Shown piece by piece: positions 1 through 64,000 of a DNA stretch of 64,000 nt. The stretch comes from an uncultured Veillonellaceae bacterium. Lineage in GTDB: Bacteria > Bacillota > Negativicutes > UBA1444. Below the pieces are notes generated by a model. That model was given only the letters and a program-made list of their open reading frames with translations, did not search any database and had not been told where the DNA came from. Where the stretch lies: the NCBI GenBank assembly GCA_964521625.1, contig CAZFSM010000003.1:143801-207800 (forward strand), in the 5' to 3' direction. A program made the translations under genes and the position numbers. Each line of letters starts with the position of its first letter. The first letter of the stretch is position 1.

Positions 1-506
1 GGTCGAACAGCGTGCAGTTTTTTGTCGGCAGGCAGTTTTGCCGCATCAGCTGGCAGTTTACGCACAATCAAAGCTTCACCAGGTTGCGATTTTTCAATCG
101 TGATATTAAATAATTTTTCCAACCCGCGCAGATTTACCAGCGATGTCCCCATAATCGGGGTCGCGCTGAGCTGGAAATCGAAACCGTCCTGTATGTATTC
201 GTTCAGTTGGAGAGATTCCATTTCAAACGCAGGTCTTGTCAACGTAACCGTCAACCCGGCCTTTGTGGTTTCGAGACTGACATTGCGCTGCAAATATTCG
301 GTCACCACCAACAGTGGCACCAAGGTTTCGTGCTTGCTGATATAGCCGGTCTGCTGGGTGTGAATCAGTGTTCCATCCTCTTGACGAATTGTTATTGGCA
401 CATAAGGATCGGCGAACTCCTGCGCCGGCGCCGCCAATAACGATTGAGACAGCAAACAACCAACTCCCAGCAAAAGAAACAATGTCACAAAAACAAACTT
501 TTTCAC
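1..506 (-). CDS. hypothetical secreted protein, 3' end beyond window start; GTG start at 506..504
   Basis: Own reverse-strand translation of 1..510 gives an uninterrupted frame from GTG at 506 to the window edge. N-terminus VKKFVFVTLFLLLGVGCLLSQSLLAAPAQE looks like a signal peptide, and AAAGGA lies 8 nt upstream. It is absent from the ORF track because there is no in-window stop. Same frame as the NlpC/P60 gene, 8 codons after its stop. Confidence 0.45.
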   Translation of the reverse strand, partial: MKKFVFVTLFLLLGVGCLLSQSLLAAPAQEFADPYVPITIRQEDGTLIHTQQTGYISKHETLVPLLVVTEYLQRNVSLETTKAGLTVTLTRPAFEMESLQLNEYIQDGFDFQLSATPIMGTSLVNLRGLEKLFNITIEKSQPGEALIVRKLPADAAKLPADKKLHAVR

Positions 507-530
507 AATCTCATCCTTTCTGTTTTCGAA

Positions 531-1211
531 TCAAAATAATCGCCGCGCCCCCAGATAACGTGAGCTCCAATAGGGATCTGCCAGCGATACCACTGCAACA
601 CCTGTACCGGAATTGGCGGCGATAAATTTTCCCTCGCCGACATAAATCCCATCGTGTGAAGCACCGGGTTCATAGGTTTCAAAAAACACCAGATCGCCGG
701 GTTGCAGCTCTGACTGCAAAACCTTGCGCCCCAATTCATACTGCACATCGGCGGTACGCGGCAGGTTAACGCCGATCTGGCGAAACACATACTGGACAAA
801 CCCTGAACAGTCAAACCCCGCCGGCGTCTCGCCGCCCCAGACATAAGGCACGCCGCCGAACCGCATCGCGATATTCAGCAGGCGAGTTACATCTTTTTTG
901 CCATAATTGCCGCCTTTACCATAGTCCATCAGAAAATGCCAGGTAATTTCGTCGACAACTCCGGTCTGGTTCAAACGGGCCTGCTTCTGATAAGTCATTA
1001 CCGCCCGGGAGGTTCGGGCATCAAATTCTCCCGTCGCTTTGGGCACATTGTAGCCGAGGTCGATCAGACGCAGCTGTACTGCTAATACCCGGTCGCTCTG
1101 GTCGCCCTCCCGCGCCGTTGCCGCCTCGACAATCGGCGTATGAGGCGCCGCCACCGCCAAAAACAGCCAAAAACATAAACCCGCAATTGCTCTACTCGTA
1201 AGTCGTTTCAT
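531..1211 (-). CDS. NlpC/P60 family peptidoglycan endopeptidase with N-terminal peptidoglycan-binding domain
   Basis: Track ORF 531..1256. The DCSGFVQYVF catalytic-Cys motif and GIYVGEGKFIAANS tail are typical of NlpC/P60. Upstream is the PG_binding_1-like LAVQLRLIDLGYNV. Likely start is MKRLTS (ATG 1211..1209), giving a signal peptide and overlapping the ybaK stop as ATGA. Confidence 0.8.
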   Translation of the reverse strand: MKRLTSRAIAGLCFWLFLAVAAPHTPIVEAATAREGDQSDRVLAVQLRLIDLGYNVPKATGEFDARTSRAVMTYQKQARLNQTGVVDEITWHFLMDYGKGGNYGKKDVTRLLNIAMRFGGVPYVWGGETPAGFDCSGFVQYVFRQIGVNLPRTADVQYELGRKVLQSELQPGDLVFFETYEPGASHDGIYVGEGKFIAANSGTGVAVVSLADPYWSSRYLGARRLF

Positions 1212-1708
1212 TCGTTCCCTTCCCCAATTTCGCCGACAACCCTGCCAATATCGCAAACCCCTGCGCCTGTAGCCTTCACCAAATCATCGGGGCGCAGAAA
1301 AATTTGCATCCCCCGCAAGCCCGCACTGATCGAGATGATTGACTGTGTTAGCGCAGAACGGTCCAGATAAACCGGATAATTCTTTTTGGCGCCTAATGGT
1401 GATACGCCACCCCGGATATAACCGGTCAATGGCAGCACTTCATTTAAGTGTACCATTTCAACTTTTTTATTGCCACTAGCCGACGCTAATGCTTTTAAAT
1501 CGATTTCCGCCTCGCCGGACACGATTCCCATAATCACGCCTGTTTTATCGCCTCTGGCCACCAAAGTCTTAAACACCTGCCCCGGAGGCAGACCTACTTT
1601 ATACGCCACATTGGCAGCGCTCAGGTCGGTTTCATCCACCGGATATTCTTTGATTTCATAGGCAATTTTCAGTTTGTCGAGCAAACGGGCAGCATTTGTC
1701 TTCTTCAT
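1208..1708 (-). CDS. ybaK: Cys-tRNA(Pro)/Cys-tRNA(Cys) deacylase YbaK
   Basis: 166 aa with a YbaK/ProX deacylase-like sequence throughout, including the GGVSPLG motif. Confidence 0.75.
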   Translation of the reverse strand: MKKTNAARLLDKLKIAYEIKEYPVDETDLSAANVAYKVGLPPGQVFKTLVARGDKTGVIMGIVSGEAEIDLKALASASGNKKVEMVHLNEVLPLTGYIRGGVSPLGAKKNYPVYLDRSALTQSIISISAGLRGMQIFLRPDDLVKATGAGVCDIGRVVGEIGEGNE

Positions 1709-1804
1709 AATGAATGATAATTCTTGATAGCCATTGCAAAGACCTGCCTGGATTTTGCAGCGGACCAGCAGGAAAGCCGGCTTTTTTTGTGCAATAATAC
1801 ATAT

Positions 1805-2728
1805 ATGGATAATAAACTGCTTTCATCCTGCCAGCTTTGCCCACGCCAGTGCGGCGTCAACCGCCTCGCCGGCGAAACCGGATTCTGCCGCGCCGGGCTA
1901 CTCCCCCGCGTTGCGTTGGCTTCGCTGCATCACTGGGAAGAACCCTGCATTTCCGGCGAGCGTGGTTCAGGCACTGTGTTTTTCGCTGGTTGCAACCTTG
2001 CCTGCAGCTATTGTCAAAACCATCGAATCAGCCAGCAAGATCATGGCGCGTCAGTTTCCCTGGAACGCTTGGCAAAAATCTTTTTGACCCAGCAGACAAG
2101 CGGCGCCCACAATCTGAATCTGGTCACGCCCACGCCCTACGCGCCGCAGATCATTGCCGCACTGGACCTGGCCCGCCAGTCTGGCTTTTCATTGCCGGTC
2201 GTCTATAATACTTCAGCCTACGAATCAGCCGAAACCATTCACGCACTGCAAGGCTGGGTGGATATCTATTTGCCGGACCTGAAATACTGTTCGGATGAAC
2301 TTGCAGTCAGCCTATCCGGTGCGCCGGACTATTTTTACCACGCAATGAACGCTATCGGGCTGATGCAGGCACAAGTCGGCGACTGTGAGTTCGATGAATC
2401 AGGCTTGTTGAAGCGCGGCGTGCTAATCCGCCACCTGGCTCTGCCCGGTCAGGCTGAAGATTCGCGGCGGATACTGGCAGCGATTCGCGAACGATTTGGC
2501 AGTGAGACCTGGTTCAGTTTAATGAATCAGTACACGCCGCCGGCTTCACCGCAGACTTTACCAGAGCTGCATCGTCAGCTGAGCGCAGCCGAGTATGATA
2601 CGCTTATCAAATATGCCTTGTCATTGGGACTGGAAAACGGTTTTGTACAAGATGACGGTAGCGCCAGCGAAAAATTCATCCCCGACTTCAATCTTGACGG
2701 AGTAGCAAAAAAAGGAGCGTTGCCATGA
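1805..2728 (+). CDS. radical SAM protein, PflX-like (pyruvate formate-lyase activating enzyme homolog)
   Basis: CNLACSYCQN radical-SAM CxxxCxxC motif. The long track N-terminus (from 1724) is probably an artefact. The internal start MDNKLLSSCQLCPRQCGVNR at 1805 gives the typical PflX N-terminal Cys cluster. Confidence 0.7.
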   Translation: MDNKLLSSCQLCPRQCGVNRLAGETGFCRAGLLPRVALASLHHWEEPCISGERGSGTVFFAGCNLACSYCQNHRISQQDHGASVSLERLAKIFLTQQTSGAHNLNLVTPTPYAPQIIAALDLARQSGFSLPVVYNTSAYESAETIHALQGWVDIYLPDLKYCSDELAVSLSGAPDYFYHAMNAIGLMQAQVGDCEFDESGLLKRGVLIRHLALPGQAEDSRRILAAIRERFGSETWFSLMNQYTPPASPQTLPELHRQLSAAEYDTLIKYALSLGLENGFVQDDGSASEKFIPDFNLDGVAKKGALP

Positions 2729-2913
2729 CCCAGCACCCGCCACGAATTTCCTGCCAAAAGTGCAAGTTTTTTTACGTCACATGGGACCGTTCCTTTCCTT
2801 ATGGCTGCAAAGCCATGGGGTTCAAAGGAAAAACTATGCCCTATCTAATGGTGTTTCAGGCCTCAGGCAAACCCTGCATGGCTTATGAAGAAAGGGAACC
2901 CGCGCCGAAATAA
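2725..2913 (+). CDS. small Cys-rich hypothetical protein (possible zinc-ribbon), translationally coupled to the radical SAM gene
   Basis: ATGA overlap with the upstream stop. Contains four Cys (CQKC...C...C). Confidence 0.35.
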   Translation: MTQHPPRISCQKCKFFYVTWDRSFPYGCKAMGFKGKTMPYLMVFQASGKPCMAYEEREPAPK

Positions 2914-2950
2914 GCAAGCTCAGGCAGACTGTGTAGGGCAACACTGAATA

Positions 2951-2996
2951 ATTCCGAGCATTGTTGTTTTTTACCTAAATTCGTATCGTCATGCAG
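2951..2996 (+). terminator. putative rho-independent terminator
   Basis: CAACACTG...CATTGTTG stem with one mismatch, followed by TTTTTT. Confidence 0.4.
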
Positions 2997-3209
2997 CAAC
3001 CACGTATCGGACTAAAAAGCTCCATCCGTCGCATTAGTCCTAAAATCAACTTCCTTGTTGATTTTCTTGCAAATTATCGCTGCATTACGACGAATTATAC
3101 GGCTCAAATCAAATATTCTCTTCATTATTTCAGTGTTGCCTCGCGTTTTCGTGATTAAATCAGCGTTTTCCAGAAATAATACACTTGTAAAATCAATAGG
3201 AGGTCTCTT

Positions 3210-4826
3210 ATGAAATTCTTTTTCACGTTCCTGTTTTTACTGTCGATCTGCGCTGCTACGCTATCTAGCGGAGCATTTGCCGCCACCGCCCCCTATTACA
3301 TCAACGGGCAACCGGCGCAGGGGAATTCCGAGGAATCCCTGAACGACGTCAAACAAATCACCGCCTGTGATTCCCTGACCGGTTACCAGCGTTTCACCGA
3401 TCATCCGCGCGGTTATTCTGTCTGTGTTCCTGCCGGTCTGGCGCCGGATTTTTCCCTGTCGGCGGTTCGTAGCCGCTTTGCCGACGGGCCGACGCAAATC
3501 GAATTTTACTATGACGATTTCAGTAACTCGATCTCCCACCCCACGGCCTACATGGTGTACGCGAACCGCTTCCTGCCGGATAGCCGGCGGCACGCGATCC
3601 AGCTGCAGGAAACATTCAATTGGAATGGTTTCACTGTCAACCGGATCAAGTGGACCCGCAGCCCGCTGGCGTCCTTGAAAGAAGACCGCAACCATTATGC
3701 CAGCCTGGAACTGTTGCGCTACCCGCAAGAGGCCTATACCATCCTGATTAAATCAGCCCTGCCGATCGATAACGATCTGGATATTCTGCGCAGCTTTCGC
3801 CTGGTCGAGCGGCGCGGTTCGCCAGGCGTCTTTCGCCAGGTGAAGCCGGCGCTTACCAAACTCAACCGGGAAACCCGCGAGTTCCGCGACCGTTATTTCG
3901 GCCCGGACAGCCCCTTGCGTTTCGGCCTGTTCGATTCAGACGCACCGGAACGACTGCGTGGCATCCGTGAACTGGAGTCGCGCCTGAATTATAAATTTTC
4001 GGTCGTGCTGCGCTATCAGACGCTGGATGAAGTCGCGGCCATCCCCGGACTCAAAATCGCCTACGAAGATGGACGTTATACCGAACTCACCCTCCACACC
4101 ATCCACGCCGATGCAGTCAACGCACTTTATGCCGGGGGCGTGCGGGGCAATCAAGACATCGTGTATAATATACTCGACGGAAAATACGACGGCTATTTCC
4201 GCGAATACGCCCAGGCGCTGAAAGACTTTGGCCACCCGGTACTGTTTCGTCTGAACAACGAAATGAACGGCGACTGGTGCTGGTATTCGGCGATGTATGC
4301 CGGCAAGGACACCGATATTTATAAAGCGCTGTGGCGGCACATCCACCGGCTGTTTGATGAAGTCGGCGTCGATAATGTGTTATGGGTCTGGAACCCGCAT
4401 GATGTATCGCTGCCGGATTTCAAATGGAACCACCCGCTGATGTACTATCCGGGCGATGACGTCGTCGATATCATCGGCATCACCGGCTACAACACAGGCA
4501 CTTACTTTCCCGGCGAAAAATGGCGCAGTTTCCATGATATTTACAAGCCGATCGATGTTGACTACAGCGACTGGTTTGACAAGCCGTTCATGATCACCGA
4601 GTTCGGTTCCAATTCCGTCGGCGGCGACAAAACGGCCTGGATCAGGCAAATGTTCCAGGAGCTGCCTGCCTACCCGCGGATTAAAGTTGCCGTCTGGTGG
4701 AGCGGCATCGATCTTGACACAGCGGGAAATCCTGGTCGGATTTATCTGCTTGACCAGACCGCCGACACCGCGGAGGCGTTCCGACAAGGATTGCAACAAT
4801 TACAACTACAACAAAAAAAGAAATAG
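3210..4826 (+). CDS. secreted glycoside hydrolase family 26-like protein (beta-mannanase-like catalytic domain) with N-terminal uncharacterised domain
   Basis: Signal peptide MKFFFTFLFLLSICAATLSSGAFA. AGGAGG RBS. C-terminal FRLNNEMNGDW (GH26 R-x-x-x-E-M-N acid/base-like) and MITEFGS (nucleophile-like) motifs. Confidence 0.5.
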   Translation: MKFFFTFLFLLSICAATLSSGAFAATAPYYINGQPAQGNSEESLNDVKQITACDSLTGYQRFTDHPRGYSVCVPAGLAPDFSLSAVRSRFADGPTQIEFYYDDFSNSISHPTAYMVYANRFLPDSRRHAIQLQETFNWNGFTVNRIKWTRSPLASLKEDRNHYASLELLRYPQEAYTILIKSALPIDNDLDILRSFRLVERRGSPGVFRQVKPALTKLNRETREFRDRYFGPDSPLRFGLFDSDAPERLRGIRELESRLNYKFSVVLRYQTLDEVAAIPGLKIAYEDGRYTELTLHTIHADAVNALYAGGVRGNQDIVYNILDGKYDGYFREYAQALKDFGHPVLFRLNNEMNGDWCWYSAMYAGKDTDIYKALWRHIHRLFDEVGVDNVLWVWNPHDVSLPDFKWNHPLMYYPGDDVVDIIGITGYNTGTYFPGEKWRSFHDIYKPIDVDYSDWFDKPFMITEFGSNSVGGDKTAWIRQMFQELPAYPRIKVAVWWSGIDLDTAGNPGRIYLLDQTADTAEAFRQGLQQLQLQQKKK

Positions 4827-4841
4827 AGGAGGCTGTCCCTA

Positions 4842-5738
4842 ATGTCCAAACTGGTTGAATGTGTCCCCAATTTTAGTGAAGGCCGGCGCCCGGAAGTCAT
4901 CGAAGCAATTGCCGACGAAGTCCGCAATGTCCCTGGCGTCAAACTGCTCGATGTGAAAGCCGACGCCAGCCACAATCGGGTGGTAGTGACTTTTGTCGGC
5001 GAACCCCAGGCGGTCAAGCAAGCCGCTTTTAATTGCTGCAAAAAAGCTGCCGAATTAATCGATATGGAAAAGCAGCACGGTGAACATCCACGCATCGGCG
5101 CTACCGACGTGATTCCCTTCATCCCGGTCAAAAACATGTCAATGGAAGAATGCGTTCAACTGGCCGATGAACTGGCTCAGGAAATTGCAACAAAACTGAA
5201 CATCCCCGTCTACCTATATGAAGAAGCGGCAAAGATTCCCGGCCGCAAAGCGTTGCCGGATATCCGTAAGGGCCAGTATGAAGGTCTGAAAACTGAAATC
5301 AGCAAACCGGAACGTCGCCCCGACTACGGCCCCGCTCAAATGCACCCGACTGCCGGCGCTACCGTCGTCGGCGCCCGTCAGTTCCTGATTGCCTACAATA
5401 TCAATCTGGATACCAGCGATGTCAGTATCGCCAAAAAGATCGCCAACTGCATCCGTGAAGCCAAGGGCGGCTATAAATATGTCCGGGCCATGGGTGTGAC
5501 CGTTCAGATTGGCGACCGGGATATCGCCCAGGTCACGATTAACATGGTCAATTATCAGGGGACGCCGCTGTTTCGGGTATTTGAAACTGTGAAATCGGAA
5601 GCGGCCCGTTATGGCGTAAATGTAATTGGCAGCGAAATCATCGGCCTATCGCCGATGCAGGCGTTGCTTGACGTAGCTGAGTTTTATCTGCGGCTCGATG
5701 GGTTCGACCGCAAACAGGTATTGGAGGACAATCTGTGA
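4842..5738 (+). CDS. ftcD: glutamate formimidoyltransferase (FtcD N-terminal domain homolog)
   Basis: MSKLVECVPNFSEGR N-terminus is characteristic of the formiminotransferase domain. 298 aa. Confidence 0.8.
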   Translation: MSKLVECVPNFSEGRRPEVIEAIADEVRNVPGVKLLDVKADASHNRVVVTFVGEPQAVKQAAFNCCKKAAELIDMEKQHGEHPRIGATDVIPFIPVKNMSMEECVQLADELAQEIATKLNIPVYLYEEAAKIPGRKALPDIRKGQYEGLKTEISKPERRPDYGPAQMHPTAGATVVGARQFLIAYNINLDTSDVSIAKKIANCIREAKGGYKYVRAMGVTVQIGDRDIAQVTINMVNYQGTPLFRVFETVKSEAARYGVNVIGSEIIGLSPMQALLDVAEFYLRLDGFDRKQVLEDNL

Positions 5739-6364
5739 TGTTGATGGAAAAAACCGTCCGCTCGTTTGTGACCGAACTGGCTTCCGATTCGCCGGCGCCG
5801 GGCGGCGGCAGTGCAGCAGCTCTGGCCGGTAGCCTTGGCGCGGCCTTGACTACAATGGTCTGCAACTTGTCGCTGGATGAAGAAAAGTTCAAACAGGTTC
5901 TGCCGGAGATTCAGGCAATTCGCAGCGAATCTGCCGCCTTGATGGAAAAGCTGATACTGGCGGTCGATGCAGATGCCCAGGCCTTCAACGAGGTGATGGA
6001 CGCCTATAAACTGCCCAAGACCAGTGACGAGGACAAAGCCAAACGACTGTCAACCATCCAGCAGTCAATGAAAAAAGCGGCTCTATTGCCGCTGGGTGTA
6101 GCGGGTGATTGTCTGGAGGCCCTCAAGCTAGCGCACCGCATCCTGCCGATCGGCAACGCCAATGCCGCCAGCGATGCTGCGGTATCCGGCCTGATGGCCT
6201 ATGCCGCGATTCAGGGAGCTTTGTACAATGTCAAAATCAACCTTGGTTTTATCAAAGACGTTGAGTTTTGCAATGAAACCCGAAAACAGATAGCCATAAT
6301 CACCACAGCGGCAAATATAGAAAATACCGCCCTGACAGCGGCCGCAGGAGAGATTTTCCCCTAA
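5735..6364 (+). CDS. formimidoyltetrahydrofolate cyclodeaminase / methenyl-THF cyclohydrolase family protein
   Basis: PAPGGGSAAALAGSLGAAL motif of the FTCD_C cyclodeaminase family. ATGA-coupled to the formiminotransferase gene. Confidence 0.75.
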   Translation: MMLMEKTVRSFVTELASDSPAPGGGSAAALAGSLGAALTTMVCNLSLDEEKFKQVLPEIQAIRSESAALMEKLILAVDADAQAFNEVMDAYKLPKTSDEDKAKRLSTIQQSMKKAALLPLGVAGDCLEALKLAHRILPIGNANAASDAAVSGLMAYAAIQGALYNVKINLGFIKDVEFCNETRKQIAIITTAANIENTALTAAAGEIFP

Positions 6365-6417
6365 ATCCTAAATAAAATCTCCAGTTCAAGTCGGTCAAGT
6401 CACCTCCGAACAAACAA

Positions 6418-6476
6418 AAAAAGCCGAATCAAGTTGCCACGCAGCGAAAGCTGCAGCGGAACTAGGTTCGGCTTTT
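6418..6476. terminator. bidirectional hairpin between convergent genes
   Basis: AAAAAAGCCGAA...TTCGGCTTTTAAAA inverted repeat with flanking A and T runs. Confidence 0.4.
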
Positions 6477-6483
6477 AAAATGA

Positions 6484-9400
6484 CTAATTTACTCTTTGTT
6501 TTTTCAGCCATTGGAGAAACTGATCCTCCGGCAACGGTCTGCTGATCCAATAACCCTGAACCATGTCGCAATGGCGCCCGGCAAGCACCTGCCACTGCGA
6601 TTCGGTTTCCACGCCTTCAGCCACAACCTGTAGTCCCAGTTCGTGGGCCAGTTCGATTATCGCGCCCAGAATTGCAGTACTGCCGTCCTCACCGGTTGCG
6701 TCATCGATAAACGACTTGTCGATTTTTACCACCTGGATTGGCAACCGCTTCAGATAAGTCAGCGATGAATAGCCAGTGCCGAAATCATCAAGAGCCACCC
6801 TAACTCCTAGCTCACGCAATTCCTGCAATTTTCTCGTACACAACTCAAAAGATTCCACCAGAGAGGTTTCCGTGATTTCCAGCTCCAATGCCTGCGGTGA
6901 TAGCTGTGTTTCCTGCAGCACGCAACGGACTTGGTCAACAAAGTTGTCACGAACCAATTGACGGGCCGATATATTTACTGAAACAAACAAGACATCCTCT
7001 TCCTGTCGCCGCAACGATCTGGCAAAAACACAGGCTGAACGCAACACCCACTCGCCAATCGGGATTATCAAACCGGTCTCCTCGGTCAGTGGAATGAAGT
7101 CCGCCGGTGACACCCGCCCCTGCTCAGGATTATCCCAACGCAACAAAGCTTCCATACCAACAACCTGTTCAGTTGTATTGACAATTGGTTGGTAATGCAA
7201 TGCAAATTCTTTATTTTCCAATGCAAACCGCAAATTATGCTCCATTTGCAGCTTGCGCAATGTGGTTTCGTGCATGGCCGCATCATAATACTTCCATGCA
7301 TTTTTGCCAGTTCGTTTTACGGCATGCATGGCGGTATCGGCACAACGCAGCAGATCGCCCGGCAGTATGCCATTGTCCGGATAACGGGAAATGCCGATAC
7401 TGGCAGAAAGCAAAAATCTCTGCCCACATTCCTCAAATGGCTGAGCGAACAAAGCGAGAATCCGCTCGGCAAAACTATCCACCTGCAAGTCCCGTTTAAG
7501 CAGAATGACGAATTCGTCACCGCCAAGCCTTGCCAACACCGAGGCACTGTCCACCACACCTGTCAGCCGTCGGCTCACTTCTTTCAAAAGTTCATCGCCG
7601 CAGGCGTGTCCGAACGAATCATTGATGTTCTTGAAGTTATCGATATTCACAAACAACACGGATCCGCCCCGCATCAGGGAGACACTATCCTGCAGCTGTT
7701 CTTGCAACGCTTCGAGAAACCGGGTCCGGTTGGCTAAGCCAGTCAAGGCATCGCTGTAGGCCAGCTGACGGATTTTGGCTTCGCGCAATTTCATTTCGGT
7801 AACATCCGTCAACGAACCTAGAATACGGATTGGCTGCTGCTGCTCGTCCAGCACCGCCTTGCCACGACTCAATACCCAAAAATAGCTTCCCTCTTTTGTT
7901 TTTAGCCGATACTCGGTCATGTAATATTCGGCGTGACCGGAAAGGTGATCCTCCAAGGCCTTGAACCGCTGCTCCCGGTCTTCCGGGTGAACCACAGCAT
8001 TAAAACTGGCAATGTTGATTCCCTCACTGCCAAATGAGAAACCCAGTCGCTCTTCCCAACGGTCAGACCATTGGACTTTTCCGGTCCGCAAATCCCAGTC
8101 ATAAATTACGTCGTTGACCGCATCCAGTGCCAGACGAAAACGCGCTTCACTTGCGGCCAGTTTCTGCTGGCTCTCTTCCAGTTCCGTTACTTTTTGCCGC
8201 AATGCCGCTTCCGAAACCGACAACTTCGAATACAACACCGATAATTCCTCGGTATGAGCCTGCAACTGTTCATGCTGATCCTGCAGTCGTTGATGCGCCG
8301 CCTCCAACGCCCGGTTAGTCGCTCGTTTTTCCGTCAAATCACGGACCATGATCATAACTTCGTCTTTTGTCATCGGCACGACCCGGCTCTCACGAAACGC
8401 GATTTCACCATTAATTTCAAGTTCGTATTCGAGAGTTTGCATTGACTGCGTTGCCAACGCGGCCTCGATCAACTGCATAAACCGATCGGCCAGTTCGGCG
8501 GGAATTGACTGGTAAATGCTCTGCCCGGTCCGCTCCGCATGAAGATTGAATTTGTCTGTTCCCTGCGGGATATAAATATCCCGATATATTCCTTCCCGGC
8601 TAATTCGCACGATCATATCCGGCGCTGACGTAAGCAGCGCTTTTGCCTTAGCCTCACTGGACAGCAACTCTTCGCCCTGGGCAATCAGTTCTTCATTTTG
8701 CGCTGTCAGTTGTTCATAGGCCGCCTGCAGTTCCATGTTCTGGTCGGCGATGGTCGCCGTCGCTGCAGCAATCCTAAGCTGCAGCCAACGCACGAAAAGG
8801 AATGCAAGCAACATAATCAGACCGGCAATACCCATCCCGACCGCTGCATACAGCGTCAGTTCCTGACGCGTCAAACCCCAAAGTGTCTGCGTTTCTCCCA
8901 GCCACTTATCTTTGATTCTCTGCAGTTCGCCGCTATGCTGCAACCGCCCCAGCGCCTGGTCGAGTATCCTCATCAGTTCCGGTTCGTCGGGATGGACCGC
9001 TATGGCAAACGGATTAATAAACAAACTTTCCCCATTGGTCTTAACCAATTTTTCCAAATCAATCTGCCGCAGCCAATACTTGCCAGCATAATAGTTAGCC
9101 GCCGCCGCATCGACTTTGCGATCTGCCACGGCCTGCAGCAATTCACGCTGGCTGTCAAACTCATAAAAGTTCAGATTCGGTCTGACCTTGCGGAGTAATT
9201 GACCCGCCACCTCGCCTTTTTGAACACCCACCCGCCTGTCGCGTAAATCATCGAAACCAATGATGTGAAAACTATCCACTGGAACAAATAAAACAACCCG
9301 GTCTTCAAAATAAGGCCGGGTAAATAAAAATTCCTGTTTGCGTTCCTCAGTAACGTTCATCCCTGGAATAATCTCGACCTGCCGGTTACGCAGCTTTTTC

Positions 9401-9666
9401 ACCGCATCATCCCAGCTGCCGAGAGACCATTCCACCCGCAGGCCCGTCTCCCGCTCCAGTGCCCGGATCAGGTCGGCTTCCATACCATCAGCTTCGCCTT
9501 TTGCATTGCGCATGATCTGCGGAGGATAGGCGGCATCATCGGCAGCCCGTATTGTCCTTGGCGCCGCCATGGCGAAGGAATTTACCATTATTAATAGAAA
9601 CGCAATCCCGACTATTCTTATCGAGAAAAACAAACTCTGTCTTTGCCACACGAGCTTTACCCTCAT
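6484..9666 (-). CDS. membrane sensor protein: periplasmic SBP_bac_3 domain + TM + coiled-coil/PAS domains + GGDEF + EAL (c-di-GMP cyclase/phosphodiesterase)
   Basis: 1060 aa. N-terminal solute-binding-protein family 3-like region, then hydrophobic helix. GGDEFVILL and RxGGDEF context present. EAL domain (QPIVNTTEQVVGMEALLRW...DDFGTGYSSL) present. Confidence 0.85.
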   Translation of the reverse strand: MRVKLVWQRQSLFFSIRIVGIAFLLIMVNSFAMAAPRTIRAADDAAYPPQIMRNAKGEADGMEADLIRALERETGLRVEWSLGSWDDAVKKLRNRQVEIIPGMNVTEERKQEFLFTRPYFEDRVVLFVPVDSFHIIGFDDLRDRRVGVQKGEVAGQLLRKVRPNLNFYEFDSQRELLQAVADRKVDAAAANYYAGKYWLRQIDLEKLVKTNGESLFINPFAIAVHPDEPELMRILDQALGRLQHSGELQRIKDKWLGETQTLWGLTRQELTLYAAVGMGIAGLIMLLAFLFVRWLQLRIAAATATIADQNMELQAAYEQLTAQNEELIAQGEELLSSEAKAKALLTSAPDMIVRISREGIYRDIYIPQGTDKFNLHAERTGQSIYQSIPAELADRFMQLIEAALATQSMQTLEYELEINGEIAFRESRVVPMTKDEVMIMVRDLTEKRATNRALEAAHQRLQDQHEQLQAHTEELSVLYSKLSVSEAALRQKVTELEESQQKLAASEARFRLALDAVNDVIYDWDLRTGKVQWSDRWEERLGFSFGSEGINIASFNAVVHPEDREQRFKALEDHLSGHAEYYMTEYRLKTKEGSYFWVLSRGKAVLDEQQQPIRILGSLTDVTEMKLREAKIRQLAYSDALTGLANRTRFLEALQEQLQDSVSLMRGGSVLFVNIDNFKNINDSFGHACGDELLKEVSRRLTGVVDSASVLARLGGDEFVILLKRDLQVDSFAERILALFAQPFEECGQRFLLSASIGISRYPDNGILPGDLLRCADTAMHAVKRTGKNAWKYYDAAMHETTLRKLQMEHNLRFALENKEFALHYQPIVNTTEQVVGMEALLRWDNPEQGRVSPADFIPLTEETGLIIPIGEWVLRSACVFARSLRRQEEDVLFVSVNISARQLVRDNFVDQVRCVLQETQLSPQALELEITETSLVESFELCTRKLQELRELGVRVALDDFGTGYSSLTYLKRLPIQVVKIDKSFIDDATGEDGSTAILGAIIELAHELGLQVVAEGVETESQWQVLAGRHCDMVQGYWISRPLPEDQFLQWLKKQRVN

Positions 9667-9727
9667 CGCAACAGCTATAGATATCCGATCTCTGTTATCA
9701 TAATATCAGTTTTTACCTGATTCTGCA

Positions 9728-9775
9728 AAAAAAAAACAGTAACCGACCTCTATGCTTTCGGGCCGATTACTGTCA
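9728..9775 (-). terminator. rho-independent terminator
   Basis: Minus-strand ACAGTAATCGGCC...GGTCGGTTACTGT stem followed by T10. Confidence 0.5.
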
Positions 9776-9803
9776 TTATTTCAGTGCGGATAGATACCCG
9801 TTG

Positions 9804-10292
9804 TTATTCTTCGACCAGACAGAAACCTCCCTGACAAAGAGCCAGATCGATATCGGGGCTTTGCTCCATCGGCAGATTGACCCGGGTCACCAGTTTGCAG
9901 TCCGGCCTCATGTAACGGACTTCATGCACGACCAGCCGGTACAGCACCAGCCCGGTAGTATCTTTTTCCGGAAAATACATTTTCATTTCTGGCATCGAGC
10001 CATACATCAAATCGAGCGTTGCCCGAAACACTGGCGATCCGGGGCGAGTTTCGTCGCGCAGTCTGCCAGTGATTGTCAACATTTCCTGATCCTTGCCGAC
10101 CACACACAATTCAATTCGCGGATTCTCCTTGAATTCGGCTACTTTCTTCGTATCAAAGCGGCTAAACAGCCAGATGTGTCCTTCCGGATCAACCCAAGGC
10201 TTCATCGGCCTGACTCTCGGTTGATTACCATCCACGCTGGCGAGAAAAGCCGTTTCCGTTTTCAGTAAACTGAGAACTTCTTGTTCATACAT
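9804..10292 (-). CDS. pyridoxamine 5'-phosphate oxidase family (FMN-binding split-barrel) protein
   Basis: Internal start MYEQEV with GGAGG RBS. The track N-terminal extension lacks an RBS. Split-barrel-like sequence. Confidence 0.55.
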   Translation of the reverse strand: MYEQEVLSLLKTETAFLASVDGNQPRVRPMKPWVDPEGHIWLFSRFDTKKVAEFKENPRIELCVVGKDQEMLTITGRLRDETRPGSPVFRATLDLMYGSMPEMKMYFPEKDTTGLVLYRLVVHEVRYMRPDCKLVTRVNLPMEQSPDIDLALCQGGFCLVEE

Positions 10293-10392
10293 AAATAGCA
10301 CCTCCAATCTTTTAATAATAAATATTCTCCGTTCTGTCAATAATTCCTGCTGAAATTTACAAAAGCCGGGCAAATCGCCCGGCCATGATTTA

Positions 10393-10644
10393 TTACGAAT
10401 GCACCTCTGCGAACAATTCACCCACATCATCAATCAATTCACGCAGCAGGCCTGATTCTTCAGCGCTTAATGTAATTCCCTTCGACATTTTAACATGATT
10501 TTCATCCCATTCGCGAATGTCCAGTTTTGCTGGCCGGTCATTCCAGCTGACCATGTTAACCTCCTTCTTCCACCCTTTCGTTCCCTCAGCCAGTACGCCG
10601 ATATGGCGCATGATCGAGAATCGGAACTCTTTGTTTTCTTCCAT
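10393..10644 (-). CDS. YdbC-like (PC4-type) small nucleic-acid-binding protein
   Basis: FRFSIMRHIGVL...VSWNDRPAKLDIREWDENHVKMSKGITL resembles the YdbC/PC4-like family as I recall it. Start MEENKEF with AAGGGAAG RBS. Confidence 0.4.
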   Translation of the reverse strand: MEENKEFRFSIMRHIGVLAEGTKGWKKEVNMVSWNDRPAKLDIREWDENHVKMSKGITLSAEESGLLRELIDDVGELFAEVHS

Positions 10645-10721
10645 TGTGGTCGCTTCCCTTCGTCGCGGCTTAGTACCGCATATATACGCCACCTCATAGT
10701 GACGCAAGATCCGTTGTCAGT

Positions 10722-11981
10722 TTACCTCGTTGGCCTTTCATATACGATCTGTCCGCGCTTGACCACCGTCGTTACGCAATTCATGCCGGCGTGATAGGGC
10801 AAGTATAAATGGGAGGGGTGTTCCAGGAGAAGAAAATCGCCTTGTTTCCCCGGTTCCAGACTGCCTACCCGGTCGGCCCGACCTACCGCCGCTGCCGCAT
10901 TGATCGTCAGCGCTGTCACGATTTCCGCCGGTGTCATCTGCATATAGAGCGCAGCCAGGGCAATCACCAGCGGGATCGATTCGCTAAAACAGCTGCCGGG
11001 ATTAAAATCAGTCGCCAGTGCAACCGGTACGCCGCTGTCAATCATGAACCGGGCCCGGGCATAGGGTTCCCGCAGGCAAAACGCGGTCGCCGGCAACAAT
11101 ACCGCAATAACGCCCGCCTCCCCCATCCGCTTTATCCCCGTATCGGAGGCATGTAACAAATGCTCTGCCGACAACGCACCGATTTCTGCCGCCAGTTCAG
11201 CGCCGCCGAGCGTAACGATTTCATCGGCATGGACCTTGGCCTTTAGCCCCAGCGCCTGCGCCGCAGTCAATAACCGACGCGACTGTTCCACTGAAAACAC
11301 GCCTTTTTCACAAAACACATCACAGAAATCGGCCAGTCGCCGTTCTGCGACCAAGGGCAGTACGTCACTGAGCAAGTAATCGACAAAAACATCGGTCCGG
11401 CCTTTATATTCGGCGGGAATTGCGTGCGCCCCCATGAAGGTGCTTACCACATCCAGCGGGTGCTGCTGGTCCAGCTCCGCCATCACGGCCAGTTGTTTCA
11501 GCTCCGTCGCCGCATCCAGGCCGTAGCCGCTTTTGCCTTCGACGGTAGTCACACCAAACGTCAGCATCGAATCCAGCCGCTGCCGACCGACTGCCAACAG
11601 TTCCTCCGCTGATGCCTGCCGGGTGGCCCGGACGCTGTTCACGATGCCGCCACCCCGTTCCATGATCTCCATATAGGTATCGCCGCGCAGGCGCCAGGAA
11701 AACTCTTCGGCCCGATGTCCGGCAAACAGGAAATGGGTATGCGGATCAACAAAACCGGGCAACACACAGCGACCAGCCGCATCAATCTCCTGGTCAGGTT
11801 TGACAGTCAACCCGGCAAGGATTTCGCGGGTCGTGCCCACCTGCCGGATGATCCCGTCTTCCAGCCAGAGCGCGCCATCTTCAATAATGCCGATATCCTG
11901 CATGGCAACGCCGCACTTCGGTCCACTACCACGACAGGTCACCAACTCTGCTGCATTTTTCAGCAGTAACGTCTTTGCCAT
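10722..11981 (-). CDS. hutI: imidazolonepropionase
   Basis: 419 aa amidohydrolase with the HutI-typical DPHTHFLFAG motif. Start 2 nt after the upstream ABC ATPase stop, so an operon. Confidence 0.85.
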   Translation of the reverse strand: MAKTLLLKNAAELVTCRGSGPKCGVAMQDIGIIEDGALWLEDGIIRQVGTTREILAGLTVKPDQEIDAAGRCVLPGFVDPHTHFLFAGHRAEEFSWRLRGDTYMEIMERGGGIVNSVRATRQASAEELLAVGRQRLDSMLTFGVTTVEGKSGYGLDAATELKQLAVMAELDQQHPLDVVSTFMGAHAIPAEYKGRTDVFVDYLLSDVLPLVAERRLADFCDVFCEKGVFSVEQSRRLLTAAQALGLKAKVHADEIVTLGGAELAAEIGALSAEHLLHASDTGIKRMGEAGVIAVLLPATAFCLREPYARARFMIDSGVPVALATDFNPGSCFSESIPLVIALAALYMQMTPAEIVTALTINAAAAVGRADRVGSLEPGKQGDFLLLEHPSHLYLPYHAGMNCVTTVVKRGQIVYERPTR

Positions 11982-11983
11982 GT

Positions 11984-12685
11984 TTATCCCCCCAGATAGG
12001 CCCGGCGAACCGCATCGTCACCACGCAGGTCAGCGGCGGCGCCAGATAATACAATATGCCCTGTTTCCAGCACATAGCCACGATGCGCCACACCCAATGC
12101 CTTGCGGGCGTTCTGTTCCACCAGCAAAATTGTGGTTCCCGTTTCGCTCAATTGTTTCAACACTTCAAAACAGCGGTTGACCAGAATCGGCATCAACCCC
12201 ATCGAGATTTCATCCACCAGCAATAGTTCCGGTTCGAGCATCAGGGCCCGGCCAATCGCCAGCATCTGCTGCTCCCCGCCGGACATGGTCCGCGCCGCTT
12301 GATTCATCCTTTCACCCAGCCGGGGGAAAATCGATACGACATGCTCCACCCGTCGCGGCAAGTCAGCCGGGGGCTCGACCCAACCGCCAATACGCAGGTT
12401 TTCCGCTACCGTCAGCTCACCAAACACCCGCCGCCCTTCCGGCACATAAGCGATTTTCAGGCCGGCGCGCTCCCACGGTTTACTTTTACTGATGTCTTTG
12501 CCTTTGAACAACAAACTGCCGGATGAAACCGGCACCAAGCCCATGATCACTTTCATCAGGGTGCTTTTGCCTGCGCCATTGGCACCGATAATACTGACGA
12601 ACTCACCAGTTTTTACATCGATCGATACATCATACAATACCTGCGAATGCCCGTAATGGGCGGATAAATTACGAATTTCCAGCAT
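11984..12685 (-). CDS. branched-chain/amino-acid ABC transporter ATP-binding protein, LivF-type
   Basis: Walker A GANGAGKST and LSGGEQQML signature; 233 aa. Confidence 0.85.
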   Translation of the reverse strand: MLEIRNLSAHYGHSQVLYDVSIDVKTGEFVSIIGANGAGKSTLMKVIMGLVPVSSGSLLFKGKDISKSKPWERAGLKIAYVPEGRRVFGELTVAENLRIGGWVEPPADLPRRVEHVVSIFPRLGERMNQAARTMSGGEQQMLAIGRALMLEPELLLVDEISMGLMPILVNRCFEVLKQLSETGTTILLVEQNARKALGVAHRGYVLETGHIVLSGAAADLRGDDAVRRAYLGG

Positions 12686-13452
12686 CAGTCGGCCTCCTCG
12701 GCTTCGCCCAGATAGGCGTCAATGACAGCCTGGTTGTTTTGCACTTCCTGCGGCGTCCCTTCGGCAATTTTCACCCCGTAGGACAGTACCGTCATTCGGT
12801 CGCATAATGCAGTGGCCACAGCCATATTATGTTCCACCAGCATGATCGTCGTGCCGGCAGCACGCAATTTATGCACCAGTGCCAAAAAATCCTGCGTCGC
12901 ATCTTTCGACAATCCGGCGCACGGTTCGTCCAGCATCAGAAGGACCGGCTCCAGCGCCAGCGCACGGGCGATTTCCAGCCGCCGCATATAACCCAGACTG
13001 AGGTCGCCGGCTTTAACTTTGGCGAATGCGGCAATATCAACCCGTTCCAGATATTCCATCACTTCGGCCATATTCTGCCGGGTATGGCTGCGCCGCAGAC
13101 TGGATAACAAGCTGGGGGATCGTTTCAGCGCAAAGGCAGCTAACAGATTATCTTCCACGGTCATATCCTTGAACACTTTGGTGATCTGAAAAGTACGGGC
13201 GATCCCCTTTCGCGCCACTGCATGGGCCGGCAAGCCTTGAATTGCCTCGCCATTTAGTAGGATTGTCCCTTCGGTCGGCGTATAAAAGCCGCATACCATA
13301 TTAAAGAAAGTCGTTTTGCCAGCGCCATTTGGCCCGATTAATCCCAGCGTTTCACCGCGGTGCAACGTCAGATCGACGCCGTCGACTGCTTTCAGGCCGC
13401 CAAAATACTTTTTTAGTCCACTGACTTTTAGCAATACTTCTGACTCAGCCAC
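12685..13452 (-). CDS. amino-acid ABC transporter ATP-binding protein, LivG-type
   Basis: GPNGAGKTT and LSLGYMRRLEIARAL. Probable GTG start at 13452 just after the permease stop. The track N-terminus overlaps the upstream permease. Confidence 0.8.
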   Translation of the reverse strand: MAESEVLLKVSGLKKYFGGLKAVDGVDLTLHRGETLGLIGPNGAGKTTFFNMVCGFYTPTEGTILLNGEAIQGLPAHAVARKGIARTFQITKVFKDMTVEDNLLAAFALKRSPSLLSSLRRSHTRQNMAEVMEYLERVDIAAFAKVKAGDLSLGYMRRLEIARALALEPVLLMLDEPCAGLSKDATQDFLALVHKLRAAGTTIMLVEHNMAVATALCDRMTVLSYGVKIAEGTPQEVQNNQAVIDAYLGEAEEAD

Positions 13453-14335
13453 GCCGCTCGCCTCCTTTGCCGCGTTTCCAAAGATCAGCCCATTTTCGGC
13501 GCAGGTAGCTGTCATCGCCTACCAACCCCTGCGGTTGGAATCGCATCATTAAAACCAGTAAACCGCCGTAAACCAACATGCGGTAATCGGAAACAAACCG
13601 GAACACTTCCGGCGAAAGAGTCAGGATAATCGCGCCAATCAAAGGTCCGCTGACCGTACCCAAGCCGCCAAGGACCGCCATCGAAAGGACGCCGACTGAA
13701 ACCGGGAACGAAAAATCCGTGGAAGAAATGAAGCCCATAAAGTGGGCATATACGCTCCCGGTCATGCCGGCGATAAAGGTACCGATGCCAAAGGCAAACA
13801 CTTTGTAATGATCGGGATTAATCCCCAGCGATGCGGCCGCCTCTTCCTCGTTGCGCACGCCGCCAAGCGCCAGGCCCAGCCAGGATGTCGGCAGGTGCCG
13901 CATGAACAGATAGACCAAAACATTCAGGATAACCAGCATAATCAATATCTCCGTATTACCGAACCGCAAGCCGAAAATTTCCGGCTTGGGTACCGCTAAT
14001 CCCAACGAGGCGCCGAATAGTTCCACGTATTGAAAAATCGCAACTACGACAAAATTGATGCCGATAGTGGTAACCGCCAAAAAATCTTCGCGCACCCTCA
14101 CGCTAAACAAGCCCAGCAAAACGCCGACCAAAGCCGCCACCAACCCGGCAGCAGGCAGTGCCAGCAAAAACGGCCAACCCGCCTTGGCAGTCAGCAATGC
14201 CGAAGTGTAAGCGCCGATTCCGTAGAAGGCCGCATGGCCGAGCGTCGGTTGTCCGGCAAACCCGGTAATAATATTCAGACTCATGGCCAGCAGCATCGCC
14301 AGCCCGATATTGATCGCAATGACCTGTTCGTACAT
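13445..14335 (-). CDS. amino-acid ABC transporter permease, LivM-type
   Basis: Polytopic membrane protein of the LivM/BPD family. Confidence 0.8.
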   Translation of the reverse strand: MYEQVIAINIGLAMLLAMSLNIITGFAGQPTLGHAAFYGIGAYTSALLTAKAGWPFLLALPAAGLVAALVGVLLGLFSVRVREDFLAVTTIGINFVVVAIFQYVELFGASLGLAVPKPEIFGLRFGNTEILIMLVILNVLVYLFMRHLPTSWLGLALGGVRNEEEAAASLGINPDHYKVFAFGIGTFIAGMTGSVYAHFMGFISSTDFSFPVSVGVLSMAVLGGLGTVSGPLIGAIILTLSPEVFRFVSDYRMLVYGGLLVLMMRFQPQGLVGDDSYLRRKWADLWKRGKGGERRG

Positions 14336-14345
14336 AGGAGCCCCC

Positions 14346-15218
14346 TTATGACGTACGGCGTCGGCCCAGTAGTCCCTGTGGCCGCCAGAGCAGAATCAGA
14401 ATCAACACGACGAATGCAATCGCATCGCGGGGCAGGAAAAAACCGATATAGCCACCGATCAGAGTTTCGGCCATACCGATGACCAGCGCCGCCAGGACAG
14501 TTCCCAGTGGATTGCCCAGTCCGCCCAACACGATCACGGCAAGCATTTTATATGCTGGAACATCGCCCATTGTCGGATAGACGGAATTATAGAGGATGCC
14601 GACCAAAATCCCGGCCACAGCGGCAAATCCATAGCCGAGAATAAAATTGAAGGCAACAACCCGGTTGGTATTGATCCCCATCGCCTTGGCAGTTTCCAGA
14701 TCCTGCGCCGTGGCCCGCCAGGCCAATCCGATCGGCGAGCGGTTAAGCAACAACCACAAGATCAGCAACAAAACAGCTGTAGCCGCCAAAATCAAAAACC
14801 AGGTCCCGTATAAAGTAAGATGCAAGGAGGGGAACTGAATGGAAGGCAATAGCGTACCAAAATTCAGTTCTCTGGCCTGCGGTCCCCCCACCAGCCGCAA
14901 GAAGTCCTGCAGGAAAATAAACAGGCCGATTCCGGCAATCAACGAAACATTGGGCGACTTATTCATCAATGGTGCGTAGAGAAATTTTTGTACTATAAAC
15001 CCGAAGGCAGCAGTCAGGACAACTCCCGCCACCAAGGCAAACAAGGGACTGCCGGTCTGCAGCAGAAAGAAAAACGCCACATAAGCACCGATCGCATAAG
15101 CGCCGGCGTTGGAAATATCGAGAATCCGCATGATGCCATACACCAGCGTCGCGCCCATCGCCGTCAGCGCATAAACGCTGCCGACCACAATCCCGTTGAT
15201 GATCTGCTGAACTAACAT
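14346..15218 (-). CDS. amino-acid ABC transporter permease, LivH-type
   Basis: Polytopic membrane protein of the LivH family. Confidence 0.8.
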   Translation of the reverse strand: MLVQQIINGIVVGSVYALTAMGATLVYGIMRILDISNAGAYAIGAYVAFFFLLQTGSPLFALVAGVVLTAAFGFIVQKFLYAPLMNKSPNVSLIAGIGLFIFLQDFLRLVGGPQARELNFGTLLPSIQFPSLHLTLYGTWFLILAATAVLLLILWLLLNRSPIGLAWRATAQDLETAKAMGINTNRVVAFNFILGYGFAAVAGILVGILYNSVYPTMGDVPAYKMLAVIVLGGLGNPLGTVLAALVIGMAETLIGGYIGFFLPRDAIAFVVLILILLWRPQGLLGRRRTS

Positions 15219-15308
15219 GATCTCCCTCCTGTCGACTAGGCAAAAAGAATACGGAAGGGGCCGGTTGCGCCAAACGCGCCCGGCGCCTTCCGCGCATGAA
15301 TCTGGATT

Positions 15309-16496
15309 TTATTTGTCAGGAGGCGTGATGATATCAGCGTCGGTGATTTCTCCATAATAGGTGAATGCACCGTTTTTAACAACCTGGACCTGAACGTTCT
15401 TTGTTACTTCGCCCAGTTTGTTGTAGCCTTTAATCAGGCCGGTCGCCGCTTCAAAGTCTTTAATCTTGTAAATTCCATCTTTGATTTTATCCGGTTCAGC
15501 GCCGTTTTTGCGCATAGATTCGGCCAGCACCATGAAACAGTCGTAAGTGGATGCCGCTACCATATCGGGCGCATGTTTGGCCATTTCGGTATAATCCTTG
15601 ATGAACTCCTGGGTCGCTTTCAACTTGGAATCGCGGTTCAGGTTGGTGGTGATGATGATGCCGTCCGCCGTTGCCCCGGAAACCTTGAGGAACTCCATCG
15701 TGGAGTCGATACCTTCGGTGCCGAGCATCTGGATACCGAGGTTCAGCTCTTTGGCCTGGCGGGCGATCTGGGCGCCGGTTCCTGAATAGGTCGGCATATA
15801 AATCAAGTCCGGTTTCAGTTGCTTGATTTTTGTCAGTACCGGATTGAACTCTTTTTCCACCATCGTGAATTTATCACGCGAAACCACTTTGCCGCCTTTG
15901 GACTCGAAATATGCGGCAAACGAGTCAGCCAGGGTCGTGCCGAAGTCATTGTCTACGTTGAGAATCGCCACGGTTTTCGCTTTCAGCATGTTCACTGCAA
16001 CAAAAGCGCCTGCTTTGCCCTGGGCCGTACCGACGAACGATTGACGGAACACGTAGTCGCCGCCTTTAGTGATATCAGGATGCAAGGCATAGGCAGCAAT
16101 CATCGGGATTTTGGCGTTTTCGAAAATCGGCGCGGCCGCGCGGGTCGTATGGCTATAGGAGCCGGAAACCGCAGCAACAACGCCGTCCTTAGTGGTCAGT
16201 TTTTGGGCAATACTCACCGCTTCCTGCGGTTTCAAGTTATCGTCATAGGCAACCAATTCAACCGGACGACCGTTGATGCCGCCGGTTTTATTGATTTTTT
16301 CTACGGCTAGTTTTGCCGCTTTGGTGACACTATCGCCATCCGCCGCTGCCGGGCCGGTTACCGGCGCAAAAAAACCAATCTTGATCGGGGCCTTATTCTC
16401 GGCAGCCGGCTTCTTGTCGCCGCCGCCACATCCGGATAGAATCAGGCTGAGCGCAAGGACACAAACAAGTAACGAGACTGTCATTTTGTTTTTCAT
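15309..16496 (-). CDS. ABC transporter substrate-binding lipoprotein, Leu/Ile/Val-binding protein family
   Basis: Lipobox LSGCGGG; Peripla_BP_6-like sequence. Confidence 0.8.
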   Translation of the reverse strand: MKNKMTVSLLVCVLALSLILSGCGGGDKKPAAENKAPIKIGFFAPVTGPAAADGDSVTKAAKLAVEKINKTGGINGRPVELVAYDDNLKPQEAVSIAQKLTTKDGVVAAVSGSYSHTTRAAAPIFENAKIPMIAAYALHPDITKGGDYVFRQSFVGTAQGKAGAFVAVNMLKAKTVAILNVDNDFGTTLADSFAAYFESKGGKVVSRDKFTMVEKEFNPVLTKIKQLKPDLIYMPTYSGTGAQIARQAKELNLGIQMLGTEGIDSTMEFLKVSGATADGIIITTNLNRDSKLKATQEFIKDYTEMAKHAPDMVAASTYDCFMVLAESMRKNGAEPDKIKDGIYKIKDFEAATGLIKGYNKLGEVTKNVQVQVVKNGAFTYYGEITDADIITPPDK

Positions 16497-16677
16497 AATA
16501 CCCCTCCTTGAAATCCTGTTACGTCGAAACTTAGATATTAGGATTTATTCCGCTTCGACACAATAAATCCTGCTATCTATAAAAATATTTGTTTCGTTTG
16601 ACTATCAATGCATTAACTTCTTCATCCAGAATCATCACTAGCAAAACTTTCTATCAATTCCAACTGTTGATTTTCCC

Positions 16678-16706
16678 TTGACAAGTTGTTTTGCTGCTGC
16701 TATTCT
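16678..16706 (+). promoter_or_regulatory. sigma-A type promoter: TTGACA, 17-nt spacer, TATTCT
   Basis: Consensus -35 at 16678..16683 and a -10 at 16701..16706 upstream of amtB. Confidence 0.5.
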
Positions 16707-16737
16707 TTACACAAAGAATTTATTATCTTTGGCAATG

Positions 16738-16768
16738 AAGCCTTCGCATTCGTGCGAAGGCTTTTTCT
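16738..16768 (+). terminator. intrinsic terminator inside the amtB-glnK 5' leader (putative attenuator)
   Basis: AAGCCTTCGCA-ttcg-TGCGAAGGCTT followed by TTTTTCT. Located about 25 nt after the predicted TSS and about 90 nt before the amtB start. Confidence 0.45.
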
Positions 16769-16855
16769 GTTCAAAAGCGGACAATGACGTCCTGTGGCTA
16801 TTAGCCCAGGCGTTTTCTTTTTATCGCAATTTATTTGAAGAAGGAAGGGAAAGTA

Positions 16856-18280
16856 ATGAAAAAGCATTTATCGTCACTCGCCAGTTTCGCTTTGGTTCTC
16901 CTCGCCGCCCTGCCTGTCGCCATGGCGGCGGACGCAACCCCGCCCGCAAAAATCGATACCGGCGACACGGCCTTCGTGTTGATCAGCGCGGCGCTTGTCC
17001 TTTTGATGACACCTGCTCTGGCACTTTTTTACGGCGGCATGTGCAGGACGAAAAACGTCCTCAGTACAATCATGCAAAGTTTCTTCATTATCGGCGTAAT
17101 CTCCGTGCAGTGGGTATTATTCGGTTATTCTTTAGCTTTCGGGCCCGACATCAATCATTTTATCGGCAACCTCGACTGGGTTGGCCTGACTGGAGTCGCC
17201 AACACGCCTAATGCCGATTATGCGGCGACCATTCCTCACTCCACGTTCATGATCTTTCAGGGCATGTTCGCCGTGATTACCCCCGCTCTGATTACCGGCG
17301 CTTTTGCCGAACGGATGAAGTTCTCCGCTTTTGCCATCTTCACCATCGTTTGGGCCACCTTGGTATATGATCCGGTTGCCCACTGGGTCTGGGGCGTCGG
17401 TGGCTGGTTGCGCGAAATGGGCGTACTCGACTTTGCCGGCGGCACTGTCGTCCACATCATTTCCGGCGTATCCGGACTGGTCATCGCTCTGATGATTGGC
17501 AAACGCAAAGGGTTCGGCAGTGAAGTGATGCTGCCGCATCACTTGCCAATGACGGTGCTCGGCGCCGGTTTGCTCTGGTTCGGTTGGTTTGGATTCAATG
17601 CCGGCAGTGCGCTCAGTGCCAATGAACTCGCCTCTAACGCTTTTGTCGTCACTCATGTTTCTGCTGCCGCAGCAACCGTTTCCTGGGTGCTGGTCGAATG
17701 GATGATGCACGGCAAACCGACCGTTCTCGGCGCAGCCAGCGGTTGCATTGCCGGTTTGGTTTCGATCACGCCGGCTGCCGGTTTTGTCAGCCCGCTTTCC
17801 GCGGTGGCCATCGGTTTGCTCGGCGGTGTGATCTGTTATCTAGCAGTCAGCGTAGTCAAAGCAAAGCTTGGTTACGACGATTCACTTGACGCATTTGGCG
17901 TGCATGGTGTCGGCGGCGCCTGGGGCGCTCTGGCAACCGGCCTGTTCGCTTCCAAAGCGGTGAACGAAGCCGGCGCTGACGGATTGTTTTTTGGTAACGC
18001 TGCCCAATTCACGACTCAATTGATCGGAGTTGCCGTCAGTTGCCTGTTTGCTGCTGTCATGACTTTCGTTATAATTAAAGCCATGGGGCTGATGATGGAT
18101 ATTCGGGTCAGCGAAACGCAGGAAATGCAAGGACTGGATATCACCGAACATGGCGAACGCGGCTATTCCTACCAGGACCTTGTCACTGGTTCTCCGGTCA
18201 GCTTTGCTTCAGTCGGGCTTGGATCCATCGCCGTGGCCCCAAACGATTATGGCCTAACGGCAAATAAGCAGGAGGGTTAG
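16856..18280 (+). CDS. amtB: ammonium transporter
   Basis: Amt family throughout, including the conserved D..FVLISAALV motif. Second ATG at 16856 carries the GAAGGAAGGGAAAG RBS. Confidence 0.9.
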   Translation: MKKHLSSLASFALVLLAALPVAMAADATPPAKIDTGDTAFVLISAALVLLMTPALALFYGGMCRTKNVLSTIMQSFFIIGVISVQWVLFGYSLAFGPDINHFIGNLDWVGLTGVANTPNADYAATIPHSTFMIFQGMFAVITPALITGAFAERMKFSAFAIFTIVWATLVYDPVAHWVWGVGGWLREMGVLDFAGGTVVHIISGVSGLVIALMIGKRKGFGSEVMLPHHLPMTVLGAGLLWFGWFGFNAGSALSANELASNAFVVTHVSAAAATVSWVLVEWMMHGKPTVLGAASGCIAGLVSITPAAGFVSPLSAVAIGLLGGVICYLAVSVVKAKLGYDDSLDAFGVHGVGGAWGALATGLFASKAVNEAGADGLFFGNAAQFTTQLIGVAVSCLFAAVMTFVIIKAMGLMMDIRVSETQEMQGLDITEHGERGYSYQDLVTGSPVSFASVGLGSIAVAPNDYGLTANKQEG

Positions 18281-18283
18281 CCG

Positions 18284-18661
18284 ATGAAAACAATGACGAA
18301 GATTGAAATTATCACGCGGCCAGAAAAGCTTGAGGCGCTCAAAGATGCGATGAACAAGATCGGCGTGACCGGTATGACCGTCACCCAAGTTCTAGGTTAT
18401 GGTCTGCAGAAAGGACATCGTGAAGTCTACCGAGGGACTGAATACAACGTCAACCTTGTACCGAAAGTCAAAATCGAAATCGTCGTTTGCGAAGTTCCTG
18501 TCGACAGTGTAATCGAAACCGCGAAAACAGTGTGTCGCACCGGCAATGTCGGTGATGGAAAAATATTCGTTTATGGCATCGACAATGCCGTCCGTATCCG
18601 GACCGGCGAAGAAGGTGACAGCGCCATCATTGACCCCGCCGATATCCATAAATTGAAATAA
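18284..18661 (+). CDS. glnK: nitrogen regulatory protein P-II
   Basis: 112-aa PII core with the T-loop region YRGTEY. nrgAB-like order downstream of amtB. Confidence 0.9.
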   Translation: MKTMTKIEIITRPEKLEALKDAMNKIGVTGMTVTQVLGYGLQKGHREVYRGTEYNVNLVPKVKIEIVVCEVPVDSVIETAKTVCRTGNVGDGKIFVYGIDNAVRIRTGEEGDSAIIDPADIHKLK

Positions 18662-18676
18662 TCATCTCCCTTCTCC

Positions 18677-18721
18677 CTCTTCCCCTTCCCCCTCTTCCCC
18701 TTCCCCCTCTTCCCCTTCCCC
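18677..18721. repeat. perfect 3 x 15-nt tandem repeat (CTCTTCCCCTTCCCC), pyrimidine-only on the plus strand
   Basis: Seen directly in sequence between the glnK stop and its terminator. Confidence 0.7.
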
Positions 18722-18727
18722 CCACAA

Positions 18728-18768
18728 GAAACCCTCTGCCAATTTTGGCAGAGGGTTTCTTGTTTTTT
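18728..18768 (+). terminator. rho-independent terminator of amtB-glnK
   Basis: 13-bp perfect stem GAAACCCTCTGCC/GGCAGAGGGTTTC with loop AATTTT, then TTGTTTTTT. Confidence 0.75.
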
Positions 18769-18791
18769 CCATGACATTATTTTTCCTTATG

Positions 18792-19556
18792 TCAATTCGC
18801 CCCGTCACGCTTAAAAATCACTCCGGTTACTAGCCCGTCGGTTTCCATGACCCGCTGCATCGCCAGCATACGATTGCTGCGATCATAGCCGGCAAGTTCA
18901 TCCACCTTTTTTAGCCGCTGGCTATACCAATCGTAGGTGTTTACTTTATTAAACGTGACGCAGGGGCTGAACACATTAATAAACGAAAACCCGCGATGTC
19001 GAACGCCGGCTTCAATTAAATCGGCCAATTCATTCAGGTCTTTGGAAAAACCCTGAGCGACAAACCCGGCGCCGGCCGACAGCGCCAATTCCAACGCAGA
19101 AACCGGGGTTTCGGTTGAACCATGGGGGCTGGTCTTGGTGACAAAACCACGGTCGCTGCGCGGCGAAACTTGTCCTTTGGTCAATCCATACACGTGATTG
19201 TCCATCACAATATAGGTAATGTCGACATTACGCCGCATCGCGTGTATGGTATGTCCGAGGCCGATGGCAAACCCGTCGCCGTCGCCGCCGCAGGCCAGCA
19301 CAGTCAGTGCCGGGTTAGCCAGTTTCACCCCCTGGGCTAGTGGCAACGACCGACCATGCGTTGAATGAAACCCATAAGCGTTTACATAACCGGGCAAACG
19401 GCTGGAACAGCCGATACCCGACACAATCACCACTTCGTGCGGCATTACGCCAAGATTCCCCAGCGCGCGCTGAATTGCCGCCTGCACTGAAAAATCACCG
19501 CAACCAGGACACCAGTTCTGCTTCACGGCAAATTGAAAATCGGCAGCCGAAGTCAT
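18792..19556 (-). CDS. korB: 2-oxoacid:ferredoxin oxidoreductase beta subunit (TPP-binding)
   Basis: CPGCGDF...GIGCSSR...GGDGD motifs. Start MTSAADF, ATGA-coupled to the alpha subunit. Confidence 0.85.
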   Translation of the reverse strand: MTSAADFQFAVKQNWCPGCGDFSVQAAIQRALGNLGVMPHEVVIVSGIGCSSRLPGYVNAYGFHSTHGRSLPLAQGVKLANPALTVLACGGDGDGFAIGLGHTIHAMRRNVDITYIVMDNHVYGLTKGQVSPRSDRGFVTKTSPHGSTETPVSALELALSAGAGFVAQGFSKDLNELADLIEAGVRHRGFSFINVFSPCVTFNKVNTYDWYSQRLKKVDELAGYDRSNRMLAMQRVMETDGLVTGVIFKRDGAN

Positions 19557-21301
19557 TTCAGCACCTCCCTGCATCCCGCAACAATTTCGGTTGGGCGAAA
19601 TGGATTTCCGTCGTATTTGAGTACGGAACGGATCGACCGCGGATGGCGGCAATGCAATTGGATCAAGGATGACAGCTGCGCCGTGGCGTTATGTTCCACA
19701 ACCACCACCTGCGTCGCAGCGTCGAGAAGAGGTTGTAGCAATTTTGCCGGAAACGGCTGCAGCAAACGGATCTGTACCTGATTGACGGTCACGCCATCCT
19801 GCCTTAGCCGAAATGCCGCCTCCGCCACCGCGCCCGTAGCACCGCCGATAGTAATCAACAATAACTGTGAATGCACAGTAGGAGCATCAACCCGAATCGG
19901 TCCAGGAAATCGCTCGATGACCGTAGTCATTTTCCGCTGCCGCTTGTCTGTTTGGGCAATGCGGTTAGCGCTCGATTCGGCCGGTCTGCCTGTTTCATCA
20001 TGTTCCAGACCGGTGACATGGTGTATGCCATTTTGTGTTCCCGGCAACACACGTGGCGAAATCCCGTCCGCTGTAACTTGATAGCGTTTATAGTATTGGT
20101 TTTTTTGCAGTTCGGGCAGGGCTTCCGCGGCAATCACTTTACCCCTGTGTAACGACGCCGTGCTCGACTTCACCAAATCCATCGTCTGGGCGCCTGACGA
20201 CAGTTGCATGTCAGACAACAAGATGACCGGGCATTGGTATTCATCCGCCAGATTGAAGGCTTCCTCCGTATCCTGCGCCGCTGTCGCCACCGAATCAAGC
20301 GCCATCACAATCTTGGCCGCATCGCCATGAGGGGCGTAACAGGCCGCTAAAATATCTGACTGTTCATGTTTGGACGGCAACCCGGTGGAGGGTCCGCCAC
20401 GCTGCACATCGATGACGACGAGAGGCGTTTCGGTCATCGCTGCCAACCCAATCGATTCGACCATCAATGAAAATCCCGGACCTGCTGTAGCGGTAAAAGC
20501 CCTGGTCCCCGCATAATTAGCGCCAATCGCCATCATACAGGCGGCAATTTCGTCTTCGGCCTGAATCATGGCGCCGCCCCGCTCCGGCAATTCTTTCACC
20601 ATTATTTCCATGATTTCCGATGCCGGCGTGATCGGATAGGCTGACATAAATCGGGCTCCTGCTTCAAGCGCGCCACGGGCAATTGTTTCGTTGCCCGTCA
20701 GATAGTCGCGCCTGGTTCCATCGCCAGTTGCCAGCTGGAACAGATCGGCCCCTTCGGCGCTTAAGGTTTTTCCATAAGCCCAGCCCGCCTGAAAAGCCTG
20801 ACGGTTTTGCTTGGTCACTTCGCTGGTCTTGGCTTCAAATACTTCCTGCAGCGGCCCTTGCCAACCGGACGACTCCTGACCCAGCAGCGCTACAGTCAGA
20901 CCCACCGCCACCACATTGCGCATTTTTGCATTCCCCGCCTGTACCGCAATTTCCGTCAGCGGAGCGCTGATCAAACGGACTTTGCTCCCTGCGGGCAGGG
21001 TCGCAGCAAACTGCGTATCCGCCACAATCAACCCACTCTCCTGAATTTCGCCGGCGCAAAGCCCGATCGTCTCCTGATCGAGCGCAATCAGCAGATTGAT
21101 GCTATCGGCAATAGAAGCGATCGGCTCGCTACTAATGCGCAGATTATAATTAGTATGTCCGCCGCGAATCCGCGATGAAAATACCCGATAGCCATATAGA
21201 TGAAAGCCGGACTGCGTCAACCCTCGAGCCATCAGATCACCGGCGCTTTCAATCCCTTCTCCCTGCTGTCCGCCGATTTTCCAGGAAACTTGCTGCAACA
21301 T
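19553..21301 (-). CDS. korA: 2-oxoacid (2-oxoglutarate):ferredoxin oxidoreductase alpha subunit
   Basis: 582 aa KorA-like sequence (pyruvate-flavodoxin oxidoreductase domains I/III). Confidence 0.85.
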   Translation of the reverse strand: MLQQVSWKIGGQQGEGIESAGDLMARGLTQSGFHLYGYRVFSSRIRGGHTNYNLRISSEPIASIADSINLLIALDQETIGLCAGEIQESGLIVADTQFAATLPAGSKVRLISAPLTEIAVQAGNAKMRNVVAVGLTVALLGQESSGWQGPLQEVFEAKTSEVTKQNRQAFQAGWAYGKTLSAEGADLFQLATGDGTRRDYLTGNETIARGALEAGARFMSAYPITPASEIMEIMVKELPERGGAMIQAEDEIAACMMAIGANYAGTRAFTATAGPGFSLMVESIGLAAMTETPLVVIDVQRGGPSTGLPSKHEQSDILAACYAPHGDAAKIVMALDSVATAAQDTEEAFNLADEYQCPVILLSDMQLSSGAQTMDLVKSSTASLHRGKVIAAEALPELQKNQYYKRYQVTADGISPRVLPGTQNGIHHVTGLEHDETGRPAESSANRIAQTDKRQRKMTTVIERFPGPIRVDAPTVHSQLLLITIGGATGAVAEAAFRLRQDGVTVNQVQIRLLQPFPAKLLQPLLDAATQVVVVEHNATAQLSSLIQLHCRHPRSIRSVLKYDGNPFRPTEIVAGCREVLK

Positions 21302-21324
21302 TTAACCCATCTCCTCAAAAGAAA

Positions 21325-21369
21325 AAGGAGGTCTGGGCACTCCGCGCATTGACGGTTCCAGACCTCTTT
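21325..21369 (-). terminator. hairpin terminator after tctC
   Basis: GAGGTCTGG...CCAGACCTC stem with T-run on the minus strand. Confidence 0.45.
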
Positions 21370-21381
21370 CCTTCAACAAAT

Positions 21382-22368
21382 TTATTTTTTCCCCATACCC
21401 GCTTGGGTCAGAAGAGCCTTGAACAAGATAGCTTGTTCGGCAATGAATTTCTGGTAATCCGCGCTCGACATATAGGCAATGCCGAAATTGCCTTTGTCCA
21501 TGAATTCAATGTATTTCGGATCTTCCGTAGCTTTCTTGAATGCATCATGCAATGTTTGCGCCACAGCATCCGGGGTCTTGTTAGGAACACCCAGTCCGCG
21601 CCATGTCATGATGTTTACGTCCACACCTTTTTCCTTGGCTGTAGGGATGTCGGGGAATGCCTTAACCCGGTCTTTACCCATAATTGCCAGGAATTTAAGC
21701 TTGCCAGCCTTGACATGCTGACTGACTTCCGCTGCACTGACGGTAACAGCGTCAATATGCCCACCAAGCAAATCGGTGATTGCCGGCGCAGCGCCGCCCG
21801 GATAGGGCATGAGATTGAATTTGACTCCGGCTTTTTCCTGAAGGTTTAGTGCCGCCAGATGCCAGATCGCTCCAGGTGCGTTAGCACCCACCTTGACTTT
21901 TCCAGGGTTAGCTTTGGCAGCAGCGATGAACTCTTCGAAGGTCTTGTATGGACTATCCGCTTTGACGGTCAACGCCGACACATCGGAGTTCAGCAGCAAG
22001 AGTGCCTTGAAATCATTCGGATTCCAGTTTACGGCGCCCATCACTGGATTCATGACCAATTCGACTGTGATCATTGTTACGGTATATCCATCCGGAGCTG
22101 CATTGAAACCGTCAGTCATCCCAGTGGCGCCGTTGGCGCCGACCTTGTTGATCACGTTAATCGGTTGCTTTAGAATAGGTTCGGTCGATTTGGCAATGCC
22201 CCGCGCCACAGCATCAGTGCCACCGCCGGCGGCATAGGGAACAATCAATGAAATTGGCTTAGTCGGGAATTTGGGTGCTTCAGCCTTCTTGTCGCCGCTG
22301 CAACCTGCAACAGCCAGTGATGCAAAAGCCAGGATTAGCAGAACTGCCAATATTTTTCGAGACATCAA
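21382..22368 (-). CDS. tctC: tripartite tricarboxylate transporter substrate-binding protein (Bug/TctC family) lipoprotein
   Basis: Lipobox VAGCSG; TctC-family sequence. Confidence 0.8.
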   Translation of the reverse strand: MMSRKILAVLLILAFASLAVAGCSGDKKAEAPKFPTKPISLIVPYAAGGGTDAVARGIAKSTEPILKQPINVINKVGANGATGMTDGFNAAPDGYTVTMITVELVMNPVMGAVNWNPNDFKALLLLNSDVSALTVKADSPYKTFEEFIAAAKANPGKVKVGANAPGAIWHLAALNLQEKAGVKFNLMPYPGGAAPAITDLLGGHIDAVTVSAAEVSQHVKAGKLKFLAIMGKDRVKAFPDIPTAKEKGVDVNIMTWRGLGVPNKTPDAVAQTLHDAFKKATEDPKYIEFMDKGNFGIAYMSSADYQKFIAEQAILFKALLTQAGMGKK

Positions 22369-22461
22369 TTATCATACCCCCCTTTTTTTATCGCCCAGGC
22401 ATCTGAGTTCTGCCACTACTGTGAATTCCTGCCCCGATAACAAGCAAATTCACCTCCCTTT

Positions 22462-22902
22462 TTAAGGCAAAGGCACATTCAACAGGTGGGCAAACAGATA
22501 GTACAATACTCCAGTGGTCATCAGCGAACTCACCGTCAGCTTTTTCCACCAAGTTTTACCATCACCGGACATACGAGCCATATACATTCCCACACCAAAC
22601 AAAAACACCGGCGTGGTTGCCAAAAATCCTAACTGCGGCATAATATACAAATACGCCGCCATAGCAGCGATGCCGACCCAGAAAACGCTGCGAGGTCCCG
22701 CAACAACCTCCGACTCGCTGCGATCCATGACCGTCTGAATCAACAATGCAACTGAAAAGAAAACCAACAGACCGGCGACGAGCTCAGGAAAAAAGGCGGG
22801 TCCCAATGTTAGCTCTTCCACGGGATATTTGCCAGCCGACCTGAACACATATCCAGCCAGTAGCAGCATCAGCACACAAATCAGATAATTATTGTTCCGC
22901 AT
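22462..22902 (-). CDS. tctB: tripartite tricarboxylate transporter TctB family small membrane protein
   Basis: 146 aa, 4 TM, positioned between tctA and tctC. Confidence 0.65.
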   Translation of the reverse strand: MRNNNYLICVLMLLLAGYVFRSAGKYPVEELTLGPAFFPELVAGLLVFFSVALLIQTVMDRSESEVVAGPRSVFWVGIAAMAAYLYIMPQLGFLATTPVFLFGVGMYMARMSGDGKTWWKKLTVSSLMTTGVLYYLFAHLLNVPLP

Positions 22903-22912
22903 ATTGCGCCCC

Positions 22913-24427
22913 CTACTCTTTGGGAACTTCTACACCGAGTCGCTTCGCGATCCGGTTCTGATACCAATCCTGGACCCATGGCCAAACCAGAGTCAGTAGA
23001 CCAACTGCCAACAACCCCAGGGAAATCGGCCGGGTGATAAAAATACTCCAGTCAGAATTCGACATCAACAGCGACCGCCGTAAGTTCTCTTCCGTCATCG
23101 GCCCCAACAATACGCCCAGAATCAGCGGCGCCGTGGGAATGTGCGATTTCTTCATAAAATAGCCCAGAAAACCAAAAACCACTACGGTGTAAGCAGGAAC
23201 CATCGTGCCTTCGGACGCAAAGGTCCCCACCATGCAAAGAATCAGGATCGTAGGCCATAAGATCGGTTTCGGCACCGAGGTCATCTTGGCAAAGTATTTT
23301 GCGCCAAACAACCCAATCGGCAATACCCAAAGATTGGAGATAAACAATCCCAGAAACAGGCCCCACACGATATCCGGATGCTCGGCGAACAACATCGGCC
23401 CCGGGCGTAATCCTTGCAAAATCAAAGCGCCCATCATAATCCCGGTGACTGGGTCACCGGGCACGCCAAGTGTGAGCATCGGGACCAGATCGCCGCCTAC
23501 TACCGAATTGTTGCCGGCTTCAGATGCTGTTATCCCTTCGATTGAACCGTGGCCAAATTCTTCCGGATGCTTGGACCACATTTTTGCCTGTGCCCAGGAA
23601 ATGAACGCGGCGATGTTCGCTCCGGCTGCCGGCATAATTCCGATAAACACGCCGAAAATACAACCAATAATCGTCGGCTTGATCATCTGGCGCAATTCAT
23701 CCTTAGTTAATGACATGTCGTTGACTTCGAACTTTTCCATCACTTCGTTCTTGTCTCCGCCATCCATTTGATACAAAACTTCAGCCAAAGCTGCAGTTCC
23801 AATCATCACTGCCAAAAAAGATACGCCACCGATCAAATCCATCGAACCAAAAGTAAATCTCTCATATCCCGTCATAGGGTCCTGACCGACAACCGCCAGC
23901 AACAAGCCAATCATGCCAGATATGAAGGCTTTAAAAACCGATCCTTCAGACAGGCTGGAAATTACCGCCAAACCAAATACCGCCACCGAAAAATATTCCG
24001 GCGCGCTAAATTTTAGGGCAAATTCCGCCAGCGGCGGCGCTACCAGCATGAGAACCGCCGTGCCGAAAAGACCTGCAACTACCGATGCAATGCAGGCGAT
24101 AGAAATTGCCTTGCCGGCCATGCCTTTCTTGGCCATGGGATAACCGTCAAACGTCGTGCTGACAGCGGAGGGGGTCCCCGGCGTAGCCAGCAGAATTGCC
24201 GGAATCGCGCCGCCAAACATGGCGCCGACATAGATACCCGACAGAAGGAGCAAGGCGCTGACCGGCGAAATGCCAAAGGTAAGCGGCAACAATAAGGCCA
24301 CGGCCATTGTGGCGCTGAGTCCCGGCAGGCAGGATACCGCAATTCCTGCCACTGCGCCAAAAAGAATAAAAAATTGCACTTCAAAGTTAGCTATAGCATG
24401 TAGTCCGAGGAAAAAAGCATCATACAT
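22913..24427 (-). CDS. tctA: tripartite tricarboxylate transporter permease TctA
   Basis: 504 aa polytopic TctA-family sequence. Confidence 0.85.
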   Translation of the reverse strand: MYDAFFLGLHAIANFEVQFFILFGAVAGIAVSCLPGLSATMAVALLLPLTFGISPVSALLLLSGIYVGAMFGGAIPAILLATPGTPSAVSTTFDGYPMAKKGMAGKAISIACIASVVAGLFGTAVLMLVAPPLAEFALKFSAPEYFSVAVFGLAVISSLSEGSVFKAFISGMIGLLLAVVGQDPMTGYERFTFGSMDLIGGVSFLAVMIGTAALAEVLYQMDGGDKNEVMEKFEVNDMSLTKDELRQMIKPTIIGCIFGVFIGIMPAAGANIAAFISWAQAKMWSKHPEEFGHGSIEGITASEAGNNSVVGGDLVPMLTLGVPGDPVTGIMMGALILQGLRPGPMLFAEHPDIVWGLFLGLFISNLWVLPIGLFGAKYFAKMTSVPKPILWPTILILCMVGTFASEGTMVPAYTVVVFGFLGYFMKKSHIPTAPLILGVLLGPMTEENLRRSLLMSNSDWSIFITRPISLGLLAVGLLTLVWPWVQDWYQNRIAKRLGVEVPKE

Positions 24428-24570
24428 AGGCTAGTCGTCACCCCAAAAATGAAATTAAAAACTAAATGGATTTATTCGCCCAATATTTCCAAATTCCTCT
24501 TGCTTTCGCAATTTTCCGAATATCGTTTTTACTCCGTTCAAAGTTCTCATTTGATCGACATGGCAAACAA

Positions 24571-24603
24571 AAAAATACTCCTGCGGATTTCTGCGCAGGA
24601 ATA
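24571..24603 (-). terminator. hairpin terminator after ABC permease
   Basis: TCCTGCG...CGCAGGA with flanking A7/T-run. Confidence 0.4.
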
Positions 24604-24667
24604 TTAATAGGGACAAGATATTTGCATCTAGTACTGCATAATCAAACAAAGCCTTGAGCTCGCATTT

Positions 24668-25459
24668 TCATTTCCATGGAATCAAAATCCGCTCCAGCCA
24701 CTCCAACACTCGGTTAAAAGCCAAACCCAACAGCGATAGCACCAAAACCCCCACCATCAATTTTGTCGTCAGCATCAGATCGCCATAATGAAGCACCATG
24801 GCGCCGATTCCTTCTTTAGCGGCAATCATCTCGGCCGCTACCAGCAACAAAAGGGAAGTACCGGCCGCCAGTTTCAATCCGGCAAAAATCACCGGCAAGG
24901 CCGCTGGCAGAATCACCTTACGGATGATGTTCAACTGGGAAGTTCGGTAACTGACCGCCACTTTAATTAACAAAGGATCGATGTTCTTGACGCCGGAATA
25001 GGTATTGATCACCACCGGAAAAAAAACACCCAGGCTGATAATTGAGATCTTCGACACCTCGCCGATCCCCAGCCAGAGGATAATCAGCGGCAACAACGCA
25101 ATCTTCGGCACCGGATACAACGAATAAATCAGCGGATTTCCCACTGCTTCAGCAAGCTTGGAAAATCCGGTCAAGAGCCCGATCAAAATGCCGGCTATGC
25201 TCCCGACGGCAAACCCCCAGCCGATCCGCTGCAGGCTGGCCTGCAGGTTTACGGCAATTTCGCCGCTGGTTGTCATTTCCCAACCAGTTGCCAAAATCGT
25301 GGTCGGTGACGGCAAGTAAAGGTCTGAAACCAGCCCGGTCATACACAGTGCCTGCCACAACAGCAGCAACACCAATATGCCGACAGGTCCCGCCCAGCGC
25401 GGCGCTTTCTGTTCCATAAACGCCAGTCGGAATTTTACTTCTCGTTCAAAGGAAGCCAT
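24668..25459 (-). CDS. ABC transporter permease, NitT/TauT (SsuC-like) family
   Basis: Start MASFEREV with GGAGG RBS, 4 nt after the ATPase stop. BPD_transp_1 signature region. Confidence 0.8.
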   Translation of the reverse strand: MASFEREVKFRLAFMEQKAPRWAGPVGILVLLLLWQALCMTGLVSDLYLPSPTTILATGWEMTTSGEIAVNLQASLQRIGWGFAVGSIAGILIGLLTGFSKLAEAVGNPLIYSLYPVPKIALLPLIILWLGIGEVSKISIISLGVFFPVVINTYSGVKNIDPLLIKVAVSYRTSQLNIIRKVILPAALPVIFAGLKLAAGTSLLLLVAAEMIAAKEGIGAMVLHYGDLMLTTKLMVGVLVLSLLGLAFNRVLEWLERILIPWK

Positions 25460-25463
25460 GCTT

Positions 25464-26240
25464 TCACACCTCCCTGAGCGCCTCTTCCGCGTCTTTGCGG
25501 ATGAGGGTCCAGATGTGGTCGCAGTAGCCGTTGAAACGGGTGAGATGCTCGACGCCGTCACGTCCCCGGCGCGGCAGTTCAATCGTTAAAATACTGTTGA
25601 TCCGTCCAGGTCGTCTCGACAAAACGACAACCCGATCCGCCAGATAGACCGCTTCCTGAATGTTATGGGTAACATAGAGCGTGCTGAGACGATGCTGCTC
25701 CCATATCCGCAGCAACTCTTCCTGCATCAGGGTGCGCGTCTGGGCATCGAGGGCCGAAAACGGTTCGTCCATCAACAGCAAATCCGGCTGAATCGCCAAT
25801 GTACGGGCGATTCCCGCCCGTTGACGCATCCCGCCGGACAATTGATGCGGATAGGAGTTTTCAAACCCGACCAACCCAACCAGTTCGATGTGGTAACGGA
25901 TGCGTTCCTGTCGTTCTTCGAGTGACAGGGCCATTTCCTCCAAGCCAAAGCCGATATTTTCCCGCACGGTACGCCAGGGGAACAGACCGACTTCCTGAAA
26001 CACCATTCCGACCGAAGGATCGCGGTCTTCCGCCAAGCCTTCGACGAAAATCCGGCCACACGAAGGCGCCAGCAATCCGCCCACCATGTTTAGCAGCGTC
26101 GATTTGCCACAACCGCTGGGTCCTACCAGCACAACAAACTCTTCTTCTTCGATACGCAGGCAGATGTTTTCCAGTGCGGTGACCGGACTCCCGTCCGGCC
26201 CCGCATACTGTTTTCCGACCTGGTCAACAACAATTCTCAT
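25464..26240 (-). CDS. ABC transporter ATP-binding protein, NitT/TauT (SsuB-like) family
   Basis: GPSGCGKST Walker A and LSGGMRQR signature. Confidence 0.85.
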   Translation of the reverse strand: MRIVVDQVGKQYAGPDGSPVTALENICLRIEEEEFVVLVGPSGCGKSTLLNMVGGLLAPSCGRIFVEGLAEDRDPSVGMVFQEVGLFPWRTVRENIGFGLEEMALSLEERQERIRYHIELVGLVGFENSYPHQLSGGMRQRAGIARTLAIQPDLLLMDEPFSALDAQTRTLMQEELLRIWEQHRLSTLYVTHNIQEAVYLADRVVVLSRRPGRINSILTIELPRRGRDGVEHLTRFNGYCDHIWTLIRKDAEEALREV

Positions 26241-27319
26241 TATTTTGCGGCGCCAAGCTTCTGCAGCGCCTCTTCCCAGATTTTACTGTCGACAACCTGG
26301 GCAGCCTGAACCGATTTCTCGATCATTTTATGGTTGAAATACCAGTCGATCTGGGTCTGGATATCGCTGGTCAGTAATTTACCATCCCGGTCCATGTATG
26401 GAAGCCCCAGCTTAATATCCTCCGCAGGCGCACCGGTATATTTGGCAATAATCCCAATAACTTCCTCGAAGTTGGCCCCTGGCGCCAATTTGCCGTCCTT
26501 CTTCACCAGCACAGCGTCATAGTAGTAGCGGCTGGACTTGATGTAAGCCGCCAGAAAACGCATCGCAACATCCCGGTTCTGCATAAAGTCCGGGGCGAAG
26601 AATATCGCTGATGTCTGGTAATCGATCGCATCGCCGACCTGGACCACGACTTTGCCATGTCCGGCTTTCTCGACCTTGGTGATATTGGGCTCGTTCAGGA
26701 TAACCGCGTCAACCTGTTTTCCCTGCAACGCCGCCATGACTGAACTGAGTTTGCCCAGAGGCACGACTTCCACGTCTGTCAGTTTCAGTCCTTTGGTTTC
26801 CAGCAGTCGACCCAGCATATAATGGAAGGTGGAACCGGTCTGGGTAATGCCGATCCGTTTCCCCTTCAAATCTTCCAGTTTCTTGGCACCGCCTTCCCAC
26901 AAGTCGGTGCGCATCAACAGCGCCGAAGAAGAATAGCCCTTCTGTTCACGCCCCTTGTCCGCAACAATTGACAGCTTTTGCCCGCCTGCCACCATGTTGA
27001 ACAAGCTGGCGGTAATTCCAGTAGCGCCAACCTGGACTTTATTCGAGGCTGTAGCCACCGCAATCGGGTGGGCAGCATCAAACCACTGCGGATCGATTTC
27101 AATTCCCTGTTCTTTAAAATAGCCTTTTTCCATGCCGATAAAAATCGGTGCGGTACTGGTCAGTTTCAAAATCCCGACCGAAACTTTCGTGGCCTGTGCC
27201 GGCGCCGCCGGAGCGACCGGTTTCGCCGGTTCTACCGATTTGCCGCAACCAACCAGCAAACTCGCTAAAACAAATAGTATCAGAATCCCAAAGATCAATC
27301 CTTTTTGCTGTTTGTTCAC
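26240..27319 (-). CDS. ABC transporter substrate-binding lipoprotein, NMT1/THI5/SsuA-like
   Basis: Lipobox LLVGCGKS; periplasmic-binding-like sequence. Confidence 0.7.
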   Translation of the reverse strand: MNKQQKGLIFGILILFVLASLLVGCGKSVEPAKPVAPAAPAQATKVSVGILKLTSTAPIFIGMEKGYFKEQGIEIDPQWFDAAHPIAVATASNKVQVGATGITASLFNMVAGGQKLSIVADKGREQKGYSSSALLMRTDLWEGGAKKLEDLKGKRIGITQTGSTFHYMLGRLLETKGLKLTDVEVVPLGKLSSVMAALQGKQVDAVILNEPNITKVEKAGHGKVVVQVGDAIDYQTSAIFFAPDFMQNRDVAMRFLAAYIKSSRYYYDAVLVKKDGKLAPGANFEEVIGIIAKYTGAPAEDIKLGLPYMDRDGKLLTSDIQTQIDWYFNHKMIEKSVQAAQVVDSKIWEEALQKLGAAK

Positions 27320-27671
27320 GCTAAAACTCCCTTTCTACCTTTCTACACTGCTGCCTGTTTATTTACCAAACGAGCTGCGGGCTCATTTGTCCTTGATTAT
27401 ATTACAACAAATTCGTTGCGGCAATAAAGCGAATTCAAAATGCTATGGTAGCATCGCAACACCACAGTGTCCAAAATACAGTACGGCAGATCAAAAAAAC
27501 GTCTACAATCGTCAACATTTTCCTGAGCAAAGCGAAAACCAGAAGGAATAATTCTGCCAAACCCGAATTAATTTCAATATTGCAAAACAACACTAGAATT
27601 GCACCTGCAGGAAAAGATGAGTCCGCATTCACCGCTGAAGTCTATAGTGTTTTTAGAGAGCACTAATAAAT

Positions 27672-27687
27672 TGGCACGATTATTGCA
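27672..27687 (+). promoter_or_regulatory. sigma-54 (RpoN) -24/-12 promoter TGGCACGATTATTGCA
   Basis: Perfect match to the TGGCACG-N4-TTGCW consensus, 83 nt upstream of the MCP-like gene at 27770, in a 450-bp AT-rich intergenic region. Confidence 0.6.
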
Positions 27688-27769
27688 AATAAAATAATAG
27701 TTGTATTTTTTGCCAAAATATTTCATAAGACGAACATGTGCGATTATATTTTAGGGAGGAGAACGATAC

Positions 27770-28615
27770 ATGTCCACTGAAGACAATGCGGTGTTGGAAA
27801 AATTTCTGCATGTGATGCCTCTATTGGGTGCTATGTTCTCGGCCGACATCGGTGTTGCCGTCACTGATCGGGAAAAATATCTGCTATACAAACCCGGGCG
27901 GCAATTGGACCTGAAGATCAGCGCCGGCACCCCACTTAAGGCCGGCACGGCCATCGTTCGCGCCATGAATGAAAATCGCCGCGTATCCGTTCGGGGAGAC
28001 AAAGCTACGTTTGGTTTACCGTACATTGCCACCGCAGTGCCAATTCAGGATAGCAATGGATCGGTCGTCGGCGGCGCCGTCATCATTGAATCGGTCGACC
28101 AGCAGGACAAGCTGACAGAAATGGCGGTCAAACTGGCTGACAGCACCAACACCCTCGCCAGCACCTCGCAGGAAATTTCTGCCCAGACTGAAGAAATCAG
28201 TGCGGTAAGTCGCGCTATGTCATTAGCTGCCAGTCAATCGCAAAACCGCCTGCAAGAAACCGATCAGGTGGTCGGATTGATCAAAGCCATCGCCGGTCAG
28301 ACCAATATGCTTGGCTTAAACGCCGCGATCGAAGCGGCCCGCGTCGGCGAGCAGGGGCGGGGTTTTGGCGTTGTTGCCGAAGAAATCCGCAAATTGGCCG
28401 CCTCGACGGGAGATTCCATCAAGCAAATTGAAGCGACCCTGCGGACGATTCGTGATGACAGCCGGAAGAACTACGAGCAGGCTTGCCGAATCGATGAAGT
28501 CATGCCGCAAATCGCGCAAGCGATCACGCAAGTGGCCGGCACAGTGCAGGAAGTTAATGAGATGGCCCGCAATCTGAATCAAATGGCCGCCGATCTGACT
28601 AAAAACCAGGCTTAA
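27770..28615 (+). CDS. soluble chemoreceptor-like protein: PAS-like N-terminal sensor + methyl-accepting chemotaxis (MCP) signalling domain (paralog 1)
   Basis: Highly conserved MCP core [34 protein letters not shown]. No TM segments. AGGGAGGAG RBS. Confidence 0.8.
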
Positions 28616-30002
28616 AACCACGGCAGAGAAAAACCAGTATACTGCGTTGAATATATCGATCTGAATACGATAATGGCGGCAAAGGACTGACTTCGACAAA
28701 AAGTTGCTCCAATGCCGCTTTGTGTTGTTCATCGCCAAAAAACACCGCGTCCTCACCGGCCTGAAGCGGCGATTCGCCTCGCCAATAATCATACTGGGAA
28801 AACCGCGAAGGTGTGAGCACCTGGACCATCGGCCGCCCCGGCAAATAGTACCAGGCGAGCGACGCCAATTTGTAGTCGGCCGCCAACACGTGTTTCGCAG
28901 TCAAGAGCTCCGGTCCGGCCGATCGGAACATCACATCATAGCCTAGCACCTGTCGTTTCATCACAAGTTGCGGCGGCAGAAAGCTAAAAGCCTCCGGTAT
29001 CTTTAGCAGAAGGATCAAGACAGCGCCCACGACAATCCCCGCGCGGTAAATATTTCTATACCGGAGGCACTCAAGCCACCGGGCAATCAAAACGATGCCT
29101 GTGACGTAGGCGGGCGCCGCCCAGTTGCCTTCCGGTCGCTTAAACAAGGCCGAATAGGCGAAAAACACCAATACAGTCAGGCAGGGCCAGAGTAAAAAAA
29201 CCTGCTTTTCATCAGCCAGAATTTTTCTCCAGGAACGAAACAAAACATACAACAATACTAAGAAAAACAGCGGATTCAGGGCGACAGTCTGAACGCCCAG
29301 ATATTCGAAGAAACTGCCCGGATTCAAAGTCTGCGCTGCCGCAAAGCCATGATTCAATTGAAATTGAAAAGAAACCCATTCATGGCGGTAATTCCAGAGG
29401 AGAACCGGCGAAAACACCAGCAAAGCCGTTCCGATCGAAAACCACACTGCTCGGTTGCCCAGCTGCCGACGATAAGAGGAAAACAGCAAAAAACCCAGTA
29501 CACCCGGCAATAGCAACACCGCCGTATATTTCGACAGCAACGCAAATCCGGCAGTCACGCCCGCCAGATAGTAATAACCCCGCCGATCACCAAACAACGT
29601 CCTCTGCAGGAACCAGAGCGTCGCCGTCCAGCCCAGGATCAGCGGCGCATCCGGCGTAGCCAGGCTAAACCCGAGCTGGGCCAGTGGCGACAATAAAAAA
29701 ATCAGCAAGGCACGATCTGCCACAGTAGCATTGAACAAATCTTTGGCCATCTGCCAAATCCCGAATCCCGTCAAGGTCATGCAGCCTAGCGGAACCAAAC
29801 GGATCAGCCATTCGGCATCGCCAAACACAGTCACCAACTTGATCAACCAGGCAATCATCGGCGGATGATCAAAATAAGAAAGCTGCAGATGCTTTGACCA
29901 GACCCAGTAGTAGGCCTCGTCAAAATGCAGCGGCAGCGTCATGTTATAAATCAGGTTAAATAGCACGACAAAGGCAAAAAAAGCAGCCGTAGACCGCTTC
30001 AT
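28599..30002 (-). CDS. glycosyltransferase family 39 (ArnT/PMT-like, GT-C) membrane protein
   Basis: Polytopic, with N-terminal DEAYYW-type loop ([27 protein letters not shown]) typical of GT39/83. Start [13 protein letters not shown]-coupled to the upstream GT2. Confidence 0.75.
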
Positions 30003-30724
30003 GAGGAAATGCTGGAGTCCAGGCGAAGCTTCCACACCATCAGCACCGCTTCAAGAAATATCTTGCGCGACATCTTGGATTTTCCTGCCGTTCGGTCTTC
30101 AAAAACGATCGGTGTCTCGAAGACGTGAAACCCTTGGCAACTGGCCCGATAGGTCATTTCGATCTGAAACGAATAGCCGTTGGATTTAATCGAATCCAAA
30201 TCGATGGCTTCCAGCACTTCCCGCCGGAAACACTTAAACCCGCCGGTCAAATCACGCAGAGAAAGTCCCAGGATTGTCCGGGCATACAAACTGCCGCCGC
30301 GACTGATAAATTTGCGCAGCAAACCCCAGTTTTTCACGCCGCCGCCTGCCACGTAACGACTGCCCAGCACCAGATCATGCGTCTTGATCGCAGCCAAAAA
30401 GTCCGGCAGATATTTCGGGTCATGCGAAAAATCGGCATCCATTTCAAAAATATAATCATAATCGCGAGCCAGCGCCCATTTGAAACCGGCGATATAGGCA
30501 GTGCCCAATCCCAGCTTACCGGCCCGTTTCAGCAAAAACAGCTTTCCTGGATACGTAGACTCCATCAAGCTTTCGACGATCTCATAGGTTCGGTCCGGCG
30601 AATTGTCATCGACAACCAGCACATGCGCCGCCGGGTCGGTCTGCGTGATCAGCTCCAATAATTTTTCGATATTGTCCCGCTCATTATATGTCGGAATAAT
30701 GATCAGATGTCCGGCCACGGTCAC
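29999..30724 (-). CDS. polyprenol-phosphate sugar synthase (GT2, Dpm1/Ppm1/ArnC-like), catalytic domain only
   Basis: IIPTYNE, VVDDNSPD and DADFSHDP motifs of GT2 polyprenyl-phosphate glycosyltransferases; 241 aa. Confidence 0.8.
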   Translation of the reverse strand: MTVAGHLIIIPTYNERDNIEKLLELITQTDPAAHVLVVDDNSPDRTYEIVESLMESTYPGKLFLLKRAGKLGLGTAYIAGFKWALARDYDYIFEMDADFSHDPKYLPDFLAAIKTHDLVLGSRYVAGGGVKNWGLLRKFISRGGSLYARTILGLSLRDLTGGFKCFRREVLEAIDLDSIKSNGYSFQIEMTYRASCQGFHVFETPIVFEDRTAGKSKMSRKIFLEAVLMVWKLRLDSSISS

Positions 30725-31182
30725 CCTTCCCTTCCATTCGTTTCGCCCGGTTCAGCCGTATCCGTCTTTTCGCCGAACGTGAACCGGGAATTCATAATGA
30801 AGTTTAAAATACTGACCAAGCCGATTGAAAACAGCTGGGCCAGCGTCTTATCCATCGCCAGCGCCTCGACAAACAGTCGCAACAATAACAGGTTCACGCC
30901 AAGATTCAGTACACTGACCGCCAAAAAGCGGAAATACTTGTTGCGGCGGCTACGAAAAGCCGCCTGTCCTTTGAAAGTCCAACGAAAATTCCAATAAAAA
31001 TTATTGGTCACGGCAAATAAAAAAGATACCACCGCCGCCATTAGATAATATAAACCGCTGTTTACCGCCAGCGCATAAACAGCCATGTTGACCAAAGTTC
31101 CTGACAACCCGACAACTGAAAACTTGATAAAACGTTTCACCCAATAATACCCTGCCTTGTTTTTTGACAAATTCTTTTTCAA
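30721..31182 (-). CDS. GtrA-family small membrane protein (putative polyprenyl-phosphate-sugar flippase)
   Basis: FIKFSVVGLSGTLVNM and 4 TM. Overlaps the GT2 start. Confidence 0.7.
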   Translation of the reverse strand: MKKNLSKNKAGYYWVKRFIKFSVVGLSGTLVNMAVYALAVNSGLYYLMAAVVSFLFAVTNNFYWNFRWTFKGQAAFRSRRNKYFRFLAVSVLNLGVNLLLLRLFVEALAMDKTLAQLFSIGLVSILNFIMNSRFTFGEKTDTAEPGETNGREG

Positions 31183-31255
31183 TTATAACACAGCAAGCCG
31201 GTCGAAGCGAAAGCCGCAGGCAAATCAACTGAACCGCCAAACGGCGAACCTGCCG

Positions 31256-31284
31256 TTGATAATATTTCTCCACAGAAGTATAAT
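31256..31284 (+). promoter_or_regulatory. sigma-A promoter: TTGATA, 17-nt spacer, TATAAT
   Basis: Consensus elements about 160 nt upstream of the TM1266-like gene. Confidence 0.5.
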
Positions 31285-31374
31285 GAGATATGATTCAACG
31301 CCTGCGGAACAGGGTGTAAACCTGACGCCAAGGGATGAGCACAGTGATGCATTTTTGTGTCATTCGGTTCATCC

Positions 31375-31406
31375 GCTCTGTGCGTCTGGCACAGAGCTTT
31401 ATTTTT
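31375..31406 (+). terminator. intrinsic terminator in the 5' leader of the hydF-containing operon (putative attenuator or riboswitch expression platform)
   Basis: Perfect 9-bp stem GCTCTGTGC-gtctg-GCACAGAGC followed by TTTATTTTT. Upstream GCACAG (about 31337) could form an alternative antiterminator with the left arm. Confidence 0.5.
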
Positions 31407-31440
31407 GCCCTGAACTATATTTTTATAACGGAGGTCACTC

Positions 31441-31695
31441 ATGAATCAACGACTTGGCTTCATCGGCATCGTGATCGAGGATCCGGACAAAGCGCCGGAA
31501 ATCAACAATATTTTAAGCCGTCACGGCCAGATCATCGCCGGCCGGATGGGAATTCCCCGCATCCACCACAATGAAGCCGGCATTTCTGTCATCACGCTCA
31601 TCGTACAAGGCACGACTGATGAACTCGGCGCGCTCACCGGCCAACTCGGCAATATCAGCGGTGTACAGGTCCGCTCGGCATTGAGCAGCAAATAA
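31441..31695 (+). CDS. TM1266-like small ACT-type protein (putative iron-only hydrogenase system regulator family)
   Basis: 84 aa with MNQRLGFIGIVIEDPDKAPEINNILSRHGQIIAGRMGIP. Genomic association with hydF. GGAGG RBS. Confidence 0.5.
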   Translation: MNQRLGFIGIVIEDPDKAPEINNILSRHGQIIAGRMGIPRIHHNEAGISVITLIVQGTTDELGALTGQLGNISGVQVRSALSSK

Positions 31696-31717
31696 GATGA
31701 CTGTGCAGGAGGGTGCC

Positions 31718-33148
31718 ATGTACCGAATGGAAACCGACTTTCTCGGTGAGAAACCAGTCCCCGCCGTCGCCTATTACGGTATCCATACTGTCCGCGCGCT
31801 GGAAAATTTCGCGGTGTCCCGGCAACTTGTCCATCCCGAACTGATCCGCGCCATCGCCACCGTCAAGCAGGCGGCGGCGGAAATGAACCTGCATCTGGGT
31901 CTGCTCGACCCCCAGGTCGGTTCGGCGATATTTCAGGCAGCCGGCGAAATAGCCGAAGGCCGCTTTGCTGACCAGTTTCCGCTTGACGCGTTGCAGGGAG
32001 GCGCCGGAACCTCAACCAACATGAATGTAAATGAAGTCATCGCCAACCGCGCCTGCGAACTGCTCGGCAGCCAGAAGGGCGACTACGCCGTGGTGCATCC
32101 ATTGGACCAGGTCAATCTGTCGCAATCCACCAACGACGTCTATCCCACCGCGCTGCGGATAGCCGCCATCCGGTTGCTGCAGGGCCTGGCCGAAGCCTGC
32201 GCCCAGTTGCAGGGTGCGCTGCAAAAAAAAGAGGCCGAATTTGCCGGTGTGCTTAAACTAGGCCGCACTGAGATGCAAGATGCCGTGCCGGTCACGCTGG
32301 GCCAGGAGTTTTCCGCCTGGGCCGAAGCGATCGCCCGCGACCGCTGGCGCCTCTATAAAGTCGAAGAACGGCTGCGCGAAGTCAACCTCGGCGGCACGGC
32401 AGTCGGCACCGGTCTTAATGCAGAACGAAAATATGTATTTGGTGTCGTAGAACGGCTGCGCTCGCTGACCGGCATCGGCCTGGCCCGCGACGAAAACATG
32501 ATCGACACGACCCAGAACGCTGACGTTTTTGTCGAAGTATCCGGTCTGCTCAAGGCCTGCGCTACAACATTGATCAAGATCAGCAACGACCTGCGGCTGC
32601 TTTCCTCTGGTCCGCGCGGCGGTTTCGGCGAGATCCGCCTACCCGATTTGCAAGCCGGTTCCTCGATCATGCCAGGCAAGGTCAATCCAGTCATGCCGGA
32701 AATGGTGGCCCAGATCGCCTACCAGACCATCGCCCGCGATCTGGCGATCACTCTGGCCGCACAAGGCGGTCAGCTCGAACTGAACGCCTTCCTGCCGCTC
32801 ATCGCCGCCAATCTATTGCCGGCGATGGAAGAGCTGACCAATGCGATGCGATTGTTCGCCGAACGCTGCATTAACGGCATTGAAGCCAATAACGAACGTT
32901 GCCGGTTTCACCTGGAAAACAGCGTGGCACTGATCACGGCGCTGGCGCCGCTAATCGGTTACGACCGGGCGGCGAGCCTCGCCAAACAGGCTCTGCAGGC
33001 CGACTCACCCGTCAAACAGTCTCTGCTTGATTCTGGCCTGTTTACAACTGAAGAACTGGATAATTTGCTGCGACCGGAAGCCCTGACCCGCCCGGGGATG
33101 GTAAAACGACCGACCGCCGCCAAACCGAAGGAGGCCGCCCATGAATGA
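31718..33148 (+). CDS. aspartate ammonia-lyase family (class II fumarase/aspartase superfamily) protein
   Basis: GSSIMPGKVNP signature loop. QGGAGTSTNMN is aspartase-like rather than the fumarase C QTGSGTQ. Start MYRMETDFLGEK. Confidence 0.8.
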   Translation: MYRMETDFLGEKPVPAVAYYGIHTVRALENFAVSRQLVHPELIRAIATVKQAAAEMNLHLGLLDPQVGSAIFQAAGEIAEGRFADQFPLDALQGGAGTSTNMNVNEVIANRACELLGSQKGDYAVVHPLDQVNLSQSTNDVYPTALRIAAIRLLQGLAEACAQLQGALQKKEAEFAGVLKLGRTEMQDAVPVTLGQEFSAWAEAIARDRWRLYKVEERLREVNLGGTAVGTGLNAERKYVFGVVERLRSLTGIGLARDENMIDTTQNADVFVEVSGLLKACATTLIKISNDLRLLSSGPRGGFGEIRLPDLQAGSSIMPGKVNPVMPEMVAQIAYQTIARDLAITLAAQGGQLELNAFLPLIAANLLPAMEELTNAMRLFAERCINGIEANNERCRFHLENSVALITALAPLIGYDRAASLAKQALQADSPVKQSLLDSGLFTTEELDNLLRPEALTRPGMVKRPTAAKPKEAAHE

Positions 33149-34373
33149 AACACCTCGTGGCAACCGCCTGCATATCGCACTGTTCGGTCGCCGCAACGCC
33201 GGCAAGTCCAGCCTGATCAACGCTCTGACCAATCAGTCGCTGGCGATCGTCTCCGCCGTTGCCGGCACCACCACCGACCCTGTCTACAAATCGATGGAAA
33301 TCCTGCCGCTCGGCCCGGTGGTCGTGATCGACACCGCAGGGCTGGATGACGTCGGCGAACTGGGAATGCTGCGCATCGAAAAATCGCTGGAAGTACTGCG
33401 CAAAACCGATCTGGTTTTGCTTGTCGTCGACGCGACCGCCGGCATCGCCGGGCCGGAACGCGAACTGGCCGGCAAATGCCGGGCGCAAAATATCCCGTTC
33501 ATCCTGGTATTCAATAAATCTGATTTACAAACAGCGACGCCGGATGTGCTGGAAAGTTTCAAAACCGAGCTGGCGGCAGCCGCCGCCGTGACAGTCAGCG
33601 CCGAGCTGCGACAAGGCATCGGCGAACTGAAAATCGCCATGGTCCGTCATGCCCCGGCCCGCTGGGATAACCAGACCATCGTCGGCGATCTGCTGCAGCC
33701 CGGCGACATTGCCGTACTGTGCGTCCCGATCGACCTGGCCGCGCCGGCTGGCCGGCTGATTCTGCCGCAGGTCCAGATGATCCGCGACATTCTCGACCAC
33801 GACGCGCTGGCTTACACGGTAAAAGAACGCGAGTTGAAAGAATGCATCGCCAGTCTGAATCGCAAACCCAAGATCGTGATCACCGACTCCCAGGTCTTTC
33901 TCAAAGCCGACGCCGACACGCCGCCGGATGTACTGCTCACTTCGTTTTCGATCCTGTTCGCCCGCTACAAGGGCGACCTGGAAACGATGGTGCGCGGCGC
34001 CCGGGCGATCGACCACCTAAAGCCGGGCGACAAAGTGTTGATCAGCGAATCCTGCACGCATCACCGGGTGGAAGACGATATCGGCACGGTCAAAATCCCC
34101 CGCTGGCTCAGGCAACATGTCGGCGGCGATCTGGTCGTCGATCATTCCAGCGGTCTCAGTTTCCCGAAAAACCTCAGCGAATACAAACTGGTGCTGCATT
34201 GCGGCGCCTGCATGACCAACCGGCGCGAAATGCTGGCCCGCATCGTCGAGGTGCAGCAGGCTGGCGTTCCCATCGTCAACTACGGCGTGGCGATTGCCGC
34301 GCTGATGGGTATCCTGCGCCGCGCTTTGTCACCATTCCCGCTGTTGCAGGACATTCTCGACGAAGAAGAATAA
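33141..34373 (+). CDS. hydF: [FeFe]-hydrogenase H-cluster maturation GTPase HydF
   Basis: N-terminal GTPase G1 GRRNAGKSSLINAL. C-terminal CTHH...HCGAC, matching the CxHx(46-53)HCxxC FeS motif of HydF. 410 aa. Confidence 0.85.
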   Translation: MNETPRGNRLHIALFGRRNAGKSSLINALTNQSLAIVSAVAGTTTDPVYKSMEILPLGPVVVIDTAGLDDVGELGMLRIEKSLEVLRKTDLVLLVVDATAGIAGPERELAGKCRAQNIPFILVFNKSDLQTATPDVLESFKTELAAAAAVTVSAELRQGIGELKIAMVRHAPARWDNQTIVGDLLQPGDIAVLCVPIDLAAPAGRLILPQVQMIRDILDHDALAYTVKERELKECIASLNRKPKIVITDSQVFLKADADTPPDVLLTSFSILFARYKGDLETMVRGARAIDHLKPGDKVLISESCTHHRVEDDIGTVKIPRWLRQHVGGDLVVDHSSGLSFPKNLSEYKLVLHCGACMTNRREMLARIVEVQQAGVPIVNYGVAIAALMGILRRALSPFPLLQDILDEEE

Positions 34374-34388
34374 CCGGTAAAACAAAAA

Positions 34389-34434
34389 AGAACGACCTTG
34401 AAGCAATCGCCAGCAACAAGGTCGTCCTTTTTTC
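34389..34434. terminator. bidirectional hairpin between convergent hydF and the HD-GYP regulator
   Basis: AAAAAAGAACGACCTTG...CAAGGTCGTCCTTTTTT. Confidence 0.5.
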
Positions 34435-35498
34435 TATTCATACGCTGCAATGATTTTTTCCTCAACCAACAGGAAGGCATCTACAATTCGCGAATCAAAC
34501 TGAGTCCCGCTACCATCCAGGATGATCTTTATCGCGGCATCATGGTTGACGGCATCTTTGTAGCAACGTTTTGATCGCAATGCGTCATACACATCCGCCA
34601 CTGCCATGACACGGGCAGATAGCGGGATTTTTTCGCCGCTCAGTCCATCGGGATAGCCCGAACCGTCCCATTTTTCATGATGTGATCTGGCAATCTCTAT
34701 GCCCAGTGAAATAAAAGCGTTGTGTGGATAGCGGGATTGAACCATTGCCAAGGTTTTGGCCCCGATCAATGTATGCTGCTTCATGATTTCAAATTCCTCC
34801 GTTGAAAGCTTGCCGGGCTTGAGCAAAATTGCGTCGGCAATTCCTACCTTGCCCACATCATGCAACGGACTTGCCTGTTCCATGTATTTGACAAATTGCA
34901 TATCGACCGGATAGTTTTCGTCGTTCTGACCGTACAATGCCTCCGCGAGCAGCTTGCAACAAGACTGTACCCGGTCGAGATGCTGTCCGGTTGCATCGTC
35001 TCTGGACTCAGCCAATTTGGCCAGAGCAAAGATCGTACCCATCTGGGCTTCGGTGATTTCACGCACCTGCTCCTGCACCATGGCCTCCAGGTACTGTTGA
35101 TAACGATAGAGTTTTAAGTGAGTTTCGACACGCGCCTCGACTTCGATCAGTTCAAATGGTTTTGTCACGTAGTCAACGCCACCGGCTGCAAAGGCTTTCA
35201 CTTTGTCAGCCGCATCATCCATTGCGCTGAGAAAAATCACCGGAATAGACCGCCATTCCGGAGTTTTTTTTATGTGCGCACAAACTTCCAGCCCGCTCAT
35301 CCCTGGCATATTGATATCCAACAATATTAAATCCGGCTTACTGATCCGCATAATCTGCAACGCCAGGTCACCGCTCAGTGCAATTCTTACATTGTAGCCC
35401 TTGCCCCAAAACATGCGCGCCAAAACTTCCACATTTATCGGTACGTCATCTACGATCAATAAAGTTGGCAGCGTCTTGCTCGACGGTTCATTTAACAT
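34434..35498 (-). CDS. response regulator with HD-GYP c-di-GMP phosphodiesterase domain
   Basis: REC domain (LIVDD...DINMPGMSG) plus HD and HHEKWDGSGYP motifs. Confidence 0.85.
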   Translation of the reverse strand: MLNEPSSKTLPTLLIVDDVPINVEVLARMFWGKGYNVRIALSGDLALQIMRISKPDLILLDINMPGMSGLEVCAHIKKTPEWRSIPVIFLSAMDDAADKVKAFAAGGVDYVTKPFELIEVEARVETHLKLYRYQQYLEAMVQEQVREITEAQMGTIFALAKLAESRDDATGQHLDRVQSCCKLLAEALYGQNDENYPVDMQFVKYMEQASPLHDVGKVGIADAILLKPGKLSTEEFEIMKQHTLIGAKTLAMVQSRYPHNAFISLGIEIARSHHEKWDGSGYPDGLSGEKIPLSARVMAVADVYDALRSKRCYKDAVNHDAAIKIILDGSGTQFDSRIVDAFLLVEEKIIAAYE

Positions 35499-38400
35499 CT
35501 TGCGCCCCCCCCGCCAACAACTTTAGCAATGCAGGAAAATCGAAGCTCTTTGCGCATTTGCGCAATTCATTGACCATTTCGATATCACTGCCTTCCATTT
35601 CATCAAGCAACGCCAGTATCCGATAATATTCCCCGCCGGCAGCAGCCTTTCGCAGCATTTCCAGCAAAGCCGGATCTATCTTGTCCAGACGTATCGACCT
35701 ATCGCCAGCAAATATTGTTTCCGGATACGCCGGTCGTATTACCGGCCGCGGTGCAACGTATTCATATTGCAATCCCAATAGTTGCCGAATCTTTTCCAGC
35801 AGTTCGCGTTCCTGAAACGGCTTGCTGACAAATTCGGCCGCACCCGCAGCGATTACCTTCTCACGTTCATCACCAAACACACTGGCAGTAACAACAATAA
35901 CGGGAACTTGGCGATTGATCGCCTGCATCTGGCGCATTGCCTCATATCCGTCCATCCGAGGCATTTTCAGATCCATCAACACAATATCCGGTTGCCGTTC
36001 TCGGAACAAAGCCACACCGGTTTGTCCATCGAGTGCACTTCGGGTAAAAAAACCCAGAGTGCTAAGAATTCGTTCCAGCAATTCACAGTTCACCGCTTCA
36101 TCGTCCACAATCAACACTTTCCATTGCCGACCGTCTTTGACAATGCCGGATATACGCCGAGTTTCCTGTAGCGACTCCAATTCATCATCATTTGCCGTAC
36201 GCAGCCAAATATCGAAAGAAAAGACGCACCCTTTCCCCTCCTGACTGACAAGCGAAATATCGCCACCCATCATGCGAATGTACTCCCTGCAAATCGCCAG
36301 TCCGAGACCAGTACCGACCCCACTCTCCTGTCCACGCCTGGTCTGGGTGAAGGGTTGGAATAACTGCCGCTGCTCCGCTTCGGCAATACCCGGACCTGTA
36401 TCTTCAACACTGATCAACAAATGCAATTTCTTGTCGCTTTCGCTTTCAACTGCCACTTTTAATGCAATATGGCCAATTGCGGTAAATTTCACGGCATTGC
36501 TGAGCAGATTGATCAATACCTGTCGTAACCGGCCTGCGTCCGCCACAACCATTCTCGGCACTTCGCCAATGCACTCCACAGAAAATCCCAGCCCTTTTTC
36601 GGTCGTGCGCAAACGAAACATCTGGTCAATTTCGCGCAGCATTGTGTGCAAGTCAAAAACCAACGGTTGCAAAACAGTCCGCCCGGCCTCCATTTTAGAA
36701 ATTTCCAATATATTATTTATCAGGCCTAATAAGTGGCGACCGGCATTATTGATGTTTTCGAGATAGCCATATTGCTGTCCGTTCAGTTCCGCCTCGCGTT
36801 GCAACAATTGCGAAAAACCAAGAATCGCATTCATCGGAGTGCGGATTTCGTGCGAAACATTTGCAACAAATGCACCTTTTGCTTTATTTGCGGCTTCTGC
36901 AGCTTCCTTGGCCTGAACCAGTTCTTCGTTCATGGCTGTCATTTCTTCGTTCAGCGCCATAAGTTGACTGGTTCGCTCGTTAACCTTAACTTCCAGTCCG
37001 TCTTTGGCCTGAAGCAGCAATTCTCCCGCCTGTCTGATATCCGTTATGTCTCTGATAACGCCAACCAGGAAATCAACGCCATCGCCCCCGCGGTAAAGAG
37101 TTTTTTTCGTGACAATGGTATGGATTGTCCCGTCTGCACCGGTAATTTTTTCTTCATTAGTATTTTCCTGGCCGGTAACAAATACCAGTTCATCCTTTTC
37201 CCAAAACACATCTGCTTCCGCCTTGGGAAAAAAATCATAATCGCTTTTGCCGATCAAATCTTGTCGGCTTGTTCCGATCAATTCACACAATGCAGTGTTC
37301 AGCAATATCCAGTTATGCTGGCGGTCTTTGACAAAAATCGGATCGGCAATCGTATCAATGATCTTGTCGAGGAAGTTGCGCGACTCCTCCAGGGCAACTT
37401 TGGCCTTCCTGCGATCGGTAATGTCGCGGATCGATTCGATTGCACCAACAACCTGGCTGTCGCTATTGTAAAGCAGGCGGGTAACGCCCCACAGTTCCCG
37501 GACCGGTCCGCCCTGGACCGGCACCTCGGCCTCGGCCGTCAACAATTCACCATCAAGCTGAACATTATTATACTTTTGTGCAAGTTCCGCCTCAGTTTTG
37601 AACGCCAAGTCAATCAATATCGGCCGCCGCTCGCCATAAAACGGCAACGCATACTCATAATCGCCCTTGCCGAGCATATCTGCGGCCTTGACGCCGGTCA
37701 GTCTTTCCATAGCCCGGTTCCATGTCGTAATTTTTCCTGCACAGTCGACTGCAAAGGTTGCATCAGGAAAAAATTCGATGATTTCCTTCAAGCGCAGTTC
37801 CGACTGCACAAGCGCTTCTTCCGCTTGTTTACGTTCCGTTATGTCTTCCAGCGTCTCCACTGCACCTAATATATTACCACGGGCATCTTTTATTGCGGTG
37901 GCGGTAAAATACAGCCACCGACCAGACTGTCCCAGTGCCGGGAAAAAGTCGATCGCCTCATAAGCGTCCTCGATCAGTTTGGATTTGCGATATTTTCCGG
38001 CATACATCGCCTCAATCGCCGCATTATCTTTTTGAATGAGCAGGTCAGCCATACACGGACGCTCCGACTGATAAAAAGCATGCCAGTGTCGATTGCCGGC
38101 AAGCACGGACTCGGACTTAACGCCGCTGAGTTCCTCCAACGCCTTATTCCAGTGGGTAACGTTATGATTTTGATCAATCACAAATTGCGGTATTGGCGAT
38201 CCATCCAGCAAGGTCTGTAATTTATGCACCATTTCGGCCAATAGGTTTTCCGAATCGCGCAACGCGGCTTCGATATGTTTACGACTGGTAATATCCCGGA
38301 TGATAACAAGCGCATTTTGATTGGATCCGGCAACGATTCTCGCCTCGTAAAAATCACTTTCTTCGTTTGCCTGATACTGATATTCAATTATCCTAACTGT

Positions 38401-39477
38401 TTTGTCCGCTAATGCGCGCTTGAGCTGCGCCATCAGGCTTTGGGCAATATCCGCCGGAAAAATCGCATCGATATTTCGGCCACCATATCCCCAGTCCGCC
38501 TTACCTTCCTTTAAAGCCCCCTCACGCACCTCTTGCACAATACCATCGCTGCGAACCGAAAGAATCAGGTCGGGAATCGCCTCAAGAACTGCATGCAACT
38601 CGCCTGTTCTGCGTTGAACAGCCTTTTTCAGGCCAAAACTCCAGACAGCGAGGATAATCAGCAATACAACAACAGCGCCTAGCGCCAGCAACGCCCCTCT
38701 GCCAATTTCGCTTTTTTGCAATGCCTCGCCCAGCCAACGTTTGTCGATTGCAGCGTACTCATCGGCAGAAACCCCGGCAAACCCCGCTTCGATTATCTGC
38801 ATCAAAGCAACACTATCTTTTTTTACGGCACGGTGGAACTGTCCGGTATTGACTGGCGCTGTGACTCTAAATTCATCCTGCAGGCCCAGTTTGTTCAGAT
38901 AATATAGTGCCGGCGGCTTATCCATCAGAAAAACTACGATTTCTCGCCGTTTCGCCGCTTGGATCATCACTTCGTAACTATCGAAAAAAACCAGATCGTG
39001 TATATTGTGGCGAAACAGAAGATTCATCGCGTCATCGCCACTTTTCACGCCTACTTTAAACCCTTTCAAACTATTCATCGTTTCGATTCCGCTAATGTTC
39101 CGGTTAAAAAAAATAGCCACATCCAATGTGGCATAGGGTTGGGAAAAATCATAAATTCTCCGCCGTTCATCGTTGGCAAAAATGGTGTCAATAACGTCAA
39201 AATCGCCATTCTCCATGGCAGTAAGGGCTTTGCCCCAATCCATGGCGGTAAGCTCAATTTTTCGCCCGGTCTTTCGGCTCCACAATTCCCACTGATCTAT
39301 CAAGATTCCCTGCAACTTCCCGTTTTGATCACGGAATGAATATGGGGGATAGTTGTCATCCATGACGACTTTTATCATCACGTCTGGCGACGCAGCCGTT
39401 GCATCAGCGCCCACAACGAACAGGCACAACAATACCAACAACATAACGCCAACCCAGCCCTGCTTCGTCCGGTTCAT
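35488..39477 (-). CDS. hybrid sensor histidine kinase: two periplasmic SBP_bac_3 domains, TM, several PAS domains, HisKA, HATPase, two REC domains
   Basis: 1329 aa. H-box VSHEIRTPMNAILGF. G-box region. Two REC domains (LIVDDEAVN...; DIVLMDLKMPRMDG). Overlaps the downstream HD-GYP regulator by 11 nt. Confidence 0.85.
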   Translation of the reverse strand: MNRTKQGWVGVMLLVLLCLFVVGADATAASPDVMIKVVMDDNYPPYSFRDQNGKLQGILIDQWELWSRKTGRKIELTAMDWGKALTAMENGDFDVIDTIFANDERRRIYDFSQPYATLDVAIFFNRNISGIETMNSLKGFKVGVKSGDDAMNLLFRHNIHDLVFFDSYEVMIQAAKRREIVVFLMDKPPALYYLNKLGLQDEFRVTAPVNTGQFHRAVKKDSVALMQIIEAGFAGVSADEYAAIDKRWLGEALQKSEIGRGALLALGAVVVLLIILAVWSFGLKKAVQRRTGELHAVLEAIPDLILSVRSDGIVQEVREGALKEGKADWGYGGRNIDAIFPADIAQSLMAQLKRALADKTVRIIEYQYQANEESDFYEARIVAGSNQNALVIIRDITSRKHIEAALRDSENLLAEMVHKLQTLLDGSPIPQFVIDQNHNVTHWNKALEELSGVKSESVLAGNRHWHAFYQSERPCMADLLIQKDNAAIEAMYAGKYRKSKLIEDAYEAIDFFPALGQSGRWLYFTATAIKDARGNILGAVETLEDITERKQAEEALVQSELRLKEIIEFFPDATFAVDCAGKITTWNRAMERLTGVKAADMLGKGDYEYALPFYGERRPILIDLAFKTEAELAQKYNNVQLDGELLTAEAEVPVQGGPVRELWGVTRLLYNSDSQVVGAIESIRDITDRRKAKVALEESRNFLDKIIDTIADPIFVKDRQHNWILLNTALCELIGTSRQDLIGKSDYDFFPKAEADVFWEKDELVFVTGQENTNEEKITGADGTIHTIVTKKTLYRGGDGVDFLVGVIRDITDIRQAGELLLQAKDGLEVKVNERTSQLMALNEEMTAMNEELVQAKEAAEAANKAKGAFVANVSHEIRTPMNAILGFSQLLQREAELNGQQYGYLENINNAGRHLLGLINNILEISKMEAGRTVLQPLVFDLHTMLREIDQMFRLRTTEKGLGFSVECIGEVPRMVVADAGRLRQVLINLLSNAVKFTAIGHIALKVAVESESDKKLHLLISVEDTGPGIAEAEQRQLFQPFTQTRRGQESGVGTGLGLAICREYIRMMGGDISLVSQEGKGCVFSFDIWLRTANDDELESLQETRRISGIVKDGRQWKVLIVDDEAVNCELLERILSTLGFFTRSALDGQTGVALFRERQPDIVLMDLKMPRMDGYEAMRQMQAINRQVPVIVVTASVFGDEREKVIAAGAAEFVSKPFQERELLEKIRQLLGLQYEYVAPRPVIRPAYPETIFAGDRSIRLDKIDPALLEMLRKAAAGGEYYRILALLDEMEGSDIEMVNELRKCAKSFDFPALLKLLAGGAQDVK

Positions 39478-39579
39478 CCCTGCACCCTCCCATGTTTGAA
39501 TTGGGGTGTCTTATTTCCGCTTATCTAATATTGTACCATTGGGGAATCGTTTTGGGTAATGACGAAATTGCCAAGCACC

Positions 39580-39622
39580 AAATAAACAACAAAACCAGCC
39601 GGAGTACGACTGGTTTTGTTGT
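39580..39622. terminator. strong hairpin terminator
   Basis: 15-bp perfect stem AAACAACAAAACCAG/CTGGTTTTGTTGTTT. Confidence 0.6.
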
Positions 39623-39644
39623 TTATTCTCAATCGAAAATCGGC

Positions 39645-40826
39645 TTACGGTTTAACAGTGGTCTTATAGACCATTTTGCCGTCTTTCATCTCGATGATTA
39701 CCGCACTCTTTACAGCGTCGTGGTTCTCGTTGAGGGTGGTGGCGCCGGTAACCGCCGGGAAATCTTTGGTGGCGACGAGAGCGGCAGTGATTTTCGCAGA
39801 ATCGGCTGCGCCGGCCCGTTTGATTGCGTCGACCAGGACGTAGGCGGCATCATAGCCGAGAACTGCCATCGCGTCAGGCATTACACCATATTCTTTTTTG
39901 TAGGCATCAACGAATTTTTTCGAGGCCGGGCTGGAATCTTCCGGTGAGTAGTGATTGGTGAAGTAGGTGTTGTTCATGCCGGCAGCGCTGCCGATTTCAA
40001 CCAGTTTGGGCGAATCCCAGCCGTCGCCGCCGACGATCGGCATCATTAGGCCAATTTCACGGGCTTGTTTGGCAATCATGCCGACTTCTTCATAGTAACC
40101 AGGCAAGTAGATGACTTCCGGGCTCATGCCTTTGATCTTGGTCAGGATGGCTTTGAAGTCTTTGTCTTTTTGCAGATATGCTTCTTCGCCGGCAATCGTG
40201 CCGCCGCCTTTGGTATAAGCTTCCTTGAAGAATTTGGCCAGGCCTTTGCTGTAGTCGCTGGAGTTGTCAATCATGACAACCGCTTTTTTCAGTTTCAGGT
40301 CTTTCAGCACGAAATTCGCGCCAACCGTACCTTGGAACGGATCGATGAAACAGACGCGGAAGGTGTAGGGTTTGGCTTTGCCGGTTTTTTCATCAACCGT
40401 AACTTTGGGGTTGGTTGTCGCTGCAGCGACGAAAGGAATCTTGCTGGCTTCGTTAACTGCCGAACCGGCAATGCCGTTGGAGCTGGTGGTGAAACCGACT
40501 ACGGCAACCACTTTGTCCTGGGTGATGACTTTGGTCATCGCATTGGCTGATTCGGAAGGTTCGCCTTTGTTGTCAGCCGTCACGGTGGTGATTTGTTTGC
40601 CGAGCACGCCGCCGGCTGCATTGATTTCTTTGAAGGCCAGTTTGGTTCCGTTATTGGCGGCGGTGCCGAATGAAGCGGTGCCACCGGTCAATTCATAGAC
40701 AACACCGATTTTGATATCCTTGGATTCTGCCGGTTTCGCCGCAGGCGCTCCGCCACCGCAACCGGTCACCGCGAACGCAACAAGAACCAATAAGGCCAAG
40801 GCAAACTTCAGACTACTTTTTTTCAC
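39645..40826 (-). CDS. orphan ABC substrate-binding lipoprotein, Leu/Ile/Val-binding protein family
   Basis: GTG start (VKKSSLKF) with AAGGAGGG RBS. Lipobox VTGCGGG. Confidence 0.7.
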   Translation of the reverse strand: MKKSSLKFALALLVLVAFAVTGCGGGAPAAKPAESKDIKIGVVYELTGGTASFGTAANNGTKLAFKEINAAGGVLGKQITTVTADNKGEPSESANAMTKVITQDKVVAVVGFTTSSNGIAGSAVNEASKIPFVAAATTNPKVTVDEKTGKAKPYTFRVCFIDPFQGTVGANFVLKDLKLKKAVVMIDNSSDYSKGLAKFFKEAYTKGGGTIAGEEAYLQKDKDFKAILTKIKGMSPEVIYLPGYYEEVGMIAKQAREIGLMMPIVGGDGWDSPKLVEIGSAAGMNNTYFTNHYSPEDSSPASKKFVDAYKKEYGVMPDAMAVLGYDAAYVLVDAIKRAGAADSAKITAALVATKDFPAVTGATTLNENHDAVKSAVIIEMKDGKMVYKTTVKP

Positions 40827-40966
40827 AAAAACACCCTCCTTAAATATTATCAACTACAATTTTAATTGTCTGATCCCCTATACTCTGGTTAAGGCCCCCC
40901 TTCACCGTTGGTTGTTGCTGTGTTTGACGAAAACTGCAATTTTGATCCATAATTGAAAAAAGAAGC

Positions 40967-41026
40967 TTTGGGCAAAATACCCGCTGGATATTTTACCAAA
41001 AGCTTCTTTGCTTTTGCTATAATCAC
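40967..41026 (-). terminator. long hairpin terminator after rocA-like gene
   Basis: AAGAAGCTTTGG...CCAAAAGCTTCTT with nested AAAATA/TATTTT, followed by a T-run on the minus strand. Confidence 0.45.
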
Positions 41027-41110
41027 GCAATCATTTGTCTTCCCCAAATGCCCTTGAAGATGATTATAGACCTCAATATGCAATTTTACAAGTGGTTTTT
41101 GATAAAAATG

Positions 41111-42658
41111 TTACATTTTTTCTGCAACAACCTTCGCTTGCATGAATAATAGTAAATAATCGGCGCCACCAGCCTTGGAATCGGTACCCGACATATTGAA
41201 GCCGCCGAAGGGTTGCACGCCGACCAACGCACCGGTGCATTTGCGATTGAGATACAGGTTGCCGACATGGAAATCGCGGCGGGCCTGTTCCAATTTGGCC
41301 CGGTTGCGGGAGTAAACCGCCCCGGTCAGGCCGTACTCGGTGTCGTTGGCGATACGCAGCGCATCGGCAAAATCTTCGGCCTGGGTAATCGCCACCACTG
41401 GGCCAAAAATTTCTTCCTGGGCAATCCGTGATTTCGCCGGTGCGTCGGCAAACACAGTCGGCTCGATGAACCAGCCTTTTTCGCCTGCCGTATTGCCGCC
41501 GGCAACCAATCTGGCTTCGCTTTTACCGATTTCAATATAGTCGAGGATTTTTTTGTAGGCGCTTTCATCAACCACCGGACCCATGTTGACGCCGTATTTG
41601 GCGGCTGGCCCCACGGTCAGCGCTTTGGTTTTCGCCGCCACTTTGGCCACAACTTCATCATAAACACTCTTGACTATAATCGCCCGTGAACAGGCCGAGC
41701 ATTTCTGGCCCTGGAAACCAAACGCCGAGGCGACAATGCCGTTGGCCGCTTCTTCCAAATCGGCTTCCTCATCGACCACGATTGCATCCTTGCCGCCCAT
41801 TTCCGCCACAACCCGCTTGATCCAGATCTGGCCTGGCGCAACATCAGCCGCCAACTTATTGATACGCAGACCGACTTCCTTGGAGCCGGTGAAGTTGATG
41901 AACCGTACCTGCGGGTGCGATACCAGCACATCGCCGATGCTGCCGCCGCTGCCGGGCAGATAGTTGATCACACCGGCCGGCGCACCAGCCGCTTCGAACA
42001 GTTCCATCAATTTAGCCGCAATCACCGGTGTGCTGCTGGCTGGTTTCATGATGACCGTATTGCCTGCCACCACCGCAGCGGCAACCATGCCGGCCAGAAT
42101 CGCCAGCGGGAAATTCCAGGGCGGAATGACGACACCGACGCCGAGCGGGATATAGAAGCACTCGTTCTGTTCGCCGGGCACGGCGATGACAGGCATGCCC
42201 GCCGCATAGCGGAGCATTTCCCGTCCATAGTATTCCATGAAATCGATCGCCTCGGCCGTATCGGCATCGGCTTCGGCCCAGTTCTTGCCGGCTTCCTCGA
42301 CCAGCCAGGCCGAGTATTCGAATTTACGCCGACGCAGAATCGCCGCCGCCTTGAACAGCAGGCGGGCCCGCACTTCCGGCGCTACATGTTTCCAGCTGGA
42401 AAAAGCTTCTTGCGCTGCTTTGACGGCCTGGTCAGCCAGTTCAGCATTGGCCCGGGCCACAGTGCCGATGACTTCCGAGAAGCAGGAGGGGTTCACCGAG
42501 GTGATGCGGGCTTCGGTGTCAATCGCTTTGCCAGCAATCTTCAGCGGATAGTGGCGGCCTTTTTCGGACGCAACCAGTTGCAGCGCCGCCTCCATGGCCG
42601 CTTTGTTCTCGGGGATGCTAAAATTCGTGAACGGTTCGGGTTGATACGCTGTCTGCAT
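41111..42658 (-). CDS. rocA: 1-pyrroline-5-carboxylate (L-glutamate gamma-semialdehyde) dehydrogenase, RocA-type
   Basis: N-terminus [14 protein letters not shown]...KGRHYPL closely resembles B. subtilis RocA. ALDH family. Confidence 0.85.
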
Positions 42659-42689
42659 AATATAAGCCCTCCTCAATATTTCATCTTAA

Positions 42690-43847
42690 CTATACTACCG
42701 ATGGTTCGATAAACAGGTCGCCGCGGGCAAACCGGCCGGCGTCCAGTAATTCAACCGGCAAAGCGGTTTTCAGGCCCAGCAGCTGTTCGGCGACGATCTG
42801 GCCGGTAATCGGCGCGATCATGAAGCCATGGCCGCTGAAGCCTGCCGCCACATGAAAGCCTTCCACGTCACCGGCCGGCCCGAGGATCGGCTGGCGATCC
42901 GGCGACATATCGTACAACCCGGCCCATTGCCGCACTACATTGAGTCCGGCCAGCGGCGGCAGGATCTTGACGATCCGGCGGGCCATCTCACCGAGGAACT
43001 GCCAACTGGACTCGGTGTTGAAGCTCTCCGGTTCATCGGGGTGGCCGATACCCATGATAAAACTGCCATGCGGACTTTGCTGGCAATACAGGTTGTGGTG
43101 GAAACTCATCACCATCGAGTCCTGCATCGGTTCGACCGGTTCGGTCACGAGTATTTCATGCCGCTCGGGATAAATCGGCAGTTCGACGCCAACCATCCGG
43201 CCCAGCTGTTTGGAATAACCACCAGCCGCCACGACTACCCGTGGGGTACTGATAGTACCCCACCGGGTCTTGACCCCGGTGATCCGGCAACATTCCGCCT
43301 CGATTCCGGTCACTTCGTTATCGGTGCGGATCTCCACGCCATGGCGCTGCGCCGCTTTCGCATAGGCGGCCGTCGCCTTGAACGGGTTGCAGTGGCCGTC
43401 TTTGGCGCAGAAGGTCGCGCCGAGCAGCCCGGCCGTGTTCAGATGCGGCACGATCTCTTTCGCTTCGTCCGGCGTCACCCAACGGGACGGAATCCCCAGC
43501 GAATTTTGCAATAGCAGGTTTTTTTTGAACTGGGCCGCCATCTTTTCCGTATAGGCCAGCAACAGATAGCCGCCCTGTTTCAGTTCGATATCGACATCGA
43601 CGTCCAGCAGCTGCGGCAGCTGTTCCAGCATCCGGGTGCTTTCCCGCGACAGCAGGCAATTGGTTTCGGTTCCCCACTGCATCCGCATGCCGGCGCCGCA
43701 GCGTCCGGTGGCCCCACTGGCCAGGTAGCCGCGTTCCAAAAGCACCACTTTGCCTGCGCCGAGCCGGGCCAGGTTATAGGCAGTAGCGCAGCCGACGATT
43801 CCGCCGCCGATTACCACTACATCCGCTGTATCATTCATCCGCGCCAC
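42690..43847 (-). CDS. FAD-dependent oxidoreductase (sarcosine oxidase beta / archaeal-type L-proline dehydrogenase beta subunit-like)
   Basis: VVVIGGGIVGCATAY dinucleotide fold; DAO-family length. Confidence 0.8.
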   Translation of the reverse strand: MARMNDTADVVVIGGGIVGCATAYNLARLGAGKVVLLERGYLASGATGRCGAGMRMQWGTETNCLLSRESTRMLEQLPQLLDVDVDIELKQGGYLLLAYTEKMAAQFKKNLLLQNSLGIPSRWVTPDEAKEIVPHLNTAGLLGATFCAKDGHCNPFKATAAYAKAAQRHGVEIRTDNEVTGIEAECCRITGVKTRWGTISTPRVVVAAGGYSKQLGRMVGVELPIYPERHEILVTEPVEPMQDSMVMSFHHNLYCQQSPHGSFIMGIGHPDEPESFNTESSWQFLGEMARRIVKILPPLAGLNVVRQWAGLYDMSPDRQPILGPAGDVEGFHVAAGFSGHGFMIAPITGQIVAEQLLGLKTALPVELLDAGRFARGDLFIEPSVV

Positions 43848-44118
43848 CTCCGGAGAGCGCCCCCAGGCTGATGGTCGCCACCGGTTGGCGAAACGTCGGC
43901 AGCGCGATTTCAGCCAGCGGTTTGCCTGTGGTTTTGGCCAGTTCCTGCGCCACCAGCGGCATACAAGTCCGGCCCTGGCATGGCCCCATGCCGCAACGGC
44001 AACTGCGTTTGACCTCTTCGGTGCTCAGGTTTCCCTCGCCAATACTCTGGCGAATTTCCGACAATGTTATATCCTCACACCGGCAAATGATGATCTCTTC
44101 GCCGAGATTCTCGCTCAT
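43831..44118 (-). CDS. BFD-like [2Fe-2S]-binding small protein
   Basis: CRCEDIT...CRCGMGPCQGRTC Cys pattern; 95 aa. Confidence 0.6.
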   Translation of the reverse strand: MSENLGEEIIICRCEDITLSEIRQSIGEGNLSTEEVKRSCRCGMGPCQGRTCMPLVAQELAKTTGKPLAEIALPTFRQPVATISLGALSGGGADE

Positions 44119-44609
44119 AGCGCCACTTCCTTTCGCCGCCGGATATTCCGCACATCCATCGCAACCGTTTTATCCACCGCCAGCCACAGCACCGTCGTCC
44201 GGTTGGCCTGCTGCTGCACCCGTTGCACAGTCGCCGCACCAACCGATTTTCCCGCCCGGTCGATCGCCTCGACGACTTCGCCGCTGGCCGGCAACGGGGC
44301 GAATTCATACGGTATTTTTAGCAATGCTGCCTCAGGCGACCAGTCATAGTCGATGACAAAAATCGCCAGGCCTGGGCACCGCGTGACACAGAGTCCGCAG
44401 CCGTTGCATTTTGCTTCGTCAAACACCGGCCGCTCGCTAATGCTTCCCGGCATTGTGATCGCGCCGCGCGGACAGGCTTCGGCGCAGGGATTGCAGGGAA
44501 TCTGCTGAAAACACTCGACAACTGCCACCGGCCCTTGTTTCAGCCGTTCATCCGCCGGCAACACGGCCCGCAAATCTTCGGTCGTTGGAATTCCGTCCAC
44601 TGCCAGCAT
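44115..44609 (-). CDS. 2x[4Fe-4S] ferredoxin-domain protein (PDH1 gamma-like)
   Basis: CNPCAEACP and CNGCGLCVTRCP motifs. Probable start MLAVDG, ATGA-coupled. Confidence 0.6.
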   Translation of the reverse strand: MLAVDGIPTTEDLRAVLPADERLKQGPVAVVECFQQIPCNPCAEACPRGAITMPGSISERPVFDEAKCNGCGLCVTRCPGLAIFVIDYDWSPEAALLKIPYEFAPLPASGEVVEAIDRAGKSVGAATVQRVQQQANRTTVLWLAVDKTVAMDVRNIRRRKEVAL

Positions 44610-44610
44610 C

Positions 44611-45699
44611 TTACCCCACCTCTCCCAGCATGACTTTGCACAGGCCATTGCAGACTTTGGCGCTGACCGGAGCGCTGCGCAGCGCATTCAACTGTGACTT
44701 CGCCTCGTGATAGAGGGCGGCAAAGTTTTCGCTCTGGTAACGCAGGGCAAAGGCCGCTGCCAGTCCCGCCAGTTTCCCTTCGACCATCGCCGCCGATGCC
44801 TCTTCGACGCCGGCCACATCGCCCGCCACATAGATATTGTGATGGGTCGTCAATAAATCGGCATTACGCCAGGGAACATAGCCGCCGAGTTCCGGCACGA
44901 ACTCCATCTTGCAACCGGCCTGCCAGAGCAGCTCGGTCAATGGGCAGAGGCCGACAGCCAGGCACAACCCGTCCACGGCGAAGTCCCCTTCCGTACCGGG
45001 GATCTGCGCCCATTTTTCGTCCAGCTGGCAGACGGTAACGCCGCCCAGCCGGTCAGTGCCATAGGCGCGTTTGATCGTGTGGCCGGTATAGATCGGCACG
45101 CCGCAGCGCTGGATTTTCGATGCATGGACCCAGTAGGCGCCGATTTTGGGCGCCGCCTCGATGATCGCCGCCACTTCGACTCCCGCCTGCAGTAGTTGGT
45201 AGGCGACAATCACGCCGATATTGCCAGCGCCGACCATTAGCACCCGCTCGGCTGGCTTGACACCGTAAACATTCATCAGGGTCTGCACCGCGCCGGCCCC
45301 GTAAATGCCGGGCAGGTCGTTGTTGGGAAACGCCAGCGTCTTTTCCGATGCACCGGTCGCCACAATCAACTTCTTCGGTTTCACCAGACAAAACGAGTCG
45401 CCCTGTTTAACCGACAGCACCCCGTCAGGGTAATAGCCTAGGGCGGTGGCGTTCTTCCATACGGTGACATTGGACAGCGGCGCCAATTGATCCATCAGTT
45501 TATGGGCGATTTCGAAGCCCCGTTCGCCGGCGTATTCTTCGCGCGAACCAAAAAATTTATGCGTCTGTTTGATCAGCTGGCCGCCCAGTTCAGTCCCCCG
45601 TTCCAGCAGCAACACCTGCGCCCCCATTTCGGCCGCCTGGATCGCCGCCATCAGGCCAGCCGGACCAGCACCGATTATGGCGATATCTGTATGCCTCAT
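44611..45699 (-). CDS. FAD/NAD(P)-binding pyridine-nucleotide-disulfide oxidoreductase family protein (PDH1 alpha / HcnB-like)
   Basis: IAIIGAGPAG and VLMVGAGNIG dinucleotide motifs. Confidence 0.8.
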   Translation of the reverse strand: MRHTDIAIIGAGPAGLMAAIQAAEMGAQVLLLERGTELGGQLIKQTHKFFGSREEYAGERGFEIAHKLMDQLAPLSNVTVWKNATALGYYPDGVLSVKQGDSFCLVKPKKLIVATGASEKTLAFPNNDLPGIYGAGAVQTLMNVYGVKPAERVLMVGAGNIGVIVAYQLLQAGVEVAAIIEAAPKIGAYWVHASKIQRCGVPIYTGHTIKRAYGTDRLGGVTVCQLDEKWAQIPGTEGDFAVDGLCLAVGLCPLTELLWQAGCKMEFVPELGGYVPWRNADLLTTHHNIYVAGDVAGVEEASAAMVEGKLAGLAAAFALRYQSENFAALYHEAKSQLNALRSAPVSAKVCNGLCKVMLGEVG

Positions 45700-46001
45700 A
45701 CCAGCTTTCCCTTCCCTTCCTGGGTTTCCACCTGCATGCCGGCGCGCAGGGGTTCGACGCAGACCCGGACATTGGGCACGCCGTCCACTGTCATCAGACA
45801 GGAAGAGCAGTTGCCAATCGCGCAGAACAAACCGCGCGGACGATGAAACCGACTACTGTGACGCAGCGAACGGACTCCCGCCGCATGCAGCGCCGCCGCA
45901 ATCGGTTCGCCAGCCAGTCCTTCCACCGCTTTCCCATCAAAAATAAACTGTACTGTTTCCCGTACAGGAAACTCCAGAATCGGATGATTCTCGACACGCA
46001 C
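45696..46001 (-). CDS. [2Fe-2S] ferredoxin-like small subunit (HcnA / sarcosine oxidase alpha N-terminal domain-like)
   Basis: CAIGNCSSC...C Cys pattern. GTG start with GGAGGTG RBS. Confidence 0.65.
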   Translation of the reverse strand: MRVENHPILEFPVRETVQFIFDGKAVEGLAGEPIAAALHAAGVRSLRHSSRFHRPRGLFCAIGNCSSCLMTVDGVPNVRVCVEPLRAGMQVETQEGKGKLV

Positions 46002-46026
46002 TGATCAGTCACCTCCGTTTGACCCT

Positions 46027-46043
46027 TGATTATGAAAAGGTAT
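46027..46043 (-). promoter_or_regulatory. sigma-54 -24/-12 promoter (minus strand reads TGGCACGGTTCGTGCAA)
   Basis: GG and GC with correct 10-bp spacing. One mismatch to TTGCW. Located 26 nt upstream of the first gene of the oxidoreductase operon. Confidence 0.55.
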
Positions 46044-46055
46044 ATATTGCACGAA

Positions 46056-46105
46056 CCGTGCCAACCGGATAAAAAAATCGGCAATGCCCTATAGCACAGC
46101 CGATT
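46056..46105. promoter_or_regulatory. inverted repeat AATCGGC-N16-GCCGATT plus direct CCGATTG repeat; candidate regulator site
   Basis: Seen in sequence immediately upstream of the sigma-54 promoter. Close spacing is atypical for an enhancer. Confidence 0.25.
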
Positions 46106-46174
46106 GCGAGATTTCACCCGATTGGTTTTGTTGTTTAGGAATACCCCCCTGCCTCAAAAGCCCCGGCAAAACTG

Positions 46175-47674
46175 TCAGTTTTTCGTCATTTTTGTCGATT
46201 CTCCGACAGTCAATTGCAAACTTTTCATTTTATAATACAGCGTACTGCGAGGAATCCCCAGTTTTTTTGCGGCCAACACCTTATTGAAATTGACTTCCGC
46301 CAATACCCGGACAATCAGGTCCCTTTCGACAGCCTCGGTCGTGTCAGTGAGCGTCTGCCCTGCCACTGGTCGTCGTTGCACGTCGCCGTGCAGTGCGGCG
46401 GCGGATTCCGCGGCGAGATTGGCCGGCAGATTGGCCAGTGTCATTATTTCGCCGTCACATAGGATCACCATGCGTTCCAGTGCATTATACAGTTCGCGCA
46501 CATTACCCGGCCACTCATAGTCGAGCAAGGCCGCCATCACCGCCGGTTCCAGCCGGCGGATCTGCTTGCCGTGCAACTGGCTGAAATGTTGAATTCCCCG
46601 GTGAACCAGCTCCGGAATGTCATCGCGACGTTCCCGCAGCGACGGCAAGGGAATCGTTACCACATTCAAACGGTAATACAAGTCTTCGCGGAACTCCCCC
46701 CGCGCGATCATCGTCTCCAGGTCGCGGTGCGTTGCCGCAATCACCCGGATATCGACGTGGACCGGTTTGCCACCGACCCGGTTAAACCGTTGTTCCTGCA
46801 GGACCCGCAGCAGTTTCACCTGCATTTCTTTCGGCATCTCGCCGATTTCATCGAGAAACAACGTGCCTGTATGCGCCTGTTCCAGATAGCCGGATTTCCC
46901 TTTTTTGTCGGCCCCGGTGAACGAACCCGCCTCGTAGCCAAACAGTTCGCTTTCGAACAAATTGACCGGAATGGCGCCACAATTAATCGCCACGAACTGT
47001 CCCGGCCTATGGCTGGCCTGATGGATGGCGCGCGCAAACAACTCTTTGCCGCTGCCGCTCTCGCCACGCAGCATGACCGAAACATTGGCGGCAGCAACGC
47101 GACGGGCCACACGAACCGCTTCCATTACCAACGGACTATGCCCGTAAATCGGCGAGAATTCGTCCGCCGTGGCCTGCATCTTGTCAATTTCCTGGCGCAA
47201 ACTCCGCACCTCATTGCCGGCTTCCGACAGTTGCTGGTTCAGGTTGACCACTTCGGTGATGTCCCGCTCGGCGGAAACGCCGCCGACAATCTTGCCGTCC
47301 AGACGTACCGGCTGGGCATTGATCAAGACATGAGTGCCGGGGCAGGGTTTATGATACGCTTCGCGAACTAGCAGTCCGTCGTGCATCGCCTGCGTAACCA
47401 TCAGGTTGGAAAAAAACTTGCCAATCGGCTGCCCGATAATTTCAGCCTCTGCAATCCCGTATAACAGTTCGGCTCTGCGATTCCAGCCGACCACCCGATT
47501 TTCGGCATCAATCACACAGACGGCTTCCTCCAGCACATCGAGTAGCTCGTTCCAGCGAGCCGCCTGCAGCAAATTCTCCAGCAGCAGCTCCTGAAAAAGC
47601 TGTTTCAATTCCTCAGGCGAACTGGTTTCTATTCTATCCTGCAACAATTCCCCGGCCTGCTTCCCCATCCTCAA
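46175..47674 (-). CDS. sigma-54-dependent transcriptional activator with N-terminal PAS domain (RocR-like)
   Basis: GESGSGKE Walker A. GAFTGA-like ESELFGYEAGSFTGA. C-terminal Fis HTH. 499 aa. Confidence 0.85.
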   Translation of the reverse strand: MRMGKQAGELLQDRIETSSPEELKQLFQELLLENLLQAARWNELLDVLEEAVCVIDAENRVVGWNRRAELLYGIAEAEIIGQPIGKFFSNLMVTQAMHDGLLVREAYHKPCPGTHVLINAQPVRLDGKIVGGVSAERDITEVVNLNQQLSEAGNEVRSLRQEIDKMQATADEFSPIYGHSPLVMEAVRVARRVAAANVSVMLRGESGSGKELFARAIHQASHRPGQFVAINCGAIPVNLFESELFGYEAGSFTGADKKGKSGYLEQAHTGTLFLDEIGEMPKEMQVKLLRVLQEQRFNRVGGKPVHVDIRVIAATHRDLETMIARGEFREDLYYRLNVVTIPLPSLRERRDDIPELVHRGIQHFSQLHGKQIRRLEPAVMAALLDYEWPGNVRELYNALERMVILCDGEIMTLANLPANLAAESAAALHGDVQRRPVAGQTLTDTTEAVERDLIVRVLAEVNFNKVLAAKKLGIPRSTLYYKMKSLQLTVGESTKMTKN

Positions 47675-47949
47675 CCGCCTCCGTTATCCCCTGCTCATAA
47701 TAAAAAAAGCTACCGAACCCCTAATAGGAGTGTCGAGCAGCTCTGCTCTGTCAGTGACGAAAAACTGACACTATTATTTAGTATTATACGTGGCGGATGA
47801 TCAATTGGCAAGTCGAGCGTCGCTTACTTAATAATAGCCATCATCACCGGATCTACCTTGATCATGACCGCAACGGAACGAATGAAGGGTTTACACTGCT
47901 AACAGAGAATTAGTTAAGAATCGAATCCGAGAAAAGAGGAGTCCTATTT

Positions 47950-48675
47950 GTGAAAAAGTTGCTAACCGTGATGATCATGTTTTGTTTGGTAGGAATGGGC
48001 GTAGGACAAGCAGCAGTTCCAGCCAAAGACTACAATGAAACCGCCAGCCAAGTTCTTAAAAGCGCTGTTACAAGCGATGACGCAGAGCAAGTAAAACAGT
48101 CCTTTGCTATGGGAGCCGACCCCAATTACTTACAAGGTCGCTCGGATGCACCATTCAACCGCGCAATAATGAAATCTAAATCCACGGCTATTGTTCAATG
48201 TTTTATTGATAATGGGGTTGATGTTAATTTCAAAGCAGTGGGTAACGGCAGCTATCCGTCCGCTCTGGCAACGGCAATGAGTGAACGGCGTTTGGATATG
48301 GTTGAAATGTTGCTTAATGCCGGGGCGGACCCCAATCTAAGCTTCGATAGCGAAGTTAACGAAGGCAGCTTTATTACTGATGTGCAAGAACAGACTATCG
48401 TTTTTTGGGCAGTACGATCAGATAAACCGATTGATTTAAATATTTTAAAATTATTAATCGAAAAAGGCGCCAACATAAATAAAGCAGATAGTTTGGGAAA
48501 TACGCCTTTAATGACTGCCTGTGAACTAGGCAAAATTGAAAGTGTCAAACTTTTATTGACAAACGGCGCAAATCCCAATCAAGCCAACAAAAAATCAAAA
48601 AAACCTTTGGATTTTGCAATAAAATCAGGCCATCTGGCGCTAATAAATCTATTAAGTCCCCTCACGAAAAATTAG
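47950..48675 (+). CDS. secreted ankyrin-repeat protein
   Basis: GTG start with GAGGAG RBS. Signal peptide MKKLLTVMIMFCLVGMGVGQA. Several repeats of the G-x-TPL/D-x-N-x-x-D ankyrin consensus. Gene visibly AT-rich relative to flanks. Confidence 0.75.
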   Translation: MKKLLTVMIMFCLVGMGVGQAAVPAKDYNETASQVLKSAVTSDDAEQVKQSFAMGADPNYLQGRSDAPFNRAIMKSKSTAIVQCFIDNGVDVNFKAVGNGSYPSALATAMSERRLDMVEMLLNAGADPNLSFDSEVNEGSFITDVQEQTIVFWAVRSDKPIDLNILKLLIEKGANINKADSLGNTPLMTACELGKIESVKLLLTNGANPNQANKKSKKPLDFAIKSGHLALINLLSPLTKN

Positions 48676-48768
48676 CTGCGATTAGAAGCATCAAGGCACT
48701 CGTAAATTGGCAGTAATGGCAGCCACTTTTACATCATCACCCATCAGCTCCAGCCGCGCGACCAAAAC

Positions 48769-48806
48769 AAATCCGGGCAGAATCTCCTGCAGAGATTCTG
48801 CCCGGA
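48769..48806. terminator. bidirectional perfect hairpin between ankyrin gene and gdhA
   Basis: CCGGGCAGAATCTCCTGCAGAGATTCTGCCCGG perfect palindrome. Confidence 0.6.
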
Positions 48807-48861
48807 TTTGTATACGTTCCGCTTGGTCAGTTGGCAATACCGTGATCAGGCAGCCAGAAAA

Positions 48862-50121
48862 TCAGGGGAACACCCCGCGCAGTTTTTTCGCTTTGACGAC
48901 ACGGCCGAGGGCCAACATATAGGCTGCCATTCGGAAGGAAACTTTTTTCTGTTCATGTAGTTCCCATATCTCGGCAAATGCCTTGTTCATGATTTTTTCC
49001 AGATTGAGGTTTATGTACTCCTCATCCCACATGAACGACTCGTTATTCTGCACCCACTCAAAATAGGAAACAACCACGCCGCCCGCATTAGTAAGAATAT
49101 CAGGCAGAACGATCACGCCTTTTTGCTGGAGCACTTCATCGGCCTCATTGGTTGTCGGTCCGTTAGCGCCTTCGAGGATGATCCGGGCGCGGATCTTTTC
49201 AACATTATGCAAATTGATCTGGTTTTCCAGTGCCGCCAGGAACAGGACATCGACGTCAAGCGTCAACAGGTCGGCTTGGGGAATCACCTCGAGCCCCGGC
49301 TCCGAATAACCGAGCAGGGATTTTTTATTCTGCTCGGCATAAGCAATCGCCGCCGGCACATCAATGCCGTCTTTTTTGTATAGCGCGCAAAATGCATCGC
49401 CAATCGCCACGATCTTGAATCCTTTGTCATACATCAACTTGGCGCCAGTGCTACCGACATTACCAAAACCCTGGACAGCCAGTCGCGTATCCGCCGGGTT
49501 TTCGCCGCTTTTCTGCATGTAGTTCAACAAGGTGATCATCGCGCCGCGTCCGGTTGCCTCACGCCGACCCAGTGAACCGCCAATTTCAAGCGGCTTGCCG
49601 GTAACAACACCGGGAATGGCATACCCTTTCAACATGCTGAACGTATCCATGATCCAGGCCATCACCTGCGCGTCAGTGTTAACATCTGGCGCCGGAATAT
49701 CCTTGTCCGGTCCGATAATTGGCATAATCATCGTGGTATAGCGGCGGGTCATCTTGCGCAACTCTGATTCACTCAGTTTGCTCGGGTCGCAGGTAACGCC
49801 GCCTTTGGCTCCGCCATAAGGGATGCCCACCACGGCGCACTTCCAGGTCATCCAGGCCGCCAACGCCTTGACTTCATCCAGATTGGTGTCCGGGTGAAAA
49901 CGAATGCCGCCTTTGCACGGGCCACGCGTACTGCTGTGCTGCACCCGGTAACCCTGGAATACTTCCGTGTGGCCATCATCCATTACGACCGGCACGGAAA
50001 CCAATAGTTCCCGCTCAGGCGTCCGCAATGTGACATAATCGTTGTAGGTTAGTCCCAGATTTTTAGCTGCTTCGTCCAGTACGCCCAACATGCTTTCATA
50101 CGGATTGTAATTATGGGTCAT
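48862..50121 (-). CDS. gdhA: NAD(P)-dependent glutamate dehydrogenase
   Basis: GGxRFHP and GIPYGGAKGG motifs of Glu/Leu/Phe/Val dehydrogenases. Confidence 0.9.
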   Translation of the reverse strand: MTHNYNPYESMLGVLDEAAKNLGLTYNDYVTLRTPERELLVSVPVVMDDGHTEVFQGYRVQHSSTRGPCKGGIRFHPDTNLDEVKALAAWMTWKCAVVGIPYGGAKGGVTCDPSKLSESELRKMTRRYTTMIMPIIGPDKDIPAPDVNTDAQVMAWIMDTFSMLKGYAIPGVVTGKPLEIGGSLGRREATGRGAMITLLNYMQKSGENPADTRLAVQGFGNVGSTGAKLMYDKGFKIVAIGDAFCALYKKDGIDVPAAIAYAEQNKKSLLGYSEPGLEVIPQADLLTLDVDVLFLAALENQINLHNVEKIRARIILEGANGPTTNEADEVLQQKGVIVLPDILTNAGGVVVSYFEWVQNNESFMWDEEYINLNLEKIMNKAFAEIWELHEQKKVSFRMAAYMLALGRVVKAKKLRGVFP

Positions 50122-50261
50122 TTCTCCACTCCCTTTATTTTGGTTTCATTGAATGCATCACTGCAATTTTTTCCTACCTGTTTAATCAGATTATAACATT
50201 GTTGAACATTGTATACAAGATACAGTTGAGATAATTCTGTCATTGAAATAAAAATAATAAA

Positions 50262-50294
50262 AATCCCCAGAAAATTTCCTGGGGATTTTTATTA
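50262..50294. terminator. bidirectional hairpin (ATCCCCAG...CTGGGGAT) with flanking A/T runs
   Basis: Seen in sequence between pcp and gdhA. Confidence 0.6.
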
Positions 50295-50321
50295 CACTGT
50301 AAAATATTCTGAAGAAACTGT

Positions 50322-50969
50322 TTAGCAGATCGTCCCGCCGGTCTGTTTGATGTCGCTTTCCGCCGACACAGCTGCCGCCAATGCGACTTCCAGTCCTTTG
50401 ACAATCGTCTCCACCGCCATACTCGGCTGGCCGCCCAACCGGGCCGCCTGTTCCGGCAGGTAAGGAATGTGCACGAACCCGCCGCGGACCCCATTGCCGC
50501 GCTCGGCCAGGCAGTGCATCAGGCCATAGAACAAGTGATTACAGACGAACGTGCCCGCCGAGTTCGATACAGCAGCCGGAATGCCGGCCTGCTTCATCGC
50601 CGCCACCATCGCCTTGATCGGCAAACTGCTCCAATAAGCGACTGGCGCCCCGGAGACAATCGCTTCGTCAACCGGTTGGAACCCGCCATTGTCAGGAATC
50701 CGGAAATCGTCCATGTTGATCGCCACCCGCTCCGGCGTGATTTCCAGACGGCCGCCGGCCTGTCCCACTGCCAGCACCAACACGGGCTCGGTCTCGGCAA
50801 TGAATTTTTCAATTGCTTCAATCGAGGCAAACCGGGTCACCGGCAATTCTTTCGTAACAACCTTATAGCCGCCAACCTGACGTCCATCGAGCAATTTGAT
50901 CGCTTCCAGCGCCGGATTGACCGGCTCACCGCCAAACGGGCCAAACCCGGTGACTAAAATATTCCGCAT
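50322..50969 (-). CDS. pcp: pyroglutamyl-peptidase I (pyrrolidone-carboxylate peptidase)
   Basis: NILVTGFGPFGGEPVNP N-terminus and catalytic region typical of Pcp. Confidence 0.85.
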   Translation of the reverse strand: MRNILVTGFGPFGGEPVNPALEAIKLLDGRQVGGYKVVTKELPVTRFASIEAIEKFIAETEPVLVLAVGQAGGRLEITPERVAINMDDFRIPDNGGFQPVDEAIVSGAPVAYWSSLPIKAMVAAMKQAGIPAAVSNSAGTFVCNHLFYGLMHCLAERGNGVRGGFVHIPYLPEQAARLGGQPSMAVETIVKGLEVALAAAVSAESDIKQTGGTIC

Positions 50970-50992
50970 GGTCTTGCCTCCTTATTTCTTGT

Positions 50993-51925
50993 TTATTTGC
51001 CGGGAAAGGCCAGGAAATACATCAGCAGGATATTGATGATCAGCATGGGTACCGCCGTCATCACCTGCGCCCGGATTACCCCGTTCTTATCCTGCATTTC
51101 CAGCAGCGCCGCCGGCACCACGTTGAAATTGGCAGCCATCGGCGTCAGCAATGTCCCGCAGTAACCGGACAGCATGGCAATCACACCGGCAATTGCCGGA
51201 TCCGCGCCATGCATTTTGATGACCAGCGGAATGCCAATGCCGGTAGTAATGACCGCAAACGCGGCAAAGGCATTGCCCATGATCATCGTAAACAGTGCCA
51301 TGCCCACACAATAGGCCACTACGGTAGCGAAGCGGATATCAACCGGCACGACGGTGGACACCATATCAGCCACCACTTGCCCGACTCCCGCTTTGGCAAA
51401 CAGAAAACCGAGCGCCGCCAGAAACTGTGACAGAATGATTGCCCAGCCCACGGCGTCCAAAAGCCGCCGCCCTTCTTGAAATGCCTGCACCGGCATTATC
51501 CGGGTCAAAGCAAACGCCATAACCAGAGCGACGACCGAACCAATGCCCAGGCCTACCAAGGCCCCCATCTTCGGCGCCAGCCAGGCGACGAGGAACGTAA
51601 CCACGGGAACGGCCAGCGCCGGACCAAACAGCCACCAACCGATCCGGTCGGCCATCTGGCGACGGAAATCTGCCGCAGCACTCCAATATTCGCCCATCCC
51701 CATCCATTTCGCGCCGGCGATCGCCGCCATCACGACGACAAGCCCGCCGACCACCGCTGGGGGAATCTCTTTACCCCAAATAAACGTTATGCCGTAAAGA
51801 CCCCAGAACGTTGCGGTTCCCGCTTTGGTCAGACCTGATTGTTTTTTGTCCAGCACCGTCAATACAGTGAATGCCAACAGAAAAATGCCGGTAATGGCAT
51901 ATATTTGATCCAATGTAACCATCAT
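50993..51925 (-). CDS. DUF979-family membrane protein (Pcp-associated)
   Basis: Polytopic membrane protein, 310 aa. Conserved neighbourhood with pcp as I recall it. Confidence 0.55.
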   Translation of the reverse strand: MMVTLDQIYAITGIFLLAFTVLTVLDKKQSGLTKAGTATFWGLYGITFIWGKEIPPAVVGGLVVVMAAIAGAKWMGMGEYWSAAADFRRQMADRIGWWLFGPALAVPVVTFLVAWLAPKMGALVGLGIGSVVALVMAFALTRIMPVQAFQEGRRLLDAVGWAIILSQFLAALGFLFAKAGVGQVVADMVSTVVPVDIRFATVVAYCVGMALFTMIMGNAFAAFAVITTGIGIPLVIKMHGADPAIAGVIAMLSGYCGTLLTPMAANFNVVPAALLEMQDKNGVIRAQVMTAVPMLIINILLMYFLAFPGK

Positions 51926-52602
51926 TTCTGTTCACCTGCCTCATTTGAGCCTGCAGCGCGAATCGCACGGTCCATGAGCAGATAACGGACTCCGGCGACA
52001 ATAGCGGCTGCCACAGCTGTGGGAATCGCATATTCAGCCATTTTCATCAGGTCCACTTTATAGCCGGCATTCTCCAAAACACCTTTGATCAGCAGCAAGC
52101 CGCCGGCCGCCGGAAACAACAGCTGACCGAAGAAGTTACCGTAGTTTTCCGATGAAGCCGACATGCCGCGAATCCGCTCCAGCCAGGCTGCGCTTTTCGC
52201 GCCTTCCCGCGCTGCCGCCGCTTCAGTCATCGGCGCAATAATCGGACGGATAAAGCTGGGATGCCCGCCCAGCTGCAGTCCCAGTCCCACCGTGACCTGA
52301 CGGAAGATCTGATAAGCAATCATCACGCGTCCGGCAGTCAAGGTCTTCATGCTGCGAATTAAATCCTCAGCTTTTTCCCGCAAGCCGAACCGTTCCAAGA
52401 TGCCGATGACCGGCAACACCAGAATCAGCAGCGACATGTAGCGGTTGGTGACAAAGGCCTGGCCAATCGCCTCCAAAATCTGCACCGGTGACAGTCCTGC
52501 CACCAAGCCCGTGGCAAATCCCGCTGCCAGAACGACCAACAATGGATTGAACCTGAATAACAAACCGATGATAACGATGGCAACCCCAATGAGTTTAATC
52601 AA
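51922..52602 (-). CDS. DUF969-family membrane protein (Pcp-associated)
   Basis: 226-aa membrane protein overlapping the DUF979 gene start. Confidence 0.55.
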   Translation of the reverse strand: MIKLIGVAIVIIGLLFRFNPLLVVLAAGFATGLVAGLSPVQILEAIGQAFVTNRYMSLLILVLPVIGILERFGLREKAEDLIRSMKTLTAGRVMIAYQIFRQVTVGLGLQLGGHPSFIRPIIAPMTEAAAAREGAKSAAWLERIRGMSASSENYGNFFGQLLFPAAGGLLLIKGVLENAGYKVDLMKMAEYAIPTAVAAAIVAGVRYLLMDRAIRAAGSNEAGEQK

Positions 52603-52643
52603 GATTCCTGCCTCCTTTTACTTTTGTTTTATCTGTTTGACGG

Positions 52644-53336
52644 TTATTGCACCCGGTCGGTATAGCCAGCCAGCGCTTCCAGGTCATTGATGACAATCTT
52701 CTTGTTTTTCATACTGATCAAGTGTTCCGCCATGAATTTCTTCAATACGCGGGTTACGGTAATGCGCGAGCAGCCAACATTGTGCGCTAGCTCCCCCTGG
52801 GTGAACAAAGTCGAAATCATCCGGGGATCCTGGCCGGGTTCCAGCGTATCCGAGCAGGCCGACAAGCGAATCAAGGCATCGGCGATCCGGCCGGTAGCGT
52901 CATTAAAGGTGTTGTTGGTCAACTGCAACAGAATAATCCGGTACTTGCGGGTTATGCTGTTAATAATGCAAGGATACACCTGGGGATTTTTTTCAATCGC
53001 TGTTTGCAGCAATTCCCTGTTGATATAGGATACTTCGGCGTCTTCCTTGGCCCGGACCAAAAAATTTAGCCCGCCGCCGCAGAACAGATTCATTTCGCCA
53101 AATATTTCCCCTGGTCGCATCGTGTACAGCAATCTTTCCGAGCCCTGAAAACTGAGGATACTTTTGGCGACCTTGCCTCTGACAACGATGGCAAAGCTGG
53201 AACGGGCCAGTTCACAGTCAATCGTCTGTTTTTTCTTATACTGTCGGATCACGCCGCGCTCAGACAACTCATTCAGAAAGTAGTGCCGCATCGCAATCTG
53301 CTTTTTTTCATCAAAGACATCTTCGTACACGAGCAT
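52644..53336 (-). CDS. Crp/Fnr family transcriptional regulator
   Basis: cNMP-binding fold (GEIFGEM) plus C-terminal HTH (GCSRITVTRVLKKF). Confidence 0.8.
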   Translation of the reverse strand: MLVYEDVFDEKKQIAMRHYFLNELSERGVIRQYKKKQTIDCELARSSFAIVVRGKVAKSILSFQGSERLLYTMRPGEIFGEMNLFCGGGLNFLVRAKEDAEVSYINRELLQTAIEKNPQVYPCIINSITRKYRIILLQLTNNTFNDATGRIADALIRLSACSDTLEPGQDPRMISTLFTQGELAHNVGCSRITVTRVLKKFMAEHLISMKNKKIVINDLEALAGYTDRVQ

Positions 53337-53566
53337 CCCTCCTGTATTAGCTCGATTCGGGACCAGAGAGACGCATTCCTGCTTGCGTTGTGTGATTTAT
53401 TTGACTATTAATTCGTATTATAAGATAGCTACTACTTTAAAAATGTATCACCGACTACATAATGGCATTTCGGAGGATAAAAAAACGAAGGAAACGGCCG
53501 CTTTCTATAACCCAAAGCACTGCCGATCCCTTCGTATTGTCTGTAATGAATTGCTTCGCAGCTATC

Positions 53567-55108
53567 TCAGCCTTGCGCCTGCAGATCGCCGACGATGGCT
53601 TCCACCTGGTTCACGATTGTTTCACCGACCAACAATCGGTACACTGTCGCAATATCCTCGGCCGGAACCCGGTCTTCGTCCAGATGCGGCACTTCCGCCC
53701 GGACAGCCTGATGCGCGGCCCGCACGCCAACGCCCGGGTCCAGTGGTTTCAAGAAGTCGAGTCCCTGCGCTGCGACCAACATCTCAATCGCAATAACATG
53801 GCGGACGTTTTCGAGAATCTCGCGCGACTGCCTAGCCGCAATCGTGCCCATGCTGACATGGTCCTCCTGATTGGCCGAAGTAGGAATCGAGTCGACGCAG
53901 GCGGGGTGAGCCAGCACTTTGTTCTCTGAAACGAGAGCCGCCGCCGTGTATTGGGTGATCATCAGGCCGGAATCGACGCCGGGATAAGCCGTAAGAAACG
54001 GCGGCAAATCGCTGAGATGCGCATCCAGCATCCGGTTCACCCGCCGCTCGGAAATGCTGCCGATCTCCGCCAGCGCCGTCTTCAGATAATCCATCACGAG
54101 AGCCACCGGTTGTCCATGGAAATTGCCTCCAGAGATCACTTCGCCCGTGTCGGGGAAAATCAACGGATTATCGGTAGCCGAATTCATCTCGATCACAATC
54201 GTTTCCTGGGCCCGGCGCACTGCGTCTTTGGACGCGCCATGCACCTGCGGCACGCAGCGCAGTGAATAGGCATCCTGCACCTTGCCGCAATGCTCGTGCG
54301 ATTCCATGATCCGACTATCAGATGTTAATCTCAGCAGATTGCCGCTGGTCGCCAGCTGGCCCGGATGCGGCCGTATTCGGCTAATCCGCTCGTCATAGGC
54401 GGCGCGGGTTCCCCGCAACGCTTCCAGCGACATCGCAGCCGCGATGTCAGCCGCTTTCATCAGCAGCGCGGCATCGTGGACAACCAAAGCGCCAACTGCC
54501 GTCATGATCTGGGTGCCGTTAATCAGCGCCAACCCTTCTTTAGCGGCAAACGCCACCGGCGACAAGCCAACCGCCGCCAGTGCTGCGGCTCCTGTCACCA
54601 ATTTTCCGGCGACGAACGCCTTGCCTTCGCCCATCAGCACCAGGGCGATGTGTGATAACGGTGACAAATCACCGCTGGCGCCCACTGATCCCTTGCTGGG
54701 TACTGCCGGATACACACCCCGGTTGAGCAGTTCCAGCAACATATCGACCGTAGCCGGCCGGATGCCCGAATAGCCTTTAACCAGTGAATTGGCCCGCATC
54801 AGCATGGCAGTCCGTACCACATCCTCAGGCAGGCACTCGCCGACTCCCGCAGCATGACTCAAAATCAAGTTTCGCTGCAAAGCTTCGCGCTCTTCCGGCG
54901 AAATCCAGATTTGGCTGAGATTGCCGAAACCGGTGGAAATGCCGTAAACCGGTGTGGTGGAATCCAGTAACTTTTCGACGATGGCGCGACTGGCTGCCAA
55001 CTGTTGCCGCCCGGCCGCACTGATTTCAACTGTTTCCCGTTGTCTTGCCACCCGAACGACTTCAGAGAGAGTCAGCGAGTTTCCGTCAATACTTATCATT
55101 TCGCCCAT
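53567..55108 (-). CDS. hutH: histidine ammonia-lyase
   Basis: ASG (GSVGASGDL) MIO-forming motif; 513 aa; HAL family. Confidence 0.9.
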   Translation of the reverse strand: MGEMISIDGNSLTLSEVVRVARQRETVEISAAGRQQLAASRAIVEKLLDSTTPVYGISTGFGNLSQIWISPEEREALQRNLILSHAAGVGECLPEDVVRTAMLMRANSLVKGYSGIRPATVDMLLELLNRGVYPAVPSKGSVGASGDLSPLSHIALVLMGEGKAFVAGKLVTGAAALAAVGLSPVAFAAKEGLALINGTQIMTAVGALVVHDAALLMKAADIAAAMSLEALRGTRAAYDERISRIRPHPGQLATSGNLLRLTSDSRIMESHEHCGKVQDAYSLRCVPQVHGASKDAVRRAQETIVIEMNSATDNPLIFPDTGEVISGGNFHGQPVALVMDYLKTALAEIGSISERRVNRMLDAHLSDLPPFLTAYPGVDSGLMITQYTAAALVSENKVLAHPACVDSIPTSANQEDHVSMGTIAARQSREILENVRHVIAIEMLVAAQGLDFLKPLDPGVGVRAAHQAVRAEVPHLDEDRVPAEDIATVYRLLVGETIVNQVEAIVGDLQAQG

Positions 55109-55137
55109 CCTTTATCCATACTAAATTGGGTTGAGGT

Positions 55138-55812
55138 TTACTTCAGGGCATAAAATCCCGCCTGCAAACCGGAGGCCCATAAAATCTCCACTGTGGAAAA
55201 CCCGACCTGGCGCAATAGTTGCAGGTGCTCTTCAATGGGTATCGGCAATAGTTCGACGCCATAGCGACTGATGTGTTTTTCTACCTCTTCGGCCGGTTTG
55301 CCGCTGGCCAGCTGATGCTGCCGCCAGCGCTCTAGTCCGATCACCGTTGCCGCGTCGGAACAGGGCCGGATGGTTTCAAATGTCACATAGACGCCGCCCG
55401 GCTTTAGCGCCGCAAAGCAATTCTCAGTCGCCTGCCGGCGCTGCTCTTTAGTCAGATAGTGATGCGACATGATTGCCGTGACCACGTCGACCGGCGTTGC
55501 CAGTGACAAGGTTTCACTGCCGGACTGTATATATTGGGCTGCAACTCCCTGCATCTTTTCTCTGGCGATGTCCAGCATCGCCGCCGAGGGATCACAAAGA
55601 ATAAACTTCAGCCCGGCAAAACGCGCTACCGCTTTGGCCGCCAGGTTGCCGGTGCCGCAGCCCGTGTCCAGCCATAACGCAGGTTCCGGCATCACCGTGT
55701 GGACTATGTCCAGCGTTTCCAAATGAAATTGCGAATAACGGGGAATCGTTTTTTCGACATTGGCATCGTATAGCGCCGCTGACTGCGAAGTCGTGTTATC
55801 GCGATTTGTCAT
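55138..55812 (-). CDS. class I SAM-dependent methyltransferase
   Basis: LDTGCGTGN motif I. Start MTNRDN with GGGAGGT RBS. Confidence 0.65.
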   Translation of the reverse strand: MTNRDNTTSQSAALYDANVEKTIPRYSQFHLETLDIVHTVMPEPALWLDTGCGTGNLAAKAVARFAGLKFILCDPSAAMLDIAREKMQGVAAQYIQSGSETLSLATPVDVVTAIMSHHYLTKEQRRQATENCFAALKPGGVYVTFETIRPCSDAATVIGLERWRQHQLASGKPAEEVEKHISRYGVELLPIPIEEHLQLLRQVGFSTVEILWASGLQAGFYALK

Positions 55813-55832
55813 ATTACCTCCCGGTTGTCCGC

Positions 55833-56408
55833 TCATGGCGCTATCGCCAGGGCGTAGAAAAACGCCACAATTCCGCCGACGCCGCTGATCGCCCCCGCAT
55901 ACCAATACACATGGTTCTTGCTGATCGAGGACAACGACGAGAACAAGATGCCAATTTGCAGCAAAATCAAGGCCCGGCCAAAATTGCCGCCATAGACCTG
56001 ATAGTTGTCACGGGCGTCTTCCAACTTCTTGGCATCGGCCATGATCTCGGCTTTTTCTTTTTTATAACGGGCTATTTCCTTGTCGTATTCGGCTGTTTTT
56101 TCCCGGAAGCTTTTTTCAATGGCCGGCGTTGTCTGTTGGATCAGCCCCATCATATCGCGCTGGGTTTGATAGGCTGTCTCCTTGATGCTTTTCGCCTGGT
56201 AGTAAGCCCACTGGTCTGAAGCCTGACTCTGCGCCAACACCATTTTTGTGCTGTAAGCTCCAGCCTTGAATGAAGCCAATGTCGCACAAACTGCTAAAAA
56301 CAGGGTAGTGATGGCAATCAGCGTTGGGATATGGTCCTTCCATGTTTTTGCGGCCGGCGTGCTGGTGGTTTCTTTAATTCCCTGCGTTTCCTTGGTTGTC
56401 TCGGACAT
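55833..56408 (-). CDS. DUF4337-like membrane-anchored coiled-coil protein
   Basis: N-terminal TM (LIAITTLFLAVCATLASF), coiled-coil middle and C-terminal TM. Family assignment from memory. Confidence 0.35.
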   Translation of the reverse strand: MSETTKETQGIKETTSTPAAKTWKDHIPTLIAITTLFLAVCATLASFKAGAYSTKMVLAQSQASDQWAYYQAKSIKETAYQTQRDMMGLIQQTTPAIEKSFREKTAEYDKEIARYKKEKAEIMADAKKLEDARDNYQVYGGNFGRALILLQIGILFSSLSSISKNHVYWYAGAISGVGGIVAFFYALAIAP

Positions 56409-56483
56409 GTTGCTGTTTCATCCTTTCTGTTTGCTGATCATAAATTTTCTTTCATTTATAGTTGCGGTTCAAACTCCTTCGTT

Positions 56484-57335
56484 TTATTTATATGGTTTGC
56501 GCAGTTCGGCCAGTTCCTGGCGGCGGGCGATAAAGTTCTGCTTTATTGCTTCCAGGCGTTCTGCATGTTCTGTCATGCCTGCCGGTGAGTAACGATAGTG
56601 CTCCGGCGAATTCCACTGGCAATCCAGCGTCTGTCCCGGTTGCCCAGCGGTCCCGACCGTGCCGACGGCGCCACACATTACACAAGCAATCGCGCCGGTA
56701 TTTTTCAACCGCAGCAAGCCACTGCCACAGGCAGCACACACAATCTCGGCCGGATCCTGTCCAGCCTGCAACAGCTTGTCGCCAGCCGGCGGCGCTGAAT
56801 CAGCCAGTAACCGCAACACCATTTTTGTAGCCTGGTCCAAAGTCTCCGACCGCACCACTTCGCCGGGATTTGCTGCATGAACCGGCAATACCCCGACCAC
56901 ATCGAGATGCAGGAATCGGGCCACACTGACCGTCGCTTCCACTCCATAACCTTGCCAGCCTTCGACGCCGTAAGGTACCGCGACCACGCAGCGGCGGCCT
57001 GTGTAAGCGTCCGCCTCAGTCATCACACTGATCAGGCGATCATTGACCAGTTTCAGCCGGGTATGCATGCCCAGGAAGTACACCGGCGATGCCAGGATCA
57101 CCGCGTCCGCCTGCCTCACCTGTCGCAGCAGCTCATTAAATTCATCGTTAATTATACAGGAAACGCCCTTATCCAGACAAGCATAACAAGCTTTGCACGG
57201 CTCTATCGCAAGGTCCGGCAGACGCAGCAGCTTTTTTTCCAACGAATCCGGCAGCGCCGCCAACATCGCTTTGGCCAGAATCTCTGAATTACCGGTCTTG
57301 CGGGCCGAGGACACGATCGCCAACACTTTCATCTG
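56484..57335 (-). CDS. iron-sulfur flavoprotein (Isf-like NADPH-dependent FMN reductase family) with C-terminal Cys-rich extension
   Basis: MKVLAIVSSARKTGNS flavodoxin-like start. CKACYACLDKGVSC (Cx2Cx2Cx6C) Isf motif. Confidence 0.6.
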   Translation of the reverse strand, partial: QMKVLAIVSSARKTGNSEILAKAMLAALPDSLEKKLLRLPDLAIEPCKACYACLDKGVSCIINDEFNELLRQVRQADAVILASPVYFLGMHTRLKLVNDRLISVMTEADAYTGRRCVVAVPYGVEGWQGYGVEATVSVARFLHLDVVGVLPVHAANPGEVVRSETLDQATKMVLRLLADSAPPAGDKLLQAGQDPAEIVCAACGSGLLRLKNTGAIACVMCGAVGTVGTAGQPGQTLDCQWNSPEHYRYSPAGMTEHAERLEAIKQNFIARRQELAELRKPYK

Positions 57336-57351
57336 ATTCTCCCCCTGACAT

Positions 57352-58557
57352 TTATTGTGTTTTTGGCTTGCCAATCCAGGCATCGACCGGGTAACCCCGT
57401 TCTTCCCAGTATCCTTTGTGCGGCGCCGCGATCAACTCCATGCCGATCAGCCACTTCACCGCCTTGTAGGCGAACATCTGCGGCACAACCAGTCGTACCG
57501 GGCCGCCCAGGTCGGAAGGAATTTCGCTGCCGTCCAGTAAAACGGCCGCCATCACGTCATCCAGGCGCGCCTGATCGATCGACAACGTATCGGTGTATAT
57601 CGTTTCAGCGGAAAAAAACTTGATATAGCGAGCCTCCGGTTTTACGCCGACCCGGTCGAGCAGCTCCGACAGCCGGACCCCTTCATAGGTAATCTGGAAG
57701 ACCGACCAGCCCTCGACGCAGTGAAAATCGCTCACCTGGACCCTGCGCGGCAGTTTGAGAAACTCTTCCCAGCGCAAAACCATCGGTTTATCGACCAGGC
57801 CGCCAATCTTAAACTGCCAGCCGGCAGAATCGGCGCAGGGAGTTTCCCGTTCAATTTTGTAGACCTTGAACTTTCCGGTATAGCCGCCGCCTTTTGGGGG
57901 AAGCGATTCTGGCAAGGGTACCGGCCTGGGCTGCATCTTGTTGCATTGGGTGAAGAACGCCATTGTTTCGGTTTTAGTCCGTGCCGCCTGTTGACCAATC
58001 CAGCGCCAGGCCACCACAATGCCGCCAAATAGGGCGGCCCCGGCAAGATAACGGAGAAAGCCCCGTCGGTTTTGCGTCGGTGCTGCGGTGTTTGCGATGG
58101 TTGAAGCCGTTGCAATCCCTGATTCACGACTCTGCCGCCAGCGACTGACTAAGGAAAAGACCAGATGCGGCGTCCCCGTCAGTGCAGCAACGCCAGCCAG
58201 CCAAAGGTGCGCTTGATAAAAAAAATTGCTGCCCGGTCCGACCCAGCCAACTAAAAGCAAGGCAAGCAACCCGACGCCGCTCAGCGCCAGTAAGGTCGAA
58301 ACCGCCATCAATAGCGCCAGGTAACCGCGCCGATTCAGCCCCTCGTTTTTCCCCTGACGAAATGACCAAAAAAAGGGGGTATTGGTCAGCAGGAGCAAAA
58401 CGAACAGCACTCCACTCACTTCATGCAGCGAACGCAACAGAAAACGGAATTCCGCCACCGCCCCCCGCCAGGTTTCACCGTGCAGCAGCCCCGCAGTCAA
58501 GAGCAGTACCACAAAAACAACACCTATCACCTGATGCAGCAACCGTTGAATATTCAT
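57352..58557 (-). CDS. molybdopterin-dependent oxidoreductase (sulfite-oxidase/YedY/MsrP family) fused to an N-terminal polytopic membrane domain
   Basis: Oxidored_molyb-like C-terminal half (SDFHCVEGWS). Internal Tat-like RRGFLRYLAGAALFGG. N-terminal approx. 190 aa with 4-5 hydrophobic helices. Confidence 0.65.
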   Translation of the reverse strand: MNIQRLLHQVIGVVFVVLLLTAGLLHGETWRGAVAEFRFLLRSLHEVSGVLFVLLLLTNTPFFWSFRQGKNEGLNRRGYLALLMAVSTLLALSGVGLLALLLVGWVGPGSNFFYQAHLWLAGVAALTGTPHLVFSLVSRWRQSRESGIATASTIANTAAPTQNRRGFLRYLAGAALFGGIVVAWRWIGQQAARTKTETMAFFTQCNKMQPRPVPLPESLPPKGGGYTGKFKVYKIERETPCADSAGWQFKIGGLVDKPMVLRWEEFLKLPRRVQVSDFHCVEGWSVFQITYEGVRLSELLDRVGVKPEARYIKFFSAETIYTDTLSIDQARLDDVMAAVLLDGSEIPSDLGGPVRLVVPQMFAYKAVKWLIGMELIAAPHKGYWEERGYPVDAWIGKPKTQ

Positions 58558-58802
58558 CCCGCGTCACGCCCCTTCATCCCGGTTTGGTGATGCCTGATAT
58601 TTTTTCTGTAATTATTTATATTTCAGCTTTTCAAACCATAATCCCTTTGTTTAAAAGTGTTTCATTCGTTTTGTTTTTGGTTGTAAACTTTTCCCTGTTA
58701 AAGCAAAAAAATCTGTGATAGTATAATTAAGTTGATTAAGTTTTCTGCATATTTTTATCGAACAATATAAAAAGACACAATAAAATAGCAGGAGGGGATC
58801 CA

Positions 58803-59660
58803 ATGGCTGAGTATCCAGACAAAAACCGGTCGGCATCAGAACTACTGGAAATGGCGGCTGAACTGTCACCCTATTTCAACGACATGATCGCAGGCGACAT
58901 CGGCGTCTCTGTGATCAGAGACGGCAAATACATCGCCTATGTACCGGCCAGTTCACTCGACTTCAAAAATAAAATCGGCGACCCTGTCAAGGGTAAGGTC
59001 AGTCTGGATTGTCTACAAACCGGACAAAATATAACCCAGGTCATAACCCGTGAAAAATCTGCTTATGGCGCTGCCTATGTCGCCTGCGCCATGCCATTCA
59101 AGGACGGAAATTCAGTCGTGGGCTGCGTCACCACAACCCAAACGGTGGAAAAGCAGGACAAAATCATCTCTATCGGCGGTGAATTGGCTGCCTCCTCGCA
59201 GGAACTCAATGCCGGCATGGAAGAGCTGGCTGCCAGCGCCCAGGAAGTGGCGGGAACCACTGGCGAACTGACCCGACTCAGTCAGGAGGTCGCCCAGGCG
59301 GCCCGGCAGATGGATGAAGTGGTTTCCTTTATCAAGAACATTGCCGGCCAGACCAATCTGCTAGGGCTTAATGCCGCCATTGAAGCGGCCCGGGTCGGCG
59401 AACAGGGCCGCGGATTTGGCGTAGTCGCGGAAGAAGTGCGAAAATTGGCCACCTCCAGTGCTGAATCAGTTAAAACCATCACGAAGTCATTGCAACAGGT
59501 TCTGGCTTCGATCGATTCCCTTTCCAGCAAACTTTCCGTCATCGACCGCAATGTGGCCGAACAATCGACGGCTGTCAGCGAAATGACGAAATTCAGCCAG
59601 AATCTCGCTGTGCTGGCCAATGAACTGTCGCAGGTTTCCTCCACACTGTTTGATGATTAA
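58803..59660 (+). CDS. soluble chemoreceptor-like protein, PAS-like sensor + MCP signalling domain (paralog 2)
   Basis: [34 protein letters not shown] core; AGGAGGGG RBS. Confidence 0.8.
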
Positions 59661-59814
59661 CTTCGCGAAAACGCCTTAAGCTCTCTTTATCTACATGGTT
59701 TATTATAAACCCGCTGCCCCTTTGGCGCAGCGGGTTTATCTCTTGTCATCCAAACTAAAATGCGGTAGAATGTCAACGTGCGTCGAGCAAATGTTCATTG
59801 GTAAAGGAGTAATC

Positions 59815-60984
59815 ATGATGCGTCCATTTTCTAAACTGACAGCGGGGCTGGTTGGACAGCCGATGCTGGAAATCCTGACCACCGTCACCGCGATGGAAGC
59901 CACCGGACAAAAAGTCTACCGCTTTGAAGTCGGCGATTCCGATTTCGATGCGTATTCACACATCATCGATGCAACTAAAACGGCCCTGGATGCAGGGCAT
60001 ACCCGTTACGTCAATTCCATGGGAATCGAACCCTTGCGCCAGTCGATCCGGACGTATATCGAACAGGGCTGGGGCTTCAAACCCGACCTTGACCAGATCG
60101 TCGTTGCGCCGTCGAATAGCCTGATCGATTTTGTCGTACGCTGCGTCGCCGATCCCGGCGACGAAGTCATCTTCACAGATCCCGGATTCCCTTCGTACTT
60201 TGCCGTCACCAACTATCTGGGGATTCGCGATGTGCGGGTACCGGTTTATGAATCCAATGGGTTCCGGCTCAATCCGGACGACCTGGAAGCACGAATCACC
60301 GACAAGACCCGCCTGATCATCGTCAATACACCGCAAAACCCGACTGGCGCCGTGATGACCGCCGACGAAGCGGCGCGGATCGCTGCGATTGCCAAGAAAC
60401 ATCAACTCTGGGTCCTCAGTGACGAAATGTACTCGGAGAACTTGTACGACGGAGCAACTCACCATTCGCCGTCCGTCTTTGATCAATGCCGCGAACAAAC
60501 GATCATTTTGCATGGTTTCTCCAAAGGCTTCTCCATGTCCGGTTGGCGTCTGGGGTACGCCGTGGGACCGGCAGCACTCATGGCCAAACTGGGGCTGATG
60601 TTCCAAACGATTTACACTTGCGTTCCACCGTTCATTCAATATGCAGGAGTCAGTGCGCTTGCCAGCGACCGCAGTTTGCTGCGGGAACGAATCGAAAAAT
60701 ACCGGCAGCTGCGCGATGTGATGGTCGGGGCGTTGAACGAGATCCCCGGCGTTTCCTGCCCCACACCCAAAGGCGCTATCTATCTGTTTCCCAACATCAA
60801 GGGAACGGGCCTCTCCAGCCAGGCTTTTGCCAAAACCGTACTGGAAAAGGCCGGGGTCGCCACTGTGCCGGGAACCTGCTTTGGCCCCGGCGGAGAGGGC
60901 TATGTCCGGCTGTGTTATCTGCGTGAAGAATCGCTGATCCGTGAAGCCTGCGCCAAAATGAAGCAGGCGCTGACGCTCAAATAG
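59815..60984 (+). CDS. pyridoxal-phosphate-dependent aminotransferase, class I/II
   Basis: HGFSKGFSMSGWRLGY PLP-lysine region. Start MMRPFS with AAAGGAG RBS. Confidence 0.8.
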   Translation: MMRPFSKLTAGLVGQPMLEILTTVTAMEATGQKVYRFEVGDSDFDAYSHIIDATKTALDAGHTRYVNSMGIEPLRQSIRTYIEQGWGFKPDLDQIVVAPSNSLIDFVVRCVADPGDEVIFTDPGFPSYFAVTNYLGIRDVRVPVYESNGFRLNPDDLEARITDKTRLIIVNTPQNPTGAVMTADEAARIAAIAKKHQLWVLSDEMYSENLYDGATHHSPSVFDQCREQTIILHGFSKGFSMSGWRLGYAVGPAALMAKLGLMFQTIYTCVPPFIQYAGVSALASDRSLLRERIEKYRQLRDVMVGALNEIPGVSCPTPKGAIYLFPNIKGTGLSSQAFAKTVLEKAGVATVPGTCFGPGGEGYVRLCYLREESLIREACAKMKQALTLK

Positions 60985-60995
60985 GAGTCAGGCTT

Positions 60996-61853
60996 TCAAG
61001 CGGGCTCTTCTGTATTCTGCAACATCCGCGACGCTGCCGAAGACAGGTCTCCCGCCATTGTCGCAAGCGTTCTGCTTGCGACCGCCATCTCGTTTACCGA
61101 GGAACTTTGGCCGTTTGCCGTCGCGCCCACCTCACTGATCTTTAGGGTTAATAGCGTGATGGCCTCTTTGATTTGATGCAAAGAAGAAGTCACGCTCTTT
61201 ACCGAGCTCGCACTGGCAACGGCCAGTTTTCTCACCTCATTTGCCACCACTGCGAACCCGCGCCCCTGTTCGCCGACCCGGGCGGCTTCGATAGCGGCAT
61301 TCAGTCCCAGGAGGTTAGTCTGCTCGGCCATCTTCTTAATCAGCGCAGCAATCTCATCCGTCTGCGTAACGATCAACTCCAGTTCCTGGCTTAATATGCA
61401 GATATCCCGGCTTGACGAAGTCAATGCCTGGGAGCTGTTTGACAACTCATCCATCCCGGCAGTGAACTGCTGTGATGACGCCGCCAATTCTCCCGCGATA
61501 TTATGCACGATTTCTTGGTCACCGGTCAGCTGATTGACCAGTACACAACCCACGACCGTCCCTTTTTCCTTCAACGGGAGCCCACATACATAGTATGCCC
61601 TTCCGCCGATAGCTTTCGAACTGTCCACGTTTCGGACGATGCGCATTCCTGTTGCCTGACAGGCCAGCACCACGGGTCCTCTTGCTTCTTCTCCAATTTT
61701 TATCCCCAGGTCAATTTGGCGACCGGGTTCATACGCCGCGTAACAGCCCGCTTTTATCACGGTTATACTGACGTCGTTGGGCATCATCGCATTAAGATAA
61801 GGTGCCACCTCAACCACCATGTCCAGAATTTCGCGGGCCGAATGTTTGCTCAT
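60996..61853 (-). CDS. soluble chemoreceptor-like protein, PAS-like sensor + MCP signalling domain (paralog 3)
   Basis: [34 protein letters not shown] core. Start [10 protein letters not shown] (the track N-terminal extension runs into a hairpin). Confidence 0.75.
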
Positions 61854-61879
61854 CGAATCAACCTCTTCACTCGTATTAT

Positions 61880-61915
61880 TCCATAACGGTCGAAAGACCT
61901 GCTTCCCGGCAGGTC
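61880..61915. terminator. perfect 15-bp hairpin GGTCGAAAGACCTGC/GCAGGTCTTTCGACC
   Basis: Seen in sequence between the amidohydrolase stop and the paralog-3 start. Confidence 0.5.
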
Positions 61916-61942
61916 TTTCGACCGTTATCCTATAATCCCTTA

Positions 61943-63166
61943 TTAAATGCACATCTCGGTTTGCATTTGCGTTTTGACAACAACCCTGCCGTCTTTAATC
62001 ACGTAAAGTTTTTCAGCCATATCGATGATTGCTTCGTTGACTTTCAACGTATCCAGCAACACCATGTCCGCCTTGTTGCCAACCGCCAATCCGTAATCTT
62101 TCAACCCCATCGCTTTTGCCAGATTGGTTGTCAGCATCGGCAGTACTGTAGGCAAATCGTCGGCCCCCCCCAGATGCCCTGCGGCAACTCCCAGCATCGC
62201 GGTCAGGAATGGGTCCCCGTTGCCCAGCGGGCAGAATGCGTTGCGAATATTGTTCGCCGCCAATCCGACATTGACGCCACCATCCCGCAATGCTCTAACC
62301 GGCGGCATTCCACGCCGGACATTGTGAGTATCCATCCTCCCACCCAGGTGAAGGTCGGTCGGCGGCAAACACATGACTGTCAGACCGGCTTTAGCAATTT
62401 GCTCGATAATCGGGTCTCTCAGTTCCGGTGGAAAAACGCCCAGGCTATTCATGTGGCCGACGGAAACCCGTCCCTGGTAGCCTTCTGCAATGGTTTTCTC
62501 GCAAAGATATTGAATGTTCGTTCCTTCCATGGATTCCTTCTGGTCGATATGCACGTCAAGCGGCAAATCATTCTGCTTAGCCAGATCAAAAATAAAATCG
62601 ATATGTTGTTTGGCTGACAGGTCGTTATGCGGAATCCCGCCAATCACATCCGCGCCCATTTTGACGGCTTCCCGCATCATGTCTTCTGTTCCGGGCGCTT
62701 TGAATATCCCTTCCTGCGGGAATGCAACAATCTGCATGTCCACGATGCCTTTGAACTTTTCCTTGATCTCCAGAGCCATTTCAAAACCGGCAAACCCGCC
62801 GACCGGATCAAACTCTGCCTGCGCGCGGAAATGAGTAACGCCATGCCTCATCAACATACGCAGCAACGTTTCAGCCCGTTCACGCAGGAATTCCTTGGTG
62901 AACGTCGGTTTAAGCTTGATGGAAATCGCCATCGCCTCAACAAAAGTACCGGAACGATTCGGCATGAGATCTGCAATCAATGTTTTGTCAACATGCAGAT
63001 GACCTTCAATCAAGCCGGGAATAAGAACTCTACCTTCTCCTTCGATAACCGCAATGGCTTCTTTGTGTATTTGGGGTGCAATAGCACTGATCTTTCCCGC
63101 TTCAACCCCTACATCCACCAACGGCTGGTCATCAGCAATTCGAACCTGCCTAATCAACAAATCCAT
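61943..63166 (-). CDS. amidohydrolase-family protein (cytosine deaminase-like, COG0402-type)
   Basis: Metal-binding HxH (EGHLHVDK) and the [10 protein letters not shown] and VGHMNSL regions of amidohydrolase_1/3 proteins. Confidence 0.7.
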
Positions 63167-63234
63167 AAAAACACTCCCTCTCTGTTTTCATTCCCGCATT
63201 TAATCCCGCAAATTTCCCGCCCACATGGACTCCG

Positions 63235-64000
63235 TTATGCAAACAGAATAGAACAACCCATCAATAAAGCCAAACAACCGATCACCCAGGGTGCATTTCC
63301 TTTGGAGACTTGTTCGATTGGAATCTGGAACCCCGCCGAATGGGCCTGCATAGTGATGTTAACAAGACTGACCTGACTACCCAGGCCGACTCCCATCACT
63401 GCAAACCCCATCGCCATTGGCGACATTTTCAGCGCCATCGCCACCGGCAAAATCATCGCCAAGACCGTGCCGACATAAGCTCCGGCAGGCGCACCGATCA
63501 GGAATCCTGCCAACACCGCGGCTGGATTGGTAAGAGCAACCGGCGCCAGTTTGGCTATGCTTGCGATTGTCGCAAAGGCTCCGGCTTTTTCAACGATATA
63601 AATGAAACTGAGGAAAATCCCGACCCCGAACAACCGGGTCAGAATGAAGCTGGATCCATCGACCAACGCATTAAATGCTTGATTCATATTCATTTTTGTA
63701 CAGAGGCCGATTAGAATTATTGTAACCATAGTATAAACCAATGGGCTGAAGGCTGGGAAAGCAAGCATTTTATTGAGTGAGGGACCTGCCATAACAGCAA
63801 TCAGAAGGAATATGGCCGGAATCGTAGTTTTCCAGAGCTGAGCATCTGTCATTTCGTCCTGACCGGTACTGACCTCCGCTTTAAATAATACGCCTCGCTT
63901 TTTGGCCCCATAGTAGCCGATTGCCAGGGACAACACAAAGAAGAAGATCCAGAATGGCTGCATGAAACTGACATATTCAACCGGGTTGACTCCCGTAAGT
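63235..64000 (-). CDS. polytopic membrane (transport) protein, 5' part beyond window end
   Basis: Frame stays open to the window edge upstream of the track Met. Multiple hydrophobic helices. Confidence 0.45.
   Translation of the reverse strand, partial: LTGVNPVEYVSFMQPFWIFFFVLSLAIGYYGAKKRGVLFKAEVSTGQDEMTDAQLWKTTIPAIFLLIAVMAGPSLNKMLAFPAFSPLVYTMVTIILIGLCTKMNMNQAFNALVDGSSFILTRLFGVGIFLSFIYIVEKAGAFATIASIAKLAPVALTNPAAVLAGFLIGAPAGAYVGTVLAMILPVAMALKMSPMAMGFAVMGVGLGSQVSLVNITMQAHSAGFQIPIEQVSKGNAPWVIGCLALLMGCSILFA

Follow-up and report, generated by a model that had tools for sequence, protein, structure and literature searches.

A conserved candidate sigma-54 promoter with paired upstream sites precedes a gene for a predicted YfmS-type chemoreceptor in Sporomusaceae-like bacteria

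The chemoreceptor gene and its neighbourhood

The locus described here is part of a 64-kb stretch of DNA, which we analysed as a whole and refer to as the window. Within it, a 450-bp spacer (27320-27769) separates a gene for a predicted soluble chemoreceptor from a divergent ABC transporter operon. The initial annotation described this spacer as AT-rich, and its GC content is indeed 37.6% vs 52.8% for the whole window. The features that are discussed below are listed here in order of position.

27319 down to about 24668, minus strand: divergent ABC transporter operon (NMT1/SsuA-like binding protein, ATPase and permease)
26240-27319, minus strand: NMT1/SsuA-like binding protein, first gene of the divergent operon
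27396..27424, minus strand: sigma-70-type promoter of the divergent operon, with -35 TTGCCG and -10 TATAAT; scores 10/12 in the promoter scan
27468..27485, plus strand: candidate activator site 1, TGTCCAAAATACAGTACG, a degenerate copy (TGTCCA...ACG)
27500..27517, plus strand: candidate activator site 2, CGTCTACAATCGTCAACA, of the form YGTCTA-N9-ACA (TGT/CGT-N12-ACA), 172 bp upstream of the TGG of the putative promoter
27672..27687, plus strand: putative sigma-54 promoter core, TGGCACGATTATTGCA, with -24 TGGCAC and -12 TTGCA
27698..27769, plus strand: predicted 5' untranslated region of about 72 nt, its start projected from the promoter and its ribosome-binding site read from the sequence
27754-27761, plus strand: Shine-Dalgarno sequence GGGAGGAG, read from the sequence and graded strong
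27770..28615, plus strand: gene for a predicted YfmS-type soluble chemoreceptor of 281 aa (Pfam, AlphaFold2, Foldseek)
28599-30035, convergent: glycosyltransferase gene (PMT_2), overlapping the 3' end of the chemoreceptor gene
46063-46048, minus strand: second -24/-12 promoter, TGGCACGGTTCGTGCA, directly downstream of the activator gene listed next
46175-47674, minus strand: PrdR/RocR-like enhancer-binding protein with PAS, sigma-54 AAA+ (Sigma54_activat) and HTH_8 domains and a GSFTGA motif
58803-59660, plus strand: MCP-like paralog
about 60996-61852, minus strand: MCP-like paralog; the two paralogs fall in a 30-36% identity range

The 281-aa product appears, from its domain content and modelled structure, to be a soluble chemoreceptor of the YfmS type. 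An MCPsignal domain (PF00015, residues 158-276, E 1.7e-26) was the sole domain matched when the full-length protein was scanned against Pfam, and the 14-residue motif at the tip of the MCP hairpin was invariant in the family alignment. The AlphaFold2 model, which was built from a 46-sequence alignment, had a mean pLDDT of 88. It consists of an N-terminal helix, a five-stranded PAS/sCache-like sensor (approximately residues 1-108) and a helical MCP signalling hairpin (approximately residues 110-278). The fold of the sensor was assigned from this model; by sequence, the N-terminal domain had only a marginal match in the PDB (8py0, E 0.24). In a Foldseek search of the PDB, the top match for the model was 9a72_A (E 3.4e-24, TM 0.81, 33% identity over 277 columns), which is the Bacillus subtilis YfmS chain of an integrative YfmS-CheW model, and the sensor part also matched KinD, CitA, TlpA and formate-sensor domains. 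We found no convincing transmembrane segment in the protein; the maximum Kyte-Doolittle score over 19 residues was 1.61, in a segment that is modelled within the sensor fold.

YfmS of B. subtilis is an orphan receptor (PMC5137498). The predicted protein resembles it in its length of about 280 aa, its cytoplasmic sensor, its short MCP hairpin and its full-length fold. Sporomusaceae have many YfmS paralogs, and three of them lie in this window. This agrees with the 'paralog-1' label that the gene had initially been given, as the two further paralogs listed above account for it. The YfmS family seems to be expanded in the Sporomusaceae, because one source names a close homologue 'yfmS 9'.

As the chemoreceptor gene runs at its 3' end into the convergent PMT_2 gene, its transcript should be monocistronic. 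No che genes were found among the long ORFs that were scanned against Pfam, a subset of the ORFs in the window. The window as a whole is a region of amino-acid and nitrogen catabolism, with amt-glnB, hutH, formiminotransferase, glutamate dehydrogenase, amidohydrolases and transporters of the branched-chain amino-acid type. Rfam returned nothing for the whole window at gathering thresholds, and with the spacer alone and E values up to 5, the only matches were meaningless ones at the snoRNA level. Thus, we dropped the reading of the spacer as a riboswitch or an sRNA. On the side of the ABC operon, TGATTATATTACAA and GCGGCAA showed little or no variation across all orthologous spacers, whether or not these have a sigma-54 promoter. 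The divergent sigma-70 promoter shares the spacer with the sigma-54 unit described below, but is not part of it.

The -24/-12 element and its conservation

The initial annotation reported an exact match to the RpoN consensus upstream of the chemoreceptor gene. We confirmed this match: TGGCACGATTATTGCA is the only sequence on either strand of the 64-kb window that fits TGGCACG-N4-TTGCW with zero mismatches. It also has zero mismatches to TGGCAC-N5-TTGCW, its GG and GC dinucleotides are exactly 10 bp apart, and because a T precedes the core, the longer consensus YTGGCACGrNNNTTGCW is fitted as well. By chance, 0.01 exact matches would be expected per window, and one of 100 dinucleotide-preserving shuffles contained one. 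When up to two mismatches were allowed, there were 13 matches in the window, compared with 14 expected. Thus, only the exact match and its position are informative. The element points toward the MCP-like ORF on the same strand, and 82 nt separate it from the ATG at 27770; among orthologs, this distance ranges from 57 to 103 nt. Judging from the -12 GC at 27685-27686, transcription would start near 27698. There is no rpoN gene within the 64-kb window. The organism appears to use the sigma-54 system, as the same window encodes an activator that carries a GSFTGA motif and also contains another conserved -24/-12 promoter (TGGCACGGTTCGTGCA).

A genome scan identified ten orthologous loci (L003-L012) with 78-97% protein identity, all in Negativicutes/Sporomusaceae MAGs, and the divergent ABC operon was the same in all of them wherever that flank was covered. 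We aligned the spacer of the window with those of the nine loci that include the upstream spacer. The mean column identity of these 10 spacers was 46%. The invariant columns include TGG.A...TT..TGC (T27672 to C27686), which are the positions that sigma-54 reads. In a sliding 16-column analysis, 27672-27687 was the third best conserved 16-mer in the spacer (score 0.894); the two that were better conserved are the -10 region of the divergent promoter and the ribosome-binding site of the binding-protein gene. The element was also found in five further metagenome orthologs (80-92% identity), one of which (L050) reads CGG, not TGG. In all, the element is kept in 15/15 orthologous loci with at least 78% protein identity while the flanks have diverged, counts that do not represent independent events because the orthologs are related by descent.

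More distant orthologs differ. No GG-N10-GC element of this kind was present in the syntenic loci L043 and L044 (77% identity), L048 (70%) and L049 (68%), which come from three further lineages. As all 15 close loci have the element and these distant orthologs do not, the putative sigma-54 promoter is a feature of one clade, in which it has been maintained. L048 and L049 contain sigma-70-like extended -10 boxes (TGTTATACAAT and TGTTATAAAAT, respectively) at the equivalent place, and thus a sigma-70 promoter is probably the ancestral state. We found no sigma-54 promoter in front of the two other paralogs in the window, or in front of paralog groups with approximately 60% identity in other genomes.

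Three further elements in the spacer were considered and rejected. On the minus strand, a sigma-54 promoter for the ABC operon was suggested by TGGCAGAATTATTCC, which has TTCC in place of TTGC; its frame is lost in L004. The 'palindrome' of the initial annotation exists, but it lies at 27440-27454 instead of 27443-27457, is an interrupted inverted repeat and not a perfect palindrome (ATGCTA-tgg-TAGCAT, with 6-bp arms), and is not conserved even in L003, whose protein is 97% identical, which argues against a regulatory site. Likewise, the TGCACC that had been put forward as a half-site is present, at 27600-27605 instead of 27599, but it is single, and the segment is missing or different in orthologs; even L003 has CTGCAGCTGCAGG here.

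Candidate activator sites and the choice of activator

The two candidate activator sites upstream of the element are 32 bp apart, or three helical turns. The spacer has a single match to TGT/CGT-N10-12-ACA, with N12 spacing. Elsewhere in the window, the pattern of the upstream sites had one unrelated intragenic match, no more than expected by chance. In each of the first 10 loci, two YGTCTA copies lie upstream of the -24 box. In a matrix of these 20 sites, GTC was found in 20/20, T in 18/20 and A in 20/20, followed by nine unconserved bases and then by ACA, with 17, 16 and 15 occurrences in 20 for its three bases. The paired copies start either 20-22 or 31-32 bp apart, which corresponds to two or three helical turns. 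They are located 99-204 bp from the TGG and 36-97 bp from the -10 box on the minus strand, and both distances vary. A phased YGTCYA pair occurred in 14/15 promoter-bearing loci, compared with approximately 0.1% of shuffled versions of the same regions (about 0.001 per locus), and in the one remaining locus, a canonical site is paired with a degenerate one at a distance of 32 bp. No YGTCTA sites were present in L043, L048 and L049, where the divergent sigma-70 promoter with its GATTATATTACA box is retained. Since sites and promoter occur together, the candidate sites seem to be tied to the sigma-54 promoter and not to the ABC operon. Promoter and site pair appear, from the spacers compared, to be confined to one sub-clade of Sporomusaceae-like genomes.

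At the glnAp2 promoter of E. coli, two NtrC sites about three helical turns apart lie more than 100 bp upstream of the -24/-12 element and act through DNA looping. The two-site layout here is similar. However, paired NtrC sites (TGCACC-N5-GGTGCA) are absent upstream of the chemoreceptor promoter, which does not fit NtrC dependence, and its target is not a nitrogen assimilation gene. Another parallel is provided by the sigma-54 regulons of the Clostridiales, in which sites of the form TGT-N10-12-ACA serve fifteen groups of activators (Nie et al. 2019, PMC6615313). According to that survey, most target operons have multiple sites, most sites are 100-250 bp upstream of the promoter, and 38 activators in 12 groups do not adjoin their targets (PMC6615313). 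The locus resembles these regulons in its fit to TTGGCAT-N5-TTGCT, its multiple candidate sites of the TGT...ACA type and its presumably remote activator, and differs from them in that the host is Negativicutes/Sporomusaceae-like and the target is a chemoreceptor; chemotaxis is not mentioned in the survey (PMC6615313).

The proposal of the initial annotation that a sigma-54 promoter drives the MCP-like gene is thus supported by conservation in 15/15 loci, by orientation and by phased candidate sites at 99-204 bp. On this sequence evidence, we believe that 27672-27687 is a functional sigma-54 (RpoN/SigL) promoter of the chemoreceptor gene and that its activator is encoded elsewhere, with a probability of roughly 0.75.

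Other readings of the same spacer must be weighed against this one. The element could really be a SigA (sigma-70) promoter, or the gene could be transcribed mainly from one: TTGGCA (27671-27676) and AATAAT (27693-27698), which are separated by 16 bp and overlap the sigma-54 element, score 10/12 in the promoter scan, and the sigma-70-like extended -10 boxes of L048 and L049 are at the equivalent position. However, the leading T of TTGGCA is variable in orthologs (GTGGCA, CTGGTA, CTGGCA), and in L004, L007, L010, L011 and L012 the sequence 16-18 bp downstream has no TAnnnT hexamer in register. The invariant part is a GG-N10-GC frame that includes TGG.A and TGC, features for which sigma-70 has no requirement, and paired sites at -100 to -200 would be atypical for sigma-70 activation. 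We therefore regard a sigma-70 promoter as quite unlikely to be the main one, but in this genome the overlapping hexamers could make a minor contribution. It is still harder to believe that the element is a functionless chance match. AT-rich spacers do yield short motifs by chance, but 0.01 exact matches are expected per window, and this one is kept in 15/15 spacers with diverged flanks. Another reading concerns the upstream sites. The YGTCTA pair sits between two divergent promoters at a variable distance from each, and it might be an operator for the ABC operon, with the sigma-54 activator binding elsewhere or acting from solution. Yet L043, L048 and L049 keep the minus-strand promoter and the ABC operon and have lost the sites together with the sigma-54 promoter, and the form and distance of the sites fit published activator sites (PMC6615313). 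An operator role seems unlikely to us for these reasons.

The remaining alternative accepts the sigma-54 promoter and asks which protein activates it. The initial annotation anticipated a dedicated enhancer-binding protein that is not adjacent, and in agreement with this, we found no activator gene within 3-10 kb of the chemoreceptor gene at any orthologous locus. It also pointed to the gene at 46175-47674, 18 kb away, as the only enhancer-binding-protein gene in the window. This holds, but a role of its product in regulating the chemoreceptor is doubtful. The best NCBIfam match of the protein is PrdR (548 bits vs a cut-off of 795). In its favour, it is the window's only activator, the sites near its gene and those near the chemoreceptor gene share a TGTC core and occur as pairs spaced by two or three helical turns, and L043 lacks both the chemoreceptor promoter and, at the syntenic site, the activator operon. 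Against it, the activator has an adjacent promoter of its own. This promoter, TGGCACGGTTCGTGCA, is conserved in L084 and L085 and precedes a Fer2_4 / Pyr_redox_2 / DAO / Aldedh operon. Two palindromic TGTCG-N6-CGACA sites (TGT-N10-ACA), 20 bp apart, are located inside the activator gene at its 3' end, and the first one is 145 bp upstream of the promoter. These sites are 16 bp long with N10 spacing, whereas those of the chemoreceptor gene are 18 bp long with N12 spacing. Furthermore, L086 and L087, two loci of the L011 genome, retain both the promoter of the chemoreceptor gene and its sites, yet have no activator gene in 20 kb of context; between the binding-protein gene and hutH, they lack the Aldedh-to-activator-to-Crp segment in its entirety. 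The promoter-less L043 has the same deletion. Thus, whether this activator is encoded at the syntenic site bears no consistent relation to the presence of the promoter. Based on its own promoter, the different site geometry and the missing operon in L086 and L087, the window's PrdR-like activator is probably not the cognate one, as far as can be judged from the syntenic site and 20 kb of context.

A model for receptor expression and its relation to known systems

Based on the observed sequence match, its conservation, the phased pair of sites, the co-occurrence of sites and promoter, and the fold of the protein, we propose a model for how expression of the receptor may be controlled. We believe that transcription would depend on sigma-54, whose holoenzyme would bind the -24 TGGCAC and the -12 TTGCA (27672-27687) and form a closed complex that is unable to open alone. 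An enhancer-binding protein whose gene lies at another place in the genome would bind the phased sites at 27468-27485 and 27500-27517, approximately 170-205 bp upstream. Once bound, the activator would reach the polymerase by DNA looping, and its ATP hydrolysis would open the promoter. Transcription from near 27698 would then produce a monocistronic mRNA for the YfmS-type cytoplasmic chemoreceptor. Because a sigma-54 promoter needs an activator, the receptor would be made only while the activator's signal is present.

A more far-reaching reading concerns how this arrangement may have arisen. It is possible that, in one sub-clade of the Sporomusaceae, the ancestral sigma-70-type promoter of an orphan receptor gene was replaced by a sigma-54 promoter and a tandem enhancer, which placed the gene under an unlinked enhancer-binding protein that recognizes YGTCTA-N9-ACA. 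We see the chances of this complete scenario as evenly balanced.

Sigma-54 promoters with tandem upstream sites are already well known, and what is mildly unusual here is that the target is a chemoreceptor. Flagellar gene hierarchies involve sigma-54 in Vibrio, Pseudomonas and Campylobacter, where chemotaxis-related genes likewise have -24/-12 promoters. Desulfovibrio vulgaris has sigma-54-dependent chemotaxis operons, and its promoters without predicted upstream sites include chemotaxis-linked ones (PMC4641369). These systems, from Proteobacteria and Desulfobacterota, belong to flagellar or cell-exterior regulons, whereas here a single receptor gene, with clear paired candidate sites, stands in a neighbourhood of amino-acid and nitrogen catabolism. 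In the Firmicutes, documented control of chemoreceptor genes is by sigma-D. This includes yfmS of Bacillus, which is listed among genes earlier reported as SigD-controlled (PMC5200910). Unlike yfmS, the gene described here has a putative sigma-54 promoter, and its spacer contains no TAAA-N15-GCCGATAT motif. Sigma-54 control of a soluble chemoreceptor, which had been called unusual, is therefore unusual for the Firmicutes (PMC5200910), but has a precedent in D. vulgaris (PMC4641369).

Our findings have no bearing on any long-standing open question. They do offer a clean natural case of apparent promoter-class replacement among close relatives. Additionally, the phased YGTCTA-N9-ACA pairs provide a defined motif for tracing the activator, as well as other members of its regulon, in Sporomusaceae genomes. 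If our reading is true, this would be the first chemoreceptor in the Firmicutes or Negativicutes shown to be controlled by sigma-54 rather than sigma-D, and it would illustrate substrate-inducible, 'metabolism-linked' taxis within a region of amino-acid and nitrogen catabolism. A functional promoter of this kind could allow these anaerobes to tie the synthesis of a chemoreceptor to a specific metabolic or environmental signal, and not to the flagellar programme.

Conserved elements of the chemoreceptor spacer

The 14-mer TGATTATATTACAA (27394-27407), in the spacer between the chemoreceptor gene and the divergent ABC operon, showed no variation across all orthologous spacers that we examined. 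The nearby GCGGCAA (27419-27425) is near-invariant, reading GCAGCAA in L043, a more distant ortholog without the sigma-54 promoter. Read on the minus strand, the two elements supply the -10 (TATAAT) and -35 (TTGCCG) boxes of the ABC operon. Because the conserved 14-mer exceeds the needs of a -10 box, it is possible that an operator overlaps the -10 region of this operon. A similar sequence, GCGATTATATT, recurs at 27740-27750 in the chemoreceptor leader, where its conservation is loose.

In the minus-strand leader, CTTTCTAC is repeated in tandem (CCCTTTCTACCTTTCTAC, 27324-27346) directly 5' of the GTG codon at which the NMT1/SsuA-like binding-protein gene starts. This repeat ranks second among the blocks of the spacer by conservation (0.93), and it has grown to more copies in L043 (CTTTCTACCTTTCTACCGGTTCTACCTTTCTACCGGTTCTACC). 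It may be the site of an RNA- or DNA-binding regulator, or it may form part of an unusual ribosome-binding context.

Another conserved block (27536-27574) is located between the candidate activator sites and the -24/-12 element of the chemoreceptor promoter. It consists of a short inverted repeat followed by CCGAATT, and the arms of the repeat co-vary between orthologs (CAGAA..TTCTG, GGCAG..CTGCC, CGGCA..TGCCG). The block is found in most promoter-bearing loci; two of them, L010 and L011, are without it. It could be a site for an accessory or DNA-bending protein.

Soluble receptor paralogs and a variable insertion

The window holds three YfmS-type soluble MCP paralogs within 64 kb, all of which adjoin catabolic genes.

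YfmS-type paralogs and the cluster downstream of paralog 1
27770-28615, plus strand: paralog 1, the chemoreceptor gene
58803-59660, plus strand: paralog 2, followed by an aminotransferase gene
60996-61852, minus strand: paralog 3, preceded by an amidohydrolase gene
28599-31182, minus strand: GtrA / GT2 / PMT_2 glycosyltransferase cluster

A strong hairpin (about 61885-61925) lies between paralog 3 and the amidohydrolase gene. Among the three paralogs in the window, a sigma-54 promoter was found for paralog 1 only, and none for paralogs 2 and 3. The YfmS-type family is enlarged in Sporomusaceae, and one source labels a homolog 'yfmS 9'.

The glycosyltransferase cluster is absent from L010, L011, L043 and L086 (a locus from the L011 genome); in these loci a TM1266-like gene, a Lyase_1 gene and hydF come immediately after the chemoreceptor gene. 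The cluster is a variable insertion in genomes that are otherwise collinear.

A second predicted sigma-54 unit and large sensors

From its sequence, the window appears to hold a second sigma-54 unit, made up of an activator gene, a predicted promoter, paired palindromic sites and an operon.

Second unit and other genes
46175-47674, minus strand: PrdR-like activator gene (PAS, AAA+ and HTH_8 domains; GSFTGA motif)
46193-46208, minus strand: palindromic candidate site, TGTCG-N6-CGACA, one of two
46048-46063, minus strand: predicted sigma-54 promoter TGGCACGGTTCGTGCA, 3' of the activator gene
about 39645-45999, minus strand: downstream operon (Fer2_4 / Pyr_redox_2 / Fer4 / DAO / aldehyde dehydrogenase / binding-protein)
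47950-48675, plus strand: ankyrin-repeat protein, 241 aa (Ank_2, 2.6e-24)
6484-9666, minus strand: SBP_bac_3 sensor, PAS-GGDEF-EAL, 1060 aa
35488-39477, minus strand: SBP_bac_3 sensor, PAS hybrid histidine kinase, 1329 aa
34434-35498, minus strand: response regulator with an HD domain, after the hybrid kinase gene

The two palindromes, each of 16 bp and spaced by 20 bp, lie within the activator gene, at its 3' end. The predicted promoter is also kept in L084 and L085, loci in two other genomes, and the operon looks like an oxidase cluster of the D-amino-acid or (hydroxy)proline type.

Adjoining the activator gene is the ankyrin-repeat gene. Ankyrin-repeat proteins are uncommon in bacteria, and the DNA around this gene is locally AT-rich (44% GC at 48001-49000 versus 52.8% for the whole window).

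Both large sensors carry an N-terminal periplasmic SBP_bac_3 amino-acid-binding domain. Together with the HD response regulator, they represent added signalling capacity within an amino-acid-centred neighbourhood.

Follow-up and report, generated by a model that had tools for sequence, protein, structure and literature searches.

Three intact YfmS-family soluble chemoreceptor genes in a 64-kb stretch of a Veillonellaceae genome

Introduction

Three genes in a 64,000-nucleotide stretch of DNA from an uncultured Veillonellaceae bacterium (GCA_964521625.1 CAZFSM010000003.1:143801-207800; the whole stretch is referred to here as the window) encode short soluble proteins with the conserved core of a methyl-accepting chemotaxis protein (MCP), and raise the question of whether these are complete receptors, what their N-terminal domains are, and with which known receptors they belong. 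We find that all three, designated W1, W2, and W3, are intact members of a known group of small cytoplasmic chemoreceptors, the YfmS family. Papers on Bacillus subtilis count YfmS among its ten chemoreceptors, call it an orphan, and give HemAT as the only other soluble one; neither deletions of yfmS nor chimeras produced an informative phenotype. Our fuller reading—three anciently diverged paralogs of this family, with a Cache/PAS-type sensor, a hairpin of 24H length, and a proposed mechanism of docking to CheW and CheA—is probably correct.

Three intact and anciently diverged paralogs

The three open reading frames (ORFs), of 281, 285, and 285 aa, were found at the positions and on the strands that an earlier note on this DNA had assigned to them (Table 1). 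Each is preceded by a Shine-Dalgarno site, that of W1 being GGGAGGAG. For W1 and W2 the start used is the first start codon past an in-frame stop, which leaves W1 without an upstream extension. The open frame of W3 continues to a GTG at 61952 (318 aa) that has no ribosome-binding site; the ATG at 61853 has the site GAAGAGG and agrees with the starts of homologs. GC and GC3 of all three genes agree with those of the window. The genes are intact, as had been supposed, and are not frameshifted fragments: the N-terminal arm of the signalling hairpin is 85 residues long in 104 of 107 family members, and nearly all members are 270–290 aa in length.

Table 1. Positions of the three receptor genes, their domains, and candidate methylation motifs in the window.
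Feature	Position	Strand	Basis
W1, YfmS-type soluble MCP, 281 aa	27770..28615	+	ORF; MCPsignal E 1.7e-26, 93.6 bits
W1 sensor domain, Cache/PAS-like, aa 1-109	27770..28096	+	N-domain HMM E 1.5e-31
W1 signalling hairpin, aa 110-281, tip Glu194, arms 85 and 87 residues	28097..28612	+	
W1 conserved tip core, aa 177-210	28298-28399	+	
W2, YfmS-type soluble MCP, 285 aa	58803..59660	+	ORF; MCPsignal E 1.9e-28, 99.9 bits
W2 sensor domain, Cache/PAS-like, aa 1-115	58803..59147	+	AF2 model, Foldseek matches
W2 signalling hairpin, aa 116-285, tip Glu200	59148..59657	+	AF2 model, structural superposition
W2 candidate methylation motifs, two	59187-59216 and 59229-59258	+	strict consensus
W2 tip core, aa 183-216	59349-59450	+	
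W3, divergent YfmS-type soluble MCP, 285 aa	60996..61853	-	ORF; MCPsignal E 3.4e-24, 86.0 bits
W3 sensor domain, aa 1-110	61524..61853	-	N-domain HMM E 1.1e-40
W3 signalling hairpin, aa 111-285, tip Glu195	60999..61523	-	
W3 candidate methylation motif, one	61455-61484	-	strict consensus
W3 tip core, aa 178-211	61221-61322	-	

Pairwise alignment is colinear over the full length, with identities of 35% (W1/W2), 45% (W2/W3), and 34% (W1/W3) and E-values of 5e-46 to 8e-84, far above chance, which bears out the earlier description of the genes as paralogs. At 34–45% identity they are old ones, and the recent duplication for which the pairwise comparison had been suggested as a check is rejected in favor of ancient duplications. 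Separate W1-like and W2-like types are present in other Negativicutes; W3 is a singleton at 90% clustering, and the closest homolog identified shares about 53% identity with it. A tblastn search of the 64-kb window found exactly these three MCP-like genes and no fourth.

None of the proteins has a transmembrane (TM) segment, in agreement with the earlier note: the maximum Kyte-Doolittle means over 19 residues are 1.61 (W1), 0.87 (W2), and 1.12 (W3). All three maxima belong to the folded domain, that of W1 to its N-terminal helix and first strand as modelled. Neither a signal peptide nor a TM segment was found, the sensor being the N-terminus of a soluble protein, and no HAMP domain scores above the Pfam threshold in any of the three.

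A short signalling hairpin

The C-terminal part of each protein matches MCPsignal (PF00015) with E-values of 3e-24 to 2e-28 and 86–100 bits, above the Pfam gathering cut-off of 34.6 bits. The near-identical core that had been recognized from the sequence, a 34-residue segment of the form QTN[ML]...[GA]VVA[EN]E[IV]RKLA, is present in W1, W2, and W3, and alignments show this tip core to be nearly identical to those of Thermotoga maritima and Escherichia coli receptors. The model of the W2 hairpin superposes on Tsr (1qu7) with an rmsd of 1.4 Å over 167 columns, as an antiparallel hairpin with a conserved tip.

The residues after the tip number 87 in W1, 85 in W2, and 90 in W3, and the C-terminal arm has a median of 85 residues in the family (range 81–93). 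Classed by arm length, as read from the sequences, the hairpin is that of the shortest known MCP class, 24H. A heptad count of about 12+12, with no HAMP domain and with direct fusion to the sensor, upholds the view of the MCP domain as minimal. The accompanying claim that the methylation helices are truncated stands in part: they are short, with 12 heptads per arm, but they are not simply cut off, as methylation-consensus motifs lie in heptad register on both arms family-wide. With the strict consensus [ASTG][ASTG]xx[EQ][EQ]xx[ASTG][ASTG], two motifs are found in W2 and one in W3; W1 has relaxed matches only. Among the 107 members, strict matches fall at −67, −60, −53, +52, +59, and +66 from the tip, with single exceptions at −46 and −207, so spaced that the positions lie opposite each other on the two arms; each site is matched strictly in only 13–17 of the 107.

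The N-terminal sensor domain

No Pfam family scores above threshold in the N-terminal ~110 aa of W1, W2, or W3, and only the C-terminal part matches. The letter patterns that had been called PAS-like are exact in W1 and only approximate in W2 and W3, although the homology of the three domains is real, all of them scoring with the N-domain HMM (E 1.5e-31 to 1.9e-58). The AF2 model of the W2 domain (pLDDT 92.6) has the order α-ββ-α-βββ (H11-28, E34-39, E42-47, H65-73, E77-81, E92-101, E104-114), a five-stranded antiparallel sheet with flanking helices; as modelled, the domain has the PAS/Cache/GAF superfold, whose absence the earlier note had named as grounds for refutation.

In Foldseek searches with the W2 N-domain alone, the top match is YfmS (PDB 9a72, E 4e-9), followed by GAF, WalK, CitA, and dCache domains; matches to CitA, WalK, KinD, Tlp3, PctC, GAF, and PAS structures have a probability of 1.0 and TM-scores of 0.43–0.64, with 0.5–0.64 for the Cache domains of CitA, WalK, KinD, PctC, and Tlp3 and for GAF domains. 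At the level of sequence, W1 has sub-threshold Pfam matches to Cache_3-Cache_2, sCache_3_2, and sCache_3_3, and co-linear sub-threshold matches to sCache_3_2 occur in 12 of 41 homologs, with none in W2 or W3. The Pfam threshold is not reached for sCache_3_2 and its relatives (best 22.0 bits versus a cut-off of 28.4), nor do W1–W3 have the extracytoplasmic, TM-flanked location typical of Cache domains. The term PAS-like is therefore apt for the superfold, but by fold and by sub-threshold sequence signal the nearest relatives are Cache/PDC (CitA-type sCache_3_2) and GAF domains, not canonical PAS.

Family-wide conservation in the sensor falls mainly on Gly, Pro, and Tyr residues (D32, Y46, G59, G89, Y92, P98, G107). 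W2 and W3 share a clade-specific pair or triad of cysteines—Cys70, Cys95, and Cys108 in W2, equivalent to Cys65, Cys90, and Cys103 in W3—and the W1 sensor has no cysteine.

Membership of the YfmS family

The best whole-protein match of the full-length W2 model (pLDDT 93.5) is chain A of 9a72, YfmS, with TM-scores of 0.91/0.91 and an rmsd of 2.5 Å over 287 columns; since 9a72 is itself an AI-assisted model, this TM-score of 0.91 compares model with model. Its title, 'Integrative model of YFMS-CHEW by crosslinking MS and deep learning', indicates that the B. subtilis protein was cross-linked to CheW. By BLASTP, W1 and W2 are 34% (E 2e-51) and 31% (E 1e-46) identical to a Bacillus swezeyi protein, colinearly from about residue 1–14 to the C-terminus, and the 90% cluster of that protein includes the 'Chemotaxis sensory transducer YfmS' of B. 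licheniformis. Two Bacillus loci are also recovered with the N-domain HMM, L074 (E 3.3e-20) and L066.

An exhaustive N-domain profile search returned 701 clusters at 50% identity, almost all of 270–290 aa. The domain is spread through Negativicutes, Clostridia, and Bacilli, almost only in the ~280-aa architecture; at all 80 of the best genomic loci it lies in an ORF of 272–300 aa, and several paralogs per genome are common. Annotation pipelines already label family members 'methyl-accepting chemotaxis protein'. The architecture is no novelty, being the type already known from B. subtilis YfmS, and the finding is correct but ordinary because the family was known.

Genomic context

No cheA, cheW, cheY, cheR, cheB, or flagellar genes were found within the 64-kb window, no che genes adjoin W1, W2, or W3, and a search of their upstream regions gave no sigma-28-type promoter. 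Across 80 loci, che and flagellar genes are not enriched beside family members; the 140 immediate neighbours fall into 194 Pfam families, none seen more than five times, and synteny around W1–W3 does not extend past very close relatives. The earlier note had taken the metabolic neighbours as a pointer to function, an argument left unsupported by neighbours that are not conserved and by the lack of adjacent che genes. Other signalling genes in the window include GGDEF-EAL (6484-9666) and RR-HD-GYP (34434-35498), among several c-di-GMP and two-component genes.

Proposed mechanism and alternatives

Sequence and model together show that the last β-strand of the ~110-residue sensor continues directly into the N-terminal arm of the hairpin. 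By analogy with the family and with MCPs in general, W1, W2, and W3 would each dimerise into a four-helix bundle, and the near-canonical tip would dock to CheW and CheA within a chemosensory array. The packing of the short bundle may then change with the occupancy or chemical state of the sensor, and through it CheA kinase output and flagellar behaviour. Candidates for sites of CheD/CheB/CheR-type adaptation are the heptad-spaced Gln/Glu pairs some 53–67 residues from the tip, and each of the three paralogs most probably responds to a different intracellular cue.

Output might instead run to a non-motility chemosensory pathway, or to c-di-GMP turnover or gene expression, and not to flagellar chemotaxis, which we consider unlikely. 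The orphan placement of the genes, the missing che and fla neighbours here and in the 80 related loci, the lack of a sigma-28-like promoter, and the window's c-di-GMP and two-component genes would all fit such an output, as would the description of V. cholerae 24H-class receptors without a settled pathway assignment; however, the c-di-GMP and two-component genes neither adjoin the three MCPs nor are conserved with them, and scattered placement is usual for MCP genes. The tip, where CheA and CheW are contacted, is moreover of canonical form, and the B. subtilis homolog is counted as a flagellar chemoreceptor and was modelled on CheW cross-links, in an organism with a single chemotaxis pathway.

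The N-domain might otherwise serve as a dimerisation cap or protein-interaction module, in proteins that act as constitutive components or modulators of arrays, but this is quite unlikely. In its favour, no member of the family has a known ligand, the conserved residues could be purely structural, and Tm14 of T. maritima (3g67) is an example of a soluble receptor without a sensor; against this, the domain shares its fold with Cache, PAS, and GAF sensors that bind ligands, genomes commonly carry more than one paralog, and the N-domains diverge strongly between paralogs at constant fold and linker length, the pattern expected of diversifying ligand specificity. A reading of the ORFs as fragments of longer disrupted receptor genes, or as chance ORFs, is refuted and has next to no probability: its sole loose point is the GTG at 61952, to be set against the starts of W1 and W2, the ribosome-binding sites, a family length that is constant over hundreds of clusters, the GC and GC3 values, and AF2 models of high confidence from about residue 10 to the end.

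For sensors that bind ligands and signal to flagella, as we prefer, a more specific origin can be offered tentatively, as conceivable but doubtful: that the YfmS-type sensor is a cytoplasmic offshoot of an extracytoplasmic, CitA/DcuS-like single-Cache lineage, expanded in Negativicutes into a set of sensors that read metabolites or redox state inside the cell for metabolism-dependent taxis, with a thiol-based redox or metal switch in the Cys70/Cys108(/Cys95) clade (W2 and W3) and binding of another metabolite in the W1 clade, which lacks the cysteines. If true, this would be the first lead on function in an orphan family to which B. subtilis YfmS belongs.

W1–W3 alone add little, being further members of a known receptor family. 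YfmS is among the few B. subtilis chemoreceptors without a known signal, its sensor has no Pfam model, and the family holds an invariant 85-residue link from sensor to kinase-control tip in one fixed ~280-aa architecture. A Cache-like cytoplasmic sensor joined to the shortest hairpin would suit the study of signal transmission without membrane or HAMP, and the multi-paralog genomes of Negativicutes supply natural specificity variants for ligand screening.

Comparison with known systems

By arm length W1–W3 resemble the 24H class of Alexander and Zhulin, with about 12 heptads per arm, exemplified by VC1406, VCA0864, and VCA1088 of V. cholerae. VCA1088 is a membrane, McpA-like receptor; VC1406 and VCA0864 are soluble PAS-PAS receptors, with tandem PAS domains where W1–W3 have a single Cache-like domain. 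The soluble short hairpin of T. maritima Tm14 (3g67, 3g6b) superposes with W2 at 1.6–1.7 Å over 169 columns, but in the solved chains (213 residues) the hairpin alone aligns and no counterpart of the α/β sensor was matched. HemAT and Aer2, soluble haem aerotaxis receptors, likewise place a cytoplasmic sensor before the MCP hairpin; unlike W1–W3, they use a globin or a PAS-haem domain with HAMP and have much longer signalling domains, and their sensors are unrelated in sequence and fold to those of W1–W3, for which Pfam and Foldseek gave no globin or Aer2 PAS match.

The PDC sensors of CitA and DcuS (sCache_3_2; 2j80, 1p0z, 8bgb) have the N-terminal helix and five-stranded sheet seen in W2 (TMq 0.57–0.64), and family residues ~50–104 align recurrently, at sub-threshold scores, to profile positions 71–122 of 140. 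Those sensors are periplasmic, TM-flanked, and carried on histidine kinases, whereas that of W1–W3 is cytoplasmic, matches below threshold, and covers ~105 rather than ~140 positions.

The closest likeness is with B. subtilis YfmS (286 aa), which shares with W1–W3 its length, its two-part architecture, and the absence of TM segments and HAMP. The differences are that W2 and W3 have clade-specific sensor cysteines, that the window comes from a member of the Negativicutes, probably diderm and anaerobic, and not from a Bacillus, and that YfmS appears in papers as a single copy, whereas the genome of the window has at least three diverged paralogs.

Three soluble receptors of the YfmS family

Open reading frames for three MCP-type receptors (W1, W2 and W3) were located exactly at the coordinates that the earlier note had assigned to them, confirming the three-gene observation. 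All three score far above the Pfam threshold for MCPsignal and reach that of no other Pfam family. As that note had also described, all three carry the 34-residue core of the tip (the conserved turn of the C-terminal signalling hairpin), and none has a transmembrane segment by hydropathy. W1 and W2 each begin at the first start codon past an in-frame stop. The W3 frame is open as far as a GTG at 61952, which has no ribosome-binding site; the ATG at 61853 has GAAGAGG in front of it and agrees with homolog N-termini. In GC and GC3 the genes are in line with the window, in which tblastn revealed no fourth MCP-like gene.

Coordinates of the receptor genes and of the cysteines in their sensor domains
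Feature	Nucleotides	Strand	Protein	Type
W1	27770..28615	+	281 aa	ORF
W2	58803..59660	+	285 aa	ORF
W3	60996..61853	-	285 aa	ORF
W2 C70	59010-59012	+	aa 70	cysteine
W2 C95	59085-59087	+	aa 95	cysteine
W2 C108	59124-59126	+	aa 108	cysteine
W3, equivalent to W2's		-	aa 65, 90, 103	cysteines

A full-length model of W2 (pLDDT 93.5; 60-sequence alignment) was compared with the YfmS chain of 9a72, a PDB entry with an integrative model of the Bacillus subtilis soluble receptor YfmS and CheW, and superimposes on it with TM scores of 0.91/0.91 and an rmsd of 2.5 Å (287 columns, 27% identity). A Bacillus swezeyi protein aligns from N- to C-terminus with both W1 (34%, E 2e-51) and W2 (31%, E 1e-46), and its 90% cluster includes the B. 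licheniformis 'Chemotaxis sensory transducer YfmS' and the B. sonorensis 'Methyl-accepting chemotaxis protein YfmS'. The structural match, the end-to-end alignments and the YfmS-labelled cluster together place W1, W2 and W3 in the YfmS family.

Extent of the family and age of the duplications

A word-indexed search with the N-terminal domain (N-domain) of W1 alone returned only eight truncated fragments, and an exhaustive HMM search of 1.84 billion cluster representatives with an N-domain profile was used instead. This yielded 701 proteins at E ≤ 1e-3, 223 of them at E ≤ 1e-10. Among the best 150 of the 701, complete proteins are nearly all 265–310 aa, the sole other architectures being the fusions P0172 (589 aa) and P0178 (597 aa), in which two complete YfmS-like units, each with sensor and hairpin, lie head-to-tail.

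A scan of one genome per species by full-length alignment, with every locus re-checked using the N-domain HMM, identified 595 relatives. The best 80 of these 595 loci all hold a 272–300-aa ORF recognised by the HMM (first-start calls reach 361 aa), and they derive from Negativicutes (Sporomusa, Pelosinus, Anaerospora, Lucifera, Dendrosporobacter), Clostridia (Desulfosporosinus, Pelotomaculum, Caloramator, Clostridium, Thermoanaerobacterium), Bacillus, and a few MAGs labelled Synergistaceae or Leptospirales. W2 itself is closest to Negativicutes sequences, reaching 85% identity with one from a 'Veillonellaceae' MAG, and the window is therefore assigned to a member of the Negativicutes. Within this set several genomes contribute two or three loci each, and a second paralog lies within 10 kb at about 10 of the 80. 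For such a group, three copies in 34 kb are unremarkable.

Recent tandem duplication, which the earlier note had proposed checking through pairwise identity and phylogeny, is rejected. The three proteins are colinear over their full length, with identities of 35% (W1/W2), 45% (W2/W3) and 34% (W1/W3), and closer relatives of each type are present in other genomes. There, proteins resembling W1 (up to 63%) and W2 (up to 85%) form distinct types; W3 is related to the W2 type but divergent, with a best match of 53% identity and a 90% cluster of which it is the only member. The duplications are old.

The sensor domain

The N-terminal ~110 residues of W1–W3 match no Pfam or NCBIfam family above threshold. 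W2 residues 1–118 were modelled with AlphaFold2 from a 41-homolog alignment (pLDDT 92.6, pTM 0.85). The predicted structure comprises a helix (11–28), two strands (34–39 and 42–47), a long loop, a second helix (65–73) and three further strands (77–81, 92–101 and 104–114), and the topology of the model is the PAS/Cache arrangement with an N-terminal helix before it. The best Foldseek match in the PDB is chain A of 9a72 (E 4e-9, TMq 0.78). Other matches (E 5e-5 to 4e-3, TM 0.43–0.64) are to GAF domains, the extracytoplasmic PAS/Cache domains of WalK/YycG, the citrate-binding PDC domain of CitA, and the dCache domains of KinD, PctC, Tlp3 and DctB. Searching PDB sequences with an N-domain profile, in a set that apparently lacks 9a72, gave nothing meaningful (best E 0.72).

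When the 41 N-domains were scanned singly against Pfam, all family matches were sub-threshold. Twelve of the 41 match sCache_3_2 (best E 1.9e-4, 22 bits versus a cut-off of 28.4), W1 being among those with a match and W2 and W3 not; other recurrent matches are GAF-type (~10), dCache_1 (3) and PAS_4 (2). The sCache_3_2 matches are co-linear, with N-domain residues ~50–104 aligning to profile positions 71–122 of 140. By these recurrent hits and the fold matches, the description 'PAS-like' is right at the level of the superfold. The nearest known relatives are single-Cache/PDC sensors. The domain stands outside formal Cache membership both by score and because it is cytoplasmic.

A lead to the cue sensed comes from the only cysteines of W2: C70, on the helix, and C95 and C108, on the two final strands. 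Of 114 close W2 homologs, 110 have C108, about 101 have C70 and about 70 have C95. W2 and W3 share this clade-specific pair or triad, which W1 and most other members of the family lack. Judging from strand pairing, the cysteines should share one face of the sheet under the helix, where Cache/PAS pockets lie, and they may constitute a redox or metal site.

The signalling hairpin and its candidate methylation motifs

In the W2 model the last strand of the sensor is predicted to pass straight into a helix (116–280). The helical part superimposes on the cytoplasmic domain of Tsr (1qu7; rmsd 1.4 Å, 167 columns) and on the Thermotoga maritima soluble receptor Tm14 (3g67; 1.7 Å), identifying it as a canonical hairpin. 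In 104 of 107 aligned family members, 85 residues separate the end of the sensor from the tip glutamate, and the C-terminal arm of the 107 has a median of 85 residues (range 81–93), with 87, 85 and 90 residues following the tip in W1, W2 and W3. Each arm thus spans about 12 heptads, which by length matches the 24H class. Reviews recognise 24H as a class, one that is often difficult to place in a pathway.

The strict methylation consensus ([ASTG][ASTG]xx[EQ][EQ]xx[ASTG][ASTG]) occurs among the 107 members at −67, −60, −53, +52, +59 and +66 from the tip, and elsewhere only as single matches at −46 and −207. The six positions keep heptad register and face each other across the two arms. W2 has two strict motifs (Q133–E134 and Q147–E148), W3 has one (Q128–Q129), and W1 has relaxed matches only. 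The methylation helices, which the earlier note took to be truncated, are short but probably not absent. That reading is tentative, since each site is matched by only 13–17 of the 107 members.

Genomic context

The neighbours agree with the earlier note. W1 adjoins an NMT1-type ABC transporter and a PMT_2/GT2/GtrA glycosylation set, W2 is flanked by a molybdopterin oxidoreductase and an aminotransferase, and W3 follows an amidohydrolase. Conserved synteny with these genes was considered and rejected: the neighbours recur solely in a metagenome contig of the same organism and, in part, in one 85%-identical relative. Across 80 family loci, 140 immediate neighbours fall into 194 different Pfam families, the commonest of which, CoA_trans, appears five times. 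Enrichment of che genes was likewise rejected, with no Che family in the top 25 neighbour families.

No che or flagellar gene is present in the window. A sigma-28/SigD-type promoter (TAAA-N13-17-CGATA) is never found upstream of W1–W3 and occurs at chance level; the promoter-like matches of the three genes are weak and sigma-70-like only. The context therefore lends no support to the suggested link between the receptors and the metabolic genes beside them, nor does it assign the receptors to a pathway.

A perfect 20-bp inverted repeat, unique in the window, lies at 61885–61926, between the amidohydrolase stop (61943) and the W3 start. Its RNA hairpin (−38.2 kcal/mol, z −9.0 versus shuffles) has no U-tract. 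It could serve the amidohydrolase transcript as a Rho-independent-like stop or as an RNA-stabilising element, or act as an operator before W3.

Other genes in the window

Genes of nitrogen-compound catabolism are dense (4842–6364, 10722–11981, 16835–18280, 31697–33148, 48862–50121, 53567–55108 and 61943–63166): formiminotransferase and cyclodeaminase, a HutH-type aromatic amino-acid lyase, two amidohydrolases, an aspartase/fumarase-type lyase, glutamate dehydrogenase and an ammonium transporter. An AllF/AllG/carbamate-kinase-type cluster (L083, 1–9911) lies just past the window end, upstream of W3. Other large signalling proteins encoded are a 1060-aa SBP_bac_3-PAS-GGDEF-EAL protein (6484–9666, −), a 1329-aa SBP_bac_3-PAS hybrid histidine kinase followed by an HD_5 (HD-GYP-type) response regulator (34434–39477, −), and a PAS-sigma54 activator (46175–47674, −). 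Adjacent DUF979 and DUF969 membrane proteins (50993–52602, −) are encoded beside a Crp/Fnr-type regulator (52644–53336). A 241-aa protein (47950–48675, +) contains ankyrin repeats (Ank_2, E 2.6e-24), which are uncommon among free-living bacteria. The [FeFe]-hydrogenase maturation GTPase HydF (33141–34373, +), whose gene adjoins that of the aspartase-like lyase, is consistent with an anaerobic lifestyle.

Proposed mechanism and relation to YfmS

The tip is of the canonical kinase-control type in alignments with T. maritima receptors. W1–W3 would dimerise into a four-helix bundle and might dock to CheW/CheA, an interaction supported for YfmS only by the 9a72 title ('Integrative model of YFMS-CHEW by crosslinking MS and deep learning'); a search of the available literature on YfmS together with '24H' or CheW cross-links found no paper. 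The state of the cytoplasmic sensor would then control CheA, with adaptation presumably through methylation or deamidation.

The interest lies in the ligand question of the family and in its unannotated, apparently cytoplasmic Cache-like sensor domain rather than in W1–W3 themselves. The observation in the earlier note is real and its structural description largely right, but this is not a new kind of protein: it is already known as YfmS, according to the B. subtilis papers one of ten chemoreceptors in that species, an orphan without an assigned signal and, together with HemAT, the only soluble ones among them.

Follow-up and report, generated by a model that had tools for sequence, protein, structure and literature searches.

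The hydF operon of the window (the whole 64-kb stretch of DNA that was analysed) is preceded by a leader RNA, in which a conserved 43-nt hairpin module stands ahead of an intrinsic terminator. This switch of leader hairpin and terminator is widely conserved and apparently undescribed, and it is the leader RNA switch, not the gene cluster, that is the new part of the finding. The predicted folds suggest that the leader is a transcription-attenuation switch, probably timing the production of [FeFe]-hydrogenase maturation genes. We give about an even chance (probability roughly 0.5) to the reading that leader and first gene form a self-regulating attenuation cassette: the hairpin would be bound by the TM1266-like ACT-fold protein, the product of that gene, with a logic like that of PyrR or TRAP. 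The features of the operon, numbered by position in the window, are as follows.

31256-31284, plus strand: promoter of sigma-70/sigma-A type, TTGATA (31256-31261), 17-nt spacer, TATAAT (31279-31284); 11 of 12 consensus positions
31296-31338, plus strand: conserved leader RNA module (sensor hairpin), 43 nt; from covariance model, covariation and folding
31324-31386, plus strand: predicted antiterminator, 31324-31334 paired with 31374-31386; from folding and comparison
31333-31374, plus strand: hairpin 2, the linker hairpin between module and terminator; from MFE folds
31375-31406, plus strand: intrinsic terminator (attenuator), 9-bp stem GCUCUGUGC/GCACAGAGC, 5-nt loop, then UUUAUUUUU
31430-31434, plus strand: ribosome-binding site GGAGG of the TM1266-like gene; read from the sequence
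31441-31695, plus strand: operon gene 1, TM1266-like ACT-fold protein, 84 aa; profile match
31697-33148 (likely true start 31718), plus strand: operon gene 2, aspartate ammonia-lyase homolog; profile match
33141-34373, plus strand: operon gene 3, HydF, H-cluster maturation GTPase/scaffold; profile match and motifs
about 34392-34433, no strand assigned: bidirectional terminator hairpin, ACGACCTTG...CAAGGTCGT, with A-run and T-run flanks; read from the sequence

The sigma-A promoter and the terminator at 31375-31406 were both found where an earlier note on this DNA had placed them. The promoter hexamers and much of the spacer were conserved in the loci L003, L004, L083-L085 and L166, and the transcription start is expected near 31291. 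The terminator stem spans 31375-31397 and is followed by TTTATTTTT. The leader fold was more stable than its own shuffles (z = -4.2).

The module has the consensus yCCUG[A/C]G..AAGG-loop-CCUGA..CAAGGG. Helix P1 joins 31301-31303 to 31332-31334, with an invariant U-G wobble at 31303/31332. An internal loop of GC opposite AA follows, then P1b (31306-31307 with 31328-31329), and a further internal loop separates P1b from P2 (31310-31313 with 31321-31324). Folded alone, the segment gave this P1/P1b/P2 structure at -11.3 kcal/mol. The conserved sensor element within the leader is 31301-31334, and about 18 of the 43 module positions hardly vary, many of these lying in internal loops. Both strands read 5'-CCUG-(5-7 nt)-AAGG-3', a pseudo-dyad whose sequence would suit a symmetric oligomer.

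The module of the window scored 41.2 bits with covariance model R1 and 37.0 bits with R2. Model R3, from which every sequence of the window's clade had been left out, still gave it 30.5 bits (E = 1.4e-4); 31296-31338 was the only model match in the window. R3 recovered the module in 11 of 11 sources of the clade with a full leader (12 sources; L170 is cut off upstream). In the alignment of 75 distinct module copies, which was fitted to the model, 82% of cells were standard pairs. Two-sided changes were found in 100 cells of the module pairs, against 22.6 ± 7.8 in shuffles, and the covariation score was 0.405, where shuffles gave 0.177 and slid registers no more than 0.162; the fit of alignments A4 and A6 to the model inflates the pairing counts. 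The G-U pairs and the invariant U-G wobble indicate that the structure exists at the RNA level. A conserved structured sensor domain with covariation, as is expected of a riboswitch-like leader, was thus present, and the conservation in orthologous loci on which the earlier note had made its leader proposal depend was found. That note had also suggested covariation analysis and an Rfam scan; the former gave the signal above, and the latter gave no family. No leader from the window and 11 loci matched any of the 4227 models of Rfam 15 at gathering score, and relaxed searches returned only noise, both with a limit of E<=10 for short stretches of the window, L145 and L028 and with one of E<=5 for five complete loci. 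No description of the leader hairpin module was found in the literature searched.

Hairpin 2 shares G31333-G31334 at its base with P1 of the module, and it was retained in L003, L004, L083-L086 and L166-L169, where its sequence differs and compensatory changes occur. In the predicted antiterminator, the 3' strand of the module pairs with the 5' arm and loop of the terminator, and hairpin 2 is extended downwards and forms the top. This structure would exclude P1/P1b of the module as well as the terminator, so that terminator and antiterminator are predicted to be mutually exclusive. It was the MFE fold, at -39.9 kcal/mol, when the terminator 3' arm was blocked or not yet transcribed, and the same fold was predicted in L003, L004, L083, L084, L086, L166, L168 and L170. 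One compensatory pair was found in it: 31330-31379 is A-U in the window, G-C in L083 and G-U in L084. In other loci, a strong terminator was found 7-80 nt behind about 58 of 69 copies of the module. The module was more complementary to the terminator 5' arm than shuffles were (p <= 0.05) in 15 of 58 leaders (mean z = -0.95), with 9-12 bp in L013, L110, L145 and L162; by simple-duplex scoring, the match was no better than shuffles in the window's clade. Since part of the module can alternatively pair with the terminator 5' arm, a folded or bound module would lead to termination.

The switch would work as follows. From the start near 31291, the first 45 nt would fold as P1, internal loop, P1b, internal loop and P2. 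While the module is held folded, its 3' strand would be unavailable, hairpin 2 and the terminator would form, and most transcripts would stop short of the TM1266-like gene. If nothing holds the module, 31324-31334 would pair with the terminator 5' arm, hairpin 2 would become a long antiterminator, and RNA polymerase would read through into TM1266-aspA-hydF. The factor that holds the module would most likely be the operon's own first product, the 84-aa TM1266-like protein, which is probably oligomeric and probably controlled by a small ligand at the ACT-like domain. The autoregulated cassette would set the level of HydF and that of the ammonia-supplying aspartase. The arrangement in the window agrees with such a scheme, as the putative regulator gene lies in the controlled operon and the leader holds an RNA site whose occupation is predicted to favour the terminator.

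The module was found upstream of TM1266-like genes in about 75 distinct loci across Bacillota, nearly all copies lying 60-250 nt upstream of the gene. It was on the sense strand in 65 of 65 cases anchored on TM1266 and in 26 of 26 cases anchored on HydF, the window included. Of the HydF-anchored loci, 22 had TM1266 and 18 of these carried the module; of the 58 that lacked TM1266, 1 did (Fisher p = 3.7e-13). The occurrence of the module goes with the TM1266 gene and not with the hyd genes. Module and TM1266 also stood together ahead of an SsuA/NMT1-like ABC importer (L090, L094 and L146) and ahead of an ECF S-component (L111-L113 and L164), and every non-hyd operon with the module, among the loci examined, also had TM1266. 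In Halothermothrix, where the same S-component family stands without TM1266, it has no module. A second module with a terminator was located directly 3' of the TM1266 gene in L005, L142, L156, L160 and L161, and tandem modules, with starts about 45-53 nt apart, were seen in about 13 of 67 leaders. In L060 the module was at the operon start and TM1266 was the last gene. In L047 (Halanaerobacter), module and terminator preceded hydG with no TM1266 gene within 12 kb; the 80-aa ORF of L047 is not TM1266-like. Because all loci were fetched via HydF, TM1266 or an S-component, copies of the module elsewhere in the genomes were invisible. Against binding by TM1266 count L047, the roughly one quarter of TM1266 loci without a recognisable module, and the identity of the conserved TM1266 residues between module-bearing and module-less loci.

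The TM1266-like protein of the window scored 91.2 bits with PF21699 (cutoff 27) and 95.3 bits with TIGR03959 (cutoff 60.8), and the linkage to hydE, hydF and hydG genes that marks the TM1266 family was found, hyd genes adjoining it here and in most loci. A profile search of the PDB returned only 2NZC (E = 3.5e-22), which is annotated as a hypothetical protein, and weakly the NikR C-terminal domain (E = 0.43). NikR C-terminal and ACT domains bind small ligands and oligomerise. The TM1266-like protein shares with these regulators the small beta-alpha-beta-beta-alpha-beta regulatory fold, and differs from NikR in having neither a ribbon-helix-helix or other nucleic-acid-binding domain nor conserved His or Cys metal ligands. 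Members of the TM1266 family are almost entirely stand-alone proteins of 80-130 aa without a second domain, and the family domain survey showed no DNA-binding domain. A 'regulator' built in this way must act via RNA or another protein. The protein of the window is not basic, which speaks against an RNA-binding reading, and we know of no precedent for RNA binding by TM1266 or any ACT-like protein. To our knowledge, the sole annotation of TM1266-like proteins, for almost two decades, has been that of putative iron-only hydrogenase system regulators.

Attenuation by proteins is known from PyrR on the pyr operon of Bacillus subtilis and from HutP on hut. TRAP acts in this way on the trp leader (PMC3064811). 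By analogy, TM1266 may work like PyrR, TRAP or HutP without being a member of those families, to which the profile search of the PDB showed no homology. As in these systems, the first gene of the controlled operon encodes the putative regulator, a bound leader site would block the antiterminator so that the intrinsic terminator forms, and binding is expected to depend on a small ligand. The extra site and terminator after the regulator gene in some relatives resemble the arrangement of pyrR-pyrP-pyrB. The differences are the ACT/NikR-C-like fold, without detectable similarity to those proteins and with binding that is predicted here, the nested hairpin of the module, whose two internal loops are purine-rich, and a regulon of H-cluster maturation and uncharacterised importers. 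At slightly below even odds, we suggest further that TM1266-like proteins represent a new family of ligand-gated, RNA-binding ACT-fold attenuation proteins. With the hairpin, they would form a portable cassette over H-cluster maturases, ECF S-components and SsuA/NMT1-like importers, which would point to a small molecule that is sensed and imported for [FeFe]-hydrogenase maturation.

The main rival, less probable than binding by TM1266, sees in the module the aptamer of a previously undescribed riboswitch for a small molecule or ion, an OFF switch in which the ligand would cause termination. TM1266 would then be its most frequent target, for example as a binding or carrier protein of the same ligand, and the hyd maturases and ECF/ABC importers would be one regulon. 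Small terminator-coupled OFF riboswitches, some of them tandem, include glycine, guanidine-II, NAD+-I and THF-II. Tandem riboswitches have been surveyed (PMC9481103). The module resembles such elements in its compact, highly conserved hairpin with internal loops, near-invariant positions and an invariant wobble, in its covarying helices, in terminator platforms that vary between clades, in occasional tandems and in importer genes, whose common control is what one expects of a classic riboswitch regulon. L047, where the module has no TM1266 gene nearby, and L060, where TM1266 comes last, also fit a riboswitch, and a strong tie to one gene family is typical of riboswitches too (crcB, ykkC and yybP). 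However, the module matches no Rfam family and is tied to one small protein gene instead of a pathway. Hyd operons without TM1266 almost never carry it, the non-hyd operons that carry it all include TM1266, identical attenuators on either side of an 80-aa gene are hard to explain, and no one metabolite is evident that would shut off importers and H-cluster maturases alike. The tight co-occurrence with TM1266 argues against protein-free ligand binding by the RNA, and between a riboswitch and a protein-binding site the evidence leans to a protein, TM1266 itself. The earlier idea of leader RNA control over H-cluster maturation genes was upheld as to leader and terminator, with the evidence leaning towards a protein over the riboswitch.

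It is unlikely that the module serves another trans-acting factor, an RNA-binding protein or sRNA encoded elsewhere, with TM1266 co-occurring only as part of a shared regulon. The structure, placement and terminator coupling of the module would fit such a factor equally, as would L047, but no candidate is consistently encoded near the module. The flanking genes are wholly different between loci, and module and TM1266 move together into these differing neighbourhoods. ANTAR targets (PMC3369931) are similar in that they too are short leader elements lying ahead of a terminator and competing with it. The module was rejected as an ANTAR target: its nested P1b pairs (11-57 and 12-56) covary, indicating one nested hairpin, and its loops are not hexaloops, whereas ANTAR targets are two adjacent hairpins with hexaloops that have A at position 1 and G at position 4. 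Binding to the module would also favour termination, not antitermination, and no ANTAR protein gene was found near it.

We consider it more improbable still that the terminator is constitutive or leaky and unregulated, the conserved hairpin being an element of RNA stability or processing. The upstream gene lies on the opposite strand, so the terminator does not serve it, and the module-plus-terminator architecture is kept across Negativicutes, Desulfotomaculia, Syntrophomonadia, Halanaerobiia and Clostridia, with antiterminator solutions that differ by clade.

Least probable, and contradicted by the comparison of loci, is the antiterminator of the earlier note, in which GCACAG (31340-31345) would pair with the terminator left arm in an unspecified riboswitch or attenuator: its 6-bp complementarity to 31378-31383 exists in the window, but the nearest relatives keep the terminator and not the hexamer (TCAAAC in L003 and L004, different again in L083-L086), the hexamer sits within the 5' arm of hairpin 2, and the fold without the terminator 3' arm uses 31324-31334 instead.

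Nothing on the regulation of the costly, oxygen-sensitive H-cluster maturation machinery was found in the literature searched, and TM1266 is the only candidate 'regulator' of maturation. The 43-nt RNA, the 84-aa protein and the defined terminator make a testable set. If the protein binds the RNA, it would be a new fold among the few bacterial attenuation proteins, and if the RNA binds a ligand alone, it would be a new riboswitch class. Either way, the co-controlled importers may bring to light an input to [FeFe]-hydrogenase maturation that has so far been missing, which would matter for heterologous hydrogenase production.

The identification of the three genes as TM1266-like, aspartase-like and hydF was confirmed by family profile scores and motifs, and they form one operon, as had been proposed, behind the near-consensus promoter and the strong leader terminator. 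HydF scored 569 bits with TIGR03918 (cutoff 325). Its GTPase part contained the MMR_HSR1 domain with G1 GRRNAGKS (residues 16-23), DTAG at 64 and NKSD at 125, and the dimerisation and tetramerisation domains PF18128 and PF18133 were found. The FeS-binding Cys and His residues, whose lack the earlier note had regarded as decisive against HydF, are present in the CxH...HCxxC motif as C305-T-H307 and H353-C-G-A-C357. HydE, HydG and HydA of related loci gave no tblastn match in the window, in agreement with the reported lack of hydE, hydG and a hydrogenase structural gene there.

The aspA gene adjoins hydF in most of 80 HydF loci. This association has already been published (Pagnier 2024, PMC11736057), together with the proposal, backed by in vitro work on AspA from E. 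coli and by a bioinformatic survey, that aspartase is the nitrogen (ammonia) source of the dithiomethylamine bridge. The earlier note was right on the association, and neither it nor the ammonia-donor idea is new. Clusters with aspA by hydF (PMC11736057; Pelobacter genome, PMC3543383) have the same gene content and adjacency, and in them too aspartase is proposed to donate the ammonium for the dithiomethylamine ligand; they differ from the cluster of the window, where hydE and hydG are outside the cluster. A text-term search found no mention of TM1266 or regulation in PMC11736057, and nothing on leader RNA in PMC3543383. Maturation clusters of this kind for [FeFe]-hydrogenase have been described before; neither the cluster nor the aspartase hypothesis is new.

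The aspartase homolog contained the Lyase_1 and FumaraseC_C domains and the SS-loop GSSIMPGKVN at residue 321, satisfying the pattern GSSxMPxKxN. It scored 672 bits with NF008909 (cutoff 510) and remained below the aspA equivalog cutoff of TIGR00839 (574.6 against 681.2 bits). By sequence, it is a member of the aspartase subfamily and a candidate aspartase by substrate. ATG at 31718, with GGAGGG just before it, is its likelier start, and gene callers gave 476 aa. The last 8 nt of aspA lie within hydF, at its start, and the hairpin at 34392-34433 closes both the operon and a convergent response-regulator gene.

The TM1266-like gene is preceded by a leader that represents an apparently new type of attenuator motif, one that is widespread and tied to the TM1266 protein family. 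The motif makes two long-standing questions, the function of TM1266 and the regulation of H-cluster maturation, directly testable. The leader and the unit that it precedes consist of the following features, in window coordinates. Comparison loci, fetched via HydF, the TM1266-like protein or an ECF S-component, carry L numbers.

31256-31284: promoter, TTGATA-17-TATAAT
31296-31338: module, a 43-nt leader hairpin
31333-31374: hairpin 2
31375-31397: stem of the leader terminator, plus UUUAUUUUU
31441-31695: TM1266-like gene, PF21699 91 bits, TIGR03959 95 bits
31697-33148: aspartate ammonia-lyase homolog (aspA), NF008909 672 bits, SS-loop GSSIMPGKVN
33141-34373: HydF, TIGR03918 569 bits, G1 GRRNAGKS, C305xH307 and H353CxxC357
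about 34392-34433: apparent bidirectional terminator, closing the unit

The family models, the SS-loop and the HydF motifs, including the Cys/His residues for FeS binding, confirmed the three gene identities proposed in the earlier note, and the promoter and intrinsic terminator that it placed in the leader were both recovered by scan. The genes also form one unit as described: the ORFs are closely packed, aspA runs 8 nt into hydF, and terminators bound both ends. HydE, HydG and HydA were not found in the window by tblastn with queries from related loci, consistent with the reported absence of hydE, hydG and a hydrogenase structural gene. The longest aspartase ORF begins at ATG 31697, one base past the TM1266 stop. 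The real start is probably ATG 31718, because a GGAGGG ribosome-binding site precedes it and gene callers give 476 aa. Between hydF and a convergent gene for an HD-GYP response regulator (34434-35498, minus strand), the hairpin at 34392-34433 has an A-run on one side and a T-run on the other and looks like a bidirectional terminator common to both genes.

The leader is more stably folded than shuffled versions of it (z = -4.2). It was aligned to the closest relatives and then to further members of the clade; 31301-31338 hardly varied, in contrast to the diverged intergenic DNA around it. A related sequence, CCUG[A/C]G...AAGG...CCUGA...CAAGGG, precedes TM1266-like genes in distant taxa, among them Desulfotomaculia, Syntrophomonadaceae, Halanaerobiales and Clostridia. 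The Rfam scan suggested earlier matched no known RNA family: nothing in Rfam 15 hit any of the leaders, and short stretches gave no family match even with the threshold relaxed to E <= 10. Literature searches on hyd riboswitches, TM1266 function and RNA binding by ACT domains came up empty on all three, and returned no description of the element.

A covariance model, R1, built from 18 hand-picked copies of the module, gave 23 matches in the HydF-anchored loci and the window, and 57 in 80 metagenome loci fetched independently via the TM1266 protein. After retraining (R2), matches rose to 26 and 65, respectively. Every match lay on the sense strand (65/65, binomial p = 5e-20), and nearly all were 60-250 nt ahead of the TM1266-like start. 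As a cross-check, model R3 was made without any copy from the window's clade. It gave a single match in the window, at 31296-31338 (30.5 bits, E = 1.4e-4). Of the 12 clade sources, 11 have a full leader and R3 recovered the module in every one of them; the remaining source, L170, is cut off upstream. The leader is thus conserved in orthologous loci.

In the module, helix P1 of 3-4 bp closes in an invariant U-G wobble and is followed by a 2x2 internal loop with G[A/C] opposite AA, helix P1b of 2 bp, a second internal loop, and helix P2 with an AGG/CCU core and a variable tip. Both strands read 5'-CCUG...AAGG-3', forming a pseudo-dyad. In alignments of 75 distinct copies, which were fitted to the model, 82.4% of cells showed standard pairing, changes on both sides occurred in 100 cells against 22.6 +/- 7.8 in shuffled alignments, and the covariation score was 0.405, whereas shuffles scored 0.177 and slid registers no more than 0.162. 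A count on 69 matches (67 distinct copies) gave similar figures. Three pairs varied as follows.

pair 6-64: C-G in 58 copies, U-A in 13
pair 11-57: G-C in 41, U-A in 14, G-U in 9, C-G in 4
pair 12-56: A-U in 30, G-C in 23, G-U in 9, U-A in 6, C-G in 5

A strong intrinsic terminator follows the module at 7-80 nt in about 58 of 69 copies. The 5' arm of this terminator can pair with part of the module instead, and the clades differ in which part.

L013, L019, L023, L035, L110, L102: module 5' half (UGCGAAnAAGGG), complementary to CCCUUUUUUCGC
L145, L100, L162: 5' strand of P1/P1b, over 8-9 bp
L142, L161, L005: module 3' strand

When these duplexes were scored against shuffled modules, p <= 0.05 was obtained in 15 of 58 leaders, with a mean z of -0.95. 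In folds without the terminator 3' arm, 7.6 nt of the terminator arm paired to the module versus 5.9 nt with shuffled modules, a measure that discriminates weakly. In the window's clade, hairpin 2 is placed between module and terminator. With the terminator 3' arm withheld, the minimum-energy fold of the window pairs 31324-31334 with 31374-31386, which lengthens hairpin 2 into a long antiterminator (-39.9 kcal/mol), and the same fold is predicted in eight relatives (L003, L004, L083, L084, L086, L166, L168 and L170). At 31330-31379, A-U is replaced in relatives by G-C or G-U, with a concurrent change at the terminator partner 31393. Folding the full sequence of several relatives gives precisely the module, hairpin 2 and terminator. 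Attenuation by the leader is well supported, with a probability of roughly 0.9: a stabilised module would lead to termination, and a free module would allow read-through. The control by a leader RNA and its terminator that was proposed earlier is supported in general outline. The upstream GCACAG does not stand as the antiterminator; it is not conserved, reading TCAAAC in L003 and L004.

The module accompanies the TM1266-like gene. Among the HydF-anchored loci it was present in 18 of 22 with the gene and in 1 of 58 without (Fisher p = 3.7e-13), the sole exception being L047, in which the module precedes hydG. In L060, it stands at the head of an aspA-hydF-TM1266 operon. In five loci, a second module with a terminator comes right after the TM1266 gene and before hydG; therefore, attenuators flank the small gene.

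L005: 2442-2483
L142: 5471-5512
L156: 5266-5310
L160: 5305-5346
L161: 5357-5398

Module and TM1266 also head operons without hyd genes. The cargo is an SsuA/NMT1-like ABC importer in L090, L094 and L146 (TM1266 at 5001, 5001 and 3752) and a single ECF S-component, belonging to an uncharacterised family, in L111-L113 and L164/L165 (L164 7608-8534). The same S-component family in L163 (Halothermothrix orenii) has neither TM1266 nor the module. The S-component and the ABC binding protein gave only generic family matches as to substrate. In L164 the module/TM1266 and S-component pair is located some 3.6 kb downstream from structural genes of an [FeFe]-hydrogenase. Tandem TM1266-like genes occur in L138 (255-1244), L109 (274-794) and L096 (4417-4988), and in L138 each has its own module copy ahead of it (255-296 and 771-812).

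The TM1266-like protein is our favoured candidate for binding the hairpin, at about even odds, because the RNA and the gene move together whatever the cargo, because hyd operons lacking the gene also lack the RNA, and because the gene can have attenuators on either side, an arrangement shared with the pyr operon. The protein, moreover, would have no other way of being a regulator. The family (617 clusters at 50% identity) is nearly all stand-alone proteins of 80-130 aa with no second domain. A self-sufficient riboswitch, a serious rival, is possible but less probable. The module's size, conservation, tandem copies and importer regulon are typical of riboswitches, and L047 carries it without a TM1266 gene in 12 kb; the sample was anchored on HydF and TM1266, so that module copies far from both would not be visible. 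An 80-aa ORF of L047 was rejected as a hidden TM1266 (hhalign probability 3%; no Pfam or NCBIfam match).

Further readings of the leader were rejected. A DNA-level operator was ruled out by G-U pairs, strict strand specificity and terminator coupling; an ANTAR-like fold of two small hairpins, by covariation of the P1b pairs; and an alternative P1 register, by a score of 0.162 against 0.405 when slid by -1. Glycine, Moco/Wco, T-box and K-turn elements were dismissed by inspection, and a leader peptide by clade alignments, in which the 9-codon ORF 31290-31319 was not conserved.

The TM1266 fold is fixed by 2NZC, the only solved relative, which is annotated as hypothetical and has faint similarity to the NikR C-terminus. 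R4, N22, the G-R-M-G-x-P motif, D60 and several glycines are invariant; the family alignment contains no conserved Cys or His, and a comparison of loci that have the module with loci that lack it turned up no distinguishing residues. Just after GRMGxP, the window's clade has an R-I-H insertion (31558-31566, residues 40-42), which about 90% of other members lack.

Neither the gene cluster nor the proposed role of the aspartase is new, though the earlier note has this part right. In most of the 80 HydF-anchored loci aspA adjoins hydF, so the association held; the adjacency and the proposal that the aspartase is the nitrogen source of the dithiomethylamine bridge were already published (PMC11736057). 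Aspartate with E. coli AspA supported in-vitro maturation (Pagnier et al. 2024, PMC11736057), and 79% of authentic hydF genes have aspA, ilvA or sdaA, each coding for an ammonia-lyase, within +/-20 ORFs, aspA being most often the one nearby (PMC11736057). The usual operon in relatives is TM1266-aspA-hydF-hydE-hydG, often right after hydA. The window's clade retains only the first three genes, in surroundings that vary between related genomes. The source of the window is a Sporomusaceae bacterium, and the window HydF shares 96% identity with the HydF of MAG JAHDPL01. Upstream of the leader is a divergent GtrA-like/family-2 glycosyltransferase/PMT_2-like (ArnT-type) trio (28599-31182, minus strand), also found beside the cassette in L167 (1120-3658) and not in L166, L168 or L169. 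In L166 (1-2635) and L168 (1-2480), a divergent operon for an NMT1-like ABC transporter is situated some 1.4 kb upstream of the cassette. Its similarity to the transporter type co-regulated with TM1266 elsewhere may be coincidence.

The promoter spacer is conserved besides the hexamers (TTGATAATwTTTCTCCrCAG...TATAAT) in the window (31256-31284), L003, L004, L083-L085 and L166; intergenic DNA close by lacks such conservation. The conserved stretch could hold an operator that overlaps the promoter and provides a second control at the DNA level. Elsewhere in the window, an intergenic tandem repeat at 18668-18722 has 3.7 copies of a 15-nt C/T-rich unit (CCCTTCCCCCTCTTC) with 97% matches.
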